Source of the DNA: an uncultured Candidatus Saccharibacteria bacterium | GTDB taxonomy: Bacteria; Patescibacteriota; Minisyncoccia; UBA6257; 1-14-0-10-44-23 | DNA length: 58,689 nucleotides | NCBI GenBank assembly: GCA_964394435.1 | Contig: CAYMXN010000001.1 | Coordinates: 109,739 to 168,427, forward strand | Reading direction: 5' to 3' | Shown here: in pieces, positions 1 to 58,689 of the stretch | Layout of the letters: each line of letters begins with the position of its first letter | Position numbering within the stretch: position 1 is the stretch's first letter | Notes under the pieces: model-generated | Seen by the model: the letters and a program-made list of their open reading frames with translations, nothing else | What the model was told of the DNA's origin: nothing | Database searches by the model: none | Translations under genes and position numbers: made by a program

Positions 1-1
1 C

Positions 2-688
2 ATCTCGTTGGTTGTTGGGTTGGTTGGTTTGGGGTATATGAACGCGAGTCGGGCGACTGGTAATTTAATTACGGTTACTGGTTCGGCTAAGCGAAGCGTG
101 GATGCTGATTTAGCTAAATGGAGTGCGAACTTTAGCCGTCGTTCAGGACTTTTTAATTTGAAAGAAACGATCGCGTTAGCTGCGGCGGATGCGGAAAAAG
201 TTCGTCAGTACGCCGTAGCGAATGGTCTTAAGGCGGATGATGTGAAATTTACGCCGGTGCAAACTGATTCAGTTTATGAGTACACGCAGTATGGTTCGAA
301 CAATACGGTAATTGGATACACGGTTCGTCAGCAGGCGAGTATTGAGAGTACGGACCTAGTGGCGATTGAGAAGCTTGGTAAAAGTATTAGTAAGTTGATT
401 GAGCAGGGGGTAGTTGCGGAGTACCAGCGGACGGAGTATTTCTACACTAAGTTAGCTGATTTACGACCAGAGCTTTTTGCAGAGGCGACGAAAGATGCGC
501 AGAAACGTGCTGAGGCGATCGCTTCCGGCACGGGGGCGAAAGTGGGAACGCTACGAAGCGCGCGTACGGGCGTGATCCAGATTTTGCAGCCGAACTCGCT
601 TGAGGTTGCTGATTACGGCGCGTATGACACTTCGACGAAAGAAAAAGAGGTGACGGCGACCGTCAACGTATCATTTGAACTTAAATAA
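2..688 (+). CDS. SIMPL-domain (DUF541-like) envelope protein, probably 5'-truncated by the window edge
   Basis: The frame is open from base 2. It has an N-terminal hydrophobic anchor (VVGLVGLGY), and the body resembles SIMPL/26-kDa periplasmic immunogenic proteins (GYTVRQQASIES, C-terminal VTATVNVSFELK). A hairpin plus T-run follows. Confidence 0.55.
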   Translation: MSLVVGLVGLGYMNASRATGNLITVTGSAKRSVDADLAKWSANFSRRSGLFNLKETIALAAADAEKVRQYAVANGLKADDVKFTPVQTDSVYEYTQYGSNNTVIGYTVRQQASIESTDLVAIEKLGKSISKLIEQGVVAEYQRTEYFYTKLADLRPELFAEATKDAQKRAEAIASGTGAKVGTLRSARTGVIQILQPNSLEVADYGAYDTSTKEKEVTATVNVSFELK

Positions 689-694
689 GACTTC

Positions 695-722
695 AAAAGC
701 CCGCCGAAGTGCGGGTTTTTGA
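695..722. terminator. Rho-independent terminator, usable in both directions
   Basis: aaaagcccgc-cgaagt-gcgggttttt: a GC stem flanked by an A-run and a T-run. Confidence 0.7.
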
Positions 723-738
723 TTGGGAAAGTGGGGTA

Positions 739-767
739 TTGACATTACTAATAAACTATGGTATATT
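739..767 (+). promoter_or_regulatory. Sigma70-type promoter (TTGACA-17-TATATT)
   Basis: ttgaca at 739-744, a hand-counted 17-nt spacer, and tatatt at 762-767. Confidence 0.6.
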
Positions 768-774
768 GAATTTA

Positions 775-1146
775 TGAGGCTGACATTCGGCCTCTCGCAG
801 GAGTCCTCGTTAGGGAGGGTCGGTGGCATGAAGTAACCCAGTACCCAGGAGGCATCGGACGCCTTCTCCTGAGGTAGCTCGAAGCTTTGGCGTGCCCCGA
901 AGGTACGAAAAATCCTTCGGCTGAAGTACTTACCCGTGAAATCCGGGATTTGACGGGACGGAGCCCACCAAGGAATTTTTCGAGTAAGGGAACTTTGGGA
1001 AAACATTCGTTGTGACGCAATCGTGGCCAAGGTTGCGGATGTGGCGAATATGGATTTTCCTGCTGATTCTCAGAAAGAAACGTGTCCTGGGCAAATTGTC
1101 CCAATCGAGCGCTTGGAAGAGATTCCGGCGCTCCTTTTTATTTTTA
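775..1146 (+). ncRNA. Candidate structured RNA or long cis-regulatory leader (~370 nt), class unknown
   Basis: It lies between a consensus promoter (739-767) and an intrinsic terminator (1107-1146). It is GC-richer than its flanks and contains several clean hairpins (gaggc..gcctc, caggag..ctcctg, ccgaagg..ccttcgg, cccg-tgaaatc-cggg). Only spurious-looking ORFs overlap it. It ends 14 nt before the histidine-phosphatase gene. Confidence 0.35.
1107..1146 (+). terminator. Intrinsic terminator or attenuator at the end of the 775-1146 RNA
   Basis: A gagcgc...gcgctc stem is followed by ctttttattttt. Confidence 0.6.
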
Positions 1147-1159
1147 GGAAGATTCGGTT

Positions 1160-1807
1160 ATGATTCATTTTATGCCACGAACTATTTATTTTGTACGCCA
1201 TGGTGAGAGCGAGCATAATCGCGGGCAGATTGTTCAGGATGGTGAAAACAGTCTTTCTGACCTTGGGGTTGTTCAAGCTCAAAAGTTAGCTCAACGGTTT
1301 GAGCGTATTAAGATTGACCAGATTTTTTGTAGTACGTATCAGCGGGCGCTCGAGACTGCGCAAATTATTAATAAGCAAGTCGGCGTTCCACTACAGGTAT
1401 TTGAACAGCTGCGTGAGACGCAGATCTTTCCTTCGCGATTTATCGGACAGTCTCGTCAGCATCCGGATGTTGAGGCGGCAACAGCGTATTTAATGCAGAA
1501 TCGGCATACGCCGGGTTGGCGATACGAGGATGCGGAAAATTTTAGTGATCGTATTGCTCGTGCTTCGTCGGCGCTTGAGCTCATTGCTTCTTCGGATTTT
1601 GAAGCGTTGCTGGTTGTGAGTCATGGCGGGCTTATCAAAACGATGATGGCGTGTATTCTTTTTGGAAAACAACTTGATTCGCATGGGTACTATCATTTTA
1701 TGACCCAAGTTAAGATGCATAATGCCGGCATCACGGTGTGTGAGTACTCGCGCGATTTAGGTTGGCAGCTGATTATCTGGAATGATCAGGCGCACCTAGG
1801 TGAGTAA
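1160..1807 (+). CDS. Histidine phosphatase family protein (phosphoglycerate mutase/CobC-like)
   Basis: RHGESEHN catalytic motif near the N-terminus and a later SHGG motif. An alternative start is the ATG at 1172. Confidence 0.8.
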   Translation: MIHFMPRTIYFVRHGESEHNRGQIVQDGENSLSDLGVVQAQKLAQRFERIKIDQIFCSTYQRALETAQIINKQVGVPLQVFEQLRETQIFPSRFIGQSRQHPDVEAATAYLMQNRHTPGWRYEDAENFSDRIARASSALELIASSDFEALLVVSHGGLIKTMMACILFGKQLDSHGYYHFMTQVKMHNAGITVCEYSRDLGWQLIIWNDQAHLGE

Positions 1808-1838
1808 GTTTTTGATTTAGAGTATTATATACATACAT

Positions 1839-2978
1839 ATGGACAAGGTATATCAAGACTCGCTCGATTTGCATAAAAAGTATCGAGGTAAGCTCGCGGT
1901 TGCGAGTAAGGTTCCTTTAGTTGATCGCAAAGATTTATCACTCGCGTATACACCAGGCGTTGGTCAGGTTTCGATTGAGATAGGCAAGGATAAAGAGTTG
2001 GCAAAAGTCTATACGCTTAAAGCTAATACCGTAGCGGTTGTTTCTGATGGTTCGGCGATTTTAGGGTTGGGCAATCTTGGTGCCGAAGCGGCGATTCCGG
2101 TTATGGAGGGCAAGGCGGTTTTATTTAAAGAGTTCGCCGATGTAGATGCGTTTCCGATTTGTTTAGCAACACAAGATACTGAACAAATCATAAACATCGT
2201 AAAACAAATCGCTCCGGTGTTCGGGGGAGTTAACTTAGAGGATATTGCAGCGCCGCGTTGTTTTGAGATCGAAGAACGCTTGCGAAATGAGCTTTCTATA
2301 CCGGTAATGCATGATGATCAACACGGAACAGCTGTCGTGGTGCTTGCGGCGATGATAAACGCTGTGAAACTTCGTGGGCTTGAAGTCGCAAAAACTAAGA
2401 TTGTGTTTAGCGGTGCTGGTGCAGCGGGGACGGCGGTGATGAAGTTGCTCCTTCGGTATGGTTTTAAGGATATTGTCGTGTGTGATACGCAAGGTGCGAT
2501 TTATAAGGGTCGTGCTGGATTGACCCAAGAAAAGATGGATATCGCTCAATGTACAAATCCGCGCGATGTTTCGGGAAGTTTAGCGGATGTTATTGTTGGA
2601 GCGGATGTGTTTGTCGGGGTGAGCAAGGCGGGTCTTCTTACGGCTGATATGGTGAAGACGATGGCAGAACGGCCGATTATTTTTGCACTCGCAAATCCTG
2701 TGCCGGAAATTATGCCTGATGTTGCTAAGGCAGCTGGGGCGTTTATTGTTGCAACCGGTAGATCTGATTTCCCAAATCAGATTAACAACGTGCTCGCGTT
2801 TCCGGGTATTTTTCGTGGTGCGCTTGATAACGGGATTAAGCAGTTTACTGATGATATGTTTTTAGCGGCAGCAAAGGCGCTGGCGGCGTATGTAAAAAAT
2901 CCAACGGTGGATATGATTTTGCCAAGCCCTTTTGATAAGGAGGTGGTTAAGGTTGTTGCCCAGGTAATTCGTTTATAA
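1839..2978 (+). CDS. NAD(P)-dependent malic enzyme (short form)
   Basis: Motifs YTPGVG, VVSDGSAILGLGNLG, EGKAVLFKEFADVDAFPI, NLEDIAAPRCFEIE and HDDQHGTA, plus a Rossmann GAGAAG. Confidence 0.9.
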   Translation: MDKVYQDSLDLHKKYRGKLAVASKVPLVDRKDLSLAYTPGVGQVSIEIGKDKELAKVYTLKANTVAVVSDGSAILGLGNLGAEAAIPVMEGKAVLFKEFADVDAFPICLATQDTEQIINIVKQIAPVFGGVNLEDIAAPRCFEIEERLRNELSIPVMHDDQHGTAVVVLAAMINAVKLRGLEVAKTKIVFSGAGAAGTAVMKLLLRYGFKDIVVCDTQGAIYKGRAGLTQEKMDIAQCTNPRDVSGSLADVIVGADVFVGVSKAGLLTADMVKTMAERPIIFALANPVPEIMPDVAKAAGAFIVATGRSDFPNQINNVLAFPGIFRGALDNGIKQFTDDMFLAAAKALAAYVKNPTVDMILPSPFDKEVVKVVAQVIRL

Positions 2979-2984
2979 TTCTGT

Positions 2985-4073
2985 ATGCAAAAAACTGACT
3001 GGGAGTTGTATACAAGCTCGGAAGAGGCGTGGGAGGCTATGCTTTCGGCGGTACGTGGCGCCCAGCGTTCGATTGATATTGAGCAGTATATTTTTACTAC
3101 TGATGTAATCGGACAACGATTTATTCGGGAGCTCATTTTGGCGCGTGCGCGCGGCGTGCAGGTGCGTATTTTGTGCGACAGTGTCGGGAGTGAAGGAGTA
3201 GTATTTGATGCATTTGATGAGCAGCCACTACTTGATGCTGGTATTCAGGTGCGGTTTTTCAATCCGATTCGGTATTGGAAGTTTTGGAAGCTGTTGTATT
3301 TTTGGTCTTGGTATCTGCGTGATCACAGTAAGATTTTGATTATCGATGGGCGGATTGGGTATACGGGAGGTGTTGGTATTCGTGCAGATATGCGTGCGTG
3401 GCGTGATAGTCACGTGCGCGTTGAAGGCCCAGTCGTAGAGGCGATGAACGACGCTTTTGCTCGTATGTGGAGTCAGGTCGGTATGGGGAAGCGTCTGATT
3501 GGTAATAAGGTTCGTTTTGTTTCTGATTCAACGTTTCAGTTTTTTATGAACTATCCTCGGCCGAGGCAGCGTTATATTTACTATGAGTTTTTAAAAGTGA
3601 TTAAGAGCGCAAGAAAATATATTTATTTGAGCACGCCATATTTTATTCCCAGTATGCGATTTTTGCGGGCGTTAAAGCGGGCGGCTAAACGGGGGGTTGA
3701 TGTGCGGCTTGTTGTGCCGGCGCAGAGTGATGTATTTGCTGTTGATTTAGCTACTCAATCCTATTTTACTCAAGCGCTTAGGTCGGGTGTCCAGATTTTC
3801 CAGTATGTACCAACGATGATTCATAATAAGATTGCGGTTATTGATGACACTTGGGCTTCGGTGGGTAGTTCAAATCTCGATAACCTAAGTTTTTTGCTTA
3901 ATTACGAGGGAAATCTTTTTAGTACGGACGTTGATTTTATTAGCGCGGTTTATGAACAGTTTGGCACCCTTTTTGCTCAATCGAGGAAGCTTGCACTCGC
4001 TGTTTGGCGACTAAGACCTTGGTATCGAAAATTGCTCGAGGTTTTGACCTGGCCATTTCATCCTATTTTGTAA
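2985..4073 (+). CDS. cls: Phospholipase D family / cardiolipin synthase-like protein
   Basis: Two HKD motifs (HSKILIIDG and HNKIAVIDD..SVGSSNLD). No N-terminal TM segment is evident. Confidence 0.75.
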   Translation: MQKTDWELYTSSEEAWEAMLSAVRGAQRSIDIEQYIFTTDVIGQRFIRELILARARGVQVRILCDSVGSEGVVFDAFDEQPLLDAGIQVRFFNPIRYWKFWKLLYFWSWYLRDHSKILIIDGRIGYTGGVGIRADMRAWRDSHVRVEGPVVEAMNDAFARMWSQVGMGKRLIGNKVRFVSDSTFQFFMNYPRPRQRYIYYEFLKVIKSARKYIYLSTPYFIPSMRFLRALKRAAKRGVDVRLVVPAQSDVFAVDLATQSYFTQALRSGVQIFQYVPTMIHNKIAVIDDTWASVGSSNLDNLSFLLNYEGNLFSTDVDFISAVYEQFGTLFAQSRKLALAVWRLRPWYRKLLEVLTWPFHPIL

Positions 4074-4098
4074 GCGTGGGCTTGTTCACAGCTGGTTA

Positions 4099-4127
4099 TT
4101 GAGATTTTAGTTGATTTTTGCTATTAT
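4099..4127 (+). promoter_or_regulatory. Putative atp operon promoter (TTGAGA-17-TATTAT)
   Basis: Hand-counted 17-nt spacer; lies upstream of atpB. Confidence 0.45.
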
Positions 4128-4170
4128 ATGGGCGTTGCCGGGCCTCTGCGTCCGACAATTTCATTTTTTT

Positions 4171-4917
4171 ATGATTGAAATCGTATTACACGGAGAGCAG
4201 GTTGGGACATTTCTTGGCTTTCCTATCACGAATACTATGTTGATGTCTTGGCTGGTGACGCTCTTTTTGATCGCGTCAGGCCTTGTTCTACGCAAAAAGA
4301 TTGCGATGATCCCTGGTAGGCTTATTGGTGCGGTAGAGGTAGTGGTGGGCGGAGTACGCTCGTTTATGGAGGAAACGCTGCATTCACGCGAAAAAGCAAA
4401 TACATATCTCGCATTTGTACTTACCGCGTTCATTTTTATTACGTTTAATAACTGGTTTGGTATTTTGCCGATTCTCGGTACGCTTGGCATCCATGAACAG
4501 ACCGAGCATGGAACGATTTTAGTTCCTTTGTTCCGTTCGGCGATGAGTGATCTCAACTTTACCCTGGTTATGGCTATCGTGGGAGTTTTTATGACACAGA
4601 TTTTTGGTATTACGGCGATTGGTTTTTTCAAGTACGCCGGTAAATTCTTCGTCAATCCATTTAAAGATCCAATTGGTTCATTTATCGGTTTTCTTGAACT
4701 TTTTTCTGAAATTGCAAAAATGATCTCGTTCTCGTTCCGTTTGTTCGGAAATATTTTTGCTGGCGAGGTGCTTTTGACGATTGTGAGCTTTTTGGCCCCG
4801 TATGGTGCGCCACTTCCATTTTTGTTCCTGGAGATCTTCGTTGGCCTTGTGCAGGCCCTGGTATTTGCTATGCTGACCCTGGTGTTCATCCAGATTGCAA
4901 CGGTCGATCATCATTAA
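4171..4917 (+). CDS. atpB: F0F1 ATP synthase subunit a
   Basis: Multi-TM protein with the a-subunit signature FRLFGNIFAGE. It is the first gene of the atpBEFHAGDC order. ATG 4171 is preferred over the upstream TTG at 4111. Confidence 0.9.
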   Translation: MIEIVLHGEQVGTFLGFPITNTMLMSWLVTLFLIASGLVLRKKIAMIPGRLIGAVEVVVGGVRSFMEETLHSREKANTYLAFVLTAFIFITFNNWFGILPILGTLGIHEQTEHGTILVPLFRSAMSDLNFTLVMAIVGVFMTQIFGITAIGFFKYAGKFFVNPFKDPIGSFIGFLELFSEIAKMISFSFRLFGNIFAGEVLLTIVSFLAPYGAPLPFLFLEIFVGLVQALVFAMLTLVFIQIATVDHH

Positions 4918-5001
4918 TATTAATTATCTCAATACATACATAAGCAGGAGGTAGACATTGGAAATGCTAGATTTCCTAGCTCATCTCGTCTTACTCCTTA
5001 G

Positions 5002-5253
<252 letters not shown>

Positions 5254-5259
5254 TTCGCT

Positions 5260-5359
5260 GCGCGAGTTCTGTGTGATTGCGTCGTTGCTTTGGTCTCGTC
5301 ATACGCTTCGCTTAGAGTATGACTTCGACCTTGCGCCTAGCACTCACGCAGAACTCGTT
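5260..5359. repeat. Imperfect palindromic repeat element E1 (family shared with 20116, 27040s, 43116, 43253, 51938, 57266)
   Basis: The outer arms cgagttctg (5262-5270) and cagaactcg (5349-5357) are exact reverse complements. An inner stem gtcatac/gtatgac encloses the loop gcttcgcttaga. Shared family blocks are cgcttcgct and cttgcgcctagcac. Confidence 0.7.
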
Positions 5360-5397
5360 GCATCGGCTTAGTCCGGAGAAGGTTTTTCGCTGATTGA

Positions 5398-5428
5398 TTC
5401 TTGAAGAAGTTATAAACGTCTTCAAGAA
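5398..5428 (+). promoter_or_regulatory. Perfect 10-bp inverted repeat hairpin in the atpE-atpF spacer
   Basis: ttcttgaaga (5398-5407) and tcttcaagaa (5419-5428). It may be an mRNA stabiliser or partial terminator after the c-subunit gene. Confidence 0.5.
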
Positions 5429-5448
5429 GATATTTACGAAATAATACT

Positions 5449-5952
5449 ATGGAAAAATTTATTCATGAGTTTGGCATTAACTGGAAGTTGCTTGTTGCGC
5501 AGATTATTAACTTTGCGGTTGTTGTTTTTGTCTTAGCAAAGTTTGTATACAAGCCAATGGTGAAAATGCTCGATCAGCGTACAAAAAAGATCGAGGACGG
5601 TATTTCGTTTGCCGATAAGGCTAAAAAGGAGCTTGATCGTGTTGAGGTGCTTAAGCATGAAGAGCTGAAAAAAGCTGAAGCTCAAGGTCAGCAGATTGTT
5701 AATGCTGCAGAAAAAGACGCGAAGAAGGTTGCTGACGACATTACTAAAGGTGCCGAGCGCGAGAAGGAGCGTATTGTTGCGACTGGAATTACGATTTTAA
5801 AGGAACAGAAGGCGCAGATGGAGAGTAGTTTTTACCAGCAGGCGGCTGGTGTGGTCAAAGAGGCGTTAGGTAAGGTTTTGGCAAAGGGTGATTTTGATAA
5901 AGCCGAGGCGACGCTTATTAACGAGGCACTTAATGAGGTTAAGGTTAAGTAA
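5449..5952 (+). CDS. atpF: F0F1 ATP synthase subunit b
   Basis: A single N-terminal TM helix followed by a long charged helix. It lies between the c and delta genes. Confidence 0.8.
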   Translation: MEKFIHEFGINWKLLVAQIINFAVVVFVLAKFVYKPMVKMLDQRTKKIEDGISFADKAKKELDRVEVLKHEELKKAEAQGQQIVNAAEKDAKKVADDITKGAEREKERIVATGITILKEQKAQMESSFYQQAAGVVKEALGKVLAKGDFDKAEATLINEALNEVKVK

Positions 5953-5965
5953 GATTACGAAGCGT

Positions 5966-6367
5966 ATGAGATACACTCCTAAAAAATATGCGCAAGCACT
6001 TTTTGAAGCCACGAATGGCGTTTCGAAAAGTGAGCAGGAAAAGCTTTTTGGAGCGTTTGCTCAACTTTTAAAACGAAACAATGATAGTTCGCTCCTCCCC
6101 CGAATCCTAGTCGCGTATGAGCAGCGAGCGAGAGCGGTCCGCGGAGAGCACAAGGTTGTGATTACTACTGCGAAGAAGGCTAAGAAGGAGTTGCTTGAAA
6201 AGGTGCAGAAACGATTTAATGGAAAGGCTGATATCGTCGAAGAGGTTGATGAGCAAGTACTGGGAGGCATGAAGGTGTTGATAGATGATCAGTACGTAAT
6301 CGATGCAACGTTTCAAGGTAGAGTCGAGCAGTTATATAGCCATTTAATGGAAGGAGCGAAGAAGTAA
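5966..6367 (+). CDS. atpH: F0F1 ATP synthase subunit delta (short, ~133 aa)
   Basis: Operon position and an OSCP-like N-terminus (MRYTPKKYAQALFEA). ATG 5966 is preferred over the overlapping upstream start at 5888. Confidence 0.7.
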   Translation: MRYTPKKYAQALFEATNGVSKSEQEKLFGAFAQLLKRNNDSSLLPRILVAYEQRARAVRGEHKVVITTAKKAKKELLEKVQKRFNGKADIVEEVDEQVLGGMKVLIDDQYVIDATFQGRVEQLYSHLMEGAKK

Positions 6368-6384
6368 TCAGATAATACAACAAT

Positions 6385-7920
6385 ATGAATGATTTCATTG
6401 TAGAAAAACTTAAAAAAGAAATTGCCGGTAGTTCGATGAAGGTTGGGCAGGAGACTGTTGGTCGCGTTATTGAGGTTGGCGATGGAATTGCTAAAGTCTC
6501 TGGTCTTTCCTCGGTTCGCAGCCAAGAAATGATTACATTTGAGACGAGCAAGGGTCCGGTCTCGGGTATCGCGTTTAACCTTGAAGAGGATGCGATTGGT
6601 ACTATCGTCCTTGGTAATGCTGATGAGATTAAGGAGGGTGATTTAGTTAAGGCGACTGGACAGATTCTTTCTATTCGCGTTAACAAGTCGATGGTTGGTC
6701 GCGTTGTAAACCCACTTGGTGAGCCAGTTGATGGCAAGGGGCCTATTTTTACGGGTAAGGCACCAGCTGATGAGATTATGCCGATTGAGACTACCTCACC
6801 AGGTGTCCTTGATCGTGAAGGTGTTAATACACCAATTCATACTGGCATCAAGGCTATTGATGGCATGATCCCAATCGGACGTGGACAGCGTCAGCTTATT
6901 ATTGGTGATCGTCAGACGGGTAAGACGGCTATTGCGATTGATACGATTATTAACCAGAAACAAGACAAGATTAACCAGCAGCCAATTTGTATCTACGTGG
7001 CCATTGGTCAGCGTGAGAGTAAGGTAGCGCGTATCGTAGAGCAGCTTCGTCAGCAAGGTGCTTTGGAGTATACGATTGTGGTTTCGGCTCCAACTTCTTC
7101 GCCAGCTTCGTTCTGGTATCTTGCTCCGATGGCGGGTGCGGCGATTGGTGAGTATTTTATGCGCCAAGGTAAAGACGCGTTGGTGGTGTTTGACGACCTA
7201 ACTAAACACGCGACGGCGTATCGTCAGATCTCGCTTTTGCTCCGTCGTCCACCAGGACGTGAGGCGTATCCAGGTGATATTTTCTACCTTCACTCCCGCT
7301 TGCTTGAGCGCTCTGCGAAAATGAGCAAAGAAAAGGGTGGTGGTTCGTTGACAGCTCTGCCAATTATCGAGACGCAGCTCAACGACGTTTCTGCATATAT
7401 TCCAACTAACGTTATTTCGATTACCGATGGTCAGATTTATCTCCAGTCCGACTTGTTCAACCAGGGTATCCGTCCGGCTATTAACGTCGGTATCTCGGTT
7501 TCTCGCGTAGGAGGTGCGGCTCAAACTAAGGCGATGAAGAAAGTTGCTGGTACACTTCGTTTGGAGATGGCGCAGTTTAAAGAGCTCCAAGCGTTCGTGC
7601 AGTTTGCTTCTGATCTTGATGAGGGAACGCGTAAGCGTATTAACCGTGGTCTTGTACTTACCGAGGTCTTGAAGCAGGGCGAGCTCGTCCCACTTTCATT
7701 TGAGAAAGAGGTGCTCTCGATTTATCTTGGCGTCAAAGGACACTTAGACGCGGTTGGCGCGGCTAATACGCAACGTTTTATTAAAGAGTATCTGGAGTAC
7801 GTAAGTAAGAGTCATGAAAAGGATGTGCTTGAGGCGCTTCGTACGAAGAAAGCACTTGAAGACGATATCGTAAAGGCTATCGAGAGTTCGATTGAGAAGT
7901 TTAAGATGAATTGGAAGTAA
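6385..7920 (+). CDS. atpA: F0F1 ATP synthase subunit alpha
   Basis: Walker A GDRQTGKT with full-length resemblance to the alpha subunit. Confidence 0.97.
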
Positions 7921-7935
7921 TAACGTTCTTTTTGC

Positions 7936-8850
7936 ATGGAATCCCTTAACGACATAAAAAAACGCATCCGGTCAGTAAAAAACACTCGCCAGATTACTAA
8001 GGCGATGGAGGTTGTTAGTGCTACCAAGATGCGTAAATCGCAAGAGCGGGCACTTAAAGCTCGTGGCTACGCGTTTTCAGCTTTTGAGCTGTTGGCTAGT
8101 CTTGATAAGTACGACGGCAAGGTTGCTAAGCCAGAACTTTTTATTCGTCCAAAAGGTGCACAAAAGACGCTTTTAGTTGTTATTACTTCGGATAAGGGAT
8201 TGGCGGGTTCGCTTAATAGCAACGTGCTTAAAAAAGGTTTTGCCCAGTATAAAAAAGAGGCGGATACAACTGATTTGGTAGTTGCGGGTAAAAAGGCTCG
8301 AGACTTCTTTAAATTCCGCGGCATTGAATCGAAGCAGACATTTTTAGGTCACAGTGACTTTGGTGATATTTCGCAAATTAAAGAACTTTCTGATTATCTG
8401 TGTACTCAATTTTTGTCGGGAGAGTATGCTCGCGTAGTTGCGGTGTATACCAACTTCCGCAGCACGCTTAAGCAAGAAGCCGTTGTGCGAGAAGTTTTGC
8501 CTCTAGGTGAAGCTTCGCTTATGGAGCTCATACGTGGACTTGCTCCAGAGACAGGAAAGTTTTCAGGAATGAAAGAGCTTCGCGCTCACGCACAGGATTA
8601 CTTGTTTGAACCGAGTCCGAAAGAAGTCTTTGATGCGCTTGCCAGTAGATTGTTTCAGATGTTGGTCTATCACATCATCTTAGAAGCAAATGCTTCAGAG
8701 CACAGCGCTCGAATGGTGGCGATGAAGACGGCGAGTGAGAATGCAGCAGAGATTGTAGATGATCTGACGCTTGAGTATAACAAGGGAAGGCAAGCGAAGA
8801 TTACGCAAGAGCTCGTCGAAATTACTTCAGGGTCGGATGCGGTAAACTAA
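7936..8850 (+). CDS. atpG: F0F1 ATP synthase subunit gamma
   Basis: The N-terminus IKKRIRSVKNTRQITKAMEVVSATKMRK and the C-terminus ITQELVEI are typical of gamma. Confidence 0.95.
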   Translation: MESLNDIKKRIRSVKNTRQITKAMEVVSATKMRKSQERALKARGYAFSAFELLASLDKYDGKVAKPELFIRPKGAQKTLLVVITSDKGLAGSLNSNVLKKGFAQYKKEADTTDLVVAGKKARDFFKFRGIESKQTFLGHSDFGDISQIKELSDYLCTQFLSGEYARVVAVYTNFRSTLKQEAVVREVLPLGEASLMELIRGLAPETGKFSGMKELRAHAQDYLFEPSPKEVFDALASRLFQMLVYHIILEANASEHSARMVAMKTASENAAEIVDDLTLEYNKGRQAKITQELVEITSGSDAVN

Positions 8851-10248
<1,398 letters not shown>

Positions 10249-10254
10249 AGCATC

Positions 10255-10518
10255 ATGAAGCTTTCGATTTATACCATAAAACATACGGTTTATAGTGGCG
10301 AGACGTCGCGCGTTAGTTTGCCGACGGTAAGTGGCGAGGTGACTATTCTTGATCATCACGTCCCTTACGTTACGCTCCTTTCTGCCGGTAAGGTTCGGTA
10401 TAGCAAGGTTGTTCCGGCTGGGGCGGGAACGAAAGAAGAAGAGGAGACGATTGCGATTACCGGAGGATTTTTGGAGGTGCGAGATAACAATGAGGTCCGT
10501 GTGTTAGCAGACGAGTAG
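10255..10518 (+). CDS. atpC: F0F1 ATP synthase subunit epsilon (N-terminal beta-sandwich only, 87 aa)
   Basis: Operon position. It has an epsilon-like N-terminal domain and no C-terminal helical hairpin. Confidence 0.8.
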   Translation: MKLSIYTIKHTVYSGETSRVSLPTVSGEVTILDHHVPYVTLLSAGKVRYSKVVPAGAGTKEEEETIAITGGFLEVRDNNEVRVLADE

Positions 10519-10545
10519 GGACAGTTCCATGTCTGCGTGTTTGCA

Positions 10546-10575
10546 AAATACCGCTTGAGGCGGTATTTTGATTTT
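10546..10575 (+). terminator. atp operon terminator
   Basis: aaataccgc-ttgag-gcggtatttt. Confidence 0.75.
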
Positions 10576-10591
10576 GAAGGAGGACCTGCGT

Positions 10592-11056
10592 ATGTCGCGA
10601 ATCCTAAAGCTTCCCCCTGTTCCGCTCTCGCTTTACGGCGAGTCGTTGCGTCGGCCTTTTGCAGGAGTGACTCTTGTCTCTGATGGTTTAGATGTGCGAT
10701 TTGGTGCGACTCCACTACAGTTTTCGCCGGTAATCGGTCCTAGTGAAAATGGGATCGATGGCAACGAACTTGTGCATCGTCTGCATACAGTTCCTGCGTA
10801 TACTGGCCTAAACTGGGGTCAGCGAGCGCTCGAGTTAGCGTGGATGTATCGCGAGGACATCGCACGGGCGAATGTTTGGCCTGTTGGGCGCGTCGTGTAT
10901 TTCCTTAAGACGATTTGGGCGACTAGGAGGGGTGAGCGGTTTGGTTTTTGGATGATGCGCTATAAGGACGGGTATGGTTGGGCGCGTGGAGAGTTTTGGC
11001 TCGACTATTCAGTCGGGAGCATGGATCTTTTCCCGCGACCCACACCTGCCAGTTGA
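10592..11056 (+). CDS. Hypothetical protein (GC-richer cassette with strong SD)
   Basis: GGAGGA sits 8 nt upstream of ATG 10592. The composition is GC-richer than the atp genes, it has its own terminator, and I recognise no family. Confidence 0.5.
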   Translation: MSRILKLPPVPLSLYGESLRRPFAGVTLVSDGLDVRFGATPLQFSPVIGPSENGIDGNELVHRLHTVPAYTGLNWGQRALELAWMYREDIARANVWPVGRVVYFLKTIWATRRGERFGFWMMRYKDGYGWARGEFWLDYSVGSMDLFPRPTPAS

Positions 11057-11060
11057 TTCT

Positions 11061-11095
11061 TCGCCCGCAGAGAGCAATCTCGCGGGCGATTTTTA
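11061..11095 (+). terminator. Intrinsic terminator
   Basis: A tcgcccgc...gcgggcga stem followed by ttttt. Confidence 0.7.
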
Positions 11096-11611
11096 ATTAC
11101 TGCGTTTGAGTGGGGCGACAGATGTTTGTATGTGTTGGCTCGCGTTTTGAGCGGGGTTTTCAGTATTAAACTCAACCGTCAGATCGATATTAACGAGTTC
11201 GTTTGCTCCGCTGTAGCTTTTACTAAAATCGAGATTTGAGACTATTACTCTGCCGGTGTTGAGTGTTGTCGAGGCTGCGGTGGCTTGTTTTATGTAGGCG
11301 GAGTTATCGGCAAACGTAATAACCATTGGGTCGGTAGTGCTTGAGCTTGTCCCGATTTCGAGTCTGTTCGCTGAGACCGTCAAGCTTTGTGCGTCGCGAA
11401 TAGCTTGCTTCATTACGTTGATAATAAAGTTTGCTTCATTGGCGACTTGTCGGCTTGAGTTTTGCTGACTTTGAATACGAGTGATGGTAATCAGTACGCT
11501 TGTAAATAGTGTTATAACGACAAGCGAGAGGCCGACGTAGATAAGGAGTTCGATGAGTGTGAAACCGCTTTTACCTTTGAGTTGAAGCGTTTTTAATTTT
11601 CGAAGAGACAT
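11093..11611 (-). CDS. Prepilin-type N-terminal cleavage/methylation domain protein (type IV pilin/pseudopilin-like)
   Basis: N-terminal KSGFTLIELLIYVGLSLVV motif (G|FTLIE). Confidence 0.75.
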   Translation of the reverse strand: MSLRKLKTLQLKGKSGFTLIELLIYVGLSLVVITLFTSVLITITRIQSQQNSSRQVANEANFIINVMKQAIRDAQSLTVSANRLEIGTSSSTTDPMVITFADNSAYIKQATAASTTLNTGRVIVSNLDFSKSYSGANELVNIDLTVEFNTENPAQNASQHIQTSVAPLKRSN

Positions 11612-11645
11612 ATGTACAAGTATAACACTTCGGAGCGCTTCATTT

Positions 11646-12263
11646 TTATGCCGCAGTTGGGTCGAAAAACATAATCCAAATAGTTTTGATTAGGATTTTA
11701 AGGTCGAGCCAGAGCGTTTGTTTTTCCAAGTATTCTTTATCCAGAGTTATCTCCTTGAGGAATGGCAAGCTTGAGGCGCCGCTTACTTGGCTTAAACCCG
11801 TAATGCCCGCCTTGGCTTTGATGAGTATTGTGAACTCTTTTGGGTAATTGGAAAGCTCGCCTTGTTCGTGGGGGCGTGGGCCGACAAGGGAGAGCTCGTT
11901 TTTGAGTACGTTAATAAATTGCGGGAGCTCGTCGATGCGGAACTTTCTGATAATTCGACCAACTTTAGTAAGGCGTGGGTCGTTTTTGATTTTGAAAAAT
12001 GGACCGTCATTGCGCTCATTCATATGAAGAAGTCCTTTTTTAAGTCTGGCGGCATCAACCATCATCGAGCGGAACTTGTATAGCTGAATCACTTTTCCCT
12101 TGCTGACACGAGCAAGCTTGATAAGGATAGGGCCACGATCTTCGAGCCTAATAGCTATGCCGACGGGTATATAGGCGATACCAAAGACGATAAGACCAAT
12201 GAGTGAGCCGACGATGTCTATGAGGCGTTTTGTGAAGAAGTAGATGGCCGAGTGCGCTTTCAT
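11646..12263 (-). CDS. Sugar transferase (polyprenyl-phosphate hexose-1-phosphate transferase, WbaP/EpsL-like)
   Basis: Bacterial sugar transferase signature: KFRSM, DELPQFINVLKNELSLVGPRP and GITGLSQV. Confidence 0.85.
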   Translation of the reverse strand: MKAHSAIYFFTKRLIDIVGSLIGLIVFGIAYIPVGIAIRLEDRGPILIKLARVSKGKVIQLYKFRSMMVDAARLKKGLLHMNERNDGPFFKIKNDPRLTKVGRIIRKFRIDELPQFINVLKNELSLVGPRPHEQGELSNYPKEFTILIKAKAGITGLSQVSGASSLPFLKEITLDKEYLEKQTLWLDLKILIKTIWIMFFDPTAA

Positions 12264-12314
12264 AATTAGGCTAATGCTATCATAATCTTGAGATAAAGTG
12301 CCAAACTACTTCTT

Positions 12315-13415
12315 ATGCGCGTTGCTTTAGTTCATGACTATTTAAATCAATTTGGTGGAGCGGAGCGGGTTTTGCTTGCGCTGATGGAGCTGTTTCCAAA
12401 TGCGCCAATTTATACGCTTTTGTATGACAAAGAAAAGACGCATGGACTGTTTGAGGGGCGAAGGGTGATTACGAGTTTTTTAGATAATCCGATTACACGG
12501 AAGCATCACCGGCTGTTTATCCCGTTTATGCCTTTAGCTATTAATCGTATGAATCTTGGTAGTGAGTTTGATTTGATTATTTCTGATACCGCGGGCTTTG
12601 CAAAAGGTATCTCATGCGATCAGACGAAAACAAAACATATCAGCTATATTCATACGCCACTGAGATACGCGTGGGAGACGGATGAGTATTTTTCGCACAG
12701 TCTCAAAACAAAAATATTTAACGCGATTTTTAAACCGGCGTTTGCGTACGTGCGGAGGTTTGATTATCAAGTGGCGCAAAAGCCCGACATACTTCTTTCG
12801 AATTCGCAGTTTATCGCCGAAAAAGTGAGGCGGTACTATGGTCGCAATTCAGATGTTTTGTATCCGCCCGTAGATACGAGCGTTTTTTCTCCAGATGAGC
12901 AGATTAAGCGAGGTGAGTATTACTTGGCGGTTGGCCGAATGTTGCATTATAAGCGTTTTGATTTGATTATTGAGGCGTTTAAAATACTTGGATTGCCGTT
13001 AGTTGTTGCCGGTGCTGGGCCAAAAGAAGAAGAGCTTAGGGAGCTCGCCCAAGGTGCTGGCAATATTACATTTTTGCCATTTCAGAAAACAAATGAGGAG
13101 ATGCGAAAGTTATATTGTGGGGCGAAGGCGGTGATTTTTTCACATACTGAAGATTTTGGGTTGGTGCTAGCGGAGGCGCAAGCGTGTGGAGCGCCGATTA
13201 TCGCGTATAACGTGGGAGGTGCGCGAGAGATTGTGTGTGATGAGCGTGCTGGCGTGTTGTTTGATAAACAGAGTGTTGCTGGGCTTGTCGAAGCTGTAAC
13301 TATATTTGAGCAAAAGAAATTTGATCGAGGTTATATCGCGCAGTTGGCGCAGCGGTTTAGTAAGGAGCGATTTGTGGCGGGGATACAACGTATCGTTAAA
13401 GAATTATGTAAATAA
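12315..13415 (+). CDS. Glycosyltransferase family 4 (GT-B)
   Basis: E-x7-E region EDFGLVLAEAQACGAPII and a typical GT4 N-terminus. Confidence 0.85.
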   Translation: MRVALVHDYLNQFGGAERVLLALMELFPNAPIYTLLYDKEKTHGLFEGRRVITSFLDNPITRKHHRLFIPFMPLAINRMNLGSEFDLIISDTAGFAKGISCDQTKTKHISYIHTPLRYAWETDEYFSHSLKTKIFNAIFKPAFAYVRRFDYQVAQKPDILLSNSQFIAEKVRRYYGRNSDVLYPPVDTSVFSPDEQIKRGEYYLAVGRMLHYKRFDLIIEAFKILGLPLVVAGAGPKEEELRELAQGAGNITFLPFQKTNEEMRKLYCGAKAVIFSHTEDFGLVLAEAQACGAPIIAYNVGGAREIVCDERAGVLFDKQSVAGLVEAVTIFEQKKFDRGYIAQLAQRFSKERFVAGIQRIVKELCK

Positions 13416-13457
13416 AAGACCCGCGCTGCATCCGTGTGGATGACTTACGCGCGGGTT
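13414..13457 (-). terminator. Terminator for the minus-strand lipoprotein cassette
   Basis: acccgcgc...gcgcgggt stem with a nested catcc/ggatg hairpin. The A-run on + gives a T-run on the minus strand. Confidence 0.5.
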
Positions 13458-13477
13458 GCGGCCACTAAGTAGTGGTA

Positions 13478-13828
13478 CTACTTGGTGGCGGGGACTGCGA
13501 ACCAGGTGGTTTGCGGTATGGAGTTTTTCCCGTAGCTGGTGACCTTCAGCTCCTGGACCTTCGTTCCGACGGGGAGTTCGGTGGTGGCGAGCAGGGTGTC
13601 CTGCTTCTCGCTGCCACTCCTCCGGACCTGTACCTTGTAGAGGTCGTGTCCGAGCGGCTCGGACTTGACGACCTCCCCCGTCCAGTCGGACGGGGAGACC
13701 TTCGTTCCGTCGTAGATCGTCCTCTCCATCGTCTGGTCGGTCACGGCGGTTTCGCCGTTGCCGCACCCGGCGAGGGTGGCCACCACCAGGACGAGGAGGA
13801 GGATGGAGGGAATGCTGAAACGGTTCAT
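13478..13828 (-). CDS. Small lipoprotein (GC-rich cassette)
   Basis: Signal peptide with a lipobox (LLLVLVVATLAGC). The composition is strongly GC-rich, an AAGGGG SD is present, and a consensus promoter lies upstream. Confidence 0.6.
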   Translation of the reverse strand: MNRFSIPSILLLVLVVATLAGCGNGETAVTDQTMERTIYDGTKVSPSDWTGEVVKSEPLGHDLYKVQVRRSGSEKQDTLLATTELPVGTKVQELKVTSYGKNSIPQTTWFAVPATK

Positions 13829-13876
13829 CTGACCCCTTATCTCTCCGGGTTGACCGGAGCAAATGTTGACTTAGTC

Positions 13877-13905
13877 ATTATAGCATATAAGAGTATATTT
13901 GTCAA
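13877..13905 (-). promoter_or_regulatory. Consensus promoter TTGACA-17-TATAAT (minus strand)
   Basis: The reverse complement of tgtcaa (13900-13905) and attata (13877-13882), with a hand-counted 17-nt spacer. Confidence 0.65.
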
Positions 13906-13960
13906 TATTTAGAGTAAGGGACTGGTGATTGAGTTTTTGAATAAGCCGGAATAATAGGCA

Positions 13961-13989
13961 TTGACAGGATTGGTATAGTGTGCTATAAT
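13961..13989 (+). promoter_or_regulatory. Consensus promoter TTGACA-17-TATAAT (plus strand)
   Basis: ttgaca at 13961-13966 and tataat at 13984-13989. Confidence 0.65.
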
Positions 13990-13995
13990 GTATTT

Positions 13996-14197
13996 ACCCT
14001 GGAGGATCCGTCATGAACGGTCCGTAAGGCAAGCTCCTGGCTGTGGGGAACGGTGCGCCTTTTGCGTTGATTACGAGCTCGTTGGGGCTCGCGCGAAGTC
14101 CAAAAGACTCGCCCTCGCAAATACCTGCAGCCGGGAGCAACCCCCTCTTCCAACCCCACCTTGTGCTATATGCGCTCGGTGGGGTCTTCTTTTTTTG
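13996..14197 (+). ncRNA. Candidate ~200-nt structured small RNA, class unknown
   Basis: A perfect promoter lies upstream and a ccccacc...ggtgggg plus T-run terminator lies at 14154-14197. A long-range 11-bp stem pairs gctcctggctg (14031-14041) with cagccgggagc (14128-14138). No convincing ORF is present. Confidence 0.4.
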
Positions 14198-14242
14198 TGC
14201 GGGCTTGCTAAATCTCTAAAATCAGGTATCATAGCTGTATTC

Positions 14243-14627
14243 CAGAAGACCCCATCTTCGGAATATCTTGTTCCGCGTTGCAGGTCGTTTGCGGCCACTG
14301 CTAGGCGTAGGGTGTGAGGCAGAAGCTCGTGCTTCGACTCGCAGCCTGCAACAACGCAGGGGGTGCAAACAGTCGCAACCCATCGGGATCGGAATAATTC
14401 TCATAATCTCCTTGTCGGAACGTCCTCGAAGTACATAGAGTACTCCTTGCGGCGTTCCTCCGCGAGCTTAGAAGAATTATTCCTGATCGCGGTTAAAGCT
14501 ATTCCGAAGATGAGGTCAAGCCTAAGCGCCACGAGGGCCCTGGAGCGTTAGTCAGCACCTTTGGTGCATATCGGGCGTAAATCAATAGCTTTTTGGCTTT
14601 TATTTACGCTCCGAAAGGAGTTTTTTA
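14243..14627 (+). ncRNA. Candidate ~385-nt structured RNA or rpsB-tsf leader, class unknown
   Basis: Several exact long-range stems: gttgcagg (14277-14284)/cctgcaac (14345-14352), ggaataattct (14391-14401)/agaattattcc (14472-14482), and ggaacg/cgttcc nested inside. It ends in gcgtaaat/atttacgc and ctcc-gaaa-ggag plus T-run hairpins just before rpsB. The start coordinate is a guess based on a weak TTGCTA-16-TATCAT. Confidence 0.35.
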
Positions 14628-14656
14628 TTTATTAATAAATCATTAATTATAATTGT

Positions 14657-15430
14657 ATGGACGAAGTTAAAAACGATAAGTCAGGCATGCCAGTTGAGCC
14701 AGTCGCCCCAGAGCGTACGGCTGATACGGCTGTATTAGAAGAGATGACGAAGGCCGGTATTTTGTTCGGTCGTCGCCGTATGTGGGGTAACCCAAAGATG
14801 AAAAAGTACGTGTACACGACGCGTAATGGTTTTTCGATCTTTGACCTTACTCAAACGCTTGATGCGATTGAGAAGGCTTGTGAGTTTCTAAAGACAATTG
14901 GTAAAAACGGTCAGCAGGTTCTTTTTGTCGGCACGACGCCAGCCAGTCAGGTGCTCGCCCAGGAGCTTGGCACGAAATTTGGTTTTCCATTTGTTACCGA
15001 GCGTTGGCTTGGTGGTACGCTTACTAACTACGACACGATTTCTGCCCGCTTACAGTTTTATCTCCGCTTAAAGGCGGACCATGCGGCTGGTCGTCTTGAT
15101 AAGTACACGAAAAAGGAGCGTACAGAGATGATGAAGCAACTCGAACGCTTGACCCGTTTCTTTGGTGGTCTTGAGCGTATGATTACGCTGCCTGCGGCAG
15201 TTGTTGTTCTCGGTGCTGATGCGCACAAGATCGCGATTGCTGAAGCGAGCCGTGCGAAGATTCCTGTCGTTGCGATTGCTAACACTAACGCCGACCCAAC
15301 AACGATTAAGTATGTAATTCCGGCTAATGACAACAACCAGTTGAGTTTGCGCTGGATTAGCGAGAAACTTTCAGCAGCTTTAGTCTCGGGTATCAACGAG
15401 CGAGGTGCGGTTGCTCCAATTAAGAAGTAG
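14657..15430 (+). CDS. rpsB: 30S ribosomal protein S2
   Basis: Typical S2 core (AGILFGRRRMWGNPKMKKYVYTTRNGFSIFDL). It has an N-terminal extension, so the true start could be the internal ATG at 14687. Confidence 0.93.
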   Translation: MDEVKNDKSGMPVEPVAPERTADTAVLEEMTKAGILFGRRRMWGNPKMKKYVYTTRNGFSIFDLTQTLDAIEKACEFLKTIGKNGQQVLFVGTTPASQVLAQELGTKFGFPFVTERWLGGTLTNYDTISARLQFYLRLKADHAAGRLDKYTKKERTEMMKQLERLTRFFGGLERMITLPAAVVVLGADAHKIAIAEASRAKIPVVAIANTNADPTTIKYVIPANDNNQLSLRWISEKLSAALVSGINERGAVAPIKK

Positions 15431-15484
15431 AATAACGTAAGGTAGCGGTGTCGAAATTATAAACGTACATTTACACTAAAACAT

Positions 15485-15928
15485 ATGTCAGCAAATGATG
15501 TAGCTCGTCTTCGTGAAGAAACTGGTGCCGGTATGATGGATTGTAAGCGCGCCCTAGACGCAGTCGGTGGTGATTATCAGAAAGCCATTGAGTATTTAAG
15601 CGCGCAGGGTATTGCGAAGGCCGGAAAGAAGGGTGATCGTGCTACTGGCGCGGCTCACTTAGAAACGTATATTCATGGTGGACGTGTTGGTGTGCTTTTA
15701 GAGATTCGTGCCGAGACTGATTTCGTTACCCGTTCGGAAGATTTCCGTGAGCTCGCGAAAAATGTAGCACTCCATATTGCTGCAGCAGCTCCAGAGACCG
15801 TTGATGACTTGCTCAAGCAGAACTATGTCAAAGATGAGTCGCTCACGATTGAGAACTACGTAAAGAGCGTGATTGCTAAGGTTGGTGAGAATATCAAGAT
15901 TGAGCGCTTCGCTCGTTTTCAGGTCTAG
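15485..15928 (+). CDS. tsf: Elongation factor Ts, unusually short (147 aa)
   Basis: N-terminal UBA-like motif LREETGAGMMDCKRAL and its position after rpsB. Confidence 0.85.
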   Translation: MSANDVARLREETGAGMMDCKRALDAVGGDYQKAIEYLSAQGIAKAGKKGDRATGAAHLETYIHGGRVGVLLEIRAETDFVTRSEDFRELAKNVALHIAAAAPETVDDLLKQNYVKDESLTIENYVKSVIAKVGENIKIERFARFQV

Positions 15929-16036
15929 TTTTTGTCGGCCCGGAGGACTAGAGAAAAACTAGATCCTGAGAGGCTGTGTTTTCTTTTTTGCCTCGAAGGA
16001 TTCTTTCTTGTGCTAGAATTAGATTAACTACTTCGT

Positions 16037-16384
16037 ATGTACGATTACATTGTTCAAATAGCTTTATTTGGCAGTTTGGCGGTTATCGTCTATTTATTTG
16101 CGCGGGCGTTGCCGCGTATTGACCGTCCGGACCATGTGCGCACAGCAAATGCGTTTGATCGAGCGCTGGCGAGGTTGCCGATTGGCAAGATGGATTCTGC
16201 GGTCAATACTTTTTTTGAGCGCGTTCTGCGTAAGATTCGGATGGTGATTATGAAAATTGATGCGTTTGTGACCGGATATCTTGATCGCCTTAAAGAGCAT
16301 CAGATTGCGAAAGAGAAGCAGGTGGACTTGCGTGAGAAAATGGAGGCGATTAAAGCTGATTTGCCGTCCAAAGAAGAAAAGTAA
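16037..16384 (+). CDS. Hypothetical membrane-anchored protein
   Basis: An N-terminal TM helix, a charged helical tail, and a terminator following. Confidence 0.5.
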   Translation: MYDYIVQIALFGSLAVIVYLFARALPRIDRPDHVRTANAFDRALARLPIGKMDSAVNTFFERVLRKIRMVIMKIDAFVTGYLDRLKEHQIAKEKQVDLREKMEAIKADLPSKEEK

Positions 16385-16396
16385 TATATAAAAAAA

Positions 16397-16421
16397 TCCC
16401 GTCAAATGACGGGAGTTTTTG
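16397..16421 (+). terminator. Intrinsic terminator
   Basis: tcccgtc-aaat-gacggga-gttttt. Confidence 0.75.
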
Positions 16422-16471
16422 GTTAATGTGGGCGCTATGGCCTGCCTGCGCAGGCAGGGATGAAATGGGAA

Positions 16472-17167
16472 CTATTTTAAGACATCATACTGCAAATGCA
16501 GATATGAATTTTTAAGCTTCTCTACACTCTTTAATTTCAAGGCTTTGAGCTTAGATAGCTCTTTTAGAGATTTTAATGACTTTCCCCCAATTATTGATTG
16601 CGTTTCTGTACCCCCAACGAGGACCGGGGCAATGACGAGCGAGATACGGTCAATGAGTCCCTGTCGCAAAAATTCAGCATTCAGGGTTCCTCCTGTCTGA
16701 ACAGTAACTCTCGCAGCGCCAAATTCTCTACGAAGCCGATACATCATATGTATCCAATTAATTGTCTTGGGGTAGGAAATAGTATGAACATTTTTTCGCT
16801 TACTCTTAAATGATGGATGTTTCTTATTGGTGGTTACAACAATAAGCGCCTTCGCTTTGTCTGACAGATAATTTAATCCGCTGCGCGAAAGGTGTGGCTT
16901 ATTATCAATAACAACAAAAGTAACGGGGAGCGCCGGACCCTTCCATTTTTTTGTATTTGCACCAACCTTCGCGAGTACTCGACCAGAATTTAGTGAAAAA
17001 AGGTCAGTCCATTTTTCTAATTCATAATATTGATAGAGACCCTCTCGTACGCCTTTGATCTTTGGAAAATCCTGATCAATATCAAGTACATTGGTTGATC
17101 CGGTTGAAATTTTCCCATCGACAGAAGCCAATAGAAAAAGGGTTGTGATTGGTCGCAAGCTTTTCAT
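16472..17167 (-). CDS. RibD C-terminal domain / dihydrofolate-reductase-like reductase
   Basis: N-terminus MKSLRPITTLFLLASVDGKISTG, typical of this family. The longer track ORF (to 17248) runs through tRNA-Tyr, so ATG 17167 is used. Confidence 0.65.
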   Translation of the reverse strand: MKSLRPITTLFLLASVDGKISTGSTNVLDIDQDFPKIKGVREGLYQYYELEKWTDLFSLNSGRVLAKVGANTKKWKGPALPVTFVVIDNKPHLSRSGLNYLSDKAKALIVVTTNKKHPSFKSKRKNVHTISYPKTINWIHMMYRLRREFGAARVTVQTGGTLNAEFLRQGLIDRISLVIAPVLVGGTETQSIIGGKSLKSLKELSKLKALKLKSVEKLKNSYLHLQYDVLK

Positions 17168-17170
17168 GTG

Positions 17171-17254
17171 TGGGCAGAGAGGGATTCGAACCCCCGTAGG
17201 CCAAAGGCCGTCACGTCTACAGCGTGATGTAATTGACCGCTCTACCATCTGCCC
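17171..17254 (-). tRNA. tRNA-Tyr(GTA)
   Basis: Hand fold: acceptor GGGCAGA/TCTGCCC, anticodon arm TCACG-CTGTAGA-CGTGA, a long variable arm, and T-loop TTCGAAT. No encoded CCA. Confidence 0.85.
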
Positions 17255-17309
17255 GCTGTTGATACTTGCTGATTTTACTTCAGAGTTGGATTTTCTTCAA
17301 GTAAAGAAA

Positions 17310-17337
17310 GCCCCGAACCTTTTTTGGGTTCGGGGGC
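17310..17337 (-). terminator. Hairpin terminator (bidirectional shape)
   Basis: gccccgaacc-tttttt-gggttcgggggc. Confidence 0.6.
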
Positions 17338-17669
17338 TAGGGCTGACAGGGCTTGTCGATGCCCATCGCGCTTTCAAAGTGGCGTTCCACTACCATGATC
17401 GCGTGGTTGGCGCTTTCGATGTCGATTACGCCATACGGCTCGAGCTCGGGAGGCACTTCGATCGCCACCACTTCTTCTTTTTCGGCCGAGCGCGGCTTTC
17501 TGATTTCCTCGACGCCGATCGTGATTTGTTTGCCCTTGGCAAACATCAGATAGTAGGCTCGGCCCTCTTTTTGTGGCTCTTGATGCGACTGGAGTCGGCC
17601 TTGAAGCCAGGGGAGGACGCGTGCGGGATCGATCTTTGTGATCACCCGCGGGAGTTCTTGCTTGCTCAT
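17337..17669 (-). CDS. Hypothetical protein (GC-rich cassette between two tRNA genes)
   Basis: AGGAG SD 7 nt upstream of the ATG, GC-rich composition, and no recognisable family. Confidence 0.5.
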   Translation of the reverse strand: MSKQELPRVITKIDPARVLPWLQGRLQSHQEPQKEGRAYYLMFAKGKQITIGVEEIRKPRSAEKEEVVAIEVPPELEPYGVIDIESANHAIMVVERHFESAMGIDKPCQP

Positions 17670-17720
17670 CGCGGGTACTCCTATTGAGGATGCTGCCAGG
17701 GTTTGGCTTGTTCTGCCTCC

Positions 17721-17748
17721 AGTATCGCAAAGTTTTATTGGTTGTCAA
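17721..17748 (-). promoter_or_regulatory. Putative promoter TTGACA-16-GATACT (minus strand)
   Basis: The reverse complement of tgtcaa at 17743-17748. Confidence 0.45.
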
Positions 17749-17781
17749 TCAGGACAAAATATATTACATTTGGGGGACATC

Positions 17782-17854
17782 GCCACCTTAGCTCAGTTGG
17801 TAGAGCAACACTTTTGTAAAGTGAAGGTCCCCGGTTCAAGTCCGGGAGGTGGCT
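17782..17854 (+). tRNA. tRNA-Thr(TGT)
   Basis: Hand fold: acceptor GCCACCT/AGGTGGC, anticodon loop TTTGTAA, and T-arm CCCGG-TTCAAGT-CCGGG. Confidence 0.85.
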
Positions 17855-17855
17855 C

Positions 17856-18455
17856 ATGATCGAAGTTGAACGAAAGTATGTACTTGATGATGCGCATCGT
17901 AAGCTCCTCCTTGAAGGGGCGGTATTTGATACGAAGAAGGTGATGCGTGACGTATATTATGATACGAAAGAGTATCGACTAACTACAAAAGATATTTGGT
18001 TGAGAAAGAGGGGTTCTCGATGGGAGCTCAAGGTTTCTTTGAATAATAGTAGTGCGCAGCGAACAGATTTTTATAACGAGATTGAGGTTGAGTCAGAGAT
18101 TTTAAAAGAGTTGGGATTGTCGGGCGATGGAAATATTGAAGAGGTTCTTGCGCAAGCTGGTTATACTCCATTTATTGATCTCGAGACTACTCGTGAAACG
18201 TATAAACGAGGTCAGTTTAGTATCGATCTTGATACGGTACGATACCAAGACGGCAGCGTGTATCTTATCGCTGAAATAGAGATTGTGGTTGCGAGCATGA
18301 GCGAGGTACCACAAGCAGAGAAGCTTATTGATACCTTTGTTGCAGAAATTGGTCTTTCGCCCGAGCGACCAAAGGGTAAGGTTATTGAGTATTTGTATAA
18401 GTCAGCACCAGAGCATTATAACGCCTTGCTCAAGGCTAATGCGATTCGCACCTAG
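17856..18455 (+). CDS. CYTH domain protein (triphosphate tunnel metalloenzyme / class IV adenylate cyclase-like)
   Basis: N-terminal MIEVERKYVL (ExExK motif). The ATG begins 1 nt after the tRNA-Thr discriminator. Confidence 0.8.
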   Translation: MIEVERKYVLDDAHRKLLLEGAVFDTKKVMRDVYYDTKEYRLTTKDIWLRKRGSRWELKVSLNNSSAQRTDFYNEIEVESEILKELGLSGDGNIEEVLAQAGYTPFIDLETTRETYKRGQFSIDLDTVRYQDGSVYLIAEIEIVVASMSEVPQAEKLIDTFVAEIGLSPERPKGKVIEYLYKSAPEHYNALLKANAIRT

Positions 18456-18490
18456 ACTTTTATTGGAAAATCGATAGAATAAGACGTATC

Positions 18491-18562
18491 GCCAATGTAG
18501 CTCAGAGGTAGAGCAACTCCATGGTAAGGAGTAGGTCGCGAGTTCAATTCTCGCCATTGGCT
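18491..18562 (+). tRNA. tRNA-Thr(GGT)
   Basis: Hand fold: acceptor GCCAATG/CATTGGC, anticodon arm ACTCC-ATGGTAA-GGAGT, and T-loop TTCAATT. Confidence 0.85.
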
Positions 18563-18613
18563 CAAGTGCTCTTGCCTTTTCGGAGGGTTTGCGCTACTAT
18601 ATACACCATTGTT

Positions 18614-18784
18614 ATGCCAGAATCTAAACGAACGAAAAACTTAATCAGGTTGCGCTGCGCCACTTGTAAGGCGACCAACTATTACACGCGTAAGAATAAA
18701 AAGCTTGTTGAGCGTAAATTAGAGTACTCAAAGTTCTGCCCGAAGTGTCTCAAGCACACGACTCACAAAGAAGCGAAAAAATAA
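18614..18784 (+). CDS. rpmG: 50S ribosomal protein L33
   Basis: 56 aa: [30 protein letters not shown]...[14 protein letters not shown] (CxxC...CxxC). Confidence 0.9.
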
Positions 18785-18791
18785 TCAATTA

Positions 18792-18818
18792 CCGCCCGTT
18801 GGGCGGTTTTGATTTTTT
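18792..18818 (+). terminator. Intrinsic terminator after rpmG
   Basis: ccgccc-gtt-gggcgg followed by a T-run. Confidence 0.7.
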
Positions 18819-18847
18819 GGGATAAGTCCGCTAGTATTCTTTCGTAC

Positions 18848-18919
18848 GGGCGCGTCGTCCAACGGCTAGGACTTCGGTCTCCAAAACCGACTATCAGGGT
18901 TCGAATCCTTGCGCGCCCG
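18848..18919 (+). tRNA. tRNA-Trp(CCA)
   Basis: Hand fold: acceptor GGGCGCG/CGCGCCC, anticodon arm TCGGT-CTCCAAA-ACCGA, and T-loop TTCGAAT. Confidence 0.85.
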
Positions 18920-18923
18920 CACT

Positions 18924-19319
18924 ATGAGTTTTGCTGAAGCGGTTGAAAAAATCTCGCAAGCAAGTACAAAGTCTGACGCTTTGCGTGTTGCGTACGATAT
19001 TTTAAGCACAAAGTATCATGGTGGGCGTGTAAAAACCTACGCGTTATTTTGGCGGTTGTTTGAAGATACGTTTGAAAAACTTTGGAGCCGAAGTGGCTTT
19101 TTGCACTGTACTAAGATTAACCGGGTGTTGCGTGAGCTTTTGTTGGCGAGTGGTAAGTTTGCTCCTAGCGATATTCGCACTCGTTGGACGTTGGTTTGGT
19201 ATGTTTCGCCTCATCAGTATATGCAGGTTCGTGTTGAAAATGAGCAGTGGGTGAGTGTTGATATTTGGGCAAAAGCGTACGGGATTCAATTTGGAGATTA
19301 CGCGCGCGGGTTTAAATAA
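18924..19319 (+). CDS. Hypothetical protein, possibly a transglutaminase-like Cys-His-Asp fold
   Basis: Ordered FLHC...SPHQY...VDIW residues resemble a transglutaminase-core triad, but this is a weak call. The ATG lies 4 nt after tRNA-Trp. Confidence 0.35.
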   Translation: MSFAEAVEKISQASTKSDALRVAYDILSTKYHGGRVKTYALFWRLFEDTFEKLWSRSGFLHCTKINRVLRELLLASGKFAPSDIRTRWTLVWYVSPHQYMQVRVENEQWVSVDIWAKAYGIQFGDYARGFK

Positions 19320-19366
19320 AAAAACACCCTGCGTGACAGTCGTCGCACAGGGTGGTGGTATCTAGG

Positions 19367-20029
19367 TTATTCGCCTTGGGCTACTTTTTCTTCCGCAAGG
19401 ACTGCGTAGATGCTTGGGTCGCGTTCGATCTCCTTAACTGCATCGAGAATCTCTTCCTCTTCGCTTGTTTTTGGCAGCGCAAGGAGTGCTTGGACGATTT
19501 CAGGAAACACTTTCTTGACTCTTGCGAAGTCAAAGCCAAATAGAAGTTCGATGGCCCGTTTTCGGTCTTGCTTAAATGCGAGAGGGAAGGCTCGGGTACG
19601 GAAGCGGAAATCCCAAGTACTCTTCTCTCCAAGTTCCCTGTCGGGCCATAGTCCGCTTACATACAGCCATTCTTCAACCAGTGTTTCGAACTCGATCCCG
19701 TCAATCGGGTCGTTTTCCTCTGGCCTGCTCTTTTGTTCTGCCGCTCTTCTTTCTTTTTCGTTTGGCTTGAAGACGATGGTTTTCTTCTCTTTGTTTTTCT
19801 GCTTTCGTTCCTGATTGAGCGCGAGGCTCAAGAGATAGAGCGTCGCAAATCCTATAAAGCAGGCCTCGGCGCTTATGTGTAGCGGCTCGATCATTCTAGC
19901 GATCGCATCTATCGCTTTCATGAAGAGAAATGTGGCGAGTATTGATGCTACGCATATCAGTATCAGTAGAATCGCCCCAACTGCTATCTTGCCCATCTTC
20001 GACAGGATTGCGATAACCCTTGCTTTCAT
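19367..20029 (-). CDS. Hypothetical membrane protein (cassette downstream of tRNA-Arg and its repeat)
   Basis: Two N-terminal hydrophobic helices, a Lys/Glu-rich linker, and AGAGGA 5 nt upstream of the ATG. Confidence 0.5.
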   Translation of the reverse strand: MKARVIAILSKMGKIAVGAILLILICVASILATFLFMKAIDAIARMIEPLHISAEACFIGFATLYLLSLALNQERKQKNKEKKTIVFKPNEKERRAAEQKSRPEENDPIDGIEFETLVEEWLYVSGLWPDRELGEKSTWDFRFRTRAFPLAFKQDRKRAIELLFGFDFARVKKVFPEIVQALLALPKTSEEEEILDAVKEIERDPSIYAVLAEEKVAQGE

Positions 20030-20092
20030 CTTTTCCTCTTTTCAAGGATCAAAAAGTAGGCCTAGGCTACTTGGGTTCAGCTTTGATTGGAC

Positions 20093-20115
20093 TGAACTGT
20101 GCCCTCGAACTGAAT
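20093..20115. repeat. Distal exact copy (23 nt) of the tRNA-Arg 3' end plus trailer
   Basis: gaactgtgccctcgaactgaatc is identical to 20191-20213. Confidence 0.9.
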
Positions 20116-20190
20116 CCTTCGGGGGGGTACTCAGGGCGAGGGTGGCTTTGCTATGTTCGCTTAGCCCCGCTACGCTTGCAGTGAGCTTGC
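20116..20190. repeat. Repeat-family insert E2 between the duplicated tRNA-Arg ends
   Basis: It shares the ordered blocks ccttcgg / ctcagggcgag / tttgcta / gcagtgagc / gccgaact with 51938-52016. Confidence 0.7.
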
Positions 20191-20213
20191 CGAACTGTGC
20201 CCTCGAACTGAAT
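20191..20213. repeat. Proximal copy of the 23-nt direct repeat (overlaps the genuine tRNA-Arg 3' end)
   Basis: Identical to 20093-20115. Confidence 0.9.
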
Positions 20214-20268
20214 CGAACAGTTATCTTCTCCTTAGGACGGAGTAGCTCTATCCATTGAGCTACGAGGG
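20197..20268 (-). tRNA. tRNA-Arg(CCT)
   Basis: Hand fold: acceptor GCCCTCG/CGAGGGC, D-arm GCTC..GAGC, anticodon loop GTCCTAA, and T-arm AACTG-TTCGATT-CAGTT. There is one A-A mismatch at the top of the anticodon stem. Confidence 0.8.
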
Positions 20269-20441
20269 CTATTGCACCTCTAAAGTTATATAACTTTTTG
20301 TTATATTAAGCAACTTTACTGAAGGGGGTTTTCTATGGTATAGTTGGTCCAGTTACCGGGAATTCCCGCCTAGACTGATTTAGGCGCTGATTGTCGGATC
20401 AGCGGTATTCTTTACAAATTTATTAACTATTTTAACTAACT

Positions 20442-20639
20442 ATGGAGCTTAAAGCACTCTGTATGAAGTGTCGGGATGCCAATAACAAGCCAACGATGCA
20501 GGTGATGAAAAACCCTGTTGTCGAGAGCAAGGAGGGTAAGGGTGGCTCGTTGAAGTATTCAGCCAAGGGTCAGTGCTCAAAGTGCAGTGGTAATCAGTTC
20601 AAGTTTTTGAGTGCTGCAGACGCGCAAGCGTTGAAGTAG
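20442..20639 (+). CDS. Small zinc-ribbon protein (DUF5679-like pattern)
   Basis: 65 aa with CxxC (CMKC) and CxxC (CSKC) pairs followed by F+F. Confidence 0.5.
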   Translation: MELKALCMKCRDANNKPTMQVMKNPVVESKEGKGGSLKYSAKGQCSKCSGNQFKFLSAADAQALK

Positions 20640-20654
20640 TAGTATTTGCTAAAA

Positions 20655-20675
20655 GCTGCCTTCGGGCAGTTTTTA
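20655..20675 (+). terminator. Intrinsic terminator
   Basis: gctgcc-ttcg-ggcag-ttttt. Confidence 0.7.
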
Positions 20676-20712
20676 GTTTATGGATATTTTCTTGGGTGTA
20701 TACTAGAAATAT

Positions 20713-21660
20713 ATGCGAATTCTTTCTCTATTAGGTCTGCTTGTGGTATTTCCTCGTCTTGCGTCTGCGCATGTGAAGTGGCTATTACCCGCTGATGCGT
20801 CAATTCCCGCGGTTGCCCGATATCGACTAATGGATGCGCCGGTTCTTATCTGGATTGGTATTATTGTTTTTGCGCTTATAATTGGCTACCTGCTCGATCG
20901 ACGCGTTCGTACGCCGAATTGGCTAACGGGATTTAGCGTAAGACATCAATCACTTTTTGGTTCGCTGTTTCAGGTCATCTCCGGTTTATACTTTTTATTC
21001 ATTTCTTTTTTATGGCACGTAGTTCTTTCTCCAGAGCTTGCTATTACTAACTCGTATTCTACGTTTAGCTGGTGGGTCCAGATTTTTCTTGGAGTCATTC
21101 TTCTTACGACAAAAGCACCGCGTTTAGCTGCTTTTGTCTTGGCGGGGCTTTTAGCTGCGTTTACGCCACTATTGGGTGTCGAAGGGGTTTTTGAGCAAGC
21201 GATTTTGATTGGAATTATCTTCGTGCTGTGGATGCTCCCTCGCTGGAATCAGGAGGTGCGTTCAGCTTGGGCGATTGCTGTACTTCGCGTTACTGCCGGA
21301 GTTTCGCTGGTTACGCTTGGTTTTACGGAGAAGTTACTCGAGCCAGAGCTTTCAGTCGCCTTTCTTTCCTTGCATCATTGGAATTTTATGAGTGTTTTTG
21401 GATTTTCTGATTCGCTCTTTGTACTCTCGACTGGATTTGCTGAAGTGCTTTTTGGATTACTCCTTATTGCCGGTTTTGTTACGCGTATCACAACGATCAC
21501 TCTTGCTTTATTCTTTATGCTTTCGGTAACTTCGATGGCGATTGGTTCGGGTATATGGGAGGCGGAAGATTTAATTGTCTATGCAGCAGCATTAGTGCTT
21601 GTTCTGTATGGCCGTGGCGCAACTTGGCGGCAACTCTTGAGCGGTGGCGCTCGGTCGTAG
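20713..21660 (+). CDS. Polytopic membrane protein, unknown function
   Basis: A signal-like N-terminus and about 8 hydrophobic helices. A TATACT box ends 8 nt before the ATG. Confidence 0.6.
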   Translation: MRILSLLGLLVVFPRLASAHVKWLLPADASIPAVARYRLMDAPVLIWIGIIVFALIIGYLLDRRVRTPNWLTGFSVRHQSLFGSLFQVISGLYFLFISFLWHVVLSPELAITNSYSTFSWWVQIFLGVILLTTKAPRLAAFVLAGLLAAFTPLLGVEGVFEQAILIGIIFVLWMLPRWNQEVRSAWAIAVLRVTAGVSLVTLGFTEKLLEPELSVAFLSLHHWNFMSVFGFSDSLFVLSTGFAEVLFGLLLIAGFVTRITTITLALFFMLSVTSMAIGSGIWEAEDLIVYAAALVLVLYGRGATWRQLLSGGARS

Positions 21661-21724
21661 TTTTTTGATTTTTTGATAGCAAATCGGTATTCTAATGAAG
21701 ATCGACTTAGCGGTCTTTTGTTTT

Positions 21725-21811
21725 GGAGACGTGGCAGAGTGGTCGAATGCGTCGCACTCGAAATGCGATAGATCCGAAAGGGTCTCGGAGGTTCGAATCC
21801 TCCCGTCTCCG
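21725..21811 (+). tRNA. tRNA-Ser(CGA)
   Basis: Hand fold: acceptor GGAGACG/CGTCTCC, anticodon arm TCGCA-CTCGAAA-TGCGA, a long variable arm, and T-loop TTCGAAT. Confidence 0.85.
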
Positions 21812-21936
21812 CAGTGGTTAATAGTATTGCGTATTTTAGTGCGATTAAAGGGGGACAACTCGTCAGGAGATGTCTTCTTTTTGTGATATACTTTTACTAT
21901 ATACGTCGCCTAAATTATCAACTTTATATTTAACTC

Positions 21937-24900
21937 ATGCGGAATTTTTTAAAGTTCGCCCTGCCATTAGCGGTCGTGTTTTCGTTTGTCGGTTCATTAC
22001 CATTATTACCGGTTGATTTTGCTTCGTCGCAAACCGCTCAAATTTTAGACAGTGCGAGCGGCGGTTCTGTAGTTCCTCTCGGCGGACAGGCTGGCGAGAG
22101 AATTGATGAGCGTCGAGATAGCTTGTTGAGTGGTGGCGGCGTACTTCCGGGTGGCAATACCGTGACGGGTGGCCAGGTTTTTTATCCGATTATTCCCCAA
22201 CAGCCTACTACTGGATCAAGCGGTTCTTCGGCGACGACTGGCTCGTCAATTTCTACTGGTGGCAGTACTGCAACCTCTGGTTCTGGGTCGGGTGCTTCTT
22301 CTGGTGGTTCTTCGGCGACGACTGGCTCGTCTGCTACTTCTGGCGGAACTTCTTTGTTTAGTCTTTTTCCAAACAATCCGATTCCAATTGAGCAAGTGGC
22401 TCCATCTTCACTTCCTACTTCGCAAACTGCGCCCATTTCTTCTTCGGTGGTCAGCAAGTGTACGCAGGCGCAAGCAGCTGGTACGCAAAACTGTAATACG
22501 GTTTGTGCGACTTCGGGTACGGCCGCTTGTCAGCAGTGTCGAACCGCTGTTTCGACTGACTATAGTGAGTGCGTGAGTTCGGTTAGTGGCGGAGCTTCGA
22601 CTGTGACTAATTCAAATACGGGTAATGTCAGTGGTTCTGCGGTTGATCCAAATGGATTTTGTAAAACTCAACGCGAGGTTGAGCGCCAGATTGCTTTGGG
22701 GAAGTGTGGCGATGACGCCGGTTGTATTAAGTCGGCAAATGCGGCTTGTTCTTCGGCAATGCAAGAGCGATGTAATCAAACCAAGGAGCAAGCAGATAGT
22801 CTTTGTGGTGTCACTAGTGCAGGGAGTGTGAGCTCGGGTTCACCTGCTGGTGGTTCTGCGAGCGTGAGCGGTGCGCCGACTTCTCAATATGAAACAGTAT
22901 ACGTACCAGCTGATTCGAAGGTATACAACTTTACTACTCCTTCAAAAAATACTTTTCCTTCGGCAGTTTCGAGTGGCGGAATAAAGCCGTCTAGCACGCA
23001 ACTTCCTACTTCGTATTTCCTATCCGCAAATACGCCAGTTTTGCGAACTAAGCCGACAGGAGCTAATGCGCAAAACTATATTCCAGTTCAAGTGGTGGTA
23101 AATCAGCCAGTATCTGTTTCAGCCTCTGCGCTTATTGATCAGATTAAGCGACCGGATGCTGAAGTTCAGCGTTTAGCGGCTGTTGTTGCTGAAGGTCCAA
23201 AAACCAGCCTAGAAACGAGTATTGGTACTATCGAACTCCCTCGTTCCGGTATTTTAGACGTGCTCCTTTCCGGTGTTAAAAATCTATTTGGTAAAGACTC
23301 ATCAAATCAATCAAATAATGCGGTTATAGTTGGATTGAGCTGTCCAGCAAATGGCCAGAGCAGCGAGAAATCATTTGAGGCAAAAGGTGAGGCTTCTGAT
23401 GAAGTTACCATAACTCGTGATAAGGGTGACGGGGCGTGTGTTAATGCGAAAACGACCTGTACTGACACTTCTGTTGGCGCAACTTCGGGTCCATACTCGT
23501 ACACGGTTTCCTCGTGTCAGACCGTTTGTGAAAATGATCAGCGATCTCCAGAATCAAAATCTGCGTTTCAGGATCGTGCATACGGTGTTTTGCAAGCACT
23601 TGAAGGCAGTGTAGGTGATGCGGCTTGCGAGAATGCTAAACAGGCTGCGATTACTGCGGCGAGCAATGAAAAGCTTGAGTGTTCTATCTCGTGTCCAAAT
23701 GATGGTGTTTCGACTAACTGCAAGCCGTGTGGCATCAAGGGTTCGATTACCGTCGGAGAGTGTGCCGGATTGACCAGTGGTGATACTAATGGTGTTTCGT
23801 TTAGTGCGAATGTGAAATCTGCGAAGATTAAGGTTTCGATGAGTACTACTGCGGAGGCGAAATTGAATTGGGAGCAAAAGTGTGGACTAAGCGGTGGTAT
23901 TACTGTTGCGCAACCTGCTGGCGGCAGCGGAGGTCCTGCTGGTGGTGATAGTGGAAATGGCGGAGGTAGTTCTTCGGGTGGTGGAGGTGCTTCTCCGGTA
24001 GTGCCAACATTTTGGGAGAAGGTTTCCGCAACGTTATTTCCGGGAGGCTTTAATTTTGCAGCAACGCAAACTCCAACTCCGTCTGGCGACACGACAATTA
24101 CCGTTGATCCAAATGCGAGCTGTGGCGAACCTACTCCACGACCAAGTGCTCGCTGGAAATATGTTTGGGACTTAATGAAAGAAGCTCGTGAATCGTTAGT
24201 TAATCAACAGACGAAAGATGGGTATAGCCCATATGGATCTGATGCGTCCAAGAAAGAGCACACCGATGCGTTTAATAAGATAAAGGCTGATTACGAAGGT
24301 TGGTTAGTTTGTGGTGGTTCGGGAGATTCTTGTAAGGCGAATGGCGGAAAGTGTACGCCAGTAATTACTCTGGGATCGAGTGGTTTCGCAGAAGGTGCTT
24401 CAGCAAAATGTGTTTGTGGTGGTGCGAAGTCTACGTCTGGCTCTTCTAGTGGCGCCCCATCGACTTCTGGCGGTTCGACGGGTGGGAGTACTCCAGCGAA
24501 GCCAGTGACTCCAAGTCCAACAACAGAGCCAAAAGCTCCTGCGTGTGGGCCAGCGAAGATAAAATCTGGCGATACGACTGTTTTCAGCGTTGCTGACCTA
24601 GAGAAGCAAGTGACTGAACAGGTTCAGCTCGCAGCACAAGATCAACTTGATGATGAGACTCCAGCTTCGATCATTGCTTTATATCGTGAAAAACTTACTT
24701 GCGGTGAGGTCGCGAACGCGTGTAGTGCGGGTAAGTGTTCTCCAAGAATAAATATCGTTGACGGGAAGGCGGTAGCAAGTTGTGCGTGTGGTACGCCAAC
24801 TCCGGCTCCAGCCGGCACTGATGCGACTCCACCAGCGCCAGCTCCTGCTACTCCAGCTCTTCCACTTCCGACCCCTCCAGCACCGAGCTCTTCTCCAGCT

Positions 24901-25797
24901 ACTCCTCCGGCCGCATCTGCTCCTACCGTAGAAATTCCAACTTCGTGTAAACCACGAGCAGGAGAGTCTCTTGCTGGTTGGTTGTTGCGTCTTCTTCGTG
25001 GGTGTAAGGATCTGCCGACTACAAGCAGTCCAGCTTCTCCAGTTGTTCCAGCTCCAACAACTCCTGCGGTTGTATCATGTGATGCTTCTGAAGCTCCGAA
25101 GTGTGGTGGTACGTGTACTAGCGGCGGGGTTTGTGGTCCAAAGACATATCCAACATGTAATCCAATTACAGGTGAGCACAATGATATAGTTAATCCAAAG
25201 AGTGGATATACTCAAGCAGAGTGGAATCAAATTCTTTCGCTTAATTCAGGTGTTTGTAAGGCCATTCCTGGTAAGGGAGTTGGAAACTGTCAGTGTGGAT
25301 CAGCTCCAAAGCCGACAACTCCTCCTACGACCTCATCTACGGGTGGTAGTACTCCTCCGCCACCACCGCCAGTTGCTACCACAACTCCACCGATTACTTC
25401 TTCTCCGGCAGTTTGTAGGTATTCGTATTCTTTCGAAATTCACTATATTACCGCCGCTAATTGTGTTAACTGTGGTACTTGGAAGCCCGGCGTAGACGAT
25501 GATGCTCTCGCGGCTAACGCTTCTGTCGGTGCAAAAATTGGGGGAGCTACTGTTACTGTGAAGCATGATCATTATGCTGATTTTAGTGATGTTGCCGGGG
25601 GTACGCCGCAGTACTATATCATCATGACTAAGAAGCCTGACCCGGCTAATGACTCAAGGTGTTCCCCTGGATTTAAGCGCCGCAGTAAGTTGCATTATCC
25701 ACCAGGAATTGTTGATCCGGTTAAGGAGTCGGATACAATGAATACGATGTATCAGTATAAGGATGAGGATTTTGCGACAGATGAAGTTGTGAGATAG
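21937..25797 (+). CDS. Giant secreted Cys-rich / Ser-Gly-Thr-Pro-rich surface protein (1286 aa)
   Basis: Signal peptide MRNFLKFALPLAVVFSFVG, long low-complexity S/G/T tracts, many paired cysteines, and P/T/S linkers. No family is recognised. Confidence 0.8.
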   Translation: MRNFLKFALPLAVVFSFVGSLPLLPVDFASSQTAQILDSASGGSVVPLGGQAGERIDERRDSLLSGGGVLPGGNTVTGGQVFYPIIPQQPTTGSSGSSATTGSSISTGGSTATSGSGSGASSGGSSATTGSSATSGGTSLFSLFPNNPIPIEQVAPSSLPTSQTAPISSSVVSKCTQAQAAGTQNCNTVCATSGTAACQQCRTAVSTDYSECVSSVSGGASTVTNSNTGNVSGSAVDPNGFCKTQREVERQIALGKCGDDAGCIKSANAACSSAMQERCNQTKEQADSLCGVTSAGSVSSGSPAGGSASVSGAPTSQYETVYVPADSKVYNFTTPSKNTFPSAVSSGGIKPSSTQLPTSYFLSANTPVLRTKPTGANAQNYIPVQVVVNQPVSVSASALIDQIKRPDAEVQRLAAVVAEGPKTSLETSIGTIELPRSGILDVLLSGVKNLFGKDSSNQSNNAVIVGLSCPANGQSSEKSFEAKGEASDEVTITRDKGDGACVNAKTTCTDTSVGATSGPYSYTVSSCQTVCENDQRSPESKSAFQDRAYGVLQALEGSVGDAACENAKQAAITAASNEKLECSISCPNDGVSTNCKPCGIKGSITVGECAGLTSGDTNGVSFSANVKSAKIKVSMSTTAEAKLNWEQKCGLSGGITVAQPAGGSGGPAGGDSGNGGGSSSGGGGASPVVPTFWEKVSATLFPGGFNFAATQTPTPSGDTTITVDPNASCGEPTPRPSARWKYVWDLMKEARESLVNQQTKDGYSPYGSDASKKEHTDAFNKIKADYEGWLVCGGSGDSCKANGGKCTPVITLGSSGFAEGASAKCVCGGAKSTSGSSSGAPSTSGGSTGGSTPAKPVTPSPTTEPKAPACGPAKIKSGDTTVFSVADLEKQVTEQVQLAAQDQLDDETPASIIALYREKLTCGEVANACSAGKCSPRINIVDGKAVASCACGTPTPAPAGTDATPPAPAPATPALPLPTPPAPSSSPATPPAASAPTVEIPTSCKPRAGESLAGWLLRLLRGCKDLPTTSSPASPVVPAPTTPAVVSCDASEAPKCGGTCTSGGVCGPKTYPTCNPITGEHNDIVNPKSGYTQAEWNQILSLNSGVCKAIPGKGVGNCQCGSAPKPTTPPTTSSTGGSTPPPPPPVATTTPPITSSPAVCRYSYSFEIHYITAANCVNCGTWKPGVDDDALAANASVGAKIGGATVTVKHDHYADFSDVAGGTPQYYIIMTKKPDPANDSRCSPGFKRRSKLHYPPGIVDPVKESDTMNTMYQYKDEDFATDEVVR
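22222..22331 (+). repeat. In-frame 84-bp-period direct repeat inside the giant gene
   Basis: The 26-nt exact copy ggttcttcggcgacgactggctcgtc occurs at 22222-22247 and 22306-22331 and encodes GSSATTGSS. Confidence 0.85.
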
Positions 25798-25863
25798 TAA
25801 GTTAGTCTGAAAATAAAATGACCTCGCTACCTTTGCTGGTGGCGGGGTCATTTGTATTTTGCT

Positions 25864-26250
25864 CTACTGTTGCTGAAAGTCGTGCCAACCAAATCCTCTA
25901 CTTGGGAGGAGTCCATCTCCTCCGTCGTAGTTGATGTGGAGGCGGGCGACCTCGCTTCCTTTATCTATGGCCACGATGCTTAGCGTGAAGGGGGCTGATG
26001 GCAGCATCAGCGCCTTTTCTTCTTTCGGCTTAAGCTCGGCAACGAGCTTGTTGTTGCAGTAGATCGCGAGTTGTGCGCCTTCTGGCCAGTGGGTGCACGC
26101 GGTGCTGTTGCCGATTTGCATCGTTCGCATTTCGGGATGAGCGTAACTTGCGATTTGTGCTTGTGTGTAGCTCGAGCGCACGCCATGGGCGCACGCGGTA
26201 ACGGTAGCAACAAGGCTGAAGAGCAGGGCGATACGAAGGACGTTTCTCAC
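25864..26250 (-). CDS. Small lipoprotein (GC-richer cassette)
   Basis: GTG start preceded by AAGGAG. The signal peptide has a lipobox (LFSLVATVTAC). Confidence 0.6.
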   Translation of the reverse strand: MRNVLRIALLFSLVATVTACAHGVRSSYTQAQIASYAHPEMRTMQIGNSTACTHWPEGAQLAIYCNNKLVAELKPKEEKALMLPSAPFTLSIVAIDKGSEVARLHINYDGGDGLLPSRGFGWHDFQQQ

Positions 26251-26298
26251 GTGAATCTCCTTGCGCTTTGCGCAGGTGAGTTCTTTTGTTCTAATTTA

Positions 26299-26327
26299 GT
26301 TATCGTATATTATTATATTTTTGTCAA
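26299..26327 (-). promoter_or_regulatory. Putative promoter TTGACA-17-GATAAC (minus strand)
   Basis: The reverse complement of tgtcaa at 26322-26327. Confidence 0.45.
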
Positions 26328-26396
26328 TTCACAGAAAGGGGGTAATAAAAAAGAGGCTCCTCGGTGAGTTGTGAGGTAGCCTCTGTACTACTTGTC

Positions 26397-26831
26397 TTAC
26401 GAGCCCTTGCCGATTGCGAATTGGACATCAACGAAGGCGAAGTTTGGGTCGGGGTGGCGAACATTGCCTTGTTCGACGACTTCGGCCTTTATGACGTAGA
26501 TCTGTGTATCCTTCGAGCCAAAGAACTCTTCGCAATGGTCGTTGAGGTGTTTTTCTACCGCCAAGCGCAACTGTTCTTCGTCGATGTTTTGTCCGCCAAG
26601 TGAGTCGGGAATCTTAGCGAAAACCCAGTTTGGTTTTATGACCGTCTGACTTTCACTTCTCCCTTTTGCGACAACTACCAGCTTGTCGCATTCGAGCGTG
26701 CGCAACTCGGGCTTGCTCGGCGTCTCTGAATGATAGACGATGACTTCTTTGCTAGGGGCAAGAAGCATGCCGGCAAAAAAGGTGGTGATTGCGATCATCG
26801 GCGTTATGACGATGTTCTTGCTGTAGCGCAT
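26397..26831 (-). CDS. Membrane-anchored hypothetical protein (cassette)
   Basis: ATG 26831 is preceded by GGAG. It has an N-terminal TM helix (ITPMIAITTFFAGMLLA). The track ORF start at 26897 has no SD. Confidence 0.5.
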   Translation of the reverse strand: MRYSKNIVITPMIAITTFFAGMLLAPSKEVIVYHSETPSKPELRTLECDKLVVVAKGRSESQTVIKPNWVFAKIPDSLGGQNIDEEQLRLAVEKHLNDHCEEFFGSKDTQIYVIKAEVVEQGNVRHPDPNFAFVDVQFAIGKGS

Positions 26832-26903
26832 TAGGGTGCTCCAATTTGAACCCAAAACAACCACATTAGTTATTATGTATTTACTAGTTATTGTCAATTA
26901 GAG

Positions 26904-26932
26904 TTGTAAAATGCTATTAAATTGGCTAGAAT
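26904..26932 (+). promoter_or_regulatory. Putative promoter TTGTAA-17-TAGAAT driving the tRNA-Ala precursor
   Basis: Hand-counted 17-nt spacer. Confidence 0.5.
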
Positions 26933-26960
26933 ATTTCTACGTCAATGCGTGATTGAGGCA

Positions 26961-27106
26961 GGGCCTATAAGCCCGTCGCCGAGTACGGCGAATCTGGGCG
27001 GGCTTGCGGCAATAGGTTCCGGCTCCGCCGCGTTTATAACCGGCGACCCTTGTCGCCTAGCCGTAGTAAAATGGATTATAATTGCCCAGTATCGCTTCGC
27101 TCAACT
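26961..27106 (+). repeat. GC-rich structured leader containing tRNA-Ala 5'-end fragments and a repeat-family hairpin (E3)
   Basis: gggcctata (26961-26969) copies tRNA positions 1-9. tagtaaaatgg (27064-27074) copies 27114-27124. The hairpin cccagt-atcgcttcgctca-actggg carries the family motif cgcttcgct, and ccttgtcgcctagc resembles the family block cttgcgcctagc. Confidence 0.55.
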
Positions 27107-27177
27107 GGGCCTATAGTAAAATGGTATTACGCTTCCATGGCATGGAAGAGGTAGGAGTTCGATTCTCCTTAGGTCCA
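27107..27177 (+). tRNA. tRNA-Ala(GGC)
   Basis: Hand fold: acceptor GGGCCTA/TAGGTCC with G3:U70, anticodon arm CTTCC-ATGGCAT-GGAAG, and T-loop TTCGATT. Confidence 0.85.
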
Positions 27178-27210
27178 CAGATTGCACTTAACCTTTTTTC
27201 TGTATTTAAA

Positions 27211-27771
27211 ATGAATACTGATGCGCTAGGGCGAATACTTTATGAGAGTCTTGCTCGGAATGAAAAATACATGGATTCATTAAAGATTGTTCGGCAAAAT
27301 AGCGCGGGAGCAATTTGGCTTATTGGGAGTGGTGTTTATAAAATTCTTTTAAGCGCTCTTTATGGGCGAACTTTTCGTGTAAAAGATTGGGATTTTATTG
27401 TTGAAAAAGTTAGCGCTCCACTGAAGCTTGAAAATGACTGGGAGCTAGCCGAAACAAAACATGGCAACCCAAAGCTTAAAAGGAGTGATTTTGTGATAGA
27501 TCTAATTTCCTTGGACAATATCCATAGCATTAAGGAGAGGAGTATTGAGCCAAGCATTGAAAATTATCTTAGCGGTGTTCCGCTTACTATTCAGTCTATA
27601 GCCTTTGATATTAGCGCGAATAAGCTTTTAGGAGATGTTGGCGTACAGAGTATTTTACAAAGGACTGTCGGGGTTAATAATGAGGCAGAGTATAACTATG
27701 CAGCTGGTATCTACGGTGACCGATATTCGGTAAAGCACTACGCGGACGCGTTAGGACTTCGAGTGGTATAG
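27211..27771 (+). CDS. Hypothetical protein, possible Pol-beta-superfamily nucleotidyltransferase fold
   Basis: The pattern IGSGVY...KDWDFIV loosely fits hG[GS]...DxD. The track ORF start at 27082 overlaps tRNA-Ala, so ATG 27211 is used. Confidence 0.4.
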   Translation: MNTDALGRILYESLARNEKYMDSLKIVRQNSAGAIWLIGSGVYKILLSALYGRTFRVKDWDFIVEKVSAPLKLENDWELAETKHGNPKLKRSDFVIDLISLDNIHSIKERSIEPSIENYLSGVPLTIQSIAFDISANKLLGDVGVQSILQRTVGVNNEAEYNYAAGIYGDRYSVKHYADALGLRVV

Positions 27772-27775
27772 CTTA

Positions 27776-27804
27776 TTGGCAGAATACAACAAATGTTGTA
27801 CTAT
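27776..27804 (+). promoter_or_regulatory. Putative promoter TTGGCA-17-TACTAT
   Basis: Hand-counted spacer. It is followed by a gcgcac-tttg-tgcgcg hairpin and a GGAGG SD. Confidence 0.5.
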
Positions 27805-27856
27805 ACAGATAGTACGTTTTCAGGGCGCACTTTGTGCGCGATTCTGGAGGTGGTTC

Positions 27857-28774
27857 ATGCGAAGGCTCATTTCGGTCATCGCTTTGGCCGCGGTGCTTTC
27901 GCCCGCGGTCATCGTGTCGGCAGCTCCGACGCCGCAGGTCAAGTTTAGCGCCAAGACGGTTGGCCTAGACGTTTCTTGCGAAATCGTTTTCTCGGTGTTT
28001 GATCAGCTCGAGGAGTTCAAGACGTTCGAGCTTTGTGCCAAGCCCGGGTATGTGTTTCCGGCGGTGGCGAGCACGACGATGCAGATGCGTGGCAAAGATG
28101 AGAAGGATGTCCGGACGTGGGAGGTCGCTCGATCGGATGACGGTGACCGTATCGTTTTTCGGATTGACGAGCGCAAGCCCGTTACTAACGGGAAGTACAC
28201 GTTCATGTTCCAGTTCGCTGATTCGGTTGGGTCGGGCTTGGTGTCTGCGAGCCTGTGCGCTTCGGTGGCGTTGGCCCCCGGCAAGAGCCTGGTGATGTGG
28301 AGTAAGGTTGTGGACGACAATGCGGGTCAGATTCCGCAGATTCGTCTCGATCTGTTTGCTGCGGGCTTCAATCGCGGAGGGTCGCTACTTGAGCAGGGTT
28401 CGGTTACCAAGCTCTTGATCGATGTCGACCCGGCGTTTGTCGGCTTGGAGTATGAGCTGCAGATTTCGAACTCTCGGTTCGGACTCGGGCTCGCCAGCCA
28501 GGCGGCGCTGGCGATGACGCCGGTCGCAGCAAACGATGAGCAGTTGAAGCTGCTCATGAGCTGCTTCAGCTATCCGAGTGGTAAGATTAACCGCGAAGGT
28601 CGCAGCGACCTTTTGCCGGTACTCGATACCACTCCGCTCAAGGTGGCGAAGGTGTCGACCGGACTCGACTTTGAGGTTCGGTTGATGCTCAGGCGCAACG
28701 GCGAGCTGTGGCTGGCGAGTAAGCCTCTGCGTATCAGCGTTGTGCCGAAAGGCGCGAAGCTGGCGCGCAATTAG
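27857..28774 (+). CDS. Secreted hypothetical protein (GC-rich cassette)
   Basis: GGAGG lies 6 nt upstream of ATG 27857. The signal peptide is MRRLISVIALAAVLSPAVIVSAAP. No family is recognised. Confidence 0.6.
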   Translation: MRRLISVIALAAVLSPAVIVSAAPTPQVKFSAKTVGLDVSCEIVFSVFDQLEEFKTFELCAKPGYVFPAVASTTMQMRGKDEKDVRTWEVARSDDGDRIVFRIDERKPVTNGKYTFMFQFADSVGSGLVSASLCASVALAPGKSLVMWSKVVDDNAGQIPQIRLDLFAAGFNRGGSLLEQGSVTKLLIDVDPAFVGLEYELQISNSRFGLGLASQAALAMTPVAANDEQLKLLMSCFSYPSGKINREGRSDLLPVLDTTPLKVAKVSTGLDFEVRLMLRRNGELWLASKPLRISVVPKGAKLARN

Positions 28775-28788
28775 GCGGTGAAGATGGT

Positions 28789-28819
28789 CCCGCTCCGATG
28801 CAAATCGGAGCGGGTTTTA
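28789..28819 (+). terminator. Intrinsic terminator
   Basis: cccgctccga-tgcaaa-tcggagcggg-tttt. Confidence 0.8.
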
Positions 28820-28823
28820 TCTT

Positions 28824-31289
28824 TTAGAAGTCTGGAGGAAGTGGGCGAGGGGTTGTCGGTTCTGGCTTTTTCTCAAGCGCGGCAAATTTTGCCATTATTT
28901 CGAGCTCTACTTCTTTTTTGTCCCGACCATAGGTTTGGCGTGAGAGTTCTTTCGCTTTAGTAGCCATTTCGGCGCTCCCATTTTTCACCAGTAAGGTTTT
29001 CATACTAAAGGCTGGAGCGGTTTGTCCGCCGATGAGGAGCTTGAGATAGCAGTTATAGTTATCGATGTTAATTAGGTCCGCAGCGGAAACGTTTGGAGCG
29101 AACTGTTTCTCGAGAAACTCTCCATCTTCAGCGCCAATACGGAAGACCGCCATTGAGCCGACGTTACCAAACACGGCTTTTTTAATTTCATCAGAGAGTT
29201 GTCCGATGAATTGGTGGGCGATAGTGAGGTCGAGTTTGTATTTACGGGCTTCAGAAAGAATCGTCTCAATTGAGTTGGTAGTTACGTTTTGGAACTCATC
29301 AACGTAGAGGTAAAACGGTTTGCGGTCTTTTTCGGGAATGTCGACGCGACTAAAGGCGGCCATTAAAATCTTACCGATCATAATAAGTCCGATCAGCGAG
29401 GAGTTGAGTTCACCAAGACGTCCCTTAGAGAGGTTGATGAGTAGGATTTTTTGACTATCCATTACTTCACGGAAGCGAAAAGCTGATTTTTCCTGCGTAA
29501 CAATCGGACGCATAATGTCGTTGCTCAAAAATGAGTCAAATTTTGAAGAGATGTACGGAACGACATTTTGCAGGCTCGCTTCACCACCGGCCTTTTCAGC
29601 CATATCGCGCCAAAATGTTTTAACGAGCGGGTTGGTGGTTTTGGTGAGTTTGTAGTCGCGGAACTTTTTGTCCGTTAAGACGCGGTTGATTTCAAGTAGG
29701 GTGTTGCCACTGGCTGGGTCGTCCATTACTAGGGCGGTAGCGTTTCTGAAGTATTGCTCAAAGATCGGGCCTCCGGCTGCTTTCATATCGTAGAGCTTAT
29801 TAAATATCTCAAGCAGTTCGTTGATGATAAAGGTTTTTTGCTCCGGGAAGTTTGGATCGTATTCGAGCATATTCAGTCCCATTGGGCGACTCACATCTCC
29901 CGGGTTGAAGTAGATGACGTCTTTTAGGCGGTGTTCAGGGACGTACTCAAGGAGTTGTTCGGCCATATCGCCGTGTGGGTCGATAAAGCAGACGCCGTGA
30001 CCGGCTTCGATATCCTGCACGATCATATTTTTCATAAAGTACGTCTTACCAGTACCAGTCTGTCCGATAACGTAGAAGTGGCGAGCGCGATCTTCTTCGC
30101 TCATATGGATTTCGGTTTCAACGCCTCGGAAGGTGTTTTTTCCAAGAAGTAATCCAGTCTTTGGTGTATTAAATGGTGCCTGGACGATTTTTGCCTTAGT
30201 GCTGGCGACGTTGACCGAGCCAATGACGGTGTTTGGAAGGTGGATGATGCTCGAAAGCTCTTCTGTGGATAAAATACTGCTTGAGGCAGGATCTGGGGTG
30301 CGGAAGGAGAATTGGTAGATGAGTTTTTGTAGATTGCGACCACTCAACTGATTGATGCTGATATCGTTCATACCTTCGGCAACCAATTGATTGAGTGGGA
30401 TGACGAGTTCCTGGAATAATCCGCCGGCCCGTGGAGCATTTCTCGCAGAGGCGATAACGCGAATGTTTGTTGCGAAGAGCGGTTTTTGTGATTTACGTAG
30501 AACTGCTTCGGCGAGCGGTTCGTTTACTGGACCATTTGAGTCTTCGTTGGTTTGTTTTTCTGGTGAAAATGCTTTTTTAACTTCACTTTCTTTCGCAGCG
30601 CTTAACGCCTTACCGAGCGTCGCTCCCTTTTTCAGGTGGCGAGCGATCTTTGAAAGATACTCGTTAAAGTGCGACGGTGCTTTTTGGGCGACGATTTGTA
30701 GAGCGAGTCCTTCGCCCTCGCTCGCGACTTTCGAAAATGCGTTTAAAATACTCGCGAGCGGGTCGGATTCGAGGTTTTGATAGCTTCGCAGTGGAAGCGA
30801 TTTGTTTTTTGAGCGAACAAACGCGCCGGCAACTGCGCTGTCTGGATGGAATATCGTATAGTCTTTAGCTGGTTCGATTGCGGCCTCGGGATAGACGCCC
30901 TCGATCATTTTTTCAACTGCACTTGCGTATTTGCGTGGAACAGCGAGATAAAATAATGCTTCTTGGCCTATATGCGGCACGACAATTTCGATGCTAAAAA
31001 ATGGCTTACCGTAGAGCCAGGCGTGAAAGCCTTTTTCTTTAATGGTCCCAAGTTGCGAATAGACCTGCTCCATTAGTGCGATTTTTTCGCGTAGTTCGGC
31101 GACGCCCACTTTGTCATTTTCATTTTTAAGTGCTCGAGGAAGTTTGATTTGGAGGAGTTGGAGCGAGAAGGCGTGTGCTATCTCTCCTTTGGCGCGCAGG
31201 CGAGCCCGAATAATTACCGTAGTAATGGTAAAAGCTAAAAGAATGGCTATGGCAAAGATTGCAGAGAAGACGAGGGCGCCGATTTGCAT
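28824..31289 (-). CDS. Membrane-anchored P-loop ATPase of the FtsK/HerA - TraD/VirD4 (type IV coupling-protein-like) kind
   Basis: N-terminal TM helix, Walker A GQTGTGKT, Walker B LYVDEFQN, and a downstream ARKYKLDLTIAHQ motif. 821 aa. Confidence 0.65.
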   Translation of the reverse strand: MQIGALVFSAIFAIAILLAFTITTVIIRARLRAKGEIAHAFSLQLLQIKLPRALKNENDKVGVAELREKIALMEQVYSQLGTIKEKGFHAWLYGKPFFSIEIVVPHIGQEALFYLAVPRKYASAVEKMIEGVYPEAAIEPAKDYTIFHPDSAVAGAFVRSKNKSLPLRSYQNLESDPLASILNAFSKVASEGEGLALQIVAQKAPSHFNEYLSKIARHLKKGATLGKALSAAKESEVKKAFSPEKQTNEDSNGPVNEPLAEAVLRKSQKPLFATNIRVIASARNAPRAGGLFQELVIPLNQLVAEGMNDISINQLSGRNLQKLIYQFSFRTPDPASSSILSTEELSSIIHLPNTVIGSVNVASTKAKIVQAPFNTPKTGLLLGKNTFRGVETEIHMSEEDRARHFYVIGQTGTGKTYFMKNMIVQDIEAGHGVCFIDPHGDMAEQLLEYVPEHRLKDVIYFNPGDVSRPMGLNMLEYDPNFPEQKTFIINELLEIFNKLYDMKAAGGPIFEQYFRNATALVMDDPASGNTLLEINRVLTDKKFRDYKLTKTTNPLVKTFWRDMAEKAGGEASLQNVVPYISSKFDSFLSNDIMRPIVTQEKSAFRFREVMDSQKILLINLSKGRLGELNSSLIGLIMIGKILMAAFSRVDIPEKDRKPFYLYVDEFQNVTTNSIETILSEARKYKLDLTIAHQFIGQLSDEIKKAVFGNVGSMAVFRIGAEDGEFLEKQFAPNVSAADLINIDNYNCYLKLLIGGQTAPAFSMKTLLVKNGSAEMATKAKELSRQTYGRDKKEVELEIMAKFAALEKKPEPTTPRPLPPDF

Positions 31290-31294
31290 AGGCG

Positions 31295-31696
31295 TTAGGC
31301 GTTAGTGATTTTGCGTGCGTCTAAGAGCTTTTGGTAGTACTCATCGATAAGCCGATCGTGAAGGGCATCGATCAAAAATGGGTCGTTTTTTGCTTGTTTG
31401 ATTGCTGATGCGATACCTTGGTCAAATGCGATTTGAATGAGTGTAGCGATGGCTTGTTCTTGGATAGGGGTGAGATTTGTGGCTTGCGCTGAAGCTGTTT
31501 GTGGTTTTGTGCTTGATGTAGCTGCTGGCGCTTGAGTTGTCAGAGTTATTCGTGCGTGCTCGCTAAATACATTTTTAAAAACTTCTTTTTCTGGCAGCGC
31601 TGGGGCACCTGATTCAATCAGTTGCTGTTTCTTGGCTTGGAGGCGCGCTTCGAGTTCAAGAATTTCTTTATTCAGAGGAGAGATTATTTCTGCCAT
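31295..31696 (-). CDS. Hypothetical helical protein, co-oriented 5 nt upstream of the ATPase
   Basis: 133 aa with an N-terminal coiled-coil-like segment and a T/S/A/Q-rich linker. Confidence 0.5.
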   Translation of the reverse strand: MAEIISPLNKEILELEARLQAKKQQLIESGAPALPEKEVFKNVFSEHARITLTTQAPAATSSTKPQTASAQATNLTPIQEQAIATLIQIAFDQGIASAIKQAKNDPFLIDALHDRLIDEYYQKLLDARKITNA

Positions 31697-31811
31697 ATAG
31701 TACTTAGTATATCATATGAGCTAATCTGTTTTAGCTTTCGTGCTTTTAGTGGAGCTAAATTTCCTACTTTTCCTACTTGTATGATTAAGATTTTTCTGAT
31801 ATGCTCTGGGT

Positions 31812-32057
31812 ATGTCGAAAACCTTGAAGTGCCAGAAAGAATTTTTTGGAACTGCTACAATTAATAGTAAGGGGCAGGTTGTTATTCCAGCGCAGGCTCG
31901 TGAGGCGCTTCATCTTGGCTCTGGAGAGAAGTTGCTTGTATTTGGTATGGGGGAAGAAGTAGTCGCCCTCATTAAACCAGATATGGTTCAGCAGCTTGCA
32001 GCACATTTGTCAAAAAATTTGGCAGCAGTAGAAGCTGCTATTAAGAAAAATAAGTAA
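31812..32057 (+). CDS. AbrB/MazE/SpoVT family DNA-binding protein
   Basis: SpoVT-AbrB motif TINSKGQVVIPAQAREALHL. Confidence 0.8.
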   Translation: MSKTLKCQKEFFGTATINSKGQVVIPAQAREALHLGSGEKLLVFGMGEEVVALIKPDMVQQLAAHLSKNLAAVEAAIKKNK

Positions 32058-32062
32058 TTATT

Positions 32063-33559
32063 ATGAAAAAGTTTTTTAAACGGAAATTGATTCGCTGGAT
32101 TCTGATTGGAGCTGCAGTTGTTGTTCTTGGTTCGATTGCTTTTGGTAAGTCCCAGCCGGCTCCGCGTGAGACGTTTACGGTTAAGCGTGCGGATATCCAG
32201 GAGTTTGTTAAAGAGACGGGTCAGGTGAAGCAAAAAAACTTTGCTTCGCTTCGTTTTCGTACGACGGGTACGATTTCATCGCTCTTAGTTGATGTTGGCG
32301 CTAAGGTAAAGACGGGCCAATTGTTGGCGCGTCTTGATGACTCGGATTTACAGAAGAAGCTCGTCCAGGCGCAGGCTGATTTGAACTCGGCGGAGGTTAC
32401 GTTGCTTAATAGCAAGCAAGGTTTGAGTGATTCGGATTTAAAGAGTGAGCAGGCCTTAAATATTTTGTATGTTGCTGCTCCATCGACGTTTAATGATATT
32501 TTGAATGATTCGCTCAAGGCGTATACCTCATTTATCACGTTTTATGATTCGGTTGGCCGTTTGAACTCGACCATCTCAAACGTGCTTTCGAGTGCCCAGC
32601 TGATTAATAATGCTGAAAATGCTAAACCGCTCGCAGACGGCGCGATGAAGATTGTTGCTACCCAGCTTCAGAATTTCCCACTTTCACCAAGTCGCGATCA
32701 GGTTGATGGAGCGCTTTTGGCGATTGCGAAGCCACTCCAAACTCTTCAGTCCTCCCTTAATACGCTTATAGAGACGATTAACGCTATTCCGACAGGAACT
32801 GTTTCGGCGACCAATCTTGAGACGTACAAGTCTGCGTTAACTACGGCTAAGGATAATATGAACGCGGCTCTATCGAGTCAGATTACGCTTGCTAAGAATA
32901 TTAAAGATGCTCAAGTTACGAATTCTTTGAATGGCAATGATGCGCAGTCAACATATCGCTTGAATCAGGCTAAGCTCGCTTCAGCAAAAGCTGCAGTAGA
33001 GATCGCTCGCCGGAATTTAAATGATGCGTATTTATATGCTCCAATCAGTGGAGTCATTGCGGTGAAGAGTAAGCAGGTTGGTGAGTCGGTTTCGACTACT
33101 GATCAGATTTATTATCTCCTTGGGGAGGGTGGGTTGGAGGTTACTGCAAATGTTTCTGAAATTGATATCGCGAAAGTTGCGGTTGGTAATTCGACTTCGA
33201 TTACACTTGACGCGTATGGGCAAGAGGTTGTCTTTGGTGCTCGCGTAGTGACGATTGATCCAGCCGAAACTATTATCAACGGTGTTTCAACTTACAAGGT
33301 AACTTTCGCATTCGATGCGGCTGATGAGCGTTTGCGTTCTGGTATGACGGCTAATATTAAGATCGCAACTCAAAATCGTACTAATGTTTTAGTTGTTCCG
33401 CTCCGTGCAATTTCGACAAAAGATGGTGTAAAGACAGTTTCTGTACAGGTTGGCGAGCAGGAGCAATCCGTAGCTCTTCGTCTTGGACTTAAGGGAGATA
33501 ATGGTATGGTCGAAGTTTTGGACGGCCTCAAGGAAGGTGACGTAGTTTTGGTTGATTAG
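32063..33559 (+). CDS. HlyD/MacA-type periplasmic adaptor (membrane fusion protein)
   Basis: N-terminal TM helix, a long coiled-coil middle, lipoyl/beta-barrel-like ends, and a position upstream of FtsX/ABC genes. Confidence 0.8.
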   Translation: MKKFFKRKLIRWILIGAAVVVLGSIAFGKSQPAPRETFTVKRADIQEFVKETGQVKQKNFASLRFRTTGTISSLLVDVGAKVKTGQLLARLDDSDLQKKLVQAQADLNSAEVTLLNSKQGLSDSDLKSEQALNILYVAAPSTFNDILNDSLKAYTSFITFYDSVGRLNSTISNVLSSAQLINNAENAKPLADGAMKIVATQLQNFPLSPSRDQVDGALLAIAKPLQTLQSSLNTLIETINAIPTGTVSATNLETYKSALTTAKDNMNAALSSQITLAKNIKDAQVTNSLNGNDAQSTYRLNQAKLASAKAAVEIARRNLNDAYLYAPISGVIAVKSKQVGESVSTTDQIYYLLGEGGLEVTANVSEIDIAKVAVGNSTSITLDAYGQEVVFGARVVTIDPAETIINGVSTYKVTFAFDAADERLRSGMTANIKIATQNRTNVLVVPLRAISTKDGVKTVSVQVGEQEQSVALRLGLKGDNGMVEVLDGLKEGDVVLVD

Positions 33560-33564
33560 TACTC

Positions 33565-34866
33565 ATGAGACGCGCGTATAGCTCATTTCGTTCGCTTCTT
33601 ACTTCGATACGAGTCGGTTGGTTTTTAGCTATTCGTAGTATTCGTCATTCGAGTAAGTGGACGACGGGACTGATCACCTTTATTATGGTGCTCACGTTTT
33701 TGAACCTTGTAGTAGTCTCGGGATTACTCTCGGGACTTATTGCCGGTTCATTTAAACAGTTTCGTGAGAGCTACTCGGGGGATGTGATTATTACCGCTGC
33801 GCCGCAGCAGGATTACATCAAAACTTCCGCAAACCTTATCTCGTTTCTCGAGCATCATCCAAAAGTAAAGGCCATTTCTCCGCGGTATGCGGTTGGTGCG
33901 CAGGTGCTTGGGACGCTTAATGATCTTCCGGGTAAGGGTGAGCGCGCAAATCAAATCGGTATTCGAGCGGTTGGTCTTGATCTTGAAAAAGAGGAGGTGG
34001 TGACTCATTTTTCTCGGTTCTTGGAGTATGGTGAGATGCTTGATCCGCATGAAGAAGGATATATTTTGATTGGGGCGAATATGCTTAAAAAGTTTTCGTC
34101 TTTTGCTGATGCTGACATTCCGGGACTTGATCTGCTTACTGGTGTGGATGTCGGTAGTCGTGTTCGTTTAACGGTGAGCAACTCTGATGGAACGGTGATG
34201 CAGAAGGATTTTACGATTAAAGGTATTGTAAAGAGTAAGGTTGATCAGATTTCAACGCGCTTGTTTATGCCGGATAACGAGTTGCGTCGTATGATTTCAG
34301 TTAATAAAGAAGAGGTGCAAGAGATCGCTATCTCGGTTGATCCACTTTATGCGCCAATATTGGTTAAGCATGTGACCGAGTTTTTGTCTGATCCGACTGC
34401 GGCGCGCGTTCAGACCTCTGAAGATGCAATCCCTTCATTTTTGCGCGATATTGAAACTACCTTCTCGGTTTTAGGAAATGCACTTTCTTCAATCGCACTT
34501 ATCGTGGCTTCGATTACGATTTTCATCGTTATTTTTATTAACGCGATTACGAAGCGCAAGTCGATTGGTATTATGAAGGGTATTGGTATCCCGCCGCGCG
34601 TTATTGAGTTTTCGTATCTTTTCCAGGCGACTTTTTACGGCATTATTGGTTCGATTATTGGATTAGTTCTTACCTTTGGCTTTTTAAAGCCGTATTTTGA
34701 TGTTAATCCAATTGATTTTCCGTTTTCAGACGGTATCTTGGTGGCAACGCCGACGGGCGCGGTTATTCGTGTGGCTATCTTGCTCGTAGTTACCTTAATT
34801 GCGGGTTATATTCCCGCAAAACTCATTGTGCGTAAGAATACGCTTGATTCAATCTTAGGACGTTAA
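33565..34866 (+). CDS. ABC transporter permease, FtsX/MacB type
   Basis: TM1 plus a large extracytoplasmic domain plus a C-terminal 3-TM FtsX domain. Confidence 0.85.
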   Translation: MRRAYSSFRSLLTSIRVGWFLAIRSIRHSSKWTTGLITFIMVLTFLNLVVVSGLLSGLIAGSFKQFRESYSGDVIITAAPQQDYIKTSANLISFLEHHPKVKAISPRYAVGAQVLGTLNDLPGKGERANQIGIRAVGLDLEKEEVVTHFSRFLEYGEMLDPHEEGYILIGANMLKKFSSFADADIPGLDLLTGVDVGSRVRLTVSNSDGTVMQKDFTIKGIVKSKVDQISTRLFMPDNELRRMISVNKEEVQEIAISVDPLYAPILVKHVTEFLSDPTAARVQTSEDAIPSFLRDIETTFSVLGNALSSIALIVASITIFIVIFINAITKRKSIGIMKGIGIPPRVIEFSYLFQATFYGIIGSIIGLVLTFGFLKPYFDVNPIDFPFSDGILVATPTGAVIRVAILLVVTLIAGYIPAKLIVRKNTLDSILGR

Positions 34867-34870
34867 TTAT

Positions 34871-35545
34871 ATGATTCGAACTAATAAGCTTGTTAAAACA
34901 TACGGAACCGGGGATTTGGCACTCACTGTTCTTAAATCTATTGATTTAGAGATTAAAGACGGCGAGTTTGTGGCGATTATCGGTCCATCGGGAGCTGGTA
35001 AGTCCACCTTGCTCTATCAGCTTTCACTTCTTGATGTGCCGACTAGTGGTGATATTTTTATCGATGAGGCGGCTGCTTCAAAATTGAGCGAAGACGGGAA
35101 GACTGCGCTACGCTTGAACAAGCTTGGATATGTGTTTCAAGACTATGCGCTTTTGCCGGAGTTAACTGCTTTAGAAAATGTATTATTGCCAATGATGGTT
35201 CAGCGTATGGATCCGGCTTTGGCACGTAAAAAAGCCGAAGTGGCACTTGCTAAGGTTAATCTGTCTGACAAGCTTCACAGTAAGCCGAGTACACTTTCGG
35301 GTGGTCAGCAGCAGCGCGTGGCGATTGCGCGTGCGATTTCGCACGAGCCGCATATTTTGTTTGCTGATGAGCCGACTGCAAACCTTGATTCGGGGAGCGC
35401 CGGTCCGGTCATCGACTCGTTTTTGGAGATTAATAAACTTGGACAAACCATTATCATGGTTACGCACGAAGAAGAGTATGCTCATAAGGCTTCTCGTATC
35501 ATTACGCTGCGTGATGGACGGATTGTATCGGATGTAAAACGGTAG
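34871..35545 (+). CDS. ABC transporter ATP-binding protein (MacB/LolD-like)
   Basis: Walker A GPSGAGKST, signature LSGGQQQRVAIARA, and Walker B ILFADEPT. Confidence 0.95.
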   Translation: MIRTNKLVKTYGTGDLALTVLKSIDLEIKDGEFVAIIGPSGAGKSTLLYQLSLLDVPTSGDIFIDEAAASKLSEDGKTALRLNKLGYVFQDYALLPELTALENVLLPMMVQRMDPALARKKAEVALAKVNLSDKLHSKPSTLSGGQQQRVAIARAISHEPHILFADEPTANLDSGSAGPVIDSFLEINKLGQTIIMVTHEEEYAHKASRIITLRDGRIVSDVKR

Positions 35546-35573
35546 GCGTTTTTCATAGTGGTATACTTATAGT

Positions 35574-36086
35574 ATGAGTCTTTTGAAAAAGGCGCTTGCG
35601 TTTCTTGGAGCAGAGCTACATAAAGAAACGCAACGTTTACTTTTTAATATCTTGATCGCTTTTGTGGCGACCTTTACGATCGCCCACCTCTATTCGCTAT
35701 TTGTTCCGTTGTACGTCTTTTTATACGGATATCACATTCACCATTTCTACTATGGGATGTTTTTGCTCGCCGTTGCTTCGATTGTCGGGATTCTTACTAA
35801 TCGCGACAAGATGCGCCATATCTTAAGTTATGTCATTGGTGTTGGCATTGGTTTGATCGTTGATGAGCTTGGGCTTTTGCTTAATTGTACGGGCGAGAAG
35901 GTGGGGCTCGCGTGTCAGTATTTGTTTCCTAATACGTTTGATATAGTGACGATTGTTTCGGTGATTTTGCTTGTGCTTATTTTCTTTGGTGATAAGCCTG
36001 TGCATTGGTTTTTGCCAAAGTCATGGCAAAACAATCGGACGCTTAATACCAATCTGACTAAGCATCTCGATCGGTTGTTTCAGTAG
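35574..36086 (+). CDS. Hypothetical polytopic membrane protein
   Basis: About 4-5 hydrophobic helices. Confidence 0.5.
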   Translation: MSLLKKALAFLGAELHKETQRLLFNILIAFVATFTIAHLYSLFVPLYVFLYGYHIHHFYYGMFLLAVASIVGILTNRDKMRHILSYVIGVGIGLIVDELGLLLNCTGEKVGLACQYLFPNTFDIVTIVSVILLVLIFFGDKPVHWFLPKSWQNNRTLNTNLTKHLDRLFQ

Positions 36087-36179
36087 TCTTTTTGGCGTAT
36101 AATAGGCTTTATAGCTTGGTTTACGGGGTTTTGTCGTCCCGTGTGCTAGGCGTGGTTATAAGATAATTAACTGAATATT

Positions 36180-37121
36180 ATGGAACAGGTTCAATCAAAA
36201 ACCTCGATTCGTGATTTTTTCTTGTATTTGTTTGCGACGGGCGCTCTCTATTTCAGCGCTATTAGCGTTATCTCACTGTTGTGGCAGTATGTTAATCATT
36301 TTTTCCCGGACGCGCTAACGTACTATCCGGATGGACTTAGCTCTTCGATGCGTTGGGCGGTCGCCTCGCTGATTGTTATTTTCCCAGTATATGTATTTGT
36401 GATGCGTTTCTTGAGTAAAGATTTGGATGCGTTTCCGGAAAAGAGAGATTTGAGTATCCGTAAAGCGATGATCTATCTGACGCTTTTTATCGCGGCGATT
36501 ACGATTGTTGTTGACTTGGTTATGTTAGTAAATAACTTTTTAGGAGGTGAGTTCACCGTTCGCTTCTTATTGAAGGCACTTTCGGTTTTGTTTGTCACCG
36601 GTGCTGTATTTGGTTATTACTTGTTTAACTTGAAGCGTGCTCCGGGTACCCAGGCAAAAGCTCGTTCGATGATTGTGTGGGGTTCGCTCGCGTTTGTTCT
36701 CATTGTTATTGCTGGTGCGTTTTCAATTGTTGGTTCGCCAACTACGAATCGTTTGCGTAATTTGGACAACCAGCGCGTTTCTGATCTTCAGACGATTCAG
36801 TGGCAGGTGGTTAACTACTGGCAGCAGAAGCAAAAGCTTCCTATGGATTTAGCTGCTCTGAATGACACTATTTCCGGATTTAAGGCTCCAGTTGATCCAG
36901 AAACCGGTACTGCGTATACGCTTAAGGCGGTTGGTTCCTTCGGCTTCCAGCTCTGTGCTAATTTCGCCCTTGAAAATATCCTTCCAAACACGACTCCGTC
37001 TTCGGTGAAGCCATACTCTGAACCATATGGGTATGTTTCTGAAAATTGGCAGCACAGGGCCGGCAATGTCTGTTTCGAGCGAACCATTGACCCGGATTTG
37101 TATCCACCAGTTAAGCGCTAG
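36180..37121 (+). CDS. Membrane protein (DUF5671-like N-terminal domain)
   Basis: The N-terminal IRDFFLYLFATGALYFSAISVISLLWQYVNHFFPD and a multi-TM region are followed by a soluble C-terminal domain. The family call is tentative. Confidence 0.5.
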   Translation: MEQVQSKTSIRDFFLYLFATGALYFSAISVISLLWQYVNHFFPDALTYYPDGLSSSMRWAVASLIVIFPVYVFVMRFLSKDLDAFPEKRDLSIRKAMIYLTLFIAAITIVVDLVMLVNNFLGGEFTVRFLLKALSVLFVTGAVFGYYLFNLKRAPGTQAKARSMIVWGSLAFVLIVIAGAFSIVGSPTTNRLRNLDNQRVSDLQTIQWQVVNYWQQKQKLPMDLAALNDTISGFKAPVDPETGTAYTLKAVGSFGFQLCANFALENILPNTTPSSVKPYSEPYGYVSENWQHRAGNVCFERTIDPDLYPPVKR

Positions 37122-37130
37122 TTAGAAATC

Positions 37131-37160
37131 AAAATACCGCCCCAAGGGGCGGTATTTTTG
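37131..37160 (+). terminator. Intrinsic terminator
   Basis: aaataccgcccc-aa-ggggcggtattttt. Confidence 0.8.
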
Positions 37161-37219
37161 TTGCGGAAGGGGTGACCCGCCAAGGGCGGGCGGGGATTCT
37201 CATGAACTCACGGTCAGAG

Positions 37220-37304
37220 CGGAAGCGGAAGGATTCGAACCTTCGAGGCCTTGCGGCCTGCCGCATTTCAAGTGCGGTGCGTTCGACCACTCTGCCACGC
37301 TTCC
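37220..37304 (-). tRNA. tRNA-Ser(TGA)
   Basis: Hand fold: acceptor GGAAGCG/CGCTTCC, anticodon arm CGCA-CTTGAAA-TGCG, a long variable arm, and T-loop TTCGAAT. Confidence 0.85.
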
Positions 37305-37477
37305 GCTCTGACAACCAGTTTTCCCATCATAGTGGGATTGCAATTTTTACCTACACCTCTCCGTTACCCTAAACGGCAGCCATTCGTTAGTGGTTGTTGT
37401 CGATGATAGCAGAAAGGTATTTTTTTGTCATCATTATTCTGGGGCTCGCATAGTGATTGTGATATACTTATTTGTAT

Positions 37478-40400
37478 ATGACGCCTGAATCTGATTTGGC
37501 AAATCTTGCTAAGCCTGATTTACCAAAAACTAAAGAAAACCTTGCATCTTTGCCTGCTGATACGCAGGAGCGTCTTAGTCGGCTTGTTGGAGAGTACCAG
37601 AAAGATATTATTGCTGCGCACAGCGAAGGATTGAGTCCGGCTGATTTGCGTATTCGTGATCACGAGATTTTTAAAAAACATATTGGTTCGATTACCGGTT
37701 TATTGCGCGAGGTGTATTCGGGAGTGAGTGAAGACTCGCCAGTTGTTGTGTCTCTTATGGGTACGCACCCTGGTACTATATCTTCTAGTGCTCCCGAAAA
37801 GAAGGCGGTTGAAGCGGGACAAAACGCGGAGTTGGCAGAGAAAAAGGTTCGTTACCCTTCATTTAAGGCTGATCCAGCGATCACTTTTGATGATCTGCAA
37901 AATGATCTTACGAGGCACCCTGCGTTAGTGGATTATGATATCGAGCACGCACTTAGCGCACTTCATGAGGGTAATGCGACCCCGCTACAGAATCTTGCGC
38001 GAAGTGCGGAGATTTTTACTTCAGGGTTGTCTAAAAACATCGATCGTATTGCGGCTGAAAAACGCGCAGGAGCAATTTCTCCTAAAAAACCGATTGTAGT
38101 TGAACGGCCAGCCCCTATTGTTCGTGAGTCTGTTCGTTCGATTGATGAAGTGTATGCCGAATTGGCAATCGCTCCAGGGGTGAGTAAGAAGGTTGATGGG
38201 TATATTCGCGATTGCCAGCAGGAGCACGCTCGTATTGATTATGATATTGCTACTCGGCGACGCGCCGGTGAGTCTGTTTCAAATGATGACCAGCTTGAAT
38301 TACATCGTCGTGCTGTTGAGCGCTATAATGAGCGAATTTTAGGCGTGCTTCGTTCGAGTAATCGACGTATTCTTGCAGTCCCCGATGAGATTGAAAATCT
38401 TTTATTCGTTACTGGTAAGCTCGAAGCCACACCTCAACCTGTTCTTGCGCGTTCATTGTCGGGCGAGGCTCCACCTGAATCAGTTTCTCTAGGAAAGAAG
38501 AGAGCTGCTATGAGTAGGGGTGGTGAAGAAAAGGGTTCTAGTCGGGAAAAAAACAACAAACCAATGCGCGATAAAATAAAAGTTTCAGAAGGTTCTTCAA
38601 AAGCCAGTTCAGCTCCGGTTGAGCAAACTGTGGCTTCTTCAGACGAAAAAGTATTTGAGCGCCCACGTGTTGATGACTTGAAGCTTGATGCGCGCTCCCA
38701 AGCTGAAATTGACGAAATTCGTTCGCAGGCACGCGAGGAGATTGATCGAGTCGGTGCAAATGCAGCACGATTTACTTCTCGAAGAGGTGGACCTTCGCTT
38801 AAGGATGTTCTTGATCATATTCGTGAAAAAAATGCTCGGAAGATTTTACATATTCTTAGTCGTGAGGGGAATACGGCGGAGCTGTTGCCAGAGGCGTGGT
38901 ATCAAGAACTTATTGCTCCGCCTAACGAAAATGCAATTGTCGCTCCTGAACGTCCAAAGCTTTCTGATTTGCGACTCTCAAAAGCACAAAACAATTCTAT
39001 TGAGGAGCTTTTAAAGGAGGCGCGTGAAAATGCATATATGATCGATCGAAAGCCGGATGCTTCACCTGAAGCGAAGGCGGATGAGTTGCAGCGAATGCGT
39101 GATTATTTTGCGGGTCAGGTTATGCGTGTTATTCGGGGTCATAATCCGCAAGTAAATCGCTTGCCGAGTGAGTGGTATAACGCGTTAATGGGTGAGCAGG
39201 AGCCGCCGCGTGCCAAAAAGAAATTTAAAACCGGACCAAGTGGCAAAGTGCTTATTACTCCGAATCCGACTATGACAACGAGTCTTGGTTATCCAGCTAA
39301 TACAGTTGAGATTGTTGATAAGCCGAAGACGGTTGCGGCCGAAAAGGCCAAAGAGCCGGTTATTATAGAGGTAAAGCCGGTTGAGGCTTCGGGTGAGAAG
39401 CGTCCAGAGATTTCAAGTCTTACTCTTTCTAAGAAGCAGCGCGCCGACATTGAGGCGTTGATTAAACAGTCGCGCGAAAATTTGTATTTTATTCGTCGAA
39501 GCGCCGACATTCCTGCGGAGCAGAAAGAGGCTGATATTCGACATTCGCAGGATTATGCAGCGACAGAGATTAAGCGTATTTTACGTGTTCATAACGAAAA
39601 TGTAGATTTGCTTCCGCAGGAGTGGTATGACGCGTTGATGGGTGAGCAGGCGCCAGAGGGTGCTGTTTCGACTGCTGCACCAGCTACGCCTGAAGTCGTT
39701 AAGCCAGCTGCTCCGGAGGCTACGAAAAAGCCAGAGGTAGCTCCTAAGATTGAATTGACGATTGAGCAACAGATCGCAAAACTTGAAGCAGAAAAGGTTC
39801 GCGTATTGGCACGCATGGAGGAGGTTGGTCACCAGCAACACGCTGATGAGGGTGATTTGCGTAGTTCGCTCAAATTAAAAGCCCGAGAGTTTGATGAGCG
39901 ACTTGCTGCTTTACGTAAGCAGCTGCCAGTTGTTGAGGCGACTCCAATTTCGAAGCCTATTGAGGGTGGTGATAATGAGCTTTCGTCTGCAGAGCGCGTA
40001 GGTATGCGTATGCCGGAGTCTCGCGCTGCTATTCGCGCGAGCCAACAAATTGAGAGTTCGATTACGAGCGTTAGCGAGCAACAGATTGACGCGATGCTTA
40101 ACAATGTTGGCTTTATGGATTTCTTAAATAGCAGAGCAACCCGTAGGGATGCTGCTGGTGCTTTAGTGTATCCAGAAATCAGCGCGATTATTGGTAATCC
40201 GCAGCAGGCTGACTGGGTTCGCGCGGCACAGATTTTTGATGGATATACCGCGATGTTTGAAGCCGGTCCAGCGATTAAGCTTGCGTACCAGGAGAAGTTT
40301 AAGAAAGACACTGGTCTTGAGATGAGCGATGAGGACTTTGAGTCGGTTGATGCGTATCTGGCTTCAGAAGCGATTAAAAATCCAGGACGTGTACGATATT

Positions 40401-41332
40401 TTGCCGAGGAGACTAAGCTATTTGTTGGTTTGCCGAAGGTGATCGCGACGCGCGAGGCTGATTTAGCTAAGCTTGGTAATTTTGATGAGCTTAGCCGTCG
40501 CTTACAGCTGCTTGAGATGGCGAAGCGTACCCATTCACTTATGGAGCGTTTGGCCGGCGTAATTGGCAGTGGTATTGATGTGTATGCGTATGCCGAGCAC
40601 GAACTTAGAGAGAAGCACAAGGTTGATGTTCGCTCTGAATACTCTAACAAGTTTTTGAGATTTATTTTGCCACGATTTTCGAAGTGGAAGTATAACGCTG
40701 AATTTAGAAAAGCTAGCGAAACTCTTTCGAAGGTAAGCAGTGCGCAAGAGCAGCTTGCGAAATTAAAAGAGAGTCGCGATAAAGTCGTCACAATGGTCTT
40801 TAGTGATGGATTTTTCCCAATGCAGGCTGTTCAGCAAAAGATGCGCGAGCGTGTTGCGGCTGAACTCAAGCGTCTTTCTGGGTATGATCAGGCGACTGGT
40901 GCTGATAAAGCTTTTGATTTTTCTCTTGATGCGACTAACGTTCCTCAACAAGACTTGGCAGCGCTTGAAAACGCGCAAGCATACTTTGACCGTGTGCGCG
41001 AGGCGAGTGCACAGCCAGGTTTTGCGTATGATGCGACGATTGAGGCTGATTATCAGCAGCGTCTTGATCGTGCCTTTGATCGCCGGGCGCACTTTGAAAT
41101 TGGCGAGCTCATTAAGGGTGTTTCGCTTGGAGCTACTCCGCTAGCTGATCTTGAAAAAGCCCTTGAGCCATTCTTGAAAACACCTCGCTTCTTTGGAACC
41201 CGTCGTAATGAGGCGGCTCGTGCCTTTATCAAAGAGAGCTTAAAGGCTCGACTAGCTGATAGTAAGCTTGATGTACGCAAGAAGATGCTTTTGTCGCGCA
41301 TCTATGAGCGATTTAATACCGCTAACGCCTAA
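37478..41332 (+). CDS. Giant charged alpha-helical repeat protein (~1284 aa), no signal peptide
   Basis: Long uninterrupted frame that is E/K/R/A-rich. Three tandem ~85-90-aa modules each end in LP.EWY.AL(M/I). An ATG at 37478 follows the in-frame TTG at 37472. Confidence 0.75.
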   Translation: MTPESDLANLAKPDLPKTKENLASLPADTQERLSRLVGEYQKDIIAAHSEGLSPADLRIRDHEIFKKHIGSITGLLREVYSGVSEDSPVVVSLMGTHPGTISSSAPEKKAVEAGQNAELAEKKVRYPSFKADPAITFDDLQNDLTRHPALVDYDIEHALSALHEGNATPLQNLARSAEIFTSGLSKNIDRIAAEKRAGAISPKKPIVVERPAPIVRESVRSIDEVYAELAIAPGVSKKVDGYIRDCQQEHARIDYDIATRRRAGESVSNDDQLELHRRAVERYNERILGVLRSSNRRILAVPDEIENLLFVTGKLEATPQPVLARSLSGEAPPESVSLGKKRAAMSRGGEEKGSSREKNNKPMRDKIKVSEGSSKASSAPVEQTVASSDEKVFERPRVDDLKLDARSQAEIDEIRSQAREEIDRVGANAARFTSRRGGPSLKDVLDHIREKNARKILHILSREGNTAELLPEAWYQELIAPPNENAIVAPERPKLSDLRLSKAQNNSIEELLKEARENAYMIDRKPDASPEAKADELQRMRDYFAGQVMRVIRGHNPQVNRLPSEWYNALMGEQEPPRAKKKFKTGPSGKVLITPNPTMTTSLGYPANTVEIVDKPKTVAAEKAKEPVIIEVKPVEASGEKRPEISSLTLSKKQRADIEALIKQSRENLYFIRRSADIPAEQKEADIRHSQDYAATEIKRILRVHNENVDLLPQEWYDALMGEQAPEGAVSTAAPATPEVVKPAAPEATKKPEVAPKIELTIEQQIAKLEAEKVRVLARMEEVGHQQHADEGDLRSSLKLKAREFDERLAALRKQLPVVEATPISKPIEGGDNELSSAERVGMRMPESRAAIRASQQIESSITSVSEQQIDAMLNNVGFMDFLNSRATRRDAAGALVYPEISAIIGNPQQADWVRAAQIFDGYTAMFEAGPAIKLAYQEKFKKDTGLEMSDEDFESVDAYLASEAIKNPGRVRYFAEETKLFVGLPKVIATREADLAKLGNFDELSRRLQLLEMAKRTHSLMERLAGVIGSGIDVYAYAEHELREKHKVDVRSEYSNKFLRFILPRFSKWKYNAEFRKASETLSKVSSAQEQLAKLKESRDKVVTMVFSDGFFPMQAVQQKMRERVAAELKRLSGYDQATGADKAFDFSLDATNVPQQDLAALENAQAYFDRVREASAQPGFAYDATIEADYQQRLDRAFDRRAHFEIGELIKGVSLGATPLADLEKALEPFLKTPRFFGTRRNEAARAFIKESLKARLADSKLDVRKKMLLSRIYERFNTANA

Positions 41333-41337
41333 CTTCT

Positions 41338-41616
41338 ATGACAAATAATCTTGAAATGAAAAAGCTCGAGCAGTTAATTAAGGAGCAACGCTTTGAAGAG
41401 GCGAAAGCGATTTTAGATGCATTTTTTGCCAAGGAGTGGACGAAGGAAGAAAAGGGTGAGATGTATGTTCAGCTTATGATGATGTATATGCAAATTACTA
41501 ATCGGTTAAACGAGGAGTATTTACAGACGCTGGATGAGACGATTGCCACGATTAAAGAAATTAACACTTCGTATGACGCGGCGGTTGCGAAAGTTAAGAC
41601 TAAGAGCGCTCGCTAG
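41338..41616 (+). CDS. Small helical hypothetical protein, 5 nt downstream of the giant gene
   Basis: 92 aa, predicted all-helical. The tight spacing suggests co-transcription. Confidence 0.5.
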   Translation: MTNNLEMKKLEQLIKEQRFEEAKAILDAFFAKEWTKEEKGEMYVQLMMMYMQITNRLNEEYLQTLDETIATIKEINTSYDAAVAKVKTKSAR

Positions 41617-41999
41617 TTTGTTTTTGTTAACACAATCGAAATCGATTCTGTTGTGCTTGCGTTTAGGCGAACTTCTCGCGGGACATCGCTGCTCGTCGCA
41701 TTTTCTAATTTTGCATCGAGGACGTATGTTGCTGGTGGGAGTGTAAGTGCGTAATGCCCAGTAGTATCTGGAGCTGTTTTTGCGACAATTACTTTTCCAC
41801 CAAAACGATAGGCAACTATTTCGACGTTGTTTATATTACAAATACTGACAGGGCAGTTTGATTTAAATTTGACTATTCCCTCGATTACTCCCGGAGCTTT
41901 TGGTGTTGGCTTAAGAAAGGCGATAAGACAGATAAGAATTACAATCACCGAAGGCATTATCCATTTTACAAGAGTCAAAAGGAAGCGGTTTTCGTTCAT
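41613..41999 (-). CDS. Membrane-anchored protein with a carboxypeptidase-regulatory-like beta-sandwich
   Basis: N-terminal TM helix. GVIEGIVKF...TGHYALTLPPATYVL resembles the CarboxypepD_reg/Big-like fold. Confidence 0.45.
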   Translation of the reverse strand: MNENRFLLTLVKWIMPSVIVILICLIAFLKPTPKAPGVIEGIVKFKSNCPVSICNINNVEIVAYRFGGKVIVAKTAPDTTGHYALTLPPATYVLDAKLENATSSDVPREVRLNASTTESISIVLTKTN

Positions 42000-42021
42000 A
42001 GGAAGCTATTCTATCAGAGTC

Positions 42022-42930
42022 TTAAGTAAATTCAACGATTACTGCGGTCATATCGTCATCTTTGGCGCGAATGTTTTTAGACGGGTCTTCTTGGCTGCGT
42101 TCATTAGCTGCACGGACAAGCCAGCTACTTAACTCCTGCGGATTTTTTTGCATCTTAAGGACATCGGCTATTTCGTTGATAGTCAGATTGTCGTGGATAC
42201 CATCGCTACAGATAAGTATCTTGTCTCCGGCTTTTAGTTCAACTATTCCCATTTTTCGCTGGTCATTTGTGTCGAGTCCGTCTTCGAGGCTGCTAGTGAT
42301 AATGTTTCGTCGATTGAAAGCTATTTGAGTTAGTGAGTCGAGCGCTTCGTACTCCTCCTTTGTTGTGATCGTGTCGAGTTTTTTGTTTATCTCTTCCCGC
42401 TCCGTGTTTTCTGTTGATAGGGTGTCGACGATATTATCATCGTAGGTTATCTGCATTAATCGTCCGCCACGAATAATGTAGGCCCGGCTATCTCCGAGAT
42501 TGGCGACAAGGGCTTTGGTTTTTCCCTCTGGTGTTTTCCAGGTTTTGATAATCGTGGCTGTAGTGGCGCCCTCGGGTAATCCAGCAGCACCAATTTGCGA
42601 CCATACCTTGATGCGTGCAGCGGTTACGGCTTCTACCATTCGTTCGCGCAGTGCGTGTTCGTCTCGGACATCCGAACCTTTATTACTATGGCCAGTTGCG
42701 GCGTAATATGAGGCGATTTCTTGAGCTGCGCTGCTCGAGGCTATTGCACCACCTTCTTCGCCTCCTACGCCGTCGAATACGCCAAATAGGCCCATTTCTG
42801 GACGGTTTATATTCGAATCTTCGTTCTCACCATTGTGTGATCTTGCGCTTCGGGTGGTAACGCCTGACTCCCATTTAAGATATTCATGCCGTTCGGGCGA
42901 GCCACTATCAAGTGCTGACTTTTCGTTCAT
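42022..42930 (-). CDS. PP2C-family serine/threonine protein phosphatase
   Basis: Motifs NGENEDS, GVFDGVGG and LICSDGIHDNL, with a C-terminal DDMTAV. Confidence 0.85.
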   Translation of the reverse strand: MNEKSALDSGSPERHEYLKWESGVTTRSARSHNGENEDSNINRPEMGLFGVFDGVGGEEGGAIASSSAAQEIASYYAATGHSNKGSDVRDEHALRERMVEAVTAARIKVWSQIGAAGLPEGATTATIIKTWKTPEGKTKALVANLGDSRAYIIRGGRLMQITYDDNIVDTLSTENTEREEINKKLDTITTKEEYEALDSLTQIAFNRRNIITSSLEDGLDTNDQRKMGIVELKAGDKILICSDGIHDNLTINEIADVLKMQKNPQELSSWLVRAANERSQEDPSKNIRAKDDDMTAVIVEFT

Positions 42931-42996
42931 GCATTTAGTATATCACTTTTGACATACCTTATTCACAGTAAGCCGCAGTTATCTTGTTTTAAAATG

Positions 42997-43078
42997 TGCT
43001 CGGGGAGAGAGTCGAACTCTCATGCCTTGCGGCGCTCCCTCTTGAGGGGAGTGTGTCTGCCAGTTCCACCACCCGAGC
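42997..43078 (-). tRNA. tRNA-Leu(CAA)
   Basis: Hand fold: acceptor GCTCGGG/CCCGAGC, anticodon arm CTCCC-CTCAAGA-GGGAG, a long variable arm, and T-arm GAGAG-TTCGACT-CTCTC. Confidence 0.85.
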
Positions 43079-43115
43079 TACGGGTGATGCGTCTAATTTT
43101 GTTTATTGCTTTGTT

Positions 43116-43186
43116 GCCTTCGCTCGCAGGACAGAGTAGTCCAGCTCGCTCTTGCGCCTCGCACTAAACGAAATTATATCGCATCC
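43116..43186. repeat. Direct repeat copy 1 (71 nt), repeat-family member E4a
   Basis: Identical to 43253-43323 except for one position (43182 c versus 43319 t). It carries the family blocks ccttcgct and cttgcgcctcgcac. Confidence 0.9.
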
Positions 43187-43252
43187 ATGCCTTTCTTTTG
43201 CTATGCGTTAAAGAATCCTGCAACGCATCTCTCGTTTATCGATTTTTTTACC

Positions 43253-43323
43253 GCCTTCGCTCGCAGGACAGAGTAGTCCAGCTCGCTCTTGCGCCTCGCA
43301 CTAAACGAAATTATATCGTATCC
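43253..43323. repeat. Direct repeat copy 2 (71 nt), repeat-family member E4b
   Basis: See copy 1. The 137-bp period and more weakly similar ~30-nt left flanks suggest a 2x tandem unit. Confidence 0.9.
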
Positions 43324-43402
43324 TTCCTGCCCATACATCACTAACTGCCTACTGATTACTACATTAAAGCGGAAAGTTGTGATAAAATCAATTCATACTT
43401 TT

Positions 43403-44314
43403 ATGGATCTCACACGAAGCTCTGCCGAGCCTCAAATCCAAGAGCCGGTTTTCTTGATTGAGGTTGAGAAGATTAGCCCGAACCCGTATCAGCCACGTCG
43501 CGTTTTTGATGACGAGCAACTCCAAGAGTTGGCTGGTTCGATTCGCGATTATGGTATTTTGCAGCCACTTGTTGTAACGAAAATTGAAGAACCAACCGAG
43601 TTTGGTACCAGTGTTCGCTATGAGCTTATTGCAGGTGAGCGCCGTTTTCGCGCGGCGAAGATTGCCGGGCTTGAGCGCGTGCCAGCAGTGGTAAAAAATG
43701 TAGGTCTTGATCGAGAGCGTTTAGAGCTGGCAATTATTGAAAACGTTCAGCGTGCGAATTTAAACCCTATCGAGTCTGCGCGTGCGTATAACCGCTTACA
43801 GGATGAGTTTAAGCTAACTCAACGGGAGATTGCTCAAAAGATTGGAAAGAGTCGCGAGGTAATTGCTAATACGATGCGTTTGTTGAATCTCCCTGCGAAT
43901 ATGCAGGAGGCTGTTTCTAATGGTCAGTTGAGCGAAAGTCAGGCGCGTCTATTGCTTTCGATTGATGACGTTGGCCAGCAGCAGGTCTTTTTTGAAGAAA
44001 TCACACGTAATAACTTAAGTGTTCGTGATCTGAAGAATAAAATTGATTACTTTAAAACGACCCGAGCCGCGAAAGAGCGTCCACCGCTTCCGTTGACTGC
44101 AGATCCTGAAGGTGCCGCACTTCAGCGTGCGCTGGAAGAGTTTTTGGGTGCGCAAGTTAAGCTTGAGCGTTCGGGAGCGACTGGAAAGATTACGATTGAG
44201 TTTTACTCTCCTGAAGAGCTTCAAGCGATTATTGGGAAGATGACCAAGAAAGATGCTGGACCGGCTACCTTACAAGCGCCAAGCGACGAGTTGCCTCCAG
44301 GGTTTTCGATTTAA
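43403..44314 (+). CDS. parB: ParB/Spo0J chromosome partitioning protein
   Basis: ParB box IAGERRFRAAK and an HTH region LTQREIAQKIGKSREVIANTMRLL. ATG 43403 is preferred over the longer track ORF. Confidence 0.9.
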   Translation: MDLTRSSAEPQIQEPVFLIEVEKISPNPYQPRRVFDDEQLQELAGSIRDYGILQPLVVTKIEEPTEFGTSVRYELIAGERRFRAAKIAGLERVPAVVKNVGLDRERLELAIIENVQRANLNPIESARAYNRLQDEFKLTQREIAQKIGKSREVIANTMRLLNLPANMQEAVSNGQLSESQARLLLSIDDVGQQQVFFEEITRNNLSVRDLKNKIDYFKTTRAAKERPPLPLTADPEGAALQRALEEFLGAQVKLERSGATGKITIEFYSPEELQAIIGKMTKKDAGPATLQAPSDELPPGFSI

Positions 44315-44326
44315 CGTGCTGTACAT

Positions 44327-44358
44327 AAAACCGCTCGCCAACTGGCGAGCGGTTTTTG
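44327..44358. terminator. Bidirectional terminator between parB and topA
   Basis: aaaaccgctcgcc-aact-ggcgagcggtttt. Confidence 0.8.
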
Positions 44359-44361
44359 TTT

Positions 44362-46452
44362 CTATTCTGTCTCGTTTTCGGTGGTTTCCGGATTTTCGTC
44401 TTTTTCCTTCGGTTTACCGAGCGGATTGGTCCAGCTGGCCCAATCACACTCTGGATAGCGATTGCAGCCCCAAAACGTGCGTTTACGGCCTTTATTCGTG
44501 TGTTTTTCGATAACATCACCTGTCGTACACTTTGGACACTTGAGTCCAATGAGGAGCTCTGGCTTGGCGATATTTTTAGTGTTTTTGCAGTCAGGAAAAC
44601 CAGAGCAGGCGAGGAACTTTCCAAAACGACCATATTTGATGATCATCGGCTTGCCGCAGGCTCCTTCGTGTACGCATTCAGATTTTTCGCTACTTCCTTT
44701 GCCTGCGCAATCGCACACTTCGTTTGTTTTTTCGTCTTCGAACTCTTTGTCGACTTCGATGTATTTTTTCTCTAAGTTAGCTTCAAATGGTTTATAGAAG
44801 TCGTTTAATAATTGCTGCCATTTTTCTTTACCTTCGGCTACTTCATCAAACTTTTCTTCCATGTGAGCCGTAAAGTTGATATCAACGATTTCAGGGAAGT
44901 GTTTACTTAAAATTTTGTTCACTAATTCACCGATATCGGTTGGGATGAATCGTCCGGCTTCTTTTTTGACGTAGTTGCGAACTTGGATGACTGAAATAAT
45001 TGGTACGTAGGTTGAAGGACGGCCGATGCCGTACTCTTCAAGTGTTTTGATGAGCTTAGCCTCACTGTAGCGCGGTGGCGGCTCGGTGAAGTGTTGATTT
45101 GGTTTGATGTCTGCCTTACCGGTAAGGTCTTGTCCGTCGGTGAGGGCTGGAATTTCTTTTTCTTCAAAGGTTTGAGGATAGATTTTCAAAAATCCTTCAA
45201 ATTTCATCATACTTCCGCTCGCGCGTAGGGTGTATGTATCTTTTGCGCCCTTTGCTTCCATTTCAATTTGAGTTGAGTCAAAAATTGCCTGTGGCATCTG
45301 ACTGGCGACAAAGCGCTGCCAGATTAAGCGATATACTTTGCGCTCCGCTTCTTCCTCGACAGGCATCTCCTCCGGGCGCATCATTTTGGTTGGACGAATA
45401 GCCTCGTGTGCTTCTTGGGCACCTTTTGACTTACCGGTGAAAACGCGCGGATTTTCGAGTGCATATTCGCTACCGAGTTCTTTGGTTAACCAGTTTTTCG
45501 CCATTGCCACCGAGTCAGCCGAAAGGTTGACTGCGTCGGTACGCATATAGGTGATGAATCCGTTTTCATAGAGACGCTGCGCCATCATCATGGTTTTCTT
45601 TGCCGAGTATCCGAGTCGGCTGCTGGCGGTTTGCTGAAGGGTGCTCGTGGTAAACGGTGCGAGCGGATTTTTCTTTACCTCAGTTTTTTTAATTTGTACA
45701 ACCTTAATGTTTCCACTCGCCAAGTCTTTTGCGATGGTTTCTGCTTGTTGTTTTGTACGGATTTCAAATTTTTCAACTGCTTTACCGTTTATTTTTGCGA
45801 GTCCGGCTTCAAATGTCTTTTTTGATTTCGGTTCGGTAATAAGCGCCTCAATTGTCCAGTATTCTTCTGGCTTGAACGCTTTGATTTCATTTTCACGGTC
45901 CACGATGAGTTTTAAGGCTACTGATTGTACACGGCCAGCAGAAAGTCCTTTAAATATTTTTTTCCAAAGGAAAGGTGAGAGTTTGTAGCCGACGACGCGA
46001 TCTAAAATACGTCGGGCTTGTTGAGCGTCGACGAGGTTAAGGTCGATGGTGCGCGGGTGGGCGAGGGCGTTATGAATAGCTGTTTCAGTGATTTCGTGAA
46101 ATACAATACGGCTAACTGGTTTTCCGGCGATTGGGTTTTTATCTGGCGTCTTTTTATCTGGTGTTTCGAGTACGGATTTAATATGCCAAGCGATCGCTTC
46201 TCCTTCGCGGTCTTCATCAGATGCGAGTACGATTTCGCTCGCTTTTTGAGCGAGCTTCTTGAGTTCGGTTACGCGTTTTCGTGCTTTAACTGGCACGATG
46301 TATTCGGGCACAAATGTTTCTAAATTAATACCAAAACGACTCCGCGGTAAGTCGCGGATGTGTCCGTAAGATGATTCGACTCGATACTCTTTGCCGAGAA
46401 ACTTACCAATAGTAACTGCTTTAGTTGGTGACTCGACGATGACTAATTTCAT
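44362..46452 (-). CDS. topA: DNA topoisomerase I
   Basis: N-terminal Toprim MKLVIVESPTKA, full-length type IA features, and C-terminal Zn-ribbons (CPKC, CDC). Confidence 0.97.
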   Translation of the reverse strand: MKLVIVESPTKAVTIGKFLGKEYRVESSYGHIRDLPRSRFGINLETFVPEYIVPVKARKRVTELKKLAQKASEIVLASDEDREGEAIAWHIKSVLETPDKKTPDKNPIAGKPVSRIVFHEITETAIHNALAHPRTIDLNLVDAQQARRILDRVVGYKLSPFLWKKIFKGLSAGRVQSVALKLIVDRENEIKAFKPEEYWTIEALITEPKSKKTFEAGLAKINGKAVEKFEIRTKQQAETIAKDLASGNIKVVQIKKTEVKKNPLAPFTTSTLQQTASSRLGYSAKKTMMMAQRLYENGFITYMRTDAVNLSADSVAMAKNWLTKELGSEYALENPRVFTGKSKGAQEAHEAIRPTKMMRPEEMPVEEEAERKVYRLIWQRFVASQMPQAIFDSTQIEMEAKGAKDTYTLRASGSMMKFEGFLKIYPQTFEEKEIPALTDGQDLTGKADIKPNQHFTEPPPRYSEAKLIKTLEEYGIGRPSTYVPIISVIQVRNYVKKEAGRFIPTDIGELVNKILSKHFPEIVDINFTAHMEEKFDEVAEGKEKWQQLLNDFYKPFEANLEKKYIEVDKEFEDEKTNEVCDCAGKGSSEKSECVHEGACGKPMIIKYGRFGKFLACSGFPDCKNTKNIAKPELLIGLKCPKCTTGDVIEKHTNKGRKRTFWGCNRYPECDWASWTNPLGKPKEKDENPETTENETE

Positions 46453-46572
46453 CCCGTTAGGAGCAAATCATGTTTTTAATTTTCGACTGGTATAGTTTCA
46501 TAGAAATTGTTTTGAATGGTTGGTGGCGTTTGGGTGTATGCGGGCATCGTTGATGCCATGCTTCTAACGGGA

Positions 46573-47601
46573 TTACATTATCTGATAGGTATCTGCGATT
46601 TCACTCACTCTGCCTTCTATAGATAGTTGGGCGAGTGCCTCATGTACTATATGATGCTCTAGGTTTGTCTTTTCCACAATCATGTCTATGTGGAGAGGTG
46701 ATGCTGCTTGAGCGAGAGCATTTAAAACTATTTGCTGATTTTTATCAAGTTTTACGATAGCAGCTTCGTTTGATTTCTTAGTGCTTACGCCGAGCGCTTC
46801 GAGTACGTCCTCGGGTCGAGTTACGAGCATCGCTCCATGTTGTATTAACTTGTTTGAGCCTTTGTAGTTGTCGTGATTAATGAGTCCGGGGATCACGAAG
46901 ACTTCTCGATTTTGCTCGGTTGCGAAGCGTGCAGTTGCGAGCGTTCCGGAACGTTCAGGCGCTTCAATGATCAGCGTGCCTTTGCTTAGCCCGCTGACTA
47001 TACGATTGCGCTCAAGGAAGAAACGGGGTAGTGAGGGCGTTTTGGGTGGGTATTCAGAAATCAGTCCGCCGCCCGATTTGAGTATCGCATCTGCTAGGCG
47101 TTTATTTTGTTTTGGGTAGACATCATCAAGTCCGTTGGCGAGAACCGCAAATGTTTTGCCTCGATTTTCTAGCGCTGCTTGATGTGCTGCCGTGTCTATG
47201 CCGAGCGCGAGTCCACTTATTATTTGCAGGTTGGATTCAGTGAGGGTTTTAGTAAATTGCGCTGCATATTGTAACCCTTGTGCGGTTGCTTTGCGCGTTC
47301 CAACGATCGCGATTGATAGTTCGGTTGTGTCCGGAAGATTTCCTTTGAAATAGAGCGCGTGTGGTTTCCAGGGGATTTCAGTTAGGAGTTTTGGGAACTC
47401 CTTTTCGGTATTCAGGAGAAGTTGGATGTGCTGTATTTTTAGTTGCTCAAATTCTGCTTCACTATCGATCGCTGGATGAAGCTCTTGATAGGCTTTTGTC
47501 CAACTTTGATATTGTGTGAGTGCTTTTTTGAGCTTGCCGTAATCGCCTCGGAAATAGATTGCGAGTGCGTGGTACGCTTTTGTTTCAGTAAGCCTCTCCA
47601 T
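46573..47601 (-). CDS. dprA: DNA processing protein DprA
   Basis: DprA Rossmann core SGLALGIDTAAH...VVIEAPERSGTLATA and its position upstream of topA. Confidence 0.92.
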   Translation of the reverse strand: MERLTETKAYHALAIYFRGDYGKLKKALTQYQSWTKAYQELHPAIDSEAEFEQLKIQHIQLLLNTEKEFPKLLTEIPWKPHALYFKGNLPDTTELSIAIVGTRKATAQGLQYAAQFTKTLTESNLQIISGLALGIDTAAHQAALENRGKTFAVLANGLDDVYPKQNKRLADAILKSGGGLISEYPPKTPSLPRFFLERNRIVSGLSKGTLIIEAPERSGTLATARFATEQNREVFVIPGLINHDNYKGSNKLIQHGAMLVTRPEDVLEALGVSTKKSNEAAIVKLDKNQQIVLNALAQAASPLHIDMIVEKTNLEHHIVHEALAQLSIEGRVSEIADTYQIM

Positions 47602-47635
47602 ATTGCTTGTCTATGCTATACTTTTATTATATAAG

Positions 47636-48166
47636 ATGTCGTTGGATACGTTTAAAAAAAGCTTTTTCATTTCCTTAGGCATTTTCCTTTTGGTTGTCGC
47701 CGTTTTGGTTGGTTTTTTGATCTATCTCAACATAGATATCAATAAACGCGTTGAGGCGATTAAGCGGTATCAGACCGATATCGCTATTCGTAATCAGGCG
47801 GTGTTGCTCCTTGGAACGCTTAAGCTTGAGGCGGAGCGTGGCGCACAGCTTGCCGGACAGCTTCAAGAGATTCTTCCGACGCGCGATCAACTCATTACAC
47901 TTCCTCGCGAGCTTGAAAAGGTCGCAAAGGACCATCGTGTGGGTTTTGGGTTTGCGTTTGGCAACGAAAATCCGTCGAATGGTACCGATCCGGGGAGTGT
48001 TCGCTTTACAATTTCGCTTACTGGGCAGATTGCCGATCTTGTTTCTTTTTTACGAGACTTAGAATTTGGTAAACGTATTTTGAATGTTCAGTCATTTGAT
48101 CTTACGCAGCGAAGAGATGCTAAAGACTTTTCTCTTGTTTTGAGTGGCGAGGTATATATTCACTAA
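47636..48166 (+). CDS. Hypothetical membrane-anchored protein with PilO-like architecture
   Basis: N-terminal TM helix, a coiled coil, then a small alpha/beta domain. The call rests on architecture only. Confidence 0.35.
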   Translation: MSLDTFKKSFFISLGIFLLVVAVLVGFLIYLNIDINKRVEAIKRYQTDIAIRNQAVLLLGTLKLEAERGAQLAGQLQEILPTRDQLITLPRELEKVAKDHRVGFGFAFGNENPSNGTDPGSVRFTISLTGQIADLVSFLRDLEFGKRILNVQSFDLTQRRDAKDFSLVLSGEVYIH

Positions 48167-48170
48167 CTAT

Positions 48171-48392
48171 ATGCGAAAATTTGTAAATAATCGGCGGAAG
48201 GATATGTTTTTTATTTTTAGTAGCTTATTGATGGTTGCGCTTGTTTTTACCTTTCTTGTTATTAGTTTGCACTCACTCACTGGTCGTACAGCGAATGTTT
48301 TTAAAATCGATTTAACTACGGACGCCGGTGTTGTACACTTTAATTTTGATGGATATGCAAAATTAATCGAGAGCTTGTCAAAGAAGCCTTAA
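48171..48392 (+). CDS. Small single-TM hypothetical protein
   Basis: 73 aa with a TM helix (MFFIFSSLLMVALVFTFLVI). It is tightly linked to the previous gene. Confidence 0.4.
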   Translation: MRKFVNNRRKDMFFIFSSLLMVALVFTFLVISLHSLTGRTANVFKIDLTTDAGVVHFNFDGYAKLIESLSKKP

Positions 48393-48415
48393 ATTAGCTA
48401 TACTAGTTTTCACTT

Positions 48416-48490
48416 GCGTGTGTAGCTCAGTGGTAGAGCATTTCACTGATAATGAAAAGGTCGGAGGTTCGATCCCTCCCACACGCACCA
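48416..48490 (+). tRNA. tRNA-Ile(GAT), the only tRNA here with an encoded CCA
   Basis: Hand fold: acceptor GCGTGTG/CACACGC, anticodon arm TTTCA-CTGATAA-TGAAA, T-arm GGAGG-TTCGATC-CCTCC, then ACCA. Confidence 0.88.
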
Positions 48491-48536
48491 ATGATTCTAT
48501 CCCGCATTCGGGCGGTTTGTGATATATTGGGTTTAT

Positions 48537-49754
48537 ATGGCTACTAAAATCCTTGGGTTAATTAAGAAAGAGATTCAGCGGCAGAATGAGACGATTGATT
48601 TGATTCCTTCTGAAAATATTGTCGATGATACGACGCTGCAGATTTTAGGTTCGCCATTGGTAAATAAGTATTCAGAGGGGTATCCGGGTCGTCGATATTA
48701 TCCGGGCAATACATTTTATGATGCAATTGAGGTGTATGCGTGGGAGCAGGGGAAGAAAGCGTTTAAGCTCTCTGATAACTGGTTTGTAAATGTGCAGCCA
48801 TATTCTGGTTCGCCGGCTAACCTGGCAGTTTATTTTGCGCTGACTAAGCCGGGAGATACGGTTATGGGTATGTCGCTTGGACACGGCGGACACTTAACCC
48901 ACGGGCATCCAGTTAACTTTTCTGGTGTTTTTTATAAGTCAGTGCAGTATGGGGTTAATCTTGCGACGGGGTTGATTGATTACGATCAGGTTGAGCAGAT
49001 GGCTATGGCGCATAAGCCACAGCTCATTATCTCCGGTGCGACGGCGTATGCTCGAGTAATTGATTTTAAGCGAATCGGTGAGATTGCGAAAAAAGTTGGT
49101 GCGTTTCACTTAGCTGATATTTCACATATCGCTGGACTAGTGAGTGCGGGAGTCCATCCGGCTCCATTTGAGTATGCGGATGTGGTGATGGCGACTACGC
49201 ACAAGACTATGCGCGGACCACGTGGTGCGGTCATTTTTAGTAAAGATAAAGAGATTGCGAATAAGATCGATAAGGCGATTATGCCAGGCCTCCAGGGTGG
49301 TCCGCATAACAATCAGACCGCCGCGATCGCGTATATGTTTGAGCAGATGCAGACGACGAAGTTTAAGAAGTATGGTGCGCAGATAGTACAAAATGCCAAG
49401 GTGTTGGCCGGTGAGCTTTTGAAATATGGCTTCCAGCTTGTTTCTGGTGGTACAGACAATCACTTGTTGTTGATTGATGTGCGTAATAAGGGGCTAGATG
49501 GTTCGCAAGCGGAGCAACTCCTTGAGTCAGCTGGTATTATTGCGAACCGCAACTCGGTACCTGGAGATGATAAGCCATTTCGTCCATCGGGCGTGCGTAT
49601 GGGTACGCCATCAATAACTACCCGCGGAATGAAGGAAAAAGAGATAAAGCAGATTGCGATGTTTATTCATCATTTGATCGATTTAAAAGAACCGGCGAGT
49701 GCGGTTCGTAAAGAGGTGCTCAAACTTTGTAAAAAGTTCCCGTTGCCGTATTAA
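48537..49754 (+). CDS. glyA: Serine hydroxymethyltransferase
   Basis: SHMT motifs (LIPSEN, YSEGYPGRRYY, and the PLP-lysine region TTHKTMRGPRG). Confidence 0.97.
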   Translation: MATKILGLIKKEIQRQNETIDLIPSENIVDDTTLQILGSPLVNKYSEGYPGRRYYPGNTFYDAIEVYAWEQGKKAFKLSDNWFVNVQPYSGSPANLAVYFALTKPGDTVMGMSLGHGGHLTHGHPVNFSGVFYKSVQYGVNLATGLIDYDQVEQMAMAHKPQLIISGATAYARVIDFKRIGEIAKKVGAFHLADISHIAGLVSAGVHPAPFEYADVVMATTHKTMRGPRGAVIFSKDKEIANKIDKAIMPGLQGGPHNNQTAAIAYMFEQMQTTKFKKYGAQIVQNAKVLAGELLKYGFQLVSGGTDNHLLLIDVRNKGLDGSQAEQLLESAGIIANRNSVPGDDKPFRPSGVRMGTPSITTRGMKEKEIKQIAMFIHHLIDLKEPASAVRKEVLKLCKKFPLPY

Positions 49755-49806
49755 AATATAATAGCTTGCGTTGCTAGTTGGGTGAGTTTGCCTGTATGAT
49801 GCTGAT

Positions 49807-50595
49807 ATGGCGGAATTAATTGATGGCAAGCAAATTGCGGCAAAAATCATCGGCGAGCTCAAACAGCGACCAGTTCCGGTTAAGCGGTTGGTTGGTATTT
49901 TGGTTGGCGACGATAAAGCGTCGCTTAGTTTTTTGAAGCAAAAAGAGAAAACAGCCGAGCAGCTCGGCGTGAGATTTGAGCTTAAGAAGTTTTCAGATCG
50001 GCTCTCGCAAAATGAGCTCGAGGGTGAGGTGCGAAATATTTCAGCTGACGATGAGGTCGGGGGGATCATTGTTCAGTTGCCACTGCCTCGTAAGTATGAG
50101 CGGATGCCGGTTTTAAATATCATCGGCCTTGAGAAGGACGTTGATGTGTTAAATGGCGAGAGTATCGCCGTTCTGGCTCCGGCAGCTGGTGCGGTGAAGC
50201 GGATTTTAGAGGAGATTCATTTTGATTTGGCTGGAAAGCGTGTAGTTGTTGTCGGGCCGGGACTTTTGATTGGCCGACCAGTAGCGACATGGCTTATGGA
50301 CAAGGTAATTAAGTTGACGGTACTTGGTAAGTCGAAACTTGATGTGGCGGCGCTTCAGGAGGCGGATTTGGTTATTTCGGGTACCGGTCAGGCGAAGTTG
50401 ATTCGAGGCCAGCATATTAAGCCTGGTGCGGTAGTAATTGATTTTGGATATGGTTCAATCGCCGGTGAGCTGACGGGAGATATTGATATGAAAACTGTTT
50501 CCGAAGTTGCGGAGTATGTGACGCCAACGCCCGGTGGAACTGGTCCGATCGTGGTGGCTCAATTGTTCGAGAATTTTTTCAAAATGAATATGTAG
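49807..50595 (+). CDS. folD: Bifunctional methylenetetrahydrofolate dehydrogenase/cyclohydrolase
   Basis: The N-terminus LIDGKQIA, VQLPLP, and the C-terminal TPTPGGTGP motif. Confidence 0.93.
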   Translation: MAELIDGKQIAAKIIGELKQRPVPVKRLVGILVGDDKASLSFLKQKEKTAEQLGVRFELKKFSDRLSQNELEGEVRNISADDEVGGIIVQLPLPRKYERMPVLNIIGLEKDVDVLNGESIAVLAPAAGAVKRILEEIHFDLAGKRVVVVGPGLLIGRPVATWLMDKVIKLTVLGKSKLDVAALQEADLVISGTGQAKLIRGQHIKPGAVVIDFGYGSIAGELTGDIDMKTVSEVAEYVTPTPGGTGPIVVAQLFENFFKMNM

Positions 50596-50636
50596 CTAAA
50601 AACCGCTGAAGTCTAAGAGACGACAGCGGTTGCTGA

Positions 50637-51077
50637 TTAGTGTTTGAGCTTGAGCTGAAACACGCCTGCGTAGCGTTCGGTAAAGCCCAGTTTCTTGTAG
50701 AGGGCGTGCGCGGCAGTACGCATTGGATTGCTAGTGAGTTCTACAACATCACAGTTTTTTGTGCGGGCGATTGAGATCGCATACAGCATCATTGCTTCGG
50801 CTACTTTGTGTCCTCGGTGTTCCTGATCGACTACGACGTCGTCGATAAGTGCTTTATATGCGTAGCTTAGCGTGGGAATTACGTTTAGACAGGTGAGTCC
50901 GATAACTTTCCCATCTTTGTATGCGACGATGAGATGGGCGTTGATCGCCGTTCGGTTTACTTCAGCCGCCGAAATGCGATGTTTCTTACTTGGCGAAAGC
51001 TGGTCGAGTAGTTCATTGACTCGCGTAACATCATTGCCGCCAAGGTGGTGAACGTCGCGGATGTCTGCGTAGGGCAT
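50637..51077 (-). CDS. GNAT family N-acetyltransferase
   Basis: The acetyl-CoA motif region VVVDQEHRGHKVAEAMM and a typical ~146-aa size. Confidence 0.85.
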   Translation of the reverse strand: MPYADIRDVHHLGGNDVTRVNELLDQLSPSKKHRISAAEVNRTAINAHLIVAYKDGKVIGLTCLNVIPTLSYAYKALIDDVVVDQEHRGHKVAEAMMLYAISIARTKNCDVVELTSNPMRTAAHALYKKLGFTERYAGVFQLKLKH

Positions 51078-51185
51078 TGCGTTTTCCTTTTTTGTCTTGA
51101 GAGGTACTGTCTTTTGTATATCGCGAAAATGTATTTTGTTGCAAGTTTTGTTATACTGGGGGCGTTAGCATTAATTACATTTATT

Positions 51186-51707
51186 ATGATTAAAATTGGC
51201 GAAAAAGCTCCGGAGTTTAACGCGGTGCTCGCGTATCACGCCGGTGAGGTGCATGAAGTTAGTTTGAAAGATTATAAGGGGAAGTGGGTAGTACTATTTT
51301 TCTACCCGCGAGATTTTACGTTTATCTGCCCAACGGAGATTAAAGAGTTTGCGCATCTTGAGGAGCAGTTTAAAAAGCATAAGGCGATGATTATTGGTGC
51401 ATCAACTGACAGCGAACACTCGCACCGTGCTTGGTTTGAGCGTGATTTGCCAATGGTGAAGTATCCGGTTTTGGCTGATACGACTCAAAAGATTTCTGCT
51501 GAATATAATATTTTGGCTCCAGATGGAGCGAGCCAACGCGGAACCTTCATTATCGATCCAGATGGAGTACTTCGTTGGATGATGGTTTCAGATAACTCGG
51601 TTGGTCGATCGGTGAAAGAGGTGTTGCGTGCGGTCCAAGCACTTCAGACGGGTGAGCTTTGTCCAGTTGAGTGGGAGCCGGGAACCAAGACCTTAGGAAA
51701 AAAGTAG
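51186..51707 (+). CDS. Typical 2-Cys peroxiredoxin (AhpC/TSA family)
   Basis: Peroxidatic Cys in FYPRDFTFICPTE and resolving Cys in ELCPVEW. ATG 51186 is preferred over the long track ORF. Confidence 0.92.
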   Translation: MIKIGEKAPEFNAVLAYHAGEVHEVSLKDYKGKWVVLFFYPRDFTFICPTEIKEFAHLEEQFKKHKAMIIGASTDSEHSHRAWFERDLPMVKYPVLADTTQKISAEYNILAPDGASQRGTFIIDPDGVLRWMMVSDNSVGRSVKEVLRAVQALQTGELCPVEWEPGTKTLGKK

Positions 51708-51713
51708 TGCGGT

Positions 51714-51748
51714 AAATCAAAAACAGCCTTATCGGCTGTTTTTGATTT
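51714..51748. terminator. Bidirectional terminator
   Basis: aaatcaaaaacagcc-ttatc-ggctgtttttgattt. Confidence 0.8.
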
Positions 51749-51920
51749 ATGACTTGCGTTGATAGTAATTGGCGACTTGGAAAGCGCCAATGGTTAAAAT
51801 AATTAAGACAATAACCGGGAAGAGGATGCTGATAACGATTCCAGCGGCGGCGATAAGTGCTAAAACGGCGAAGATGATGCCGGCGGTGTTGAGTATTTTT
51901 GCAATGGTTTGGTTTTTCAT
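51747..51920 (-). CDS. Small two-TM membrane protein (57 aa; not in the ORF track)
   Basis: My translation is MKNQTIAKILNTAGIIFAVLALIAAAGIVISILFPVIVLIILTIGAFQVANYYQRKS. The ATG lies 2 nt after the duplicated tRNA-Val 3' end. It competes with a less protein-like + strand ORF at 51769-51972. Confidence 0.4.
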   Translation of the reverse strand: MKNQTIAKILNTAGIIFAVLALIAAAGIVISILFPVIVLIILTIGAFQVANYYQRKS

Positions 51921-51921
51921 G

Positions 51922-51937
51922 GTGCGCCTTGCTGGGA
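51922..51937. repeat. Distal exact copy (16 nt) of the tRNA-Val 3' end
   Basis: gtgcgccttgctggga is identical to 52017-52032. Confidence 0.9.
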
Positions 51938-52016
51938 CCCTTCGGTGCTCTCAGGGCGAGAGTTGCCGGTAAGTCGTTTTGCTAGTTTATATTACTCGCA
52001 GTGAGCCCGCCGAACT
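51938..52016. repeat. Repeat-family insert E5 between the duplicated tRNA-Val ends
   Basis: Ordered blocks cccttcgg / ctcagggcgag / gtcgttttgctag / gcagtgagc / gccgaact. Its 5' half also aligns with E1 (gcgagagttgccgg..gtcgttttgctag versus gcgagttctgtg..gtcgttgctttgg). Confidence 0.7.
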
Positions 52017-52032
52017 GTGCGCCTTGCTGGGA
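52017..52032. repeat. Proximal copy of the 16-nt direct repeat (genuine tRNA-Val 3' end)
   Basis: Identical to 51922-51937. Confidence 0.9.
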
Positions 52033-52089
52033 TCGAACCAGCGGCCTTTTCAATGTCAATGAAACGCTCTACCACTGAGCTAAAGGCGC
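52018..52089 (-). tRNA. tRNA-Val(GAC)
   Basis: Hand fold: acceptor GCGCCTT/AAGGCGC, anticodon arm TTTCA-TTGACAT-TGAAA, and T-arm GCTGG-TTCGATC-CCAGC. Confidence 0.88.
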
Positions 52090-52189
52090 AAGTGATATTT
52101 ATAGTATCGTTTTATATGTAAATTCGCAACTGCTTCTTTGCGTATGCGCCTCTTCTCTTTTTGATGCATATTACGTATTGTTGATACAT

Positions 52190-52942
52190 ATGAATCTTGA
52201 GCCAGTCATTCTTTATGAAGATGAAAATGTAATCGCCCTGAATAAACCAGCGGGGCTTTTAGTGCACGGTATTTTTCATAAAGGTTTTGCAAAGCATAAT
52301 GAGCAAACATTGGTTGATTGGGCGCTCAAACACTATCCGCCGATTGCGAACGTGGGAGATGAGCCAGAGACGCGTCCGGGTGTTGTGCATCGGTTAGACC
52401 GCGAAACTTCAGGGGTGATGGTGATGGCAAAAAATCAGGCTGCTTTTACTTTCTTGAAGAGTTTGTTCAAAGAGAAAGAGGCGAGTAAGACGTATCTTGC
52501 GCTTGTTTGGGGGAGAGTGCGTGAGCGTGAGGGTGTTATTGATAAGCCGATTAGTATTGTTGACGGCTCGGTTAAGCGAACTGTGTTTAAGGGTAAGATG
52601 TCGCGCGAAGCGATTACCGAGTATAGCGTGCGGGGATATTATAAGACGCAAGGTGAGGAGTTTACTTTGGTTCAGCTGCATCCAAAAACGGGGCGCACAC
52701 ATCAGTTGCGTGTTCATATGGCATCGCTTGGCAATCCGTTGGTGGGAGATAAACTCTATGGCGAAAAGAAAGAGGCTTTGCGTAAAAAACTTACTGGGCC
52801 GATTCATACCCTTGCGCGACAGTTTTTACATGCTGATTCGCTAGAAATTCCCTTGTCTGATCAAAAGCGAATAACCGTCAGCGCTGATCTGCCGAACGAT
52901 TTAGTTGAGGTGCTTGCGAGCCTAACTCCTATAGTGGAATAG
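52190..52942 (+). CDS. RluA-family pseudouridine synthase (RluD-like, no S4 domain)
   Basis: Catalytic motif HRLDRETSG and the downstream GRTHQLRVH. Confidence 0.9.
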   Translation: MNLEPVILYEDENVIALNKPAGLLVHGIFHKGFAKHNEQTLVDWALKHYPPIANVGDEPETRPGVVHRLDRETSGVMVMAKNQAAFTFLKSLFKEKEASKTYLALVWGRVREREGVIDKPISIVDGSVKRTVFKGKMSREAITEYSVRGYYKTQGEEFTLVQLHPKTGRTHQLRVHMASLGNPLVGDKLYGEKKEALRKKLTGPIHTLARQFLHADSLEIPLSDQKRITVSADLPNDLVEVLASLTPIVE

Positions 52943-54947
52943 GGATGATGGTGAGGGGGACGATGAGTCGTGCCGGCGGATTTTCGTTTTCGTACGTATA
53001 TGTTGTCGCGTTTGTTTCTTCAAAGATATATCCTGGCGGTGCGGTGATGGTGAGTGTGAGGCTCGCATCTACTCCTGATTGTTTTTCGTAAACAAACGCG
53101 TATGGTTGTGGGCGATCGAGATTAAGAAGTACAGGGTTTTGATAATCGAGCGTGAATGTACTTGTTGTTCCTGCTGGAGTGTTGAGCCAGAGAGCGGCTA
53201 CGGTTTTTCCATATGCGTTTGAGATATCGAGTCCGAGAGATTTATCGAACGTAGTTGCTGATTCAATCGCTTGTATGTCCGTATCTTTTTTAAATCCTTG
53301 GTAGTCCCATTTCGGAATTGGTGGCCATTTGTCGCGCCCGGTCGTTTTAGTAATTTGAGTGTCTTTAGGTAAGAAGATTTGGAGATAGTTTTTATTGGTT
53401 GCGCGGTACCACGCCTCTTTTTGTGTTTTACCGGCATGCGTGCGGGTGATTACGAGGTGGTTTGTAATTTGTCCGGTTATATCAATTTGGCTCTCGAGCG
53501 AGGTGTGTTGTTTGATAAATGCATCGCTTTTGCCGCCAGCGATATTTGCGTTGGCGGTGGCGAGGTATTCATTAAGCGTTTCAGTAGTTAGTTGATATAC
53601 CTCACCATTTACTCCGAGTTGCCGGAGGTATGTTTCGATTGCGAGATCTTTTACGCTTATCATAATATCTTTAGACGCGATTCGTCCCTTGAGTGCGCTT
53701 ATAAGCGCTGATTTTTCAGTTGCGCTTAATTGTGCGACCCGATCGAGCAAGAGTGGGGTTGCGATTTTAATAATTCGCTTTGGTTCGCCCTTTGCTTTGT
53801 CTTTTCCCGCCTCAACCTCACTTTGTATCTCGGTGAGTACGTTGTCTGCGGTGAGTGTAAAGTTATATTCAGCTGGAAGGGTGATTGGTCCGGTTATCGA
53901 CAAGATGTCTTTGATCACATTTACATTGATTGCGATCGCTCCGACGAATTCAGTTTCGCGTTCTTGGTATATTTTTGATTGATTGAGTAGTTCGGTTATC
54001 TTTCGTGCCGAGGTCGGGAAGTCAAAAAACCAGTTCGCGTCACGCGCACCCCAGCGCTTAGTGATGAGTTGGAGTTGTTCCGGGGGGACAATTTTTACAT
54101 CTAGCTGTCCGTCTGGATCGTAAATGTCTCGTACGTCGATTGTATTTACGTTAGCTTTTTGAATGCCTATGTCGATATAGCTCCCCGTAAATCCGCCGCC
54201 GGGACGGATTTCTGAAGGATTCTGAAGCAAGATCGCGAGGTGTTGCTCTTTTGGATTACTAAGCCAGGCGATGAGGCTTGAGAGGAGTTGTTCGGTTTGA
54301 TAGAGCTTTACTTGTGCTGAAACGGGGTCGGCGCCTAGGGATTCCTTTGCTGTTTCATTTTCGCTCGTGAGAGCTGTTATCGCTTCCGGGAGTGTGTTGA
54401 TGTTGTTCCTGATTGAGGTAAGGGCTCGAATAATCTCCTCTCCTTTGTTATTCATAGCGAGAGAAAACGCGTTGTCTTGGAGATAGGCGATCTCTCGGGC
54501 TATGCCGATACTGGCGACTGAAACATTTTTAATACTGCTTAGGGTTTGCGGAATTTTTTTAAACTCATCAGCGACAAAGCCCCAAACTTTTGCGATGCTT
54601 AATAATCCGAAGCGATTAGCTTCGTGTTCGATGTTGTTTATTTTTGAGTTCGCTGCTTCGAATGAAGCTTGTGCTTGATGCGGGTTGAGTTCGGTTAGTG
54701 CTTGTTTACCGCTTAAAAAGTCAGTTGTAACATCGGTCGCTGTTTGCTTGGCGAGTTCGCGTACGCCGATAGCGCGAATTCCATAAAAGACGATTAGGAG
54801 CAGGAGTGCGAGTGCGAGATATCGTTTAAGCGAGCGTTTTGTTTTTTTAGGTCCCTGGCGCTCTTTTGGTGACTCAAATTTAGGCAGCTGCGCCGGGCGC
54901 TTTGCTGTTATGTCGGACATTGTCTTTGGTTTTCGGGTAATTGGCAT
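52929..54947 (-). CDS. Large membrane-anchored extracytoplasmic protein (DUF4012-like)
   Basis: Basic N-terminus, one TM helix and a large soluble domain containing RPGGGFTGSY. It overlaps the upstream glycosyltransferase stop. An alternative start is at 54920. The family call is tentative. Confidence 0.55.
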   Translation of the reverse strand: MPITRKPKTMSDITAKRPAQLPKFESPKERQGPKKTKRSLKRYLALALLLLIVFYGIRAIGVRELAKQTATDVTTDFLSGKQALTELNPHQAQASFEAANSKINNIEHEANRFGLLSIAKVWGFVADEFKKIPQTLSSIKNVSVASIGIAREIAYLQDNAFSLAMNNKGEEIIRALTSIRNNINTLPEAITALTSENETAKESLGADPVSAQVKLYQTEQLLSSLIAWLSNPKEQHLAILLQNPSEIRPGGGFTGSYIDIGIQKANVNTIDVRDIYDPDGQLDVKIVPPEQLQLITKRWGARDANWFFDFPTSARKITELLNQSKIYQERETEFVGAIAINVNVIKDILSITGPITLPAEYNFTLTADNVLTEIQSEVEAGKDKAKGEPKRIIKIATPLLLDRVAQLSATEKSALISALKGRIASKDIMISVKDLAIETYLRQLGVNGEVYQLTTETLNEYLATANANIAGGKSDAFIKQHTSLESQIDITGQITNHLVITRTHAGKTQKEAWYRATNKNYLQIFLPKDTQITKTTGRDKWPPIPKWDYQGFKKDTDIQAIESATTFDKSLGLDISNAYGKTVAALWLNTPAGTTSTFTLDYQNPVLLNLDRPQPYAFVYEKQSGVDASLTLTITAPPGYIFEETNATTYTYENENPPARLIVPLTIIPIPL

Positions 54948-56082
54948 GCGTATCGGTAATGATAGTGCGTATTTGATTTGCTGCAGTTGTCCAATTAAAT
55001 CGTTTGCTATTGATCAGTCCTTTCTCGATATACGTATTTCGTACTGTGTTATTTGTGTCGAGCGATATGATCGTTTGAGCGAGCTTTGAAACGTTCCATG
55101 GGTCAGCAGGAATTCCACTTTCGCCAATTATTTCGGGAAGTGCGGCGCGGTCGCCGTAGATAACAGGAACGCCACACGCTTGTGCTTCGATTGGTGGAAA
55201 TCCGAATCCTTCAAAAAATGACGGGTAGATAAAGACCCTTGCTCCATTATAGACGAAAATGCGCTCCTGGTCAGTTATATTGGTCAGGAAGACGATGTCG
55301 GTTTTACTGTTAGTTGCCTGCGCTTGTTTAACGAGTTGATTTGCTTGCCAGCCGGGCTTGCCTACTAGGACGAGTTTGTAGTCTTTAAAATCCCGCTCTT
55401 TTTTAATTAGCGTAAACGCTTTAATGAGTGCTTCGATGTTTTTGCGCGGTTCAAATGCTCCTAGGTAGAGCAGGTATGGCGAGGTGAGTTCGTATTTTTT
55501 TCTAAACGTCAGTAATTCCTGATTATCGTCGGCCAGCTTGTGCAGGCTCGCATCGATTCCGGAGTATACGACTGATATTTTTTCTGGAGCTACGCCGAGT
55601 GTTTGTATGAGATCGTTTTTGGTGAATCGCGAAACGGTAATAATGTGTTTGGCGCGATTAATTTGTTCTCGATAGTTTTGGAGCCAATGCCAAATCATTT
55701 GGCGATTTGAGAAAAAGTCTGGACGGTGAATAAACGAGATGTCGTGAATCGTCAGTATGCGCGGTGTGTGTTCGGTGGTGAGAATATTAAAGTGTGGGCT
55801 GAAGATGATGTCCGCGGGAGTTTTACGCTCAATCATCGGTAAACCGATGGTGCGCATTGAGAGATCGAGGAGTTTATTGGGTACGTTTATTTGGCGAACG
55901 GCAACATTTGGATAGGCGAGCCAGTGGCTTGGAAGTTCGCGTTTGCGGAGTCCGCTGTAGTATAATACGAACTCATTTTGAGGTGAGTGCTTCAGGAGTT
56001 GTTCGTACAGATTGTAGGTATAGCCGGAGATGCCCGAGGTGGTTCCGTGGCCCAGTACGCGTGCGTCTAAGATGATTTTCAT
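54880..56082 (-). CDS. Glycosyltransferase family 1/4 (GT-B)
   Basis: E-x7-E region EGFGFPPIEAQACGVPVI and the N-terminus MKIILDARVLG. Confidence 0.85.
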   Translation of the reverse strand: MKIILDARVLGHGTTSGISGYTYNLYEQLLKHSPQNEFVLYYSGLRKRELPSHWLAYPNVAVRQINVPNKLLDLSMRTIGLPMIERKTPADIIFSPHFNILTTEHTPRILTIHDISFIHRPDFFSNRQMIWHWLQNYREQINRAKHIITVSRFTKNDLIQTLGVAPEKISVVYSGIDASLHKLADDNQELLTFRKKYELTSPYLLYLGAFEPRKNIEALIKAFTLIKKERDFKDYKLVLVGKPGWQANQLVKQAQATNSKTDIVFLTNITDQERIFVYNGARVFIYPSFFEGFGFPPIEAQACGVPVIYGDRAALPEIIGESGIPADPWNVSKLAQTIISLDTNNTVRNTYIEKGLINSKRFNWTTAANQIRTIITDTHANYPKTKDNVRHNSKAPGAAA

Positions 56083-56122
56083 CGGTAAAACCATCCTAGC
56101 ATCGCCCTATGAGAACGGCTAC

Positions 56123-56151
56123 TTGCCAATTAAGAATAAAGCGTGTATACT
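56123..56151 (+). promoter_or_regulatory. Putative rplS promoter TTGCCA-17-TATACT
   Basis: Hand-counted spacer. It gives a ~21-nt SD-less leader. Confidence 0.5.
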
Positions 56152-56172
56152 TTGTTTCATTGTTTTACGTAT

Positions 56173-56553
56173 ATGATAAATTCATCAATTGTTTCAAAGA
56201 TTAAAGCAGGAGCGACCGTTCGTGTATTTGAGCGCGTCAAGGAAGGTGATAAGGAGCGCTTGAGCCGTTTCGAGGGTCTTGTTCTTGCTCGTAAGCATGG
56301 TAACGAGGTTGGTGCGAGCTTTACTGTTCGTGCGACTATCGCTGGCGTGCCTGTTGAGAAGCTTTTCCCGATTCACTCGCCAATTATCGATAAAGTTGAG
56401 ATCTTGAGCTCACCAAAGAAAGTTGGTCGCTCAAAGATTTACTATGTTCGTGATATCTCCCGTCGTGCGATTCGTCAGAAGACGATGATCACCAACGATA
56501 TCGCTAAGGACGAGGTAAAGTCTGTCGAAAAGAAAGCTGAAGAAAAGAAGTAA
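56173..56553 (+). CDS. rplS: 50S ribosomal protein L19
   Basis: L19 core RVFERVKEGDKERLSRFEGLVLARKHG...SFTVR...GVPVEKLFPIHSP. Confidence 0.93.
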   Translation: MINSSIVSKIKAGATVRVFERVKEGDKERLSRFEGLVLARKHGNEVGASFTVRATIAGVPVEKLFPIHSPIIDKVEILSSPKKVGRSKIYYVRDISRRAIRQKTMITNDIAKDEVKSVEKKAEEKK

Positions 56554-56560
56554 TCAACTA

Positions 56561-56585
56561 GCCCCGCCTTCGGCGGGGTTTTTAG
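56561..56585 (+). terminator. Intrinsic terminator after rplS
   Basis: ccccgcc-ttcg-ggcgggg-ttttt. Confidence 0.8.
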
Positions 56586-56647
56586 TTGAATAAAAAACAA
56601 TAAATAAAAATGGGGCGCTACACGAACTTCGTGTGCGCCCCGGAACT

Positions 56648-57031
56648 TCACGGGCTGCGGACGGTCGCTCCCTTGAACGGCCAGCCAGCGTAGACGTAGA
56701 CCTCGACCCGCTTGCCGGCGGGGTTGGTCGCGTGCGCGGTGAACCGCGCGACGTCGTCCTTGCTGCCACCGCGCCAGCCGATCGCGAGCCAGTCGTGGCT
56801 CTCGATCGTGATGTTGCTGAAGCCCTGCGTCTCCAGCGCCTTGATCGCCGTGTCTTCGCTGACGAAGAGGCCTCGTCCGAACTGGTACGTTGCGACGAGA
56901 AGTACGAAGATCACGACACCGACAATCACGAGGAGGTTGCCGGCGAATCTGCTCAGGCGACCGCCTGCATTTCCTCGACGTTTCTGTAGGATGATGCGAT
57001 CATCGCGAAATTCCTTCCAGCTGTCACCCAT
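56648..57031 (-). CDS. Membrane-anchored hypothetical protein (GC-rich cassette)
   Basis: ATG 57031 is preceded by AAAGGA. It has a TM helix (LLVIVGVVIFVLLVATY), a perfect consensus promoter upstream and a terminator downstream. Confidence 0.5.
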   Translation of the reverse strand: MGDSWKEFRDDRIILQKRRGNAGGRLSRFAGNLLVIVGVVIFVLLVATYQFGRGLFVSEDTAIKALETQGFSNITIESHDWLAIGWRGGSKDDVARFTAHATNPAGKRVEVYVYAGWPFKGATVRSP

Positions 57032-57071
57032 GGCAGTATCCTTTCGAAAATGGAATTGTTGCCTATCTGGC

Positions 57072-57100
57072 ATTATAGCACATAATTCTATATGTGTCAA
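57072..57100 (-). promoter_or_regulatory. Consensus promoter TTGACA-17-TATAAT (minus strand)
   Basis: The reverse complement of tgtcaa (57095-57100) and attata (57072-57077), with a hand-counted 17-nt spacer. Confidence 0.65.
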
Positions 57101-57178
57101 TAGATGCGTTTAGGTTTTCGCATAGATAAATTAGAGAGTCTATACAAATTGTAAAAAGTGAATATAATCTTACAGTAA

Positions 57179-57260
57179 GCCCAGGTGGCGAAATTGGCAG
57201 ACGCACTACCTTGAGGTGGTAGCGCCGAAAGGCATGCAGGTTCAAGTCCTGTCCTGGGCA
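57179..57260 (+). tRNA. tRNA-Leu(GAG)
   Basis: Hand fold: acceptor GCCCAGG/CCTGGGC, anticodon arm CTACC-TTGAGGT-GGTAG, a long variable arm, and T-arm GCAGG-TTCAAGT-CCTGT. Confidence 0.85.
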
Positions 57261-57265
57261 CAGAT

Positions 57266-57375
57266 TGACTCATCTTTCTACTCGCACGCTTTGTCGCTGC
57301 GACCTTGTAGTACGCTCTCGCTAAAGTACAACTTCGGTCTTGCTTCGCGCGTGCGAGCAGAAACCTAGAGTCACT
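57266..57375. repeat. Imperfect palindromic repeat element E6 directly behind tRNA-Leu(GAG)
   Basis: Arms ctcgcacgc (57281-57289)/gcgtgcgag (57349-57357) and gactc/gagtc. The centre gtagtacgctctcgctaaagtacaacttcggtcttgc aligns with the E1 centre gtcatacgcttcgcttagagtatgacttcgaccttgc. A T-run follows at about 57383-57392. Confidence 0.7.
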
Positions 57376-57438
57376 TAGTGTCTTTATTTTTTGTGTTCCA
57401 CTAACGATAGTTTACTACTGGTTAATTTGTATATTTTA

Positions 57439-57467
57439 TTGACAAGCTTTACTTTTTGGTTTATTTT
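57439..57467 (+). promoter_or_regulatory. Putative promoter TTGACA-17-TATTTT
   Basis: Hand-counted spacer, upstream of the 57496 cassette. Confidence 0.5.
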
Positions 57468-57495
57468 GATTTTGTCCAAATTCGGGAGGTTTCCA

Positions 57496-57897
57496 ATGCG
57501 TAATGGTAAGGCGGTTGTGTTGCTGCTCGAGGATGGGGAGTTTGAAGGGGGGTTGGTCCAGGATTGCCTGGCGCAATTTCCTATCGAGCTTCTTTGGGCG
57601 AAGACGATTTATGAGGGCGGTAAGCTCTTTGACACGAATCGGGACGTCATCGACCTTGTCGCGCTTGATGGTGTCATCCATGAAGCGGGGTTTGATCGTC
57701 CGCGAAATGGCATCGCCCTTGCGCTGCACATCTTTCAGGTACAGCGCTGGAGTGGTCTTGGCATCGCTACCTCGTGCGTGGCTGATAAGCGCAGCGAGAT
57801 GATGGAGTATGGGTGTCAGCATGCGTGTGCAGACAAGCGCGATCTTGGAGGGATGATCGTTCAGCTGCTACATGATGCGGGAAAGTTGTCTGCTTGA
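57496..57897 (+). CDS. Stand-alone receiver-like (CheY-fold?) protein with a degenerate acidic pocket (GC-richer cassette)
   Basis: GGGAGG lies 7 nt upstream of the ATG. The pattern VVLLLEDGE...DLVALDG...IATS...K loosely follows the response-regulator receiver layout. This is a weak call. Confidence 0.4.
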   Translation: MRNGKAVVLLLEDGEFEGGLVQDCLAQFPIELLWAKTIYEGGKLFDTNRDVIDLVALDGVIHEAGFDRPRNGIALALHIFQVQRWSGLGIATSCVADKRSEMMEYGCQHACADKRDLGGMIVQLLHDAGKLSA

Positions 57898-57910
57898 GTT
57901 TCGGGTTTGT

Positions 57911-57947
57911 GCCGCCATTTTCACTTGCGTGAGGTGGCGGTCTTTTA
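57911..57947 (+). terminator. Intrinsic terminator
   Basis: gccgcca...tggcgg with a nested tcac/gtga hairpin, followed by tcttttattt. Confidence 0.6.
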
Positions 57948-57971
57948 TTTATGATTTGCTATGATTGGGAT

Positions 57972-58511
57972 ATGCAGGAACATTTTGTGCACGCACTTGT
58001 ACTTTCAAAAAAGCCGTATGGCGAGTTTAACGCTCGCGTTGTTTTATACACGAAGGAGCTTGGTAAGATTTCGGCGCGTGTACAGAGTGTCTACAAATTG
58101 ACGTCAAAGTTGGCCGCACATAGCGAGCCAGGAATGGTTATTGAGGCGCGGCTGGTTGAGACGAAAGGATTTCAGCTCGTTGATGCGCTGATGACGCGTC
58201 CTCTTATACTTCCTAGTATGTCTACTCTTGAAGCGAAGCGTCAGCTGGAGATATTACATTTGATCGAAGCTGTTTCATTTGAGGGGCACCCCGATACACA
58301 TCTTTGGGATTTAGTTGAGGCTCCGGGCTTAACCGGGCTCCAGGTTTTAAAGACGCTCGGGTTTGATCCTGAACACGCGAAGTGTTTTTACTGTGGAGCT
58401 GATAAGCCGGTTCATTTTATTCTGGCGGAGTCCCATTATGCGTGTGAAAACTGTTATCGTCGCATTGCTCGTTCAAGTAAGCGTTTTCAGCTTGTCGGGA
58501 GTACGGGCTAA
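57972..58511 (+). CDS. recO: DNA repair protein RecO (short form)
   Basis: N-terminal OB-fold-like ALVLSKKPYGEFNARVVLYTKELGKISA and a C-terminal Zn motif CFYCG...CENC. Confidence 0.7.
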   Translation: MQEHFVHALVLSKKPYGEFNARVVLYTKELGKISARVQSVYKLTSKLAAHSEPGMVIEARLVETKGFQLVDALMTRPLILPSMSTLEAKRQLEILHLIEAVSFEGHPDTHLWDLVEAPGLTGLQVLKTLGFDPEHAKCFYCGADKPVHFILAESHYACENCYRRIARSSKRFQLVGSTG

Positions 58512-58553
58512 TTGCCCGTTGGCATATAAGGAGATAAAATAGAGAGAGCTGTA

Positions 58554-58689
58554 TGACGAAAAAAATTATTTGGCTGTTTGTTATTTTGTTTGTTCTCGCC
58601 GGAGCCTTTATTGGCTATTTATATTTTCAAACACGTACGGCGCAAGGGTTGGTATTTTCACTTGATGCTCCTGTTGAGAGCGTTCAGAT
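58554..58689 (+). CDS. Partial ORF (window end): N-terminal signal-anchor protein
   Basis: My translation is MTKKIIWLFVILFVLAGAFIGYLYFQTRTAQGLVFSLDAPVESVQ, and the frame is open to the window edge. Confidence 0.3.

Follow-up and report, generated by a model that had tools for sequence, protein, structure and literature searches.

The analysed stretch (the window) covers 58.7 kb of a single genome of Saccharibacteria, which are small parasitic bacteria. Besides 48 genes that we refer to as the backbone, it contains nine units, C1–C9, whose ORFs are all intact. A sequence-only reading of this DNA had proposed these ORFs, each with an SD motif 5–9 nt from its start codon, and the proposal was borne out in nine of nine cases. 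The units are as follows:

C1 (marginal), 10577–11094, plus strand: SD AAGGAGGA 10577–10584 (dG −11.7), ORF 10592–11056 (GC 0.540), terminator 11063–11094; cytoplasmic product of 154 aa, rich in W, R and G; directly 3′ of the atp-operon hairpin 10550–10564.
C2, 13418–13905, minus strand: promoter 13877–13905, leader hairpin 13843–13859, SD 13833–13838, ORF 13478–13828 (GC3 0.889), terminator 13418–13456; 116-aa lipoprotein with an LAGC lipobox.
C3, 17303–17748, minus strand: promoter TTGACA-16-GATACT 17721–17748, SD AGGAG 17678–17682, ORF 17337–17669 (GC3 0.694), terminator 17303–17335; cytoplasmic product of 110 aa; flanked by tRNA-Tyr and tRNA-Thr.
C4 (marginal), 19318–20070, minus strand: upstream hairpin 20051–20070, SD AGAGGA 20034–20039, ORF 19367–20029, terminator 19318–19354; 220-aa product with two TM helices.
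C5, 25810–26327, minus strand: TTGACA within 26299–26327 (−10 ambiguous), leader hairpin overlapping SD AAGGAG 26257–26262, ORF 25864–26250 with a GTG start (GC3 0.636), terminator 25810–25853; 128-aa lipoprotein with a VTAC lipobox.
C6, 26347–26897, minus strand: TTGACA within 26872–26897 (−10 ambiguous), SD GGAG 26839–26842, ORF 26397–26831 (GC3 0.634), terminator 26347–26383; 144-aa product with an N-terminal TM anchor; tRNA-Ala 275 nt upstream.
C7, 27776–28825, plus strand: promoter TTGGCA-17-TACTAT 27776–27804, leader hairpin 27825–27839, SD GGAGGTGG 27846–27853, ORF 27857–28774 (GC3 0.732), terminator 28789–28825; 305-aa product with a signal peptide and a predicted all-beta tandem sandwich.
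C8, 56602–57100, minus strand: promoter TTGACA-17-TATAAT 57072–57100, SD AAAGGA 57039–57044, ORF 56648–57031 (GC3 0.797), terminator 56602–56641; 127-aa product with a TM helix and a small alpha/beta domain; separated from C9 by tRNA-Leu(GAG).
C9, 57439–57950, plus strand: promoter TTGACA-17-TATTTT 57439–57467, SD GGGAGG 57484–57489, ORF 57496–57897 (GC3 0.597), terminator 57911–57950; cytoplasmic product of 133 aa.

The units are richer in GC (0.483–0.630) than the 48 backbone genes (mean 0.455, range 0.401–0.501; Mann–Whitney U test, p = 5e-6), and the same holds at third codon positions (0.516–0.889 versus a mean of 0.448, range 0.346–0.544; p = 4e-6); GC1 and GC2 are raised as well (0.599 and 0.412 versus 0.545 and 0.372). 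In C2, C3 and C5–C9 the GC3 (0.60–0.89) exceeds that of every backbone gene (0.35–0.54), whereas C1 (0.516) and C4 (0.529) fall inside the backbone range, the GC richness of C1 coming from codon positions 1 and 2 only. A GC content in the mid-50s to low-60s per cent, previously suggested by eye for all nine, applies to six or seven of them and not to the rest, since C4 has 0.483, a value within the backbone range, and C6 0.506.

An SD–antiSD duplex with dG ≤ −5.4 kcal/mol precedes all nine unit ORFs and only six of the 48 backbone genes; at least two of these six duplexes fall in other elements, one in the 3′ end of a tRNA and one in the stem of a terminator. The background frequency of duplexes of this strength is 12% among random 18-mers of the window and 19.5% among 18-mers within unit coding sequences. 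All seven genes of the 58.7-kb window with GC3 > 0.55 are SD-led (GC3 versus SD presence, Fisher p = 6.5e-6). The SD-less character ascribed earlier to the backbone is confirmed, and the backbone has a further property: 27 of its 48 genes look leaderless, as a −10 box ends 4–13 nt 5′ of the start codon (background 16%), an arrangement seen in none of the nine units.

The units have promoters of a different type. Exact TTGACA is located within 100 nt upstream of six of the nine units (which accounts for six of the 15 occurrences in the window) and of none of the 48 backbone genes (p = 2e-6). With the TTGGCA of C7, seven −35 boxes are present as anticipated; the −10 boxes of C5 and C6 at 17-nt spacing (GATAAC and AATAAC, respectively) are poor. 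Both perfect TTGACA-17-TATAAT promoters lie where they had been placed, at 13877–13905 (C2) and 57072–57100 (C8). A promoter search at C1 and C4 detected none of their own, just a terminator-like hairpin immediately upstream. Intrinsic terminators, earlier attributed to most units, are recognizable from sequence in all nine. The seven units C2, C3 and C5–C9 thus differ from the backbone in a four-signal architecture; in C1 and C4, which are marginal, nothing of it is present but the SD and the terminator.

The coding status of the units was assessed in several ways. The pattern GC1 > GC2 < GC3 is seen in the proposed strands and frames only, which indicates that these are correct. Six of the nine products have envelope features, as had been claimed: lipoboxes in C2 and C5, a signal peptide in C7 and TM anchors in C4, C6 and C8. 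Comparison of orthologues gave dN/dS of 0.12 for C7 (versus L008; L numbers denote genomes of relatives), 0.20 for C9, 0.32 for C8 and 0.43 for C2, so these genes are under purifying selection. Protein-level homologues were found at 26–72% identity, and AlphaFold gave a confident model for C8 (pLDDT 89.5). In the vicinity of C2, at 13961–14196, there is a neighbouring unit with a C2-like perfect promoter and a terminator, which has no ORF and folds strongly. This neighbour, the structured character of the unit RNAs and the choice of antisense ORFs for C2, C5 and C6 by automatic gene callers in some assemblies are what could be cited for structured non-coding RNAs, or annotation artefacts of GC-rich DNA, in place of protein genes; given the evidence above, and an Rfam search that yielded no matches, we regard such an explanation as extremely improbable. 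For C2, C5, C7, C8 and C9 it is already refuted.

Five units (C2, C5, C7, C8 and C9) have same-locus orthologues in relatives, with promoter, SD and GC3 kept; C3 and C6 are outside this comparative support. The C2 orthologue in L034 is flanked by the same genes and retains the promoter and the leader hairpin (GC3 0.889 versus 0.891). C7 orthologues are present in L008 and L029 (GC3 0.72–0.73 versus 0.73), the upstream context in L029 being different again. In L028 the C5–C7 neighbourhood is recognizable at ∼30% amino acid identity, with GC3 of 0.60–0.62 versus 0.33–0.38 in the flanks; the distant homologues of C5 and C7 each have their own promoter and SD (GGAG in the case of C5). L026 contains orthologues of C8 (GC3 0.80 versus 0.85), with promoter and SD kept, and of C9 (0.60 versus 0.67), with an AGGAGG SD, and in L027 the C8 homologue, too, forms a GC-rich island equipped with a promoter and an SD. 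On the other hand, the C2 slot of L002 is empty and its C1 slot is taken by a different gene; L008 has neither C5 and C6 nor tRNA-Ala in its syntenic part, but a unit of its own with the same design (TTGACA-17-TATAAT, an 88-aa ORF with GC3 0.83 and a terminator). The absence of C1, C2, C5 or C6 from sister genomes, or the presence of other units there, places the units in a flexible gene pool; they are gained, lost and swapped and are still long-standing, maintained residents.

The sequence-only reading had envisaged that envelope genes were acquired piecemeal at tRNA-proximal hot spots, the donor being a high-GC organism that uses SD motifs, possibly an actinobacterial host; we take this to mean recent capture. 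GC3 values of up to 0.89 and C-rich third positions in several units would suit such a history, as would the five units adjoining tRNA genes (C3, C4, C6, C8 and C9), the serine recombinase beside tRNA-Tyr in L002 and the breaks of public short-read assemblies at two tRNA genes that bracket C3 and C4, tRNA-Tyr and tRNA-Arg. However, tRNA adjacency in this tRNA-dense window is not above chance (5/9 units versus 14/48 backbone genes, p = 0.14); there is no repeat family flanking the units in the 58.7 kb, nor is any of them accompanied by an integrase, an att-like repeat or a mobility gene. The syntenic orthologues of five units, C2 (L034), C5 and C7 (L028), C7 (L008 and L029) and C8 and C9 (L026), speak against recent or piecemeal uptake. 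Furthermore, all nine units match the replication-strand GC and AT skew of the Saccharibacteria genome in which they sit at third codon positions, whichever strand they are on; the sign of the skew flips with gene orientation, which fits long residence and not the codon preference of a donor.

Homologue searches did not point to a high-GC donor either. An exhaustive search among 1.84 billion representatives returned just three clusters for C7, a search of billions of proteins found just two homologues of C2, and the C3 protein is a singleton cluster; C1, C3–C6 and C9 had no profile-library match. The C8 family (53 matches) has members in unrelated genomes as well as in phages, either T4-like or jumbo, its relatives including phrog_902 and the T4-like gp39.1; the sole match whose source names an organism is Candidatus Parcubacteria. 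No actinobacterial homologue of C2, C7 or C8 was found in these searches. No donor can be named, and the source would not be an actinobacterial host. What survives of the acquisition model is the distinct composition of seven units, the variable slots and the widespread C8 family; recency, donor and tRNA link do not, and the backbone-like GC3 of C1 and C4 counts against the model for these two by the standard that the sequence-only reading itself had set. We consider recent capture decidedly improbable overall, and for C2, C5, C7, C8 and C9 it is already largely refuted.

An old foreign source, GC-richer and SD-using, is plausible, above all for C8. In its strict form this explanation holds that the units were acquired at different times, before the species compared here diverged, from GC-richer, SD-using donors or mobile elements; the composition would be a fading, unselected relic, with the SD retained for its function. 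GC enrichment at all three codon positions corresponds, by the Muto–Osawa and Lawrence–Ochman regressions of codon-position GC on genome GC, to a genome of roughly 54–59% GC, and the raised GC1 and GC2 suit such an origin at least as well as they suit selection at synonymous sites. The patchy distribution among sister genomes and the occurrence of the C8 family in unrelated genomes and phages agree with it, and the values of the C2 pair could result from decay starting at a GC3 of ∼0.97. Polarised three-taxon substitutions in C7 (43 GC→AT and 24 AT→GC) amount to a net flux of 1.8:1, consistent with slow amelioration. Yet the GC→AT share, 0.64, is below the 0.77 expected at backbone rates (p = 0.019, with a backbone control of 126 codons only), and the implied equilibrium GC3 is ∼0.64 versus 0.48 in the adjacent VirD4-like gene. 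GC3 is equal in orthologue pairs after 25–30% synonymous divergence and still high at ∼30% amino acid identity, a distance at which neutral amelioration should have run its course. In the C8 family GC3 is 0.79–0.85 in low-GC CPR genomes versus 0.63–0.64 in higher-GC genomes, the reverse of what a donor signal would show as it fades. Conformity of all nine units to the strand skew of their own genome, exact consensus −35 boxes that occur in no backbone gene and would be improbable as passive baggage, and the failure to find a donor for C7 and C2 in billions of proteins also speak against an unselected relic, which we judge unlikely while ranking it ahead of the other alternatives. GC-biased gene conversion, with repeated homologous replacement in recombination-active slots raising GC3 in the absence of mRNA selection, is improbable. 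It could draw on the slots varying between sister genomes, on competence-type genes (DprA, PilO-like), on the fixation bias towards GC in C7 and on the dS of C7, 0.51 versus 0.85–1.28 in larger neighbouring genes. However, its reported effects on GC3 in bacteria amount to a few per cent, not to +0.2 to +0.45, and SD motifs, −35 boxes, leaders and terminators would be left unexplained.

Messenger structure was compared with that of synonymous-codon shuffles. Against a median z of −2.2 for the units, the backbone had −0.7 (p = 0.0007) and GC-matched genes taken from other genomes had −0.9, a marginal difference (p = 0.043). The excess is strong and conserved in C7 only, where three orthologues reach z of −6 to −7, far more structured than their shuffles; the C8 orthologues do not keep the structure. 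Leader hairpins are conserved. The rpsB, tsf, rplS and atp genes of the window, known to be highly expressed, have ordinary GC3 and no SD, so high expression alone need not entail the unit design.

The interpretation that we favour, tentatively and at a little under an even chance, is that C2, C3 and C5–C9 form a distinct class of expression units which serves small envelope proteins, has been maintained and may have come from a foreign source long ago. A unit of this class consists of a sigma-70-type −35/−10 promoter, a leader of ∼20–45 nt, often with a stem–loop, an SD, a GC3-rich ORF and an intrinsic terminator. The other 48 genes would rely on an extended −10 without a −35 right before the ATG (leaderless expression) or be SD-less inside operons. 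The GC richness of the class is probably upheld, at least in part, by fixation bias and would not be a dwindling trace of a recent donor; the favoured candidate, by analogy with lpp/ompA-type envelope-protein messages, is selection, presumably acting on GC3, for SD-dependent mRNAs that are stable, structured and highly expressed. Strong promoters, high expression and mRNA stability are what the sequence signals suggest. The products of the class are small, lineage-restricted proteins with putative envelope functions, mostly predicted lipoproteins, secreted or membrane-anchored.

Nine GC-richer single-gene units led by Shine–Dalgarno (SD) sites, here called cassettes C1 to C9, were compared with 48 curated ordinary genes of the window (the backbone). 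All nine ORFs proved intact, and the SD motifs assigned to them in the sequence-only reading were confirmed:

10592-11056 (+), C1, SD motif GGAGGA
13478-13828 (-), C2, SD motif AAGGGG
17337-17669 (-), C3, SD motif AGGAG
19367-20029 (-), C4, SD motif AGAGGA
25864-26250 (-), C5, SD motif AAGGAG
26397-26831 (-), C6, SD motif GGAG
27857-28774 (+), C7, SD motif GGAGG
56648-57031 (-), C8, SD motif AAAGGA
57496-57897 (+), C9, SD motif GGGAGG

The window has a GC content of 0.466 and carries the F-type ATP synthase operon, rpsB-tsf, rplS, topA, dprA and parB, as well as genes for GT4 glycosyltransferases, a DUF4012 protein and a VirD4/TrwB-like ATPase, along with 12 tRNA genes. GC content ranges from 0.483 to 0.630 in the cassettes versus 0.401 to 0.501 in the backbone, and GC3 from 0.516 to 0.889 versus 0.346 to 0.544 (MWU test, p about 5e-6); GC1 and GC2 are likewise raised in the cassettes. 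A composition outside the resident range was thus found for seven of the nine (none of the 48 backbone genes reaches the GC3 of C2, C3 or any of C5-C9) but not for C1 (0.516) and C4 (0.529). An SD-antiSD duplex of -5.4 kcal/mol or stronger is formed by all nine cassettes versus 6 of the 48 backbone genes; by chance this threshold is reached by 12% of random 18-mers and by 19.5% of 18-mers within cassette coding sequence. The proposed association between SD presence and GC3, tested in the window at GC3 > 0.55, was significant (Fisher p = 6.5e-6). A GNAT acetyltransferase gene at 50637-51077 (-), monocistronic and opposite in strand to its neighbours, is a mild tenth candidate: it has an AAGGA SD (dG -5.6), a GC3 of 0.544, the top of the backbone range, and no TTGACA.

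The window contains just 15 exact TTGACA hexamers, of which six lie within 100 nt 5′ of cassette starts and none 5′ of the 48 backbone genes (p = 2e-6). The -35 box of C7 is TTGGCA. The two perfect promoters reported earlier, at 13877-13905 and 57072-57100, were confirmed. The -10 box is ambiguous in C5 and C6, while the only upstream feature of C1 and C4 is a terminator-like hairpin. As had been claimed, the cassettes have their own terminators (an intrinsic terminator was found at the 3′ end of every one), and six cassette proteins have, judged by sequence, a lipobox, a signal peptide or a TM anchor.

The description of the backbone as SD-less was borne out, and much of the backbone looks leaderless besides. 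Upstream of 27 backbone genes out of 48 there is a -10-like box, in many cases TGnTATACT, whose end is 4-13 nt from the start codon (background rate 16%). Examples of such starts are:

31697-31720, leaderless-type backbone start
35550-35573, leaderless-type backbone start
37455-37477, leaderless-type backbone start
42931-42950, leaderless-type backbone start

These extended -10 boxes are unaccompanied by a -35 box, an arrangement seen in none of the nine cassettes, and operon-internal backbone genes have no SD whatsoever. Cassettes with a -35 box, an SD-containing leader, high GC3 and a terminator, set beside a backbone that looks largely leaderless, therefore make two classes split by four independent signals. 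The cassette pattern is real and statistically strong. A literature search on SD usage, leaderless genes and GC-rich cassettes in Saccharibacteria returned nothing; according to one paper (PMC9297842), reduced detection of the anti-SD motif is confined to a Parcubacteria subgroup.

The pattern GC1>GC2<GC3 is confined to the proposed cassette frames. Values of dN/dS were 0.12 for C7 (window versus the sister locus L008), 0.32 for C8 and 0.20 for C9 (versus L026) and 0.43 for C2 (versus the sister locus L034); a lipoprotein homologue of C5 is present in locus L028. For C1, C3, C4 and C6 it is their own signals that argue for a probable coding status. We also considered the cassettes as structured non-coding RNA genes; this is argued against by the clear coding signatures and the lack of an Rfam family match, the Rfam search of the window, like a permissive search of 13850-14700, having returned tRNAs alone. 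Public assemblies annotate antisense ORFs at 13472-13912 (+) and 26089-26603 (+) in place of C2, C5 and C6, a gene-calling artefact of the kind expected from a model trained on low-GC3 backbone genes. As a result, the protein collection does not contain the exact C2 protein.

Searches of the nine proteins against Pfam, NCBIfam, PADLOC and PHROGs profiles returned signal-peptide noise and a weak match of C8 to phrog_902 (E=5.8e-5), and named no product. The C8 family (53 matches) consists of proteins of ~100 aa that combine a TM helix with a small alpha/beta domain and are weakly related to the gp39.1 type of protein found in T4-like phages and in a jumbo Xanthomonas phage; the one match with an organism name is from a Candidatus Parcubacteria. 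The confidently predicted C8 structure (pLDDT 89.5) had no PDB match at E <= 0.001 (best 0.17). C7 is secreted and predicted to be all-beta; the fold search matched only a generic tandem Ig/FnIII-like beta-sandwich (TM-score ~0.2), and the model (pLDDT 68) suggests a surface protein, with no further call. Three clusters of C7 homologues, each from a syntenic relative or of unknown origin, came out of an exhaustive search through 1.84 billion representatives, and C2 had two matches. For C1, C3-C6 and C9 the homologue search covered the profile libraries and 90% identity clusters. No identifiable donor lineage was found among the closest homologues, by sequence searches for C2, C7 and C8 and by profile libraries and 90% identity clusters for the other six. 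Scans of viral contigs gave no match to C2, C7 or C8; a metagenome scan with the CYTH neighbour gave no match and one with rpsB gave two short loci.

Comparison at the same locus in other genomes showed C1 and C2 to be missing in L002, which is more distantly related (65-75% nucleotide identity across matching stretches), and C5 and C6 to be missing in L008 (~85% nucleotide identity), while C2, C5, C7, C8 and C9 are syntenic in L034, L028, L008, L029 and L026. In L002 an HTH gene occupies the slot of C1 after atpC, and the GT4-rpsB junction, the site of C2, is empty. L008 keeps C7 and also lacks tRNA-Ala; in L029 the context 5′ of C7 is different again. From this distribution the cassettes appear to belong to a flexible pool turning over between genomes.

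Where cassettes persist, their build persists as well. C2 has the same GT4-rpsB position in L034, with promoter and leader hairpin unchanged and a GC3 of 0.891. The order C8, tRNA-Leu, C9 is retained in L026 (GC3 0.85 and 0.67), and there the C8 promoter TTGACA-17-TATAAT and AAAGGA SD are unchanged. The C7 orthologues of L008 and L029 have GC3 of 0.72-0.73. Even in L028, at ~30% amino-acid identity, C5-like and C7-like genes are adjacent beside a homologue of a 1286-aa surface protein, each with its own promoter and SD and with GC3 of 0.60-0.62 versus 0.33-0.38 in the flanks.

Several further features of these loci were observed. The L002 gene replacing C1 (11700-12080) has a copy of the hairpin ACATACTTACAAACTGGAGTTTGT on either side, and a large serine recombinase gene at 16690-18276 of L002 abuts tRNA-Tyr, which adjoins C3 in the window. 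L008 has a cassette of its own adjoining C7 (7938-8377), with TTGACA-17-TATAAT, a GGAGG leader, an 88-aa ORF (8023-8289, minus strand in the locus; GC3 0.83) and a terminator. That site is empty in the window. The VirD4/TrwB-like ATPase (DUF8128) encoded at 28824-31289 (-) of the window has its closest relatives, at 61-65% identity among species-representative genomes, in Harrisonbacteria- or Paceibacterota-labelled or unclassified records, while Saccharibacteria-labelled records other than L008 reach 45-46%; this pattern of identities suggests that the secretion gene may have been swapped between CPR lineages. The motif TAACGCCTAAC is located directly 5′ of two start codons, at 31290-31312 (the VirD4-like gene) and 41315-41337 (a 92-aa ORF at 41338). 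Both genes come straight after another gene, and the motif may be a coupling or re-initiation signal. Two copies of an 89-nt direct repeat (43098-43186 and 43235-43323; 90% identical, 137 nt apart) lie between tRNA-Leu(CAA) and the parB-like gene. A relationship between two 1286-aa ORFs was rejected: the sequences are unrelated and share their length by coincidence.

Two further elements lie near rpsB. A third perfect TTGACA-17-TATAAT promoter belongs to a unit at 13961-14196 (+), which would yield a GC-rich RNA of ~200 nt with its own terminator (14154-14196). This unit has no ORF and no Rfam match, folds strongly (z -4.4) and is entirely absent from the same junction in L034; by its sequence it appears to be a non-coding unit of cassette-like build, which, on the tentative two-system proposal given below, would suggest that the unit design itself, not the cargo, is reused. 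Just 5′ of rpsB is a promoter-plus-terminator RNA element conserved in four lineages:

Window 14205-14625 (+), rpsB-upstream RNA element
L002 ~14680-14826, rpsB-upstream RNA element
L032 ~330-470, rpsB-upstream RNA element
L034 137-302, rpsB-upstream RNA element

An insertion of ~270 nt splits the window copy of this element and folds into a single long hairpin (arms 14248-14277 and 14488-14517; fold z -9.7). No Rfam family was found for the element or its hairpin insertion; the insertion may be a mobile structured element.

The sequence-only reading explained the cassettes by piecemeal capture from a high-GC donor, e.g. an actinobacterial host, at tRNA hot spots. Five cassettes do adjoin tRNA genes, a proportion that does not exceed chance (5/9 versus 14/48, p=0.14). 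The repeat family said to lie next to cassettes flanks none of them; neither a recombinase or integrase in the window nor repeats flanking the cassettes were found, and the cassettes thus do not qualify as tRNA-site genomic islands. Recently acquired foreign genes would be expected to be still unadapted to the host mutational bias. The whole window has an unusually strong third-position strand asymmetry (GC skew about +0.36, T > A on the + strand), whose strength is the same for both gene orientations, and the cumulative skew climbs monotonically over all 58.7 kb. Every cassette, whether among the three on the + strand or the six on the - strand, has the host's sign in both its GC and its AT third-position skew, which points to a probably long exposure to the host mutational regime. 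A donor codon preference is argued against, since such a preference would not flip with orientation and the cassette skew does. Given the age of the cassettes, their strand-skew adaptation, the lack of a donor in the searches above and the tRNA statistics, such capture, taken as recent, fails as a model and we regard it as very improbable.

An old foreign origin is plausible, given the elevated GC1 and GC2 and the phage relatives of C8. Could the high GC3 be purely a slow relic of such an old acquisition? The direction of change was taken from the three-taxon analysis of C7 alone, pairwise S/W counts carrying no direction. Parsimony gave 43 GC->AT and 24 AT->GC synonymous changes in C7, a small sample in which parsimony inflates common-to-rare changes. 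GC->AT changes make up 0.64 of the total, less than the 0.77 that backbone rates would give (p=0.019) and more than one half, 0.5 (p=0.027); this indicates a slow net loss of GC towards a plateau above that of the backbone. Per-site rates imply an equilibrium GC3 of ~0.64 for C7 versus 0.48 for its VirD4-like neighbour across these three genomes. An argument that the C2 ancestor needed GC3 > 1 was dropped, as site counts allow decay from ~0.97. The C8 family permits a comparison across genomes:

GC3 of C8-family genes and GC content of their loci (L027, the window and L026 are the genomes resembling the window)
L035: GC3 0.49; locus GC 0.41
L025: GC3 0.63; locus GC 0.53
L022: GC3 0.64; locus GC 0.60
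L027: GC3 0.79; locus GC 0.465
Window: GC3 0.80; locus GC 0.466
L026: GC3 0.85; locus GC 0.53 (1.3-kb contig, mostly cassettes)

This is the opposite of a donor signal fading after arrival, and in L027 the SD-led genes are again GC3-richer. We consider the pure relic unlikely, and biased gene conversion, as an explanation of the same GC-rich state, improbable. The balance of the evidence tilts to active maintenance of the GC-rich state, which is given somewhat less than an even chance.

Folding of the mRNAs was assessed against controls with permuted synonymous codons, in which protein, codon usage and GC3 are held constant. The median z was -2.2 for cassette coding sequences versus -0.7 for 15 backbone genes (p=0.0007). 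GC-matched ordinary genes of GC-richer genomes have a median z of -0.9 (mean -1.15), over which the cassette excess is marginal (p=0.043); with the exception of C7, structure as a strong class property was therefore withdrawn. Three orthologues of C7 have z values of -7.0, -6.0 and -6.0, the L028 gene has -2.5, and the consensus fold, with 13 compensated pairs, is nearly as stable as the single-sequence folds. C2 and C7 have conserved leader stem-loops just 5′ of the SD.

Several known systems resemble the cassettes in part. Phage morons, reportedly described by Hendrix and colleagues, are autonomous promoter-gene-terminator insertions in lambdoid prophages. Like them, the cassettes are lone ORFs with their own promoter and terminator and a composition unlike the flanks, sit between conserved neighbours, are present at a junction in one genome and missing there in a relative, and often have envelope or host-interaction products. 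Unlike morons, they are flanked by atp, rpsB, rplS, tRNA and glycosyltransferase genes with no prophage context, several are kept across species under purifying selection, and PHROG support is limited to the weak C8 match. In the Lawrence-Ochman amelioration framework, atypical GC at all codon positions, an ORFan or patchy distribution and variable slots fit; the expected faster decay of GC3 is not seen (GC3 is conserved between cassette orthologues), the host strand skew has been adopted, and neither a donor nor mobility genes were found. Integron cassettes are promoterless, carry attC sites and are arrayed beside intI; the units described here likewise are single genes varying between relatives, but they have promoters and lack both a common recombination-site repeat at the 3′ end and, within the window, an integrase.

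Initiation is mixed, leaderless and SD-led, in Actinobacteria and Deinococcus-Thermus too, and leaderless genomes are reportedly modelled by GeneMarkS-2. There, as here, two modes share one genome and leaderless genes have a -10 box right before the start codon; here the SD-led genes are a small minority (~9/57) set apart by GC3, -35 box and terminator. The E. coli lpp and ompA messages are monocistronic, strongly transcribed, highly structured and long-lived mRNAs for abundant small envelope proteins. C2, C5, C6, C7 and C8 similarly combine a monocistronic build, a strong predicted promoter and terminator and a small envelope product; 5′ leader stem-loops recur, and mRNA structure is marginally in excess of that of GC-matched genes, with C7 the sole strong conserved outlier. 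There is no sequence relationship to lpp or ompA, and three of the nine cassette products look cytoplasmic.

The cassettes are best read as self-contained SD-dependent units for small envelope proteins; they turn over between genomes, and where they persist they keep their unusual build. They are probably strongly expressed; their expression level, mRNA stability and function we infer. The clade may further run two parallel expression systems: a leaderless, SD-less and -35-less one for nearly all genes, and a small, maintained set of SD- and -35-dependent, GC3-rich, structured monocistrons for small surface or secreted proteins. The GC richness of this set would be held by mRNA selection (for stability or SD-dependent translation) rather than inherited from a donor, and the set would form a turnover-prone interface with the host bacterium. 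We offer this larger proposal tentatively, as possible but on the unlikely side.

Gene callers trained on the backbone miscall such genes, as the wrong-strand calls for C2, C5 and C6 illustrate. If the two-mode picture holds genome-wide, the rule of a -35 box, an SD leader, a GC3-rich ORF and a terminator would find small, fast-evolving envelope and secreted proteins of Saccharibacteria, the likeliest mediators of attachment to the host bacterium. It would also caution against equating every GC-rich island of a reduced genome with recent host transfer, and would offer a natural system for asking why a nearly SD-less lineage retains SD initiation in a few genes.

Follow-up and report, generated by a model that had tools for sequence, protein, structure and literature searches.

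A probable non-autonomous mobile element splits the rpsB-tsf 5′ leader, a plausible S2 attenuator, in a Candidatus Saccharibacteria bacterium

Introduction

Immediately upstream of rpsB-tsf, in a 58,689-nt stretch of DNA from an uncultured Candidatus Saccharibacteria bacterium (the whole stretch is called the window here), lies a densely base-paired region of about 400 nt. A first-pass annotation proposed that it could be an S2-responsive autoregulatory leader, which would be much larger than the known rpsB leaders, or an independent large ncRNA. The question is what this region is. The analysis described below showed that the 400-nt structured region is a composite, with a 274-bp mobile repeat lying within a shorter, conserved rpsB leader. 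Very probably the rpsB-tsf 5′ leader was split, about 7 nt past its predicted start, by a non-autonomous mobile element, and the native leader is a plausible S2 attenuator.

Results

Layout and folding of the region upstream of rpsB

The minimum free energy (MFE) of the 450-nt region was -173.7 kcal/mol, compared with -127.3 ± 6.4 for shuffled sequences (z = -7.26), and none of 100 shuffles was as good. The sequence contains every pairing listed in the first-pass annotation, displaced by no more than 1-2 nt from the positions given there. These include ggaataattct at 14391-14401 with agaattattcc at 14473-83, the nested ggaacg/cgttcc and agtac/gtact, gcgtaaat at 14575-82 with atttacgc at 14602-09, and ctcc-gaaa-ggag at 14609-20 followed by T6 at 14621-26; the rpsB ATG at 14657, which has no SD, was also correctly assigned. 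Two pairings required reinterpretation. The complementarity of gttgcagg (14277-84) to cctgcaac (14345-52) exists, but the family alignment showed that the partner of GUUGC (14277-81) in the conserved structure is GCAAC at 14375-79. The bulged hairpin at about 14239-68 can also form but is not one unit, as it spans the left junction of the insertion, joining host leader to element terminus, and it competes with the terminal stem of the element, which is much stronger. The features of the locus are collected in Table 1.

Table 1. Coordinates of features in and around the structured region upstream of rpsB, in positions of the window.
Feature	Positions	Strand	Basis or remarks
rpsB promoter TTGCTA-16-TATCAT	14205..14232	+	Promoter scan
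Native rpsB leader, 5′ end	14233..14245	+	UUCCAG 14240-45 is the 5′ strand of helix L1
274-bp insertion, copy of the MITE-like repeat	14246..14519	.	Site empty in two close relatives; multicopy
Element terminal stem M1, 5′ strand	14248..14277	+	Partner 14488-14517; ends in conserved CGCG
Element left domain M2	14277..14379	+	Branched hairpin closed by GUUGC...GCAAC
Element right domain M3	14373..14496	+	GAUC...GAUC hairpin, plus the small central CCC-nnn-GGG hairpin
Element terminal stem M1, 3′ strand	14488..14517	+	Partner 14248-14277
Leader hairpin L2 and 3′ strand of L1	14520..14545	+	Stem GCC(U)/(G)GGC; loop CGCCACGAG 14527-35; CUGGAG 14540-45
Small linker hairpin GCACC-UUU-GGUGC	14555..14567	+	Leader linker, variable among genera
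Putative pseudoknot 3′ strand AUCGGGCG	14570..14577	+	Partner is the L2 loop; alternatively base of extended hairpin A
Leader hairpin A GCGUAAAU/AUUUACGC	14575..14609	+	Extended form UCGGGCG/CGCUCCGA is the putative antiterminator
Leader hairpin B CUCC-GAAA-GGAG + U6, terminator-like	14609..14626	+	Terminator scan
rpsB (ribosomal protein S2)	14657..15430	+	PF00318 homologues; no SD; AU-rich spacer 14627-56

Covariance-model scanning against Rfam gave nothing at the gathering threshold over the whole window and nothing credible at E ≤ 10 over 13700-14800, so that no known RNA family matches the region. RNase P RNA and tmRNA were rejected as its identity since both lie elsewhere in the genome. 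No SRP RNA or 6S RNA was found in the genome at all, and neither model matched the region even at E ≤ 10.

Empty sites at the rpsB locus and elsewhere

In a relative of the same genus (G001), positions 13978-14200 are conserved at 79% and positions 14520-14660 at 91%, and the relative reads ccag-ttcg-cctaagcg at the site of the window's 274 nt. An 834-nt contig from a relative that is about 90% identical has 14245 joined to 14520 with TTC between. The unusual size of the supposed leader is therefore not a property of the leader, because an inserted multicopy repeat, absent from the locus in these two close relatives, makes up about 274 of the 400 nt. The proposal of an independent large ncRNA is not supported either, because the segment belongs to the rpsB transcription unit and begins about 7 nt past the predicted start.

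Occupied and empty sites were compared in four cases in all. An element copy in G008 corresponds to an empty site in G005, and in G063 an empty paralogous site exists alongside 272-nt copies that are 99.6% and 98.9% identical. These near-identical copies, together with the empty sites, point to recent activity of the element. At the two well-resolved empty sites, 2-3 nt were replaced rather than duplicated. When 74 ends were examined, TA was the commonest flanking dinucleotide (18 ends), a few copies having TA at both ends, and neither a clear target-site duplication nor a flank consensus was found.

Distribution and boundaries of the repeat family

The repeat is about 272 nt long, and most full copies measure 270-274 nt. 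BLAST identified 15 copies in genus g5. A covariance model (R1), to which the right domain M3 of the copy in the window scored 121.9 bits (E = 1.8e-30), detected the element in 10 of the 11 other genomes of the taxonomic family, with 1-11 copies per genome, and in 35 of 151 genomes of the order, compared with 0 of 150 genomes sampled elsewhere in the phylum. Within the order, families f1, f12, f24, f26 and f29 carry it, and many families gave 0 of 7. Several copies sit at contig ends.

The copy in the window begins with GACCCCATC at 14248 and finishes with GATGAGGTC at 14517, with AA beside each terminus. The termini are conserved in the family as (A)GAACCCATCTC...GAGATGGGTTC(T), bounds that can also be written AGAACCCATCTC...GAGATGGGTTCT, and the outer 11-13 nt, (A)GAACCCATCTC, are conserved throughout the order. 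At the edge of the element the information content falls from about 1.1 bits to less than 0.2 bits. Deletion derivatives of 52 and 83 nt were found, and a solo terminus in G142 proved to be a truncated copy.

A coding role was considered for the 62-aa ORF at 14363-14551. However, the frame is stopped or frameshifted in 12 of 13 homologous copies, and the coding role was rejected. The element had no match in Rfam. The genes next to its copies are functionally unrelated (among them typA, murB, hpf, a PBP, mreC and a solute-binding protein), and those between adjoining copies are housekeeping genes. Interpretation of the element as a riboswitch or cis-regulatory RNA is not supported, given these unrelated neighbours and its occurrence in both orientations. 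Some copies lie directly after promoters; a -10-like hexamer was present near 20 of 122 element ends, the control sample being too small to show a preference.

Secondary structure and strand symmetry of the element

Every copy has a terminal stem of about 28 bp (24-30 bp), with conserved outer ends and a covarying inner part. It encloses two internal hairpins, the left being approximately the reverse complement of the right; the hairpin loops are purine-rich on the left and pyrimidine-rich on the right. Compensatory changes were found in 57 of 85 pairs, compared with 36.7 ± 3.1 in shuffled alignments, and none of 500 shuffles reached 57. Furthermore, 90.9% of cells are paired, a value that dropped to about 40% when the partners were slid. 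The M2 domain corresponds by homology to the left hairpin in copies of the palindromic type and comprises consensus helices 4-7 with 30 pairs, 25 of them compensatory; in M3, 20 of the 38 pairs of helix 9 are compensatory. The internal loops of M3 (UUGUCG, GUCCUCGAAGU / ACUCCUUGCGG) are invariant. The helices are conserved in relatives, but in paralogous copies elsewhere and not at orthologous rpsB loci.

A strand-specific RNA signal was sought and rejected, since every measure was symmetric. Compared with its own reverse complement, the family consensus shows 78.7% identity, only 22 of the 61 copies have the better MFE on the sense strand, and alifold gave energies of -76.3 and -75.6 for the two strands. 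Watson-Crick pairs occupy 89% of the cells in the stems, where GU (29) and AC (19) are about equally frequent, without a GU excess. The GC content of the element is about 50%; it is not AT-rich.

Mode of mobility

[quoted passage not shown] It is small (the usual limit is about 500 bp) and non-coding, with a broken ORF frame, it has terminal inverted repeats with conserved ends, and its dispersed copies show insertion polymorphism. A related autonomous IS with the same ends was not found, as no pair of conserved termini recovered in the terminus searches encloses an ORF.

Four Pfam families were tried as transposase partners (Y1_Tnp, DDE_3, rve and DDE_Tnp_1). Neither Y1_Tnp nor DDE_3 co-occurs with the element across the order; PF01797 (Y1_Tnp, HUH) is present in 0 of 7 genomes of family f1 and 1 of 7 of family f24, both of which carry the element. 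In the five genomes richest in copies, rve and DDE_Tnp_1 do not track it, and both are absent from the two richest. An origin as REP/BIME sequences with a RAYT, or as a PATE derived from IS200/IS605, is not supported, given the lack of Y1 co-occurrence and the long terminal inverted repeats. BLAST against phage and plasmid collections revealed no sequence similarity to the element, and of five motif matches in viral contigs none was confirmed by the covariance model.

Known bacterial MITEs provide a close comparison. The Correia/NEMIS, ERIC/IRU and RUP elements and QMITE2 of Coxiella are likewise small, non-coding, intergenic and multicopy with terminal inverted repeats. Bacterial MITEs share the presence/absence polymorphism and the internal-deletion derivatives, and their transcripts fold into very stable stem-loops, as those of the element would. 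Correia elements can also insert in 5′ UTRs, as the element does here (PMC10969869, PMC3184786). The element differs from bacterial MITEs in that no related IS or transposase was detected among the four Pfam families and there is no clear target duplication. In addition, the whole element is quasi-palindromic rather than the ends alone, and its hairpins, followed across several families of the order, combine invariant loops with abundant compensatory changes, in contrast to the plain decay of typical MITE cores. For a selfish MITE, invariant loops and retention throughout the order are uncommon, a hint that some function is under selection.

Alternative explanations

It is unlikely, although worth weighing, that the 272-nt element is mainly a structured RNA module useful to the host, for instance an RNase III processing or stabilising domain or a cis-regulator, acting in any transcript that carries it, rather than a selfish transposon. 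Palindromy over the whole length would let such a module work in either orientation. The invariant internal loops between strongly covarying stems and the retention of the element across several families of the order are consistent with this explanation, as is the placement of the copies. Many fill the entire intergenic gap or abut gene starts, in one copy the 3′ arm of the terminal stem covers the ATG of an ECF-sigma-like ORF, and 11 of the 15 asymmetric, window-type copies are oriented like the downstream gene, a bias that is not significant. Moreover, RNase III cleavage of MITE stems has been documented for Correia elements (PMC10969869). However, the absence of a GU-over-AC excess and of a folding strand preference argues against an RNA module, both orientations relative to the neighbours are common (27 same-same and 16 opposite-opposite), the neighbouring genes have no function in common, and the sharp termini, deletion derivatives and presence/absence polymorphism are traits of a transposon.

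The element might instead move or be recognised as single-stranded DNA, with a structure-specific enzyme acting on its hairpins as happens with IS200/IS605 ends, REPs with RAYTs or integron attC sites, a reading that we judge decidedly unlikely. Such recognition would explain Watson-Crick covariation that lacks an RNA signature. The almost purely Watson-Crick stems, with GU close to AC, and the equal folding of both strands agree with this, and as the left hairpin complements the right, each strand presents the same pair of structures. The DDE_3, rve and DDE_Tnp_1 searches yielded no DDE transposase, and there is no clear target duplication. Nevertheless, HUH genes of the Y1_Tnp type are nearly absent from f1 and f24, no candidate enzyme was identified among the families searched (which included Y1_Tnp), IS200/605 ends and REPs do not have long terminal inverted repeats, and 272 nt is far larger than REP or attC units.

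That the element is an invertible DNA switch (inverton) with its terminal inverted repeats as recombination sites is very improbable. Similar flanks in G063 do hold the element in both orientations (L084 vs. L085 and L087 vs. L088), inverted repeats form its bounds, and a position directly after a promoter, as in some copies, would suit a switch. However, the element is so near to its own reverse complement that inversion changes little, no association with an invertase was seen, and the inverted repeats differ from copy to copy in their inner parts. Only one form appears in the source metagenome contig, a weak argument as it comes from contigs.

Finally, a single functional RNA extending over 14207-14656, whether a large S2-responsive leader or an independent large ncRNA, would account for the extreme stability (z = -7.3), the position directly upstream of rpsB and the lack of a matching RNA family, but is scarcely credible when the central 274 nt are missing at the locus in two close relatives with leaders otherwise 91% identical, adjoin unrelated genes elsewhere, and have neither promoter nor terminator of their own within the rpsB transcription unit.

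The native rpsB leader

With a MITE-like insertion as the preferred reading, the native leader consists of 14233-14245 plus 14520-14627 and is conserved in 9 genomes of 4 genera (g1, g2, g5 and g6). The idea of an S2-responsive leader thus survives in part: there is a conserved, structured rpsB 5′ leader with a hairpin and a U-run, but it is only about 150 nt long. In seven relatives (G001, G002, G005, G008, G009, G010 and G011) the leader start, UAUUCC, follows the -10 box, and the -35/-10 pair precedes it by the same distance. The four genera share the promoter, UAUUCC, a CG(C/U)C(AC/UU)GAG loop, AUCG(A)GGCG, a hairpin, a GC hairpin and the U-run. Genera g3 and g4 lack the motif upstream of rpsB, as do the 18 other families examined within the order. 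A pattern scan of metagenomes for additional leaders yielded only chance matches, in high-GC contigs. Five uninterrupted leaders gave no Rfam match at E ≤ 1.

The alignment comprises only 9 sequences from about 5 independent lineages, within which the L2 stem covaries across genera (GCCU/GGGC, AGGUCU/GGGCCU, GGCUU/GAGCC, AACCC/GGGUU, AUCC/GGAU and ACCC/GGGU). RNAalifold chose the pairing of the L2 loop with AUCGGGCG as the long-range helix, and this pseudoknot shows compensatory changes, CGUC:GACG in G002 and CGCCUUGA:UCGAGGCG in G009/G010. In the MFE folds of the five uninterrupted leaders, the 5′ strand pairs with a CUGGAG-type sequence; L1 and L2 form in all five, the antiterminator in 4 and the terminator in 1. 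Single-sequence z-scores are modest, from -1.0 to -4.5. The terminator scan called a terminator-like site at 14608-27. Hairpin B is only 4-5 bp here, and in other genera a GC-rich hairpin of 5-7 bp with a U-run occupies the same place. The leader is therefore predicted to have the hairpin and U-run of an attenuator together with a mutually exclusive antiterminator.

A switching model can be drawn from these features. Helix L1 and hairpin L2 would form in the leader, and the L2 loop would pair with AUCGGGCG in a pseudoknot. Alternatively, AUCGGGCG would extend hairpin A by pairing with CGCUCC, which otherwise is the 5′ arm of terminator B. A factor, most likely free S2, may stabilise the pseudoknot, releasing CGCUCC so that terminator B can fold and halt transcription ahead of rpsB. 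In the absence of the factor, hairpin A would form in its extended version and transcription would read through into rpsB. In the interrupted leader, the ends of the element would pair together, making the element an extruded side domain between L1 and L2 in the RNA. The insertion is presumably tolerated, and the leader still folds, because the two ends of the element pair with each other. On this model, the native leader is plausibly an S2-responsive attenuator and probably tunes S2 production, although in principle its ligand could be a small molecule rather than S2.

A gamma-proteobacterial S2 operator in the rpsB-tsf 5′ UTR was reportedly described by Aseev et al. in 2008. Like the leader, that operator is a structured 5′ UTR of rpsB-tsf conserved in a narrow clade only, and its structure lies upstream of the ribosome-binding site without including it. 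The leader differs in that its pseudoknot and antiterminator/terminator arrangement suggests transcription attenuation, whereas the E. coli S2 operator works at the level of translation rather than termination, with S1 helping in the repression (PMC10931766). No Rfam model matched the leader at E ≤ 10 in the window or at E ≤ 1 in the five uninterrupted leaders. In the L20/L10 leaders of Firmicutes and in pseudoknot riboswitches, the 3′ strand of the sensor is shared with an antiterminator that competes with a terminator, as predicted for this leader; however, the leader belongs to a different sequence family without an Rfam match.

Discussion

As this locus indicates, a "giant leader" of great stability in a tiny CPR genome can be a mosaic, part mobile repeat and part real regulator, which matters for annotation, and Rfam-style scans will miss leaders split by an insertion. 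The literature search found no paper on MITEs or on palindromic or structured repeat families in Saccharibacteria and, as far as that search shows, this is the first repeat family of such a kind found for Saccharibacteria. For genomes of about 0.7 Mb, as many as 11 copies in one genome is a notable load, and the copies also cause assembly breaks at contig ends.

The combination of conserved termini, palindromy over the whole length, invariant loops and no detectable transposase makes the family a useful case for studying mobility and persistence in reduced genomes. A speculative interpretation, to which we attach little credence, is that the element is a new kind of structure-dependent mobile or domesticated CPR module whose hairpins are under selection and whose partner enzyme belongs to none of the usual transposase families. 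With its self-closing fold, it could then live in regulatory RNAs, such as an undescribed S2-sensing attenuator. To our knowledge, almost no RNA regulators are known in the phylum, in which the native leader offers a concrete candidate for feedback by a ribosomal protein through attenuation.

Empty sites reveal an insertion upstream of rpsB

The rpsB gene, followed by tsf, lies in a 746-kb assembly of Candidatus Saccharibacteria (G000; 98.9% complete) from a bioreactor metagenome. The 450 nt in question fold at -173.7 kcal/mol compared with -127.3 ± 6.4 kcal/mol for shuffles (z = -7.26), and each of the pairings named in the first-pass annotation was found at its position. No Rfam family was matched in the window at gathering thresholds, nor in 13700-14800 at E ≤ 10.

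A DNA search of relatives showed that a genome of the same genus (G001) keeps 13978-14200 at 79% and 14520-14660 at 91%, but not the stretch between. The middle part matches at 2-8 places per genome in four genomes of a different genus. After its rpsB promoter, G001 reads agctgtattccag-ttcg-cctaagcgcc, where the window has 274 nt between ...ttccag and gcctaagcg. As independent evidence, in an 834-nt contig of a ~90%-identical relative from a wastewater RNA library, 14245 is joined to 14520 with only TTC between. Both are without the 274 nt, and the site is therefore empty in two close relatives. The leader pieces on either side of the insertion are intact in the window and 91% identical to those of G001.

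Coordinates of features in the window and in loci extracted from related genomes (L)
Feature	Sequence	Positions	Strand
152-aa ORF	window	13404-13862	
Second perfect sigma-70-type promoter, TTGACA-17-TATAAT	window	13877-13905	-
Intergenic stretch upstream of rpsB	window	13913-14656	
Separate ~195-nt unit	window	13961-14190	+
Promoter of this unit, perfect extended TTGACA-17-TG-TATAAT	window	13961-13989	
Small RNA	window	13996-14190	
Hairpin plus T-run of this unit	window	ends near 14188	
-10 box of rpsB promoter	window	ends at 14232	
Closing helix, 5' strand (UUCCAG)	window	14240-14245	
Inserted element	window	14246-14519	
62-aa ORF	window	14363-14551	
Sensor hairpin	window	14520-14539	
rpsB	window	14657-15430	
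Extra ~450 nt between small RNA and rpsB promoter	L011 (G001)	1800-2010	
Two full repeat copies in tandem	L034 (G010:C21)	1186-1625	
Element upstream of ECF-sigma-like ORF	L031/L018 (G005)	~1620-1660	
Element upstream of ECF-sigma-like ORF	L023 (G008)		
Second repeat flanking the element	L085 (G063)	1278-1373, 1648-1721	
Second repeat flanking the element	L089 (G063)	1414-1582	
Miniature repeat derivative	L131	300-352	
Miniature repeat derivative	L132	275-360	

Structure and distribution of the repeat family

The window copy was aligned with 15 others. The repeat unit of ~270 nt is closed by a long stem and contains the conserved blocks CGCGUUGC, GCAACC-C...GGGAUC, UUGUCGG, GUCCUCGAAGU, ACUCCUUGCGGCG, CUUCGYGAGCU and GAUCGCGG. 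RNAalifold found compensatory changes in 57 of 85 pairs; shuffles gave 36.7 ± 3.1 pairs changed on both sides, and none of 500 reached 57. Paired cells amounted to 90.9%, compared with 75.3% in shuffles and ~40% with the partners slid, and the covariation score was 0.48 as against 0.19 in shuffles.

Copies were counted with R1, a covariance model built on the right-hand hairpin. One copy was found in the window's own genome; of the family's 11 other genomes, 10 have 1-11 copies each. In the order, 35 of 151 genomes were positive, family by family (7/7, 5/6 and 5/6 vs. many 0/7), while none was positive among 150 other genomes sampled from the phylum. Several copies are located at contig ends.

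Most of the structure belongs to a mobile palindromic repeat, and the proposal of an independent large ncRNA upstream of rpsB is unsupported. Nor is the 62-aa ORF a plausible real protein: of 13 homologous copies, 12 interrupt it with a stop or a frameshift.

Evidence of mobility

When the terminal stem was walked outward, the length was 270-274 nt in most copies. The termini conserved across the order are (A)GAACCCATCTCAA...TTGAGATGGGTTC(T), and those of the window copy are GACCCCATCTT...AAGATGAGGTC. Information content across copies is ~1.1 bits/position within the element; beyond its ends it is <0.2 bits, and the flanks show no target consensus. Derivatives shortened by deletion to 52 and 83 nt keep the termini; the 52-nt miniature is a hairpin of the two termini plus CGCG, and the 83-nt miniature has a short internal hairpin.

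The relative G063 has 272-nt copies with identities of 99.6% and 98.9%, an empty paralogous site (GGCTT-TA-AGTCTCC vs. occupied GGCTT-C[element]C-AGTCTCC) and the element in either orientation between similar flanks. Several of its copies are flanked by a second repeat (≥170 nt), which contains a terminator-like hairpin and is also present without the element, so that the two repeats are nested. In G008, one copy lies immediately 3' of a perfect TTGACA-17-TATAAT promoter, and the site after this promoter is empty in G005.

The genes on either side of the copies are ordinary housekeeping ones (typA, murB, hpf, a PBP, mreC and a solute-binding protein), and orientation was same-same in 27 cases, opposite-opposite in 16, divergent in 8 and convergent in 6. 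The tandem copies in G010 lie ~315 nt apart and share one orientation. In G005 and G008, the 3' arm of the terminal stem covers the ATG and first codons of the ECF-sigma-like ORF (MTEGLTDE...).

Strand symmetry and class of the element

Throughout most of the order, the whole length of the element is a quasi-palindrome. R1 matches on the minus strand in the left half and on the plus strand in the right half, these matches overlapping at the central CCC-nnnn-GGG hairpin. A consensus built from 43 copies matches its reverse complement at 78.7% identity. Both arms of the right hairpin carry pyrimidine-rich loops, with purine-rich complements in the left hairpin. In the subtype of the window copy, which is also that of genus g5, the left domain is diverged and branched. 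Just 22 of 61 copies fold better as the sense strand, the strands being equal overall, with alifold energies of -76.3 and -75.6 kcal/mol. Among pairs that both strands are predicted to form, GU shows no excess over AC (29 GU vs. 19 AC, compared with 858 Watson-Crick cells). Such symmetry does not point to a strand-specific RNA; it agrees with selection on DNA hairpins, or on RNA transcribed in either orientation.

The occurrence of Y1_Tnp and DDE_3 does not follow the element, rve and DDE_Tnp_1 were not found in the two element-richest genomes, and none of the terminus pairs has an ORF inside it. By size, TIR, copy number and polymorphism the element resembles a MITE, and a parent IS was not found. 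It is classed as MITE-like because neither a partner enzyme nor ORF-enclosing termini were found and target duplication is unproven. Its internal conservation is unusual for this class. The stems of Correia elements are cut by RNase III (PMC10969869), and the long stem of this element might be too.

The native rpsB leader

Regions upstream of rpsB were taken from 11 other genomes of the family, and nine sequences were included in the leader alignment. A conserved leader is present in 8 of the 11 (G001, G002, G005, G006 and G008-G011; genera g1, g2, g5 and g6). Preceded by a conserved -35/-10 pair, it consists of UAUUCC, a short hairpin whose loop carries CG(C/U)C(AC/UU)GAG, a strand pairing back to UAUUCC, a variable linker, AUCG(A)G(G/A)CG, a hairpin, and a GC-rich hairpin then U-run 30-120 nt upstream of the start codon. 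The leader hairpin stem covaries (GCCU/GGGC, AGGUCU/GGGCCU, GGCUU/GAGCC, AACCC/GGGUU, AUCC/GGAU and ACCC/GGGU). The downstream AUCGGGCG pairs with the hairpin loop, and exactly this helix was chosen by RNAalifold on the MAFFT alignment. Compensatory changes in the pseudoknot occur in G002 (CGUC:GACG) and in G009/G010 (CGCCUUGA:UCGAGGCG vs. CGCC-A-CGA:UCG-GGCG).

When five uninterrupted leaders were folded independently, the closing helix and hairpin appeared in all five MFE structures. In four, the 3' half is an extended hairpin in which UCGGGCG is paired with CGCUCCGA, using up the pseudoknot strand and the terminator 5' arm together; the remaining leader adopts the terminator form in its MFE structure. 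The UCGGGCG pairing excludes both pseudoknot and terminator, and the predicted architecture is therefore one of sensor (pseudoknot) vs. antiterminator vs. terminator.

The uninterrupted leaders have no match in Rfam, the motif was found upstream of rpsB neither in genera g3 and g4 nor in 18 other families examined in the order, and a metagenome scan for more leaders gave chance matches only. Many motif-less rpsB upstream regions in the order have a simple hairpin plus U-run instead; in loci L141, L142, L144, L150, L153 and L160, a short hairpin and U-rich run lie 15-40 nt before an SD-less rpsB start.

Judged from its sequence, the region without the insertion is a genuine rpsB leader. The suggestion of a 400-nt S2-responsive leader is supported in part, in that a conserved leader exists; the leader is small, however, and the striking structure is mostly the mobile palindromic repeat. 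S2 autogenously controls rpsB-tsf in gamma-proteobacteria (PMC10931766), and by analogy the ligand would most likely be S2. Control in the gamma-proteobacterial system is translational, whereas in the Saccharibacteria leader it looks transcriptional.

A neighboring small RNA and the core RNAs

The separate ~195-nt unit just upstream of the leader region has a structured body (z = -4.4); G001, of the same genus, keeps it at 79%, and a third relative's contig contains it as well. It has no Rfam match and looks like a small RNA gene of unknown kind. Its GGUCC-GUAA-GGCAAGC resembles the SRP helix 8 motif; the SRP model gave no match even at E ≤ 10. Bacterial SRP RNA (RF00169) went undetected in G000 and in all 20 Saccharimonadales relatives searched, neither RF01854 nor 6S RNA (RF00013) was detected in G000, and RNase P RNA scored 86 bits, the gathering threshold being 100 bits. 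The clade's core RNAs seem to have diverged beyond the reach of current models.

The minus-strand promoter faces the 152-aa ORF and forms a divergent pair with the small-RNA promoter. The extra stretch in G001, which the window is without, includes a ~70-aa ORF on the opposite strand and is a second indel at the locus within one genus.

Possible accommodation of the insertion

Because of the position of the -10 box, transcription is predicted to start near 14239. The element begins between the closing-helix 5' strand and the sensor hairpin. Its ends form a ~28 bp stem, so that within the transcript it would be extruded as a side domain and both leader pieces would be rejoined. Such self-closing may be the reason that an insertion is tolerated before an essential gene.

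Follow-up and report, generated by a model that had tools for sequence, protein, structure and literature searches.

Start codons placed 1-5 nt behind tRNA genes in a Saccharibacteria genome suggest that leaderless mRNAs may be released by tRNA excision

In the chromosome of an uncultured Candidatus Saccharibacteria bacterium, a tiny-genome member of the CPR/Patescibacteria, several protein-coding genes begin directly behind tRNA genes, which raises the question of how such genes can be expressed and translated. Three of these junctions were located in the analysed window, a stretch of 58,689 nt (Table 1). The ATG begins 3, 1 and 4 nt past the discriminator of tRNA-Tyr, tRNA-Thr(TGT) and tRNA-Trp, respectively; the starts 1-4 nt after tRNA 3' ends described in the initial annotation were thus confirmed by coordinates. 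Its further statement that no leader can be accommodated also held, as there is neither room nor leader signal between tRNA and ATG, and no promoter or terminator signal was found there in the scans. All three tRNAs are canonical, carrying proper anticodons and a fully paired (7/7) acceptor stem. Two further junctions, with spacers of 5 and 3 nt, lie outside the window. For four of the five abutted tRNAs (Tyr, Thr(TGT), Ala(TGC) and Leu(TAA)), the genome has no second gene with the same anticodon, so that transcripts of these loci must be the source of the mature tRNA.

Table 1 Coordinates of the tRNA-gene junctions and neighbouring signals in the window
Feature	Position	Strand	Detail	Evidence
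tRNA-Tyr(GTA)	17171..17254	-	discriminator A at 17171, CCA not encoded	ARAGORN, 7/7 acceptor pairs, acceptor helix in fold
Spacer CAC	17168..17170	-	3 nt, discriminator to ATG	sequence
RibD_C-like gene, 231 aa	16472..17167	-	ATG 17167-17165	Pfam RibD_C E = 4.7e-20
Promoter-like site TTGAAG-17-TAAAAT	17272..17300	-	ends 17 nt before tRNA-Tyr 5' end	two scans
Terminator-like hairpin of upstream 110-aa ORF	17311-17335		precedes tRNA-Tyr promoter-like site	
Promoter-like site TTGTCA-17-TACATT	17742..17770	+	ends 11 nt before tRNA-Thr(TGT)	two scans
tRNA-Thr(TGT)	17782..17854	+	discriminator T at 17854	ARAGORN, 7/7 acceptor pairs, fold
Spacer C	17855..17855	+	1 nt, = tRNA position 74	sequence
CYTH-domain gene, 199 aa	17856..18455	+		Pfam CYTH E = 1.9e-16
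rpmG terminator hairpin	18791-18807		directly before tRNA-Trp promoter-like site	
Promoter-like site TTGATT-17-TAGTAT	18809..18837	+	ends 10 nt before tRNA-Trp	one scan
tRNA-Trp(CCA)	18848..18919	+	discriminator G at 18919	ARAGORN, 7/7 acceptor pairs, fold
Spacer CACT	18920..18923	+	4 nt	sequence
Conserved hypothetical gene, 131 aa	18924..19319	+		Pfam: no match; 4 homologues

The reliability of the start codons was assessed from homologous proteins. N-termini of homologues support the ATGs of the CYTH and RibD_C-like genes, which had been judged unlikely to be mis-called, and also that of the 131-aa ORF. Position 1 of the Pfam CYTH profile aligns to aa 1, and in the RibD_C-like protein aa 9 is aligned to profile position 4. 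The N-terminus of the latter, MKSLRPITTLF, compares with MNRPITTLF, MERTFNTLF, MKKPITTLF and similar sequences in six homologues, which begin 2-3 residues ahead of the same RP/ITTLF motif. Public gene callers lengthened this gene on public contigs to 258 aa, 27 codons into tRNA-Tyr; a call reaching into the tRNA is implausible, and such genes are mis-called by public callers. For the 131-aa ORF, four homologues (131-145 aa, 48-76% identical by MAFFT, 43 invariant columns) share a conserved block from about aa 4, and initiation at the following in-frame start would cost the protein invariant residues; judged from this alignment, ATG 18924 is the only start retaining the conserved N-terminal block of the family.

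It is extremely unlikely that the true starts lie downstream or that the ORFs are decaying accessory genes. Such a reading could draw on the accessory or horizontally acquired nature of two of the genes: CYTH was carried by 2 of 40 relatives and linked to a tRNA in neither, and RibD_C homologues occurred only in distant genomes (the closest in CPR and DPANN), with a tRNA directly upstream in none. In addition, translation of the RibD_C-like gene could alternatively start from the TTG at its codon 4, which would give MRPITTLF. However, the alignments with Pfam profiles or homologues extend to aa 1-9 in four of the five abutted genes, all ORFs are intact, a same-genus genome has kept the Leu(TAA)-linked gene together with its exact junction, and housekeeping genes (recG, an RluA-like gene, murI and an HI0933-like flavoprotein gene) are abutted in the same way in relatives. 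As a separate observation, a tRNA-Trp lies ~770 nt upstream of the RibD_C homologue in L099. In the genome with a 76%-identical homologue of the 131-aa ORF, a GIY-YIG cassette is inserted between tRNA-Trp and the gene. Since the three window junctions are not kept in relatives, conservation had to be argued from other junctions.

A count over the complete 746-kb genome gave 5 of 48 tRNAs with an ORF of 131-414 aa whose ATG lies at +1 to +5, and the same-strand tRNA-to-ATG distances are 1, 3, 3, 4 and 5 nt, followed by 11, 15, 22 and up. A wide search for a T-arm plus ATG pattern was unsuitable (~14 chance matches per genome versus at most 5 true cases). The repeated motif claimed in the initial annotation recurs in relatives of the same family, where abutting ATGs were found at 1 of 27 (G001), 5 of 26 (G003) and 4 of 32 (G004) sampled tRNAs; in another relative (G029), tRNA-Trp is followed by C and the ATG of murI. 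The genome-wide survey of tRNA-to-start distances which it had suggested revealed an enrichment of 1-5-nt spacings: when distances up to 30 nt from four genomes of the family were pooled in 5-nt bins, 15 of 30 fell in the first bin (binomial p = 2.6e-5), and 12 of 27 did so with orthologous junctions counted once (p = 7e-4).

The 1-5-nt spacing is not special to tRNAs, and is the general rule of this genome for a start after another transcribed element. The gaps between same-strand genes are also most frequent at +1 to +5 nt, with 101 of 541 pairs in this range, which means that genome packing contributes to the pattern. Convergent genes point in the same direction: in a crude, provisional gene set, the 3' ends of two tRNAs have such a gene ending 2 and 4 nt away, so that tight packing at tRNA borders occurs without any start-codon logic. 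At four tRNAs, a stop codon is also found 4-13 nt from the 5' end. These observations favour an explanation by pure genome compaction without a dedicated mechanism, in which deletion bias squeezes all spacers and the tRNA junction has no role. The abutted genes would then be expressed inefficiently, from RNase Y/RNase J decay fragments or from longer RNAs on which ribosomes initiate internally without SD pairing. Orthologous spacers, which range from 1 to 23 nt, fit this explanation as well. Two orthologous junctions keep spacers of at most 5 nt in relatives, a point for a role of the tRNA: that behind tRNA-Val(GAC) with an RluA-like gene was found at +4 and +1, and that behind tRNA-Thr(TGT) with a Cys-rich protein of 262-265 aa at +2 and +3. 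Drifting spacers were found for an HI0933-like gene (+5 and +11), recG (+5 and +15) and a GNAT gene (+11 and +20). Because such orthologous junctions move between at most 5 nt and 11-23 nt, there is no strict need for so short a spacer. The Cys-rich protein has a weak NUMOD3 match, under the cut-off of Pfam.

Compaction as the whole explanation is nevertheless unlikely for four reasons. The pooled distances are bimodal, with 15 junctions in the 1-5-nt bin, one in the 6-10-nt bin and four in the 11-15-nt bin, whereas squeezing predicts a smooth pile-up. Abutment occurs only in the co-oriented, co-transcribable arrangement: no divergent gene start abuts a tRNA 5' end, the nearest being 54 nt away, one dubious call aside. 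The G034 genome, which represents a different family within the order, is equally small (~0.7 Mb) and also lacks the anti-SD, yet none of its 40 sampled tRNAs is abutted. Finally, predicted folds leave 1-4 nt between the closed acceptor helix and the AUG. From what is known of the mRNA exit channel of the 30S subunit, such an AUG could not be placed in a ribosome before the tRNA is removed, and with an AUG 1-5 nt from a closed acceptor helix some cut is needed before ribosome loading.

How the ribosome would recognize these starts was addressed from the 16S rRNA. Its 3' tail, taken from a full-length Rfam match, is GGATCAATTAAAC and contains no CCUCC, and the CCTCC anti-SD was absent from the 16S genes of all 27 relatives checked. 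Loss of the anti-SD is known from part of the Parcubacteria (PMC9297842). With this tail lost in the organism and its whole order, ribosomes must locate start codons without SD pairing; neither an SD signal upstream of genes nor G enrichment before ATGs was found, and the organism evidently initiates without the Shine-Dalgarno interaction, as read from these sequences. The GGAGG noticed earlier is indeed present at 17845-17849 within the T-stem/acceptor of tRNA-Thr, 6 nt upstream of the CYTH ATG, but its proposed role as a Shine-Dalgarno sequence was ruled out by the same 16S tail. In 68 genes, versus ~8 expected, a TAYAMT hexamer occurs 6-9 nt ahead of the start codon ATG, and such a leaderless promoter (-10 box 6-9 nt before ATG) is the commonest start-codon context in the genome. 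Two start geometries are seen in the genome, a 5'-terminal or near-terminal AUG with the -10 box 6-9 nt upstream and an AUG 1-5 nt past a preceding stop, and the genes behind tRNAs follow the same rule of at most 5 nt as the genes behind stop codons. The preference for U at -1 (67% genome-wide) is not kept at tRNA-abutted ATGs (~4 of 16), which counts against the tRNA-excision explanation.

As -10 boxes so commonly precede ATGs, a tRNA gene could in principle carry a similar element in its T-arm or acceptor region and act as a promoter for primary leaderless transcripts, with no tRNA processing involved. This possibility is very unlikely, since no TANNNT hexamer occurs 5-10 nt upstream of any of the five abutted ATGs, where the sequences are the GC-rich acceptor strands CTCTGCCCACAC, GGAGGTGGCTC, GCGCGCCCGCACT, TAGGTCCACACCA and CCCCGAGCACCT, and the sites detected in promoter scans lie upstream of the tRNAs only. 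Each of the five abutted tRNAs has a -10-like box just upstream, which in three cases (Tyr, Thr and Trp) belongs to a full promoter-like site; that of tRNA-Trp has 8/12 consensus matches and is under the threshold of the second scan. With their own -10-like boxes, terminators upstream and 5 of 48 tRNAs abutted, the loci do not resemble a long polycistronic precursor with tRNAs between most genes.

These facts suggest that each locus may be a small transcription unit consisting of a promoter, a short 5' leader, the tRNA, 1-5 nt and the ATG-initiated ORF. Transcription from the tRNA promoter would run on through the ORF. RNase P would trim the tRNA 5' end, and an endonuclease cut at the discriminator or C74, or immediately behind either, would free a 5'-monophosphate mRNA with a 0-4-nt leader, usable by 70S-type leaderless initiation, while the tRNA would be finished by the CCA-adding enzyme. 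Judged from sequence, tRNA excision thus probably yields, as it does in mitochondria, an mRNA that can be translated directly without a leader, and we hold the explanation as a whole, promoter-tRNA-ORF units whose tRNA is cut off to free a leaderless mRNA, with somewhat better than even confidence. Under this proposal, the spacers would be so short because of genome compaction, and tRNA processing would be the reason why such abutted genes can still be expressed.

The enzymes for these steps were searched in the genome. RNase P RNA (86 bits, E = 3.4e-27) and the CCA-adding enzyme family are present, and CCA is encoded in 8 of 48 tRNA genes. In mitochondria and archaea, and in most bacteria whose tRNA genes encode no CCA, this cut is made by RNase Z, which was also the enzyme implied by the initial annotation. 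Contrary to this, canonical RNase Z was absent here and in all 41 genomes searched in the order (profile TIGR02651, best score 24.7 bits versus a cut-off of 293, 0 of 41 genomes above), which is a point in favour of pure compaction and against tRNA excision. The PF12706 matches turned out to be RNase J, a beta-CASP RNase and a ComEC-like protein instead. If 3' maturation were exonucleolytic, for example by PNPase, it would consume the attached mRNA rather than release it. RNase R/II trimming as described for Mycoplasma (PMC4014445) was rejected, as no RNB domain (RNase R/II exonuclease) was found in the genome and most tRNA genes lack an encoded CCA, unlike in Mollicutes. For tRNA excision the cutting nuclease would thus not be RNase Z; RNase J and a 457-aa beta-CASP RNase, both present, and an RNase Y-like protein are candidates.

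A wider version of the excision proposal is more doubtful and is given only tentatively. Across the family, real tRNA genes might double as modules that generate 5' ends for leaderless mRNAs, through an RNase Z-independent cut after position 73-75 with CCA added afterwards, an arrangement that would have evolved with the loss of anti-SD and RNase Z. At CCATG junctions, found in G003, the tRNA A76 and the A of the AUG are one nucleotide, which would be shared. The cutter in this wider version would perhaps be the beta-CASP RNase, RNase J or RNase Y.

If confirmed, the proposed route would mean that free-living or episymbiotic bacteria, and not only organelles, make translatable leaderless mRNAs by tRNA excision, and would tie this excision to two lineage-wide losses, those of anti-SD and RNase Z. 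The wider version, if true, would give bacteria an equivalent of mitochondrial tRNA punctuation that operates across the whole chromosome. An enzymological question is also raised, namely how CCA-less tRNAs are matured at the 3' end without RNase Z or RNase R, and start-codon finding by the ribosomes of ultra-small bacteria becomes testable. In practice, expression cassettes for genetically tractable Saccharibacteria (PMC10633639) should keep the leader rule of at most 5 nt.

Full-text literature searches gave no description of tRNA-abutted leaderless genes in bacteria. Several related systems were compared. The E. coli thrU-tyrU-glyT-thrT-tufB operon is a mixed tRNA-mRNA operon, in which the ORF lies ~100 nt past the last tRNA and has a normal SD leader. 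The tRNA-Thr/Tyr/Trp neighbourhood beside rpmG is the homologous genomic region. As in that operon, one promoter would serve the tRNA and then a protein gene, which is consistent with the promoter scans, but the spacer here is 1-5 nt and the organism lacks the anti-SD. Leaderless-rich bacteria, 'group C' of GeneMarkS-2, share a genome-wide -10 box ~7 nt before the start and SD-independent initiation. In such species, for example Deinococcus deserti (PMC4007540) and mycobacteria (PMC4633059), leaderless 5' ends arise directly at primary transcription starts and the anti-SD is kept, whereas the five genes here lack such a -10 box and their 5' ends would come from processing. The t-elements of Haloferax volcanii and plant mitochondria are processed by RNase P and tRNase Z, according to the part of PMC4946936 that cites Hoelzle et al. 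2012. There too, a tRNA shape is the cut signal that sets the end of a neighbouring RNA, and Haloferax is rich in leaderless mRNAs; however, t-elements are non-decoding mimics and the Haloferax system uses tRNase Z, whereas the tRNAs here are genuine decoding tRNAs.

The closest comparison is with animal mtDNA, for which Ojala, Montoya and Attardi reportedly described tRNA punctuation in 1981. As in mitochondria (reviewed in PMC3790967), coding sequences directly abut tRNAs with no promoter or terminator between them, ribosomes work without the SD/anti-SD interaction, leaderless mRNAs would be translated, and tRNA excision would set the mRNA 5' end. The sharing of A76 in G003 recalls the one-nucleotide overlaps of mtDNA, which are repaired after cleavage. 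In contrast to mitochondria, only the 3' side of the tRNA is abutted here, each tRNA has its own promoter rather than a genome-length polycistron, ~10% of the tRNAs are involved, RNase Z/ELAC2, the mitochondrial cutter, is absent, and the genes lie on a free bacterial chromosome rather than in an organelle. Considering the loss of the anti-SD, the common leaderless promoter geometry and the recurrence of the junctions, the analogy to mitochondrial tRNA punctuation drawn in the initial annotation is reasonable.

Twelve tRNAs were located in the window by ARAGORN, and at three of them an ATG lies 1-4 nt past the discriminator (N73, the last tRNA base before CCA). Re-reading of the sequence bore out the initial annotation of these junctions in every detail, including bases, spacers and ATG positions, and the GGAGG it placed 6 nt upstream of the CYTH start was also found (see Table). 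In RNA folding the acceptor helix was closed 1-4 nt before the AUG, and no pairing between tRNA and mRNA was obtained. That the starts were simply mis-called is most improbable. For the CYTH protein, position 1 of the Pfam profile aligns with residue 1; for the RibD_C-like protein after tRNA-Tyr(GTA), Pfam position 4 aligns with residue 9, and six homologues from other genomes start with MNRPITTLF, MERTFNTLF, MKLRTFNTLF, MDRPYNTLF or MKKPITTLF, where the sequence here has MKSLRPITTLF. The earlier view that these two starts were correctly called is thus supported by the profiles and, for the RibD_C-like gene, by the homologues as well. In public contigs the RibD_C-like gene is called as 258 aa with a start inside the tRNA. 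As an alternative start for this gene, a TTG at codon 4 is weak. The 131-aa ORF after tRNA-Trp has four homologues of 131-145 aa (48-76% identity, MAFFT) with a conserved block beginning at about residue 4, and its next possible start, 61 nt past the discriminator, would remove invariant residues.

Table. Coordinates and sequence elements of the features discussed
Feature	Location	Strand	Sequence at the feature	Promoter-like element
tRNA-Tyr(GTA) junction	window, A 17171; ATG 17167-17165	minus	acceptor 3' strand TCTGCCC, discriminator A, spacer CAC	TTGAAG-17-TAAAAT, ends 17 nt before tRNA
tRNA-Thr(TGT) junction	window, T 17854; C 17855; ATG 17856 (CYTH)		3' end AGGTGGC-T, spacer C	TTGTCA-17-TACATT, ends 11 nt before tRNA
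Motif before CYTH ATG	window, 17845-17849		GGAGG
tRNA-Trp junction	window, G 18919; ATG 18924 (131-aa ORF)		3' end CGCGCCC-G, spacer CACT	TTGATT-17-TAGTAT, ends 10 nt before tRNA
tRNA-Ala(TGC) junction			spacer CACCA	-10-like TATTTT, ends 16 nt before tRNA
tRNA-Leu(TAA) junction			spacer CCT	-10-like TAGATT, ends 9 nt before tRNA-Cys
Slots after tRNA-Thr(TGT) and tRNA-Trp	window, 17782-18563; equivalents in L010-L038
GIY-YIG insertion	L138, 257-1074
Trailer motif after tRNA-Arg(CCT)	window, 20173-20196		CAGTTCGGCRRGCTCACTGCRAGC
Trailer motif at tRNA-Val(GAC)	window, 52017-side of tRNA		CAGTTCGGCRRGCTCACTGCRAGC
Convergent ORF, tRNA-Gly(TCC)	C2:177450-177773	minus
Convergent ORF, tRNA-Val(TAC)	C2:183511-184098	minus
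16S 3' end	C2:221949-222079; L104, 200-330	minus	tail GGATCAATTAAAC
Paceibacterota homologue of 131-aa ORF	L135, 1002-1914

The genome carrying the window (745,619 bp in three contigs, 98.9% complete) has 48 tRNAs, and two further junctions were found in it, one leading into a 414-aa HI0933-like flavoprotein with a Rossmann domain from residue 8 (after tRNA-Ala(TGC)) and one into a 214-aa protein (after tRNA-Leu(TAA)). Same-strand distances from tRNA to ATG are 1, 3, 3, 4 and 5 nt, followed by 11, 15, 22, 28, 29 nt and upward. No divergent gene start abuts a tRNA 5' end in this genome, the nearest lying at 54 nt, except for one dubious ORF at 2 nt. Two putative convergent genes, ORFs of the crude gene set, end 2 and 4 nt past the discriminators of tRNA-Gly(TCC) and tRNA-Val(TAC).

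The tRNAs of four relatives were located by Rfam RF00005 and their surroundings were run through the same distance script; this sampling is incomplete, with 26-40 tRNAs per genome. An ATG within 5 nt was found at 1 of 27 tRNAs in G001 of the same genus (the Leu(TAA) junction, with an identical CCT-ATG), where an HI0933-like gene and recG also follow tRNAs at +11 and +15. In the same family, the count was 5 of 26 in G003 (Val(GAC) +4, RluA-like; Thr(TGT) +2, a Cys-rich protein of 265 aa that matches NUMOD3 only weakly; Trp +2, C39-like peptidase; Arg(GCG) +2; Gln(TTG) +1) and 4 of 32 in G004 (Val(GAC) +1, RluA-like; Lys(CTT) +5, recG; Thr(TGT) +3; Gln(TTG) +5). At three junctions of G003 the arrangement is N73-CC-ATG, so that the start codon shares its A with the encoded CCA, and in G029 tRNA-Trp is followed by C and the ATG of murI. 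The proposed enrichment of very short spacings was confirmed when distances of up to 30 nt were pooled over the family (n=30): 15 lie in the 1-5-nt range, whereas the 6-10-nt range holds 1 and the 11-15-nt range 4 (p = 2.6e-5, or p = 7e-4 when each orthologous junction is counted once). At orthologous junctions the spacer is labile and moves between at most 5 nt and 11-23 nt. Compaction alone, in which genome packing shortened the spacers and no dedicated mechanism exists, would account for their shortness; however, it explains neither the bimodal distances nor the reading of an AUG that lies so close to an acceptor helix, and G034 of another family, an equally small genome without an anti-Shine-Dalgarno (anti-SD) sequence, has no case among 40 tRNAs (smallest distance +12). 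It is therefore considered unlikely.

The sites after tRNA-Thr(TGT) and tRNA-Trp are variable single-gene slots, occupied among relatives by genes for CYTH, the Cys-rich protein with the weak NUMOD3 match, NUDIX, a membrane protein, C39-like peptidase, murI or a flavodoxin-like protein. In the relative whose copy of the 131-aa ORF is 76% identical, a hairpin and a gene for a 77-aa GIY-YIG nuclease lie between tRNA-Trp and the ORF, and this is a selfish cassette inserted into the tRNA/start-codon junction.

Promoter-like elements were found upstream of the tRNAs (see Table), those of tRNA-Tyr and tRNA-Trp being preceded by terminator hairpins; tRNA-Leu(TAA) lies 23 nt downstream of tRNA-Cys. 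Internal promoters within the tRNA genes, named beforehand as a possible refutation, are very unlikely, since the stretch 5-10 nt upstream of each of the five ATGs contains no TANNNT hexamer and consists of GC-rich acceptor strand.

The Rfam bacterial SSU model aligns over its full length with the 16S rRNA gene of this genome, and the 3' tail of the gene reads GGATCAATTAAAC where the usual bacterial sequence is GGAUCACCUCCUU. CCTCC was not found within 1.5 kb downstream of this 16S, and it is lacking in 27 of 27 relatives of the order with an anchorable 16S 3' end (loci L105-L134); the anti-SD has been lost order-wide. Loss of the anti-SD has also been reported for part of Parcubacteria (PMC9297842). 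In a set of 690 ORFs from our own crude calling, G is depleted rather than enriched upstream of ATGs, and T stands at -1 in 67% of genes compared with 25% for all ATGs. This preference, possibly the result of base pairing that takes in A37 of the initiator tRNA, is present in every context class (56-79%) but is not shared by the tRNA-abutted ATGs (about 4 of 16). Hexamers resembling a -10 box cluster upstream of ATGs at a spacing of 6-9 nt (TAYAMT there in 68 genes, about 8 expected), which is a signature of leaderless transcription. Same-strand gaps between genes form a plateau from +1 to +5 nt (17, 16, 22, 20 and 26 pairs; 101 of 541) and become much less frequent from +6 on, at about 6 pairs per nt; overlaps of the common -4 and -1 types are rare (5 ATGA, 3 TAATG), which suggests downstream-only coupling of termination and reinitiation. 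A homologue of the 131-aa ORF lies 1 nt after a DHFR gene in a Paceibacterota genome, and such 1-5-nt stop-to-start spacing may extend to other CPR lineages. From the hexamer position and the gap plateau it follows that starts in this genome are no more than about 5 nt away from either the 5' end of a transcript or a ribosome that is terminating, and the tRNA-abutted genes keep the same limit.

As judged from sequence, excision of the tRNA from a shared transcript probably yields a near-leaderless, translatable mRNA at these junctions. Transcription from the tRNA's promoter would run on through the ORF, an endonuclease would cut at the discriminator or C74 or immediately past it, and the tRNA would be completed by the CCA-adding enzyme. 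The resulting 5'-P RNA, with a leader of 0-4 nt, would then enter the SD-independent, leaderless-type initiation used by the rest of the genome. The genome encodes RNase P RNA and one gene of the CCA-adding-enzyme family, which fits the finding that only 8 of the 48 tRNA genes encode CCA. Canonical RNase Z is absent from this genome and from every one of the 41 genomes of the order that were searched, and no RNB-domain exonuclease (RNase R/II) was found in this genome. RNase J (TIGR00649, 497 bits) is present, and so is a beta-CASP RNase of 457 aa (C2:~105.7-107.1 kb, minus strand) with relationship to aCPSF1 and Cas14; motif matches suggest, in addition, RNase III, an RNase Y-like protein, PNPase and YbeY. 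Candidates for the cut are RNase J, the beta-CASP RNase and the RNase Y-like protein. Directly past the discriminator, the trailer begins with C in 47 of the 48 tRNA genes and with CA in 29; the trailer observations also cover relatives G001, G003, G004 and G034. About nine tRNA genes are immediately followed by a conserved trailer motif, about 24 nt long; outside the window these are the genes for Phe, Glu(TTC), Arg(GCG), Arg(TCG), Ala(CGC), Pro(CGG) and Leu(CAG). In G034 the motif comes after tRNA-Ser(GGA).

Full-text literature searches returned no description of this tRNA-abutted arrangement in bacteria. The tRNA-tufB operons of the E. coli type have a long spacer carrying an SD and differ in this from the junctions described here. 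The likeness to mitochondrial tRNA punctuation drawn in the initial annotation holds for the logic, which on the genomic evidence is the same here, as it is for the t-elements of Haloferax, described as processed by RNase P/tRNase Z (PMC4946936). It does not extend to the organization: in contrast to both systems, the tRNAs here each have their own promoter, abutment is confined to the tRNA 3' side, RNase Z is missing, and only about 10% of the tRNAs take part.
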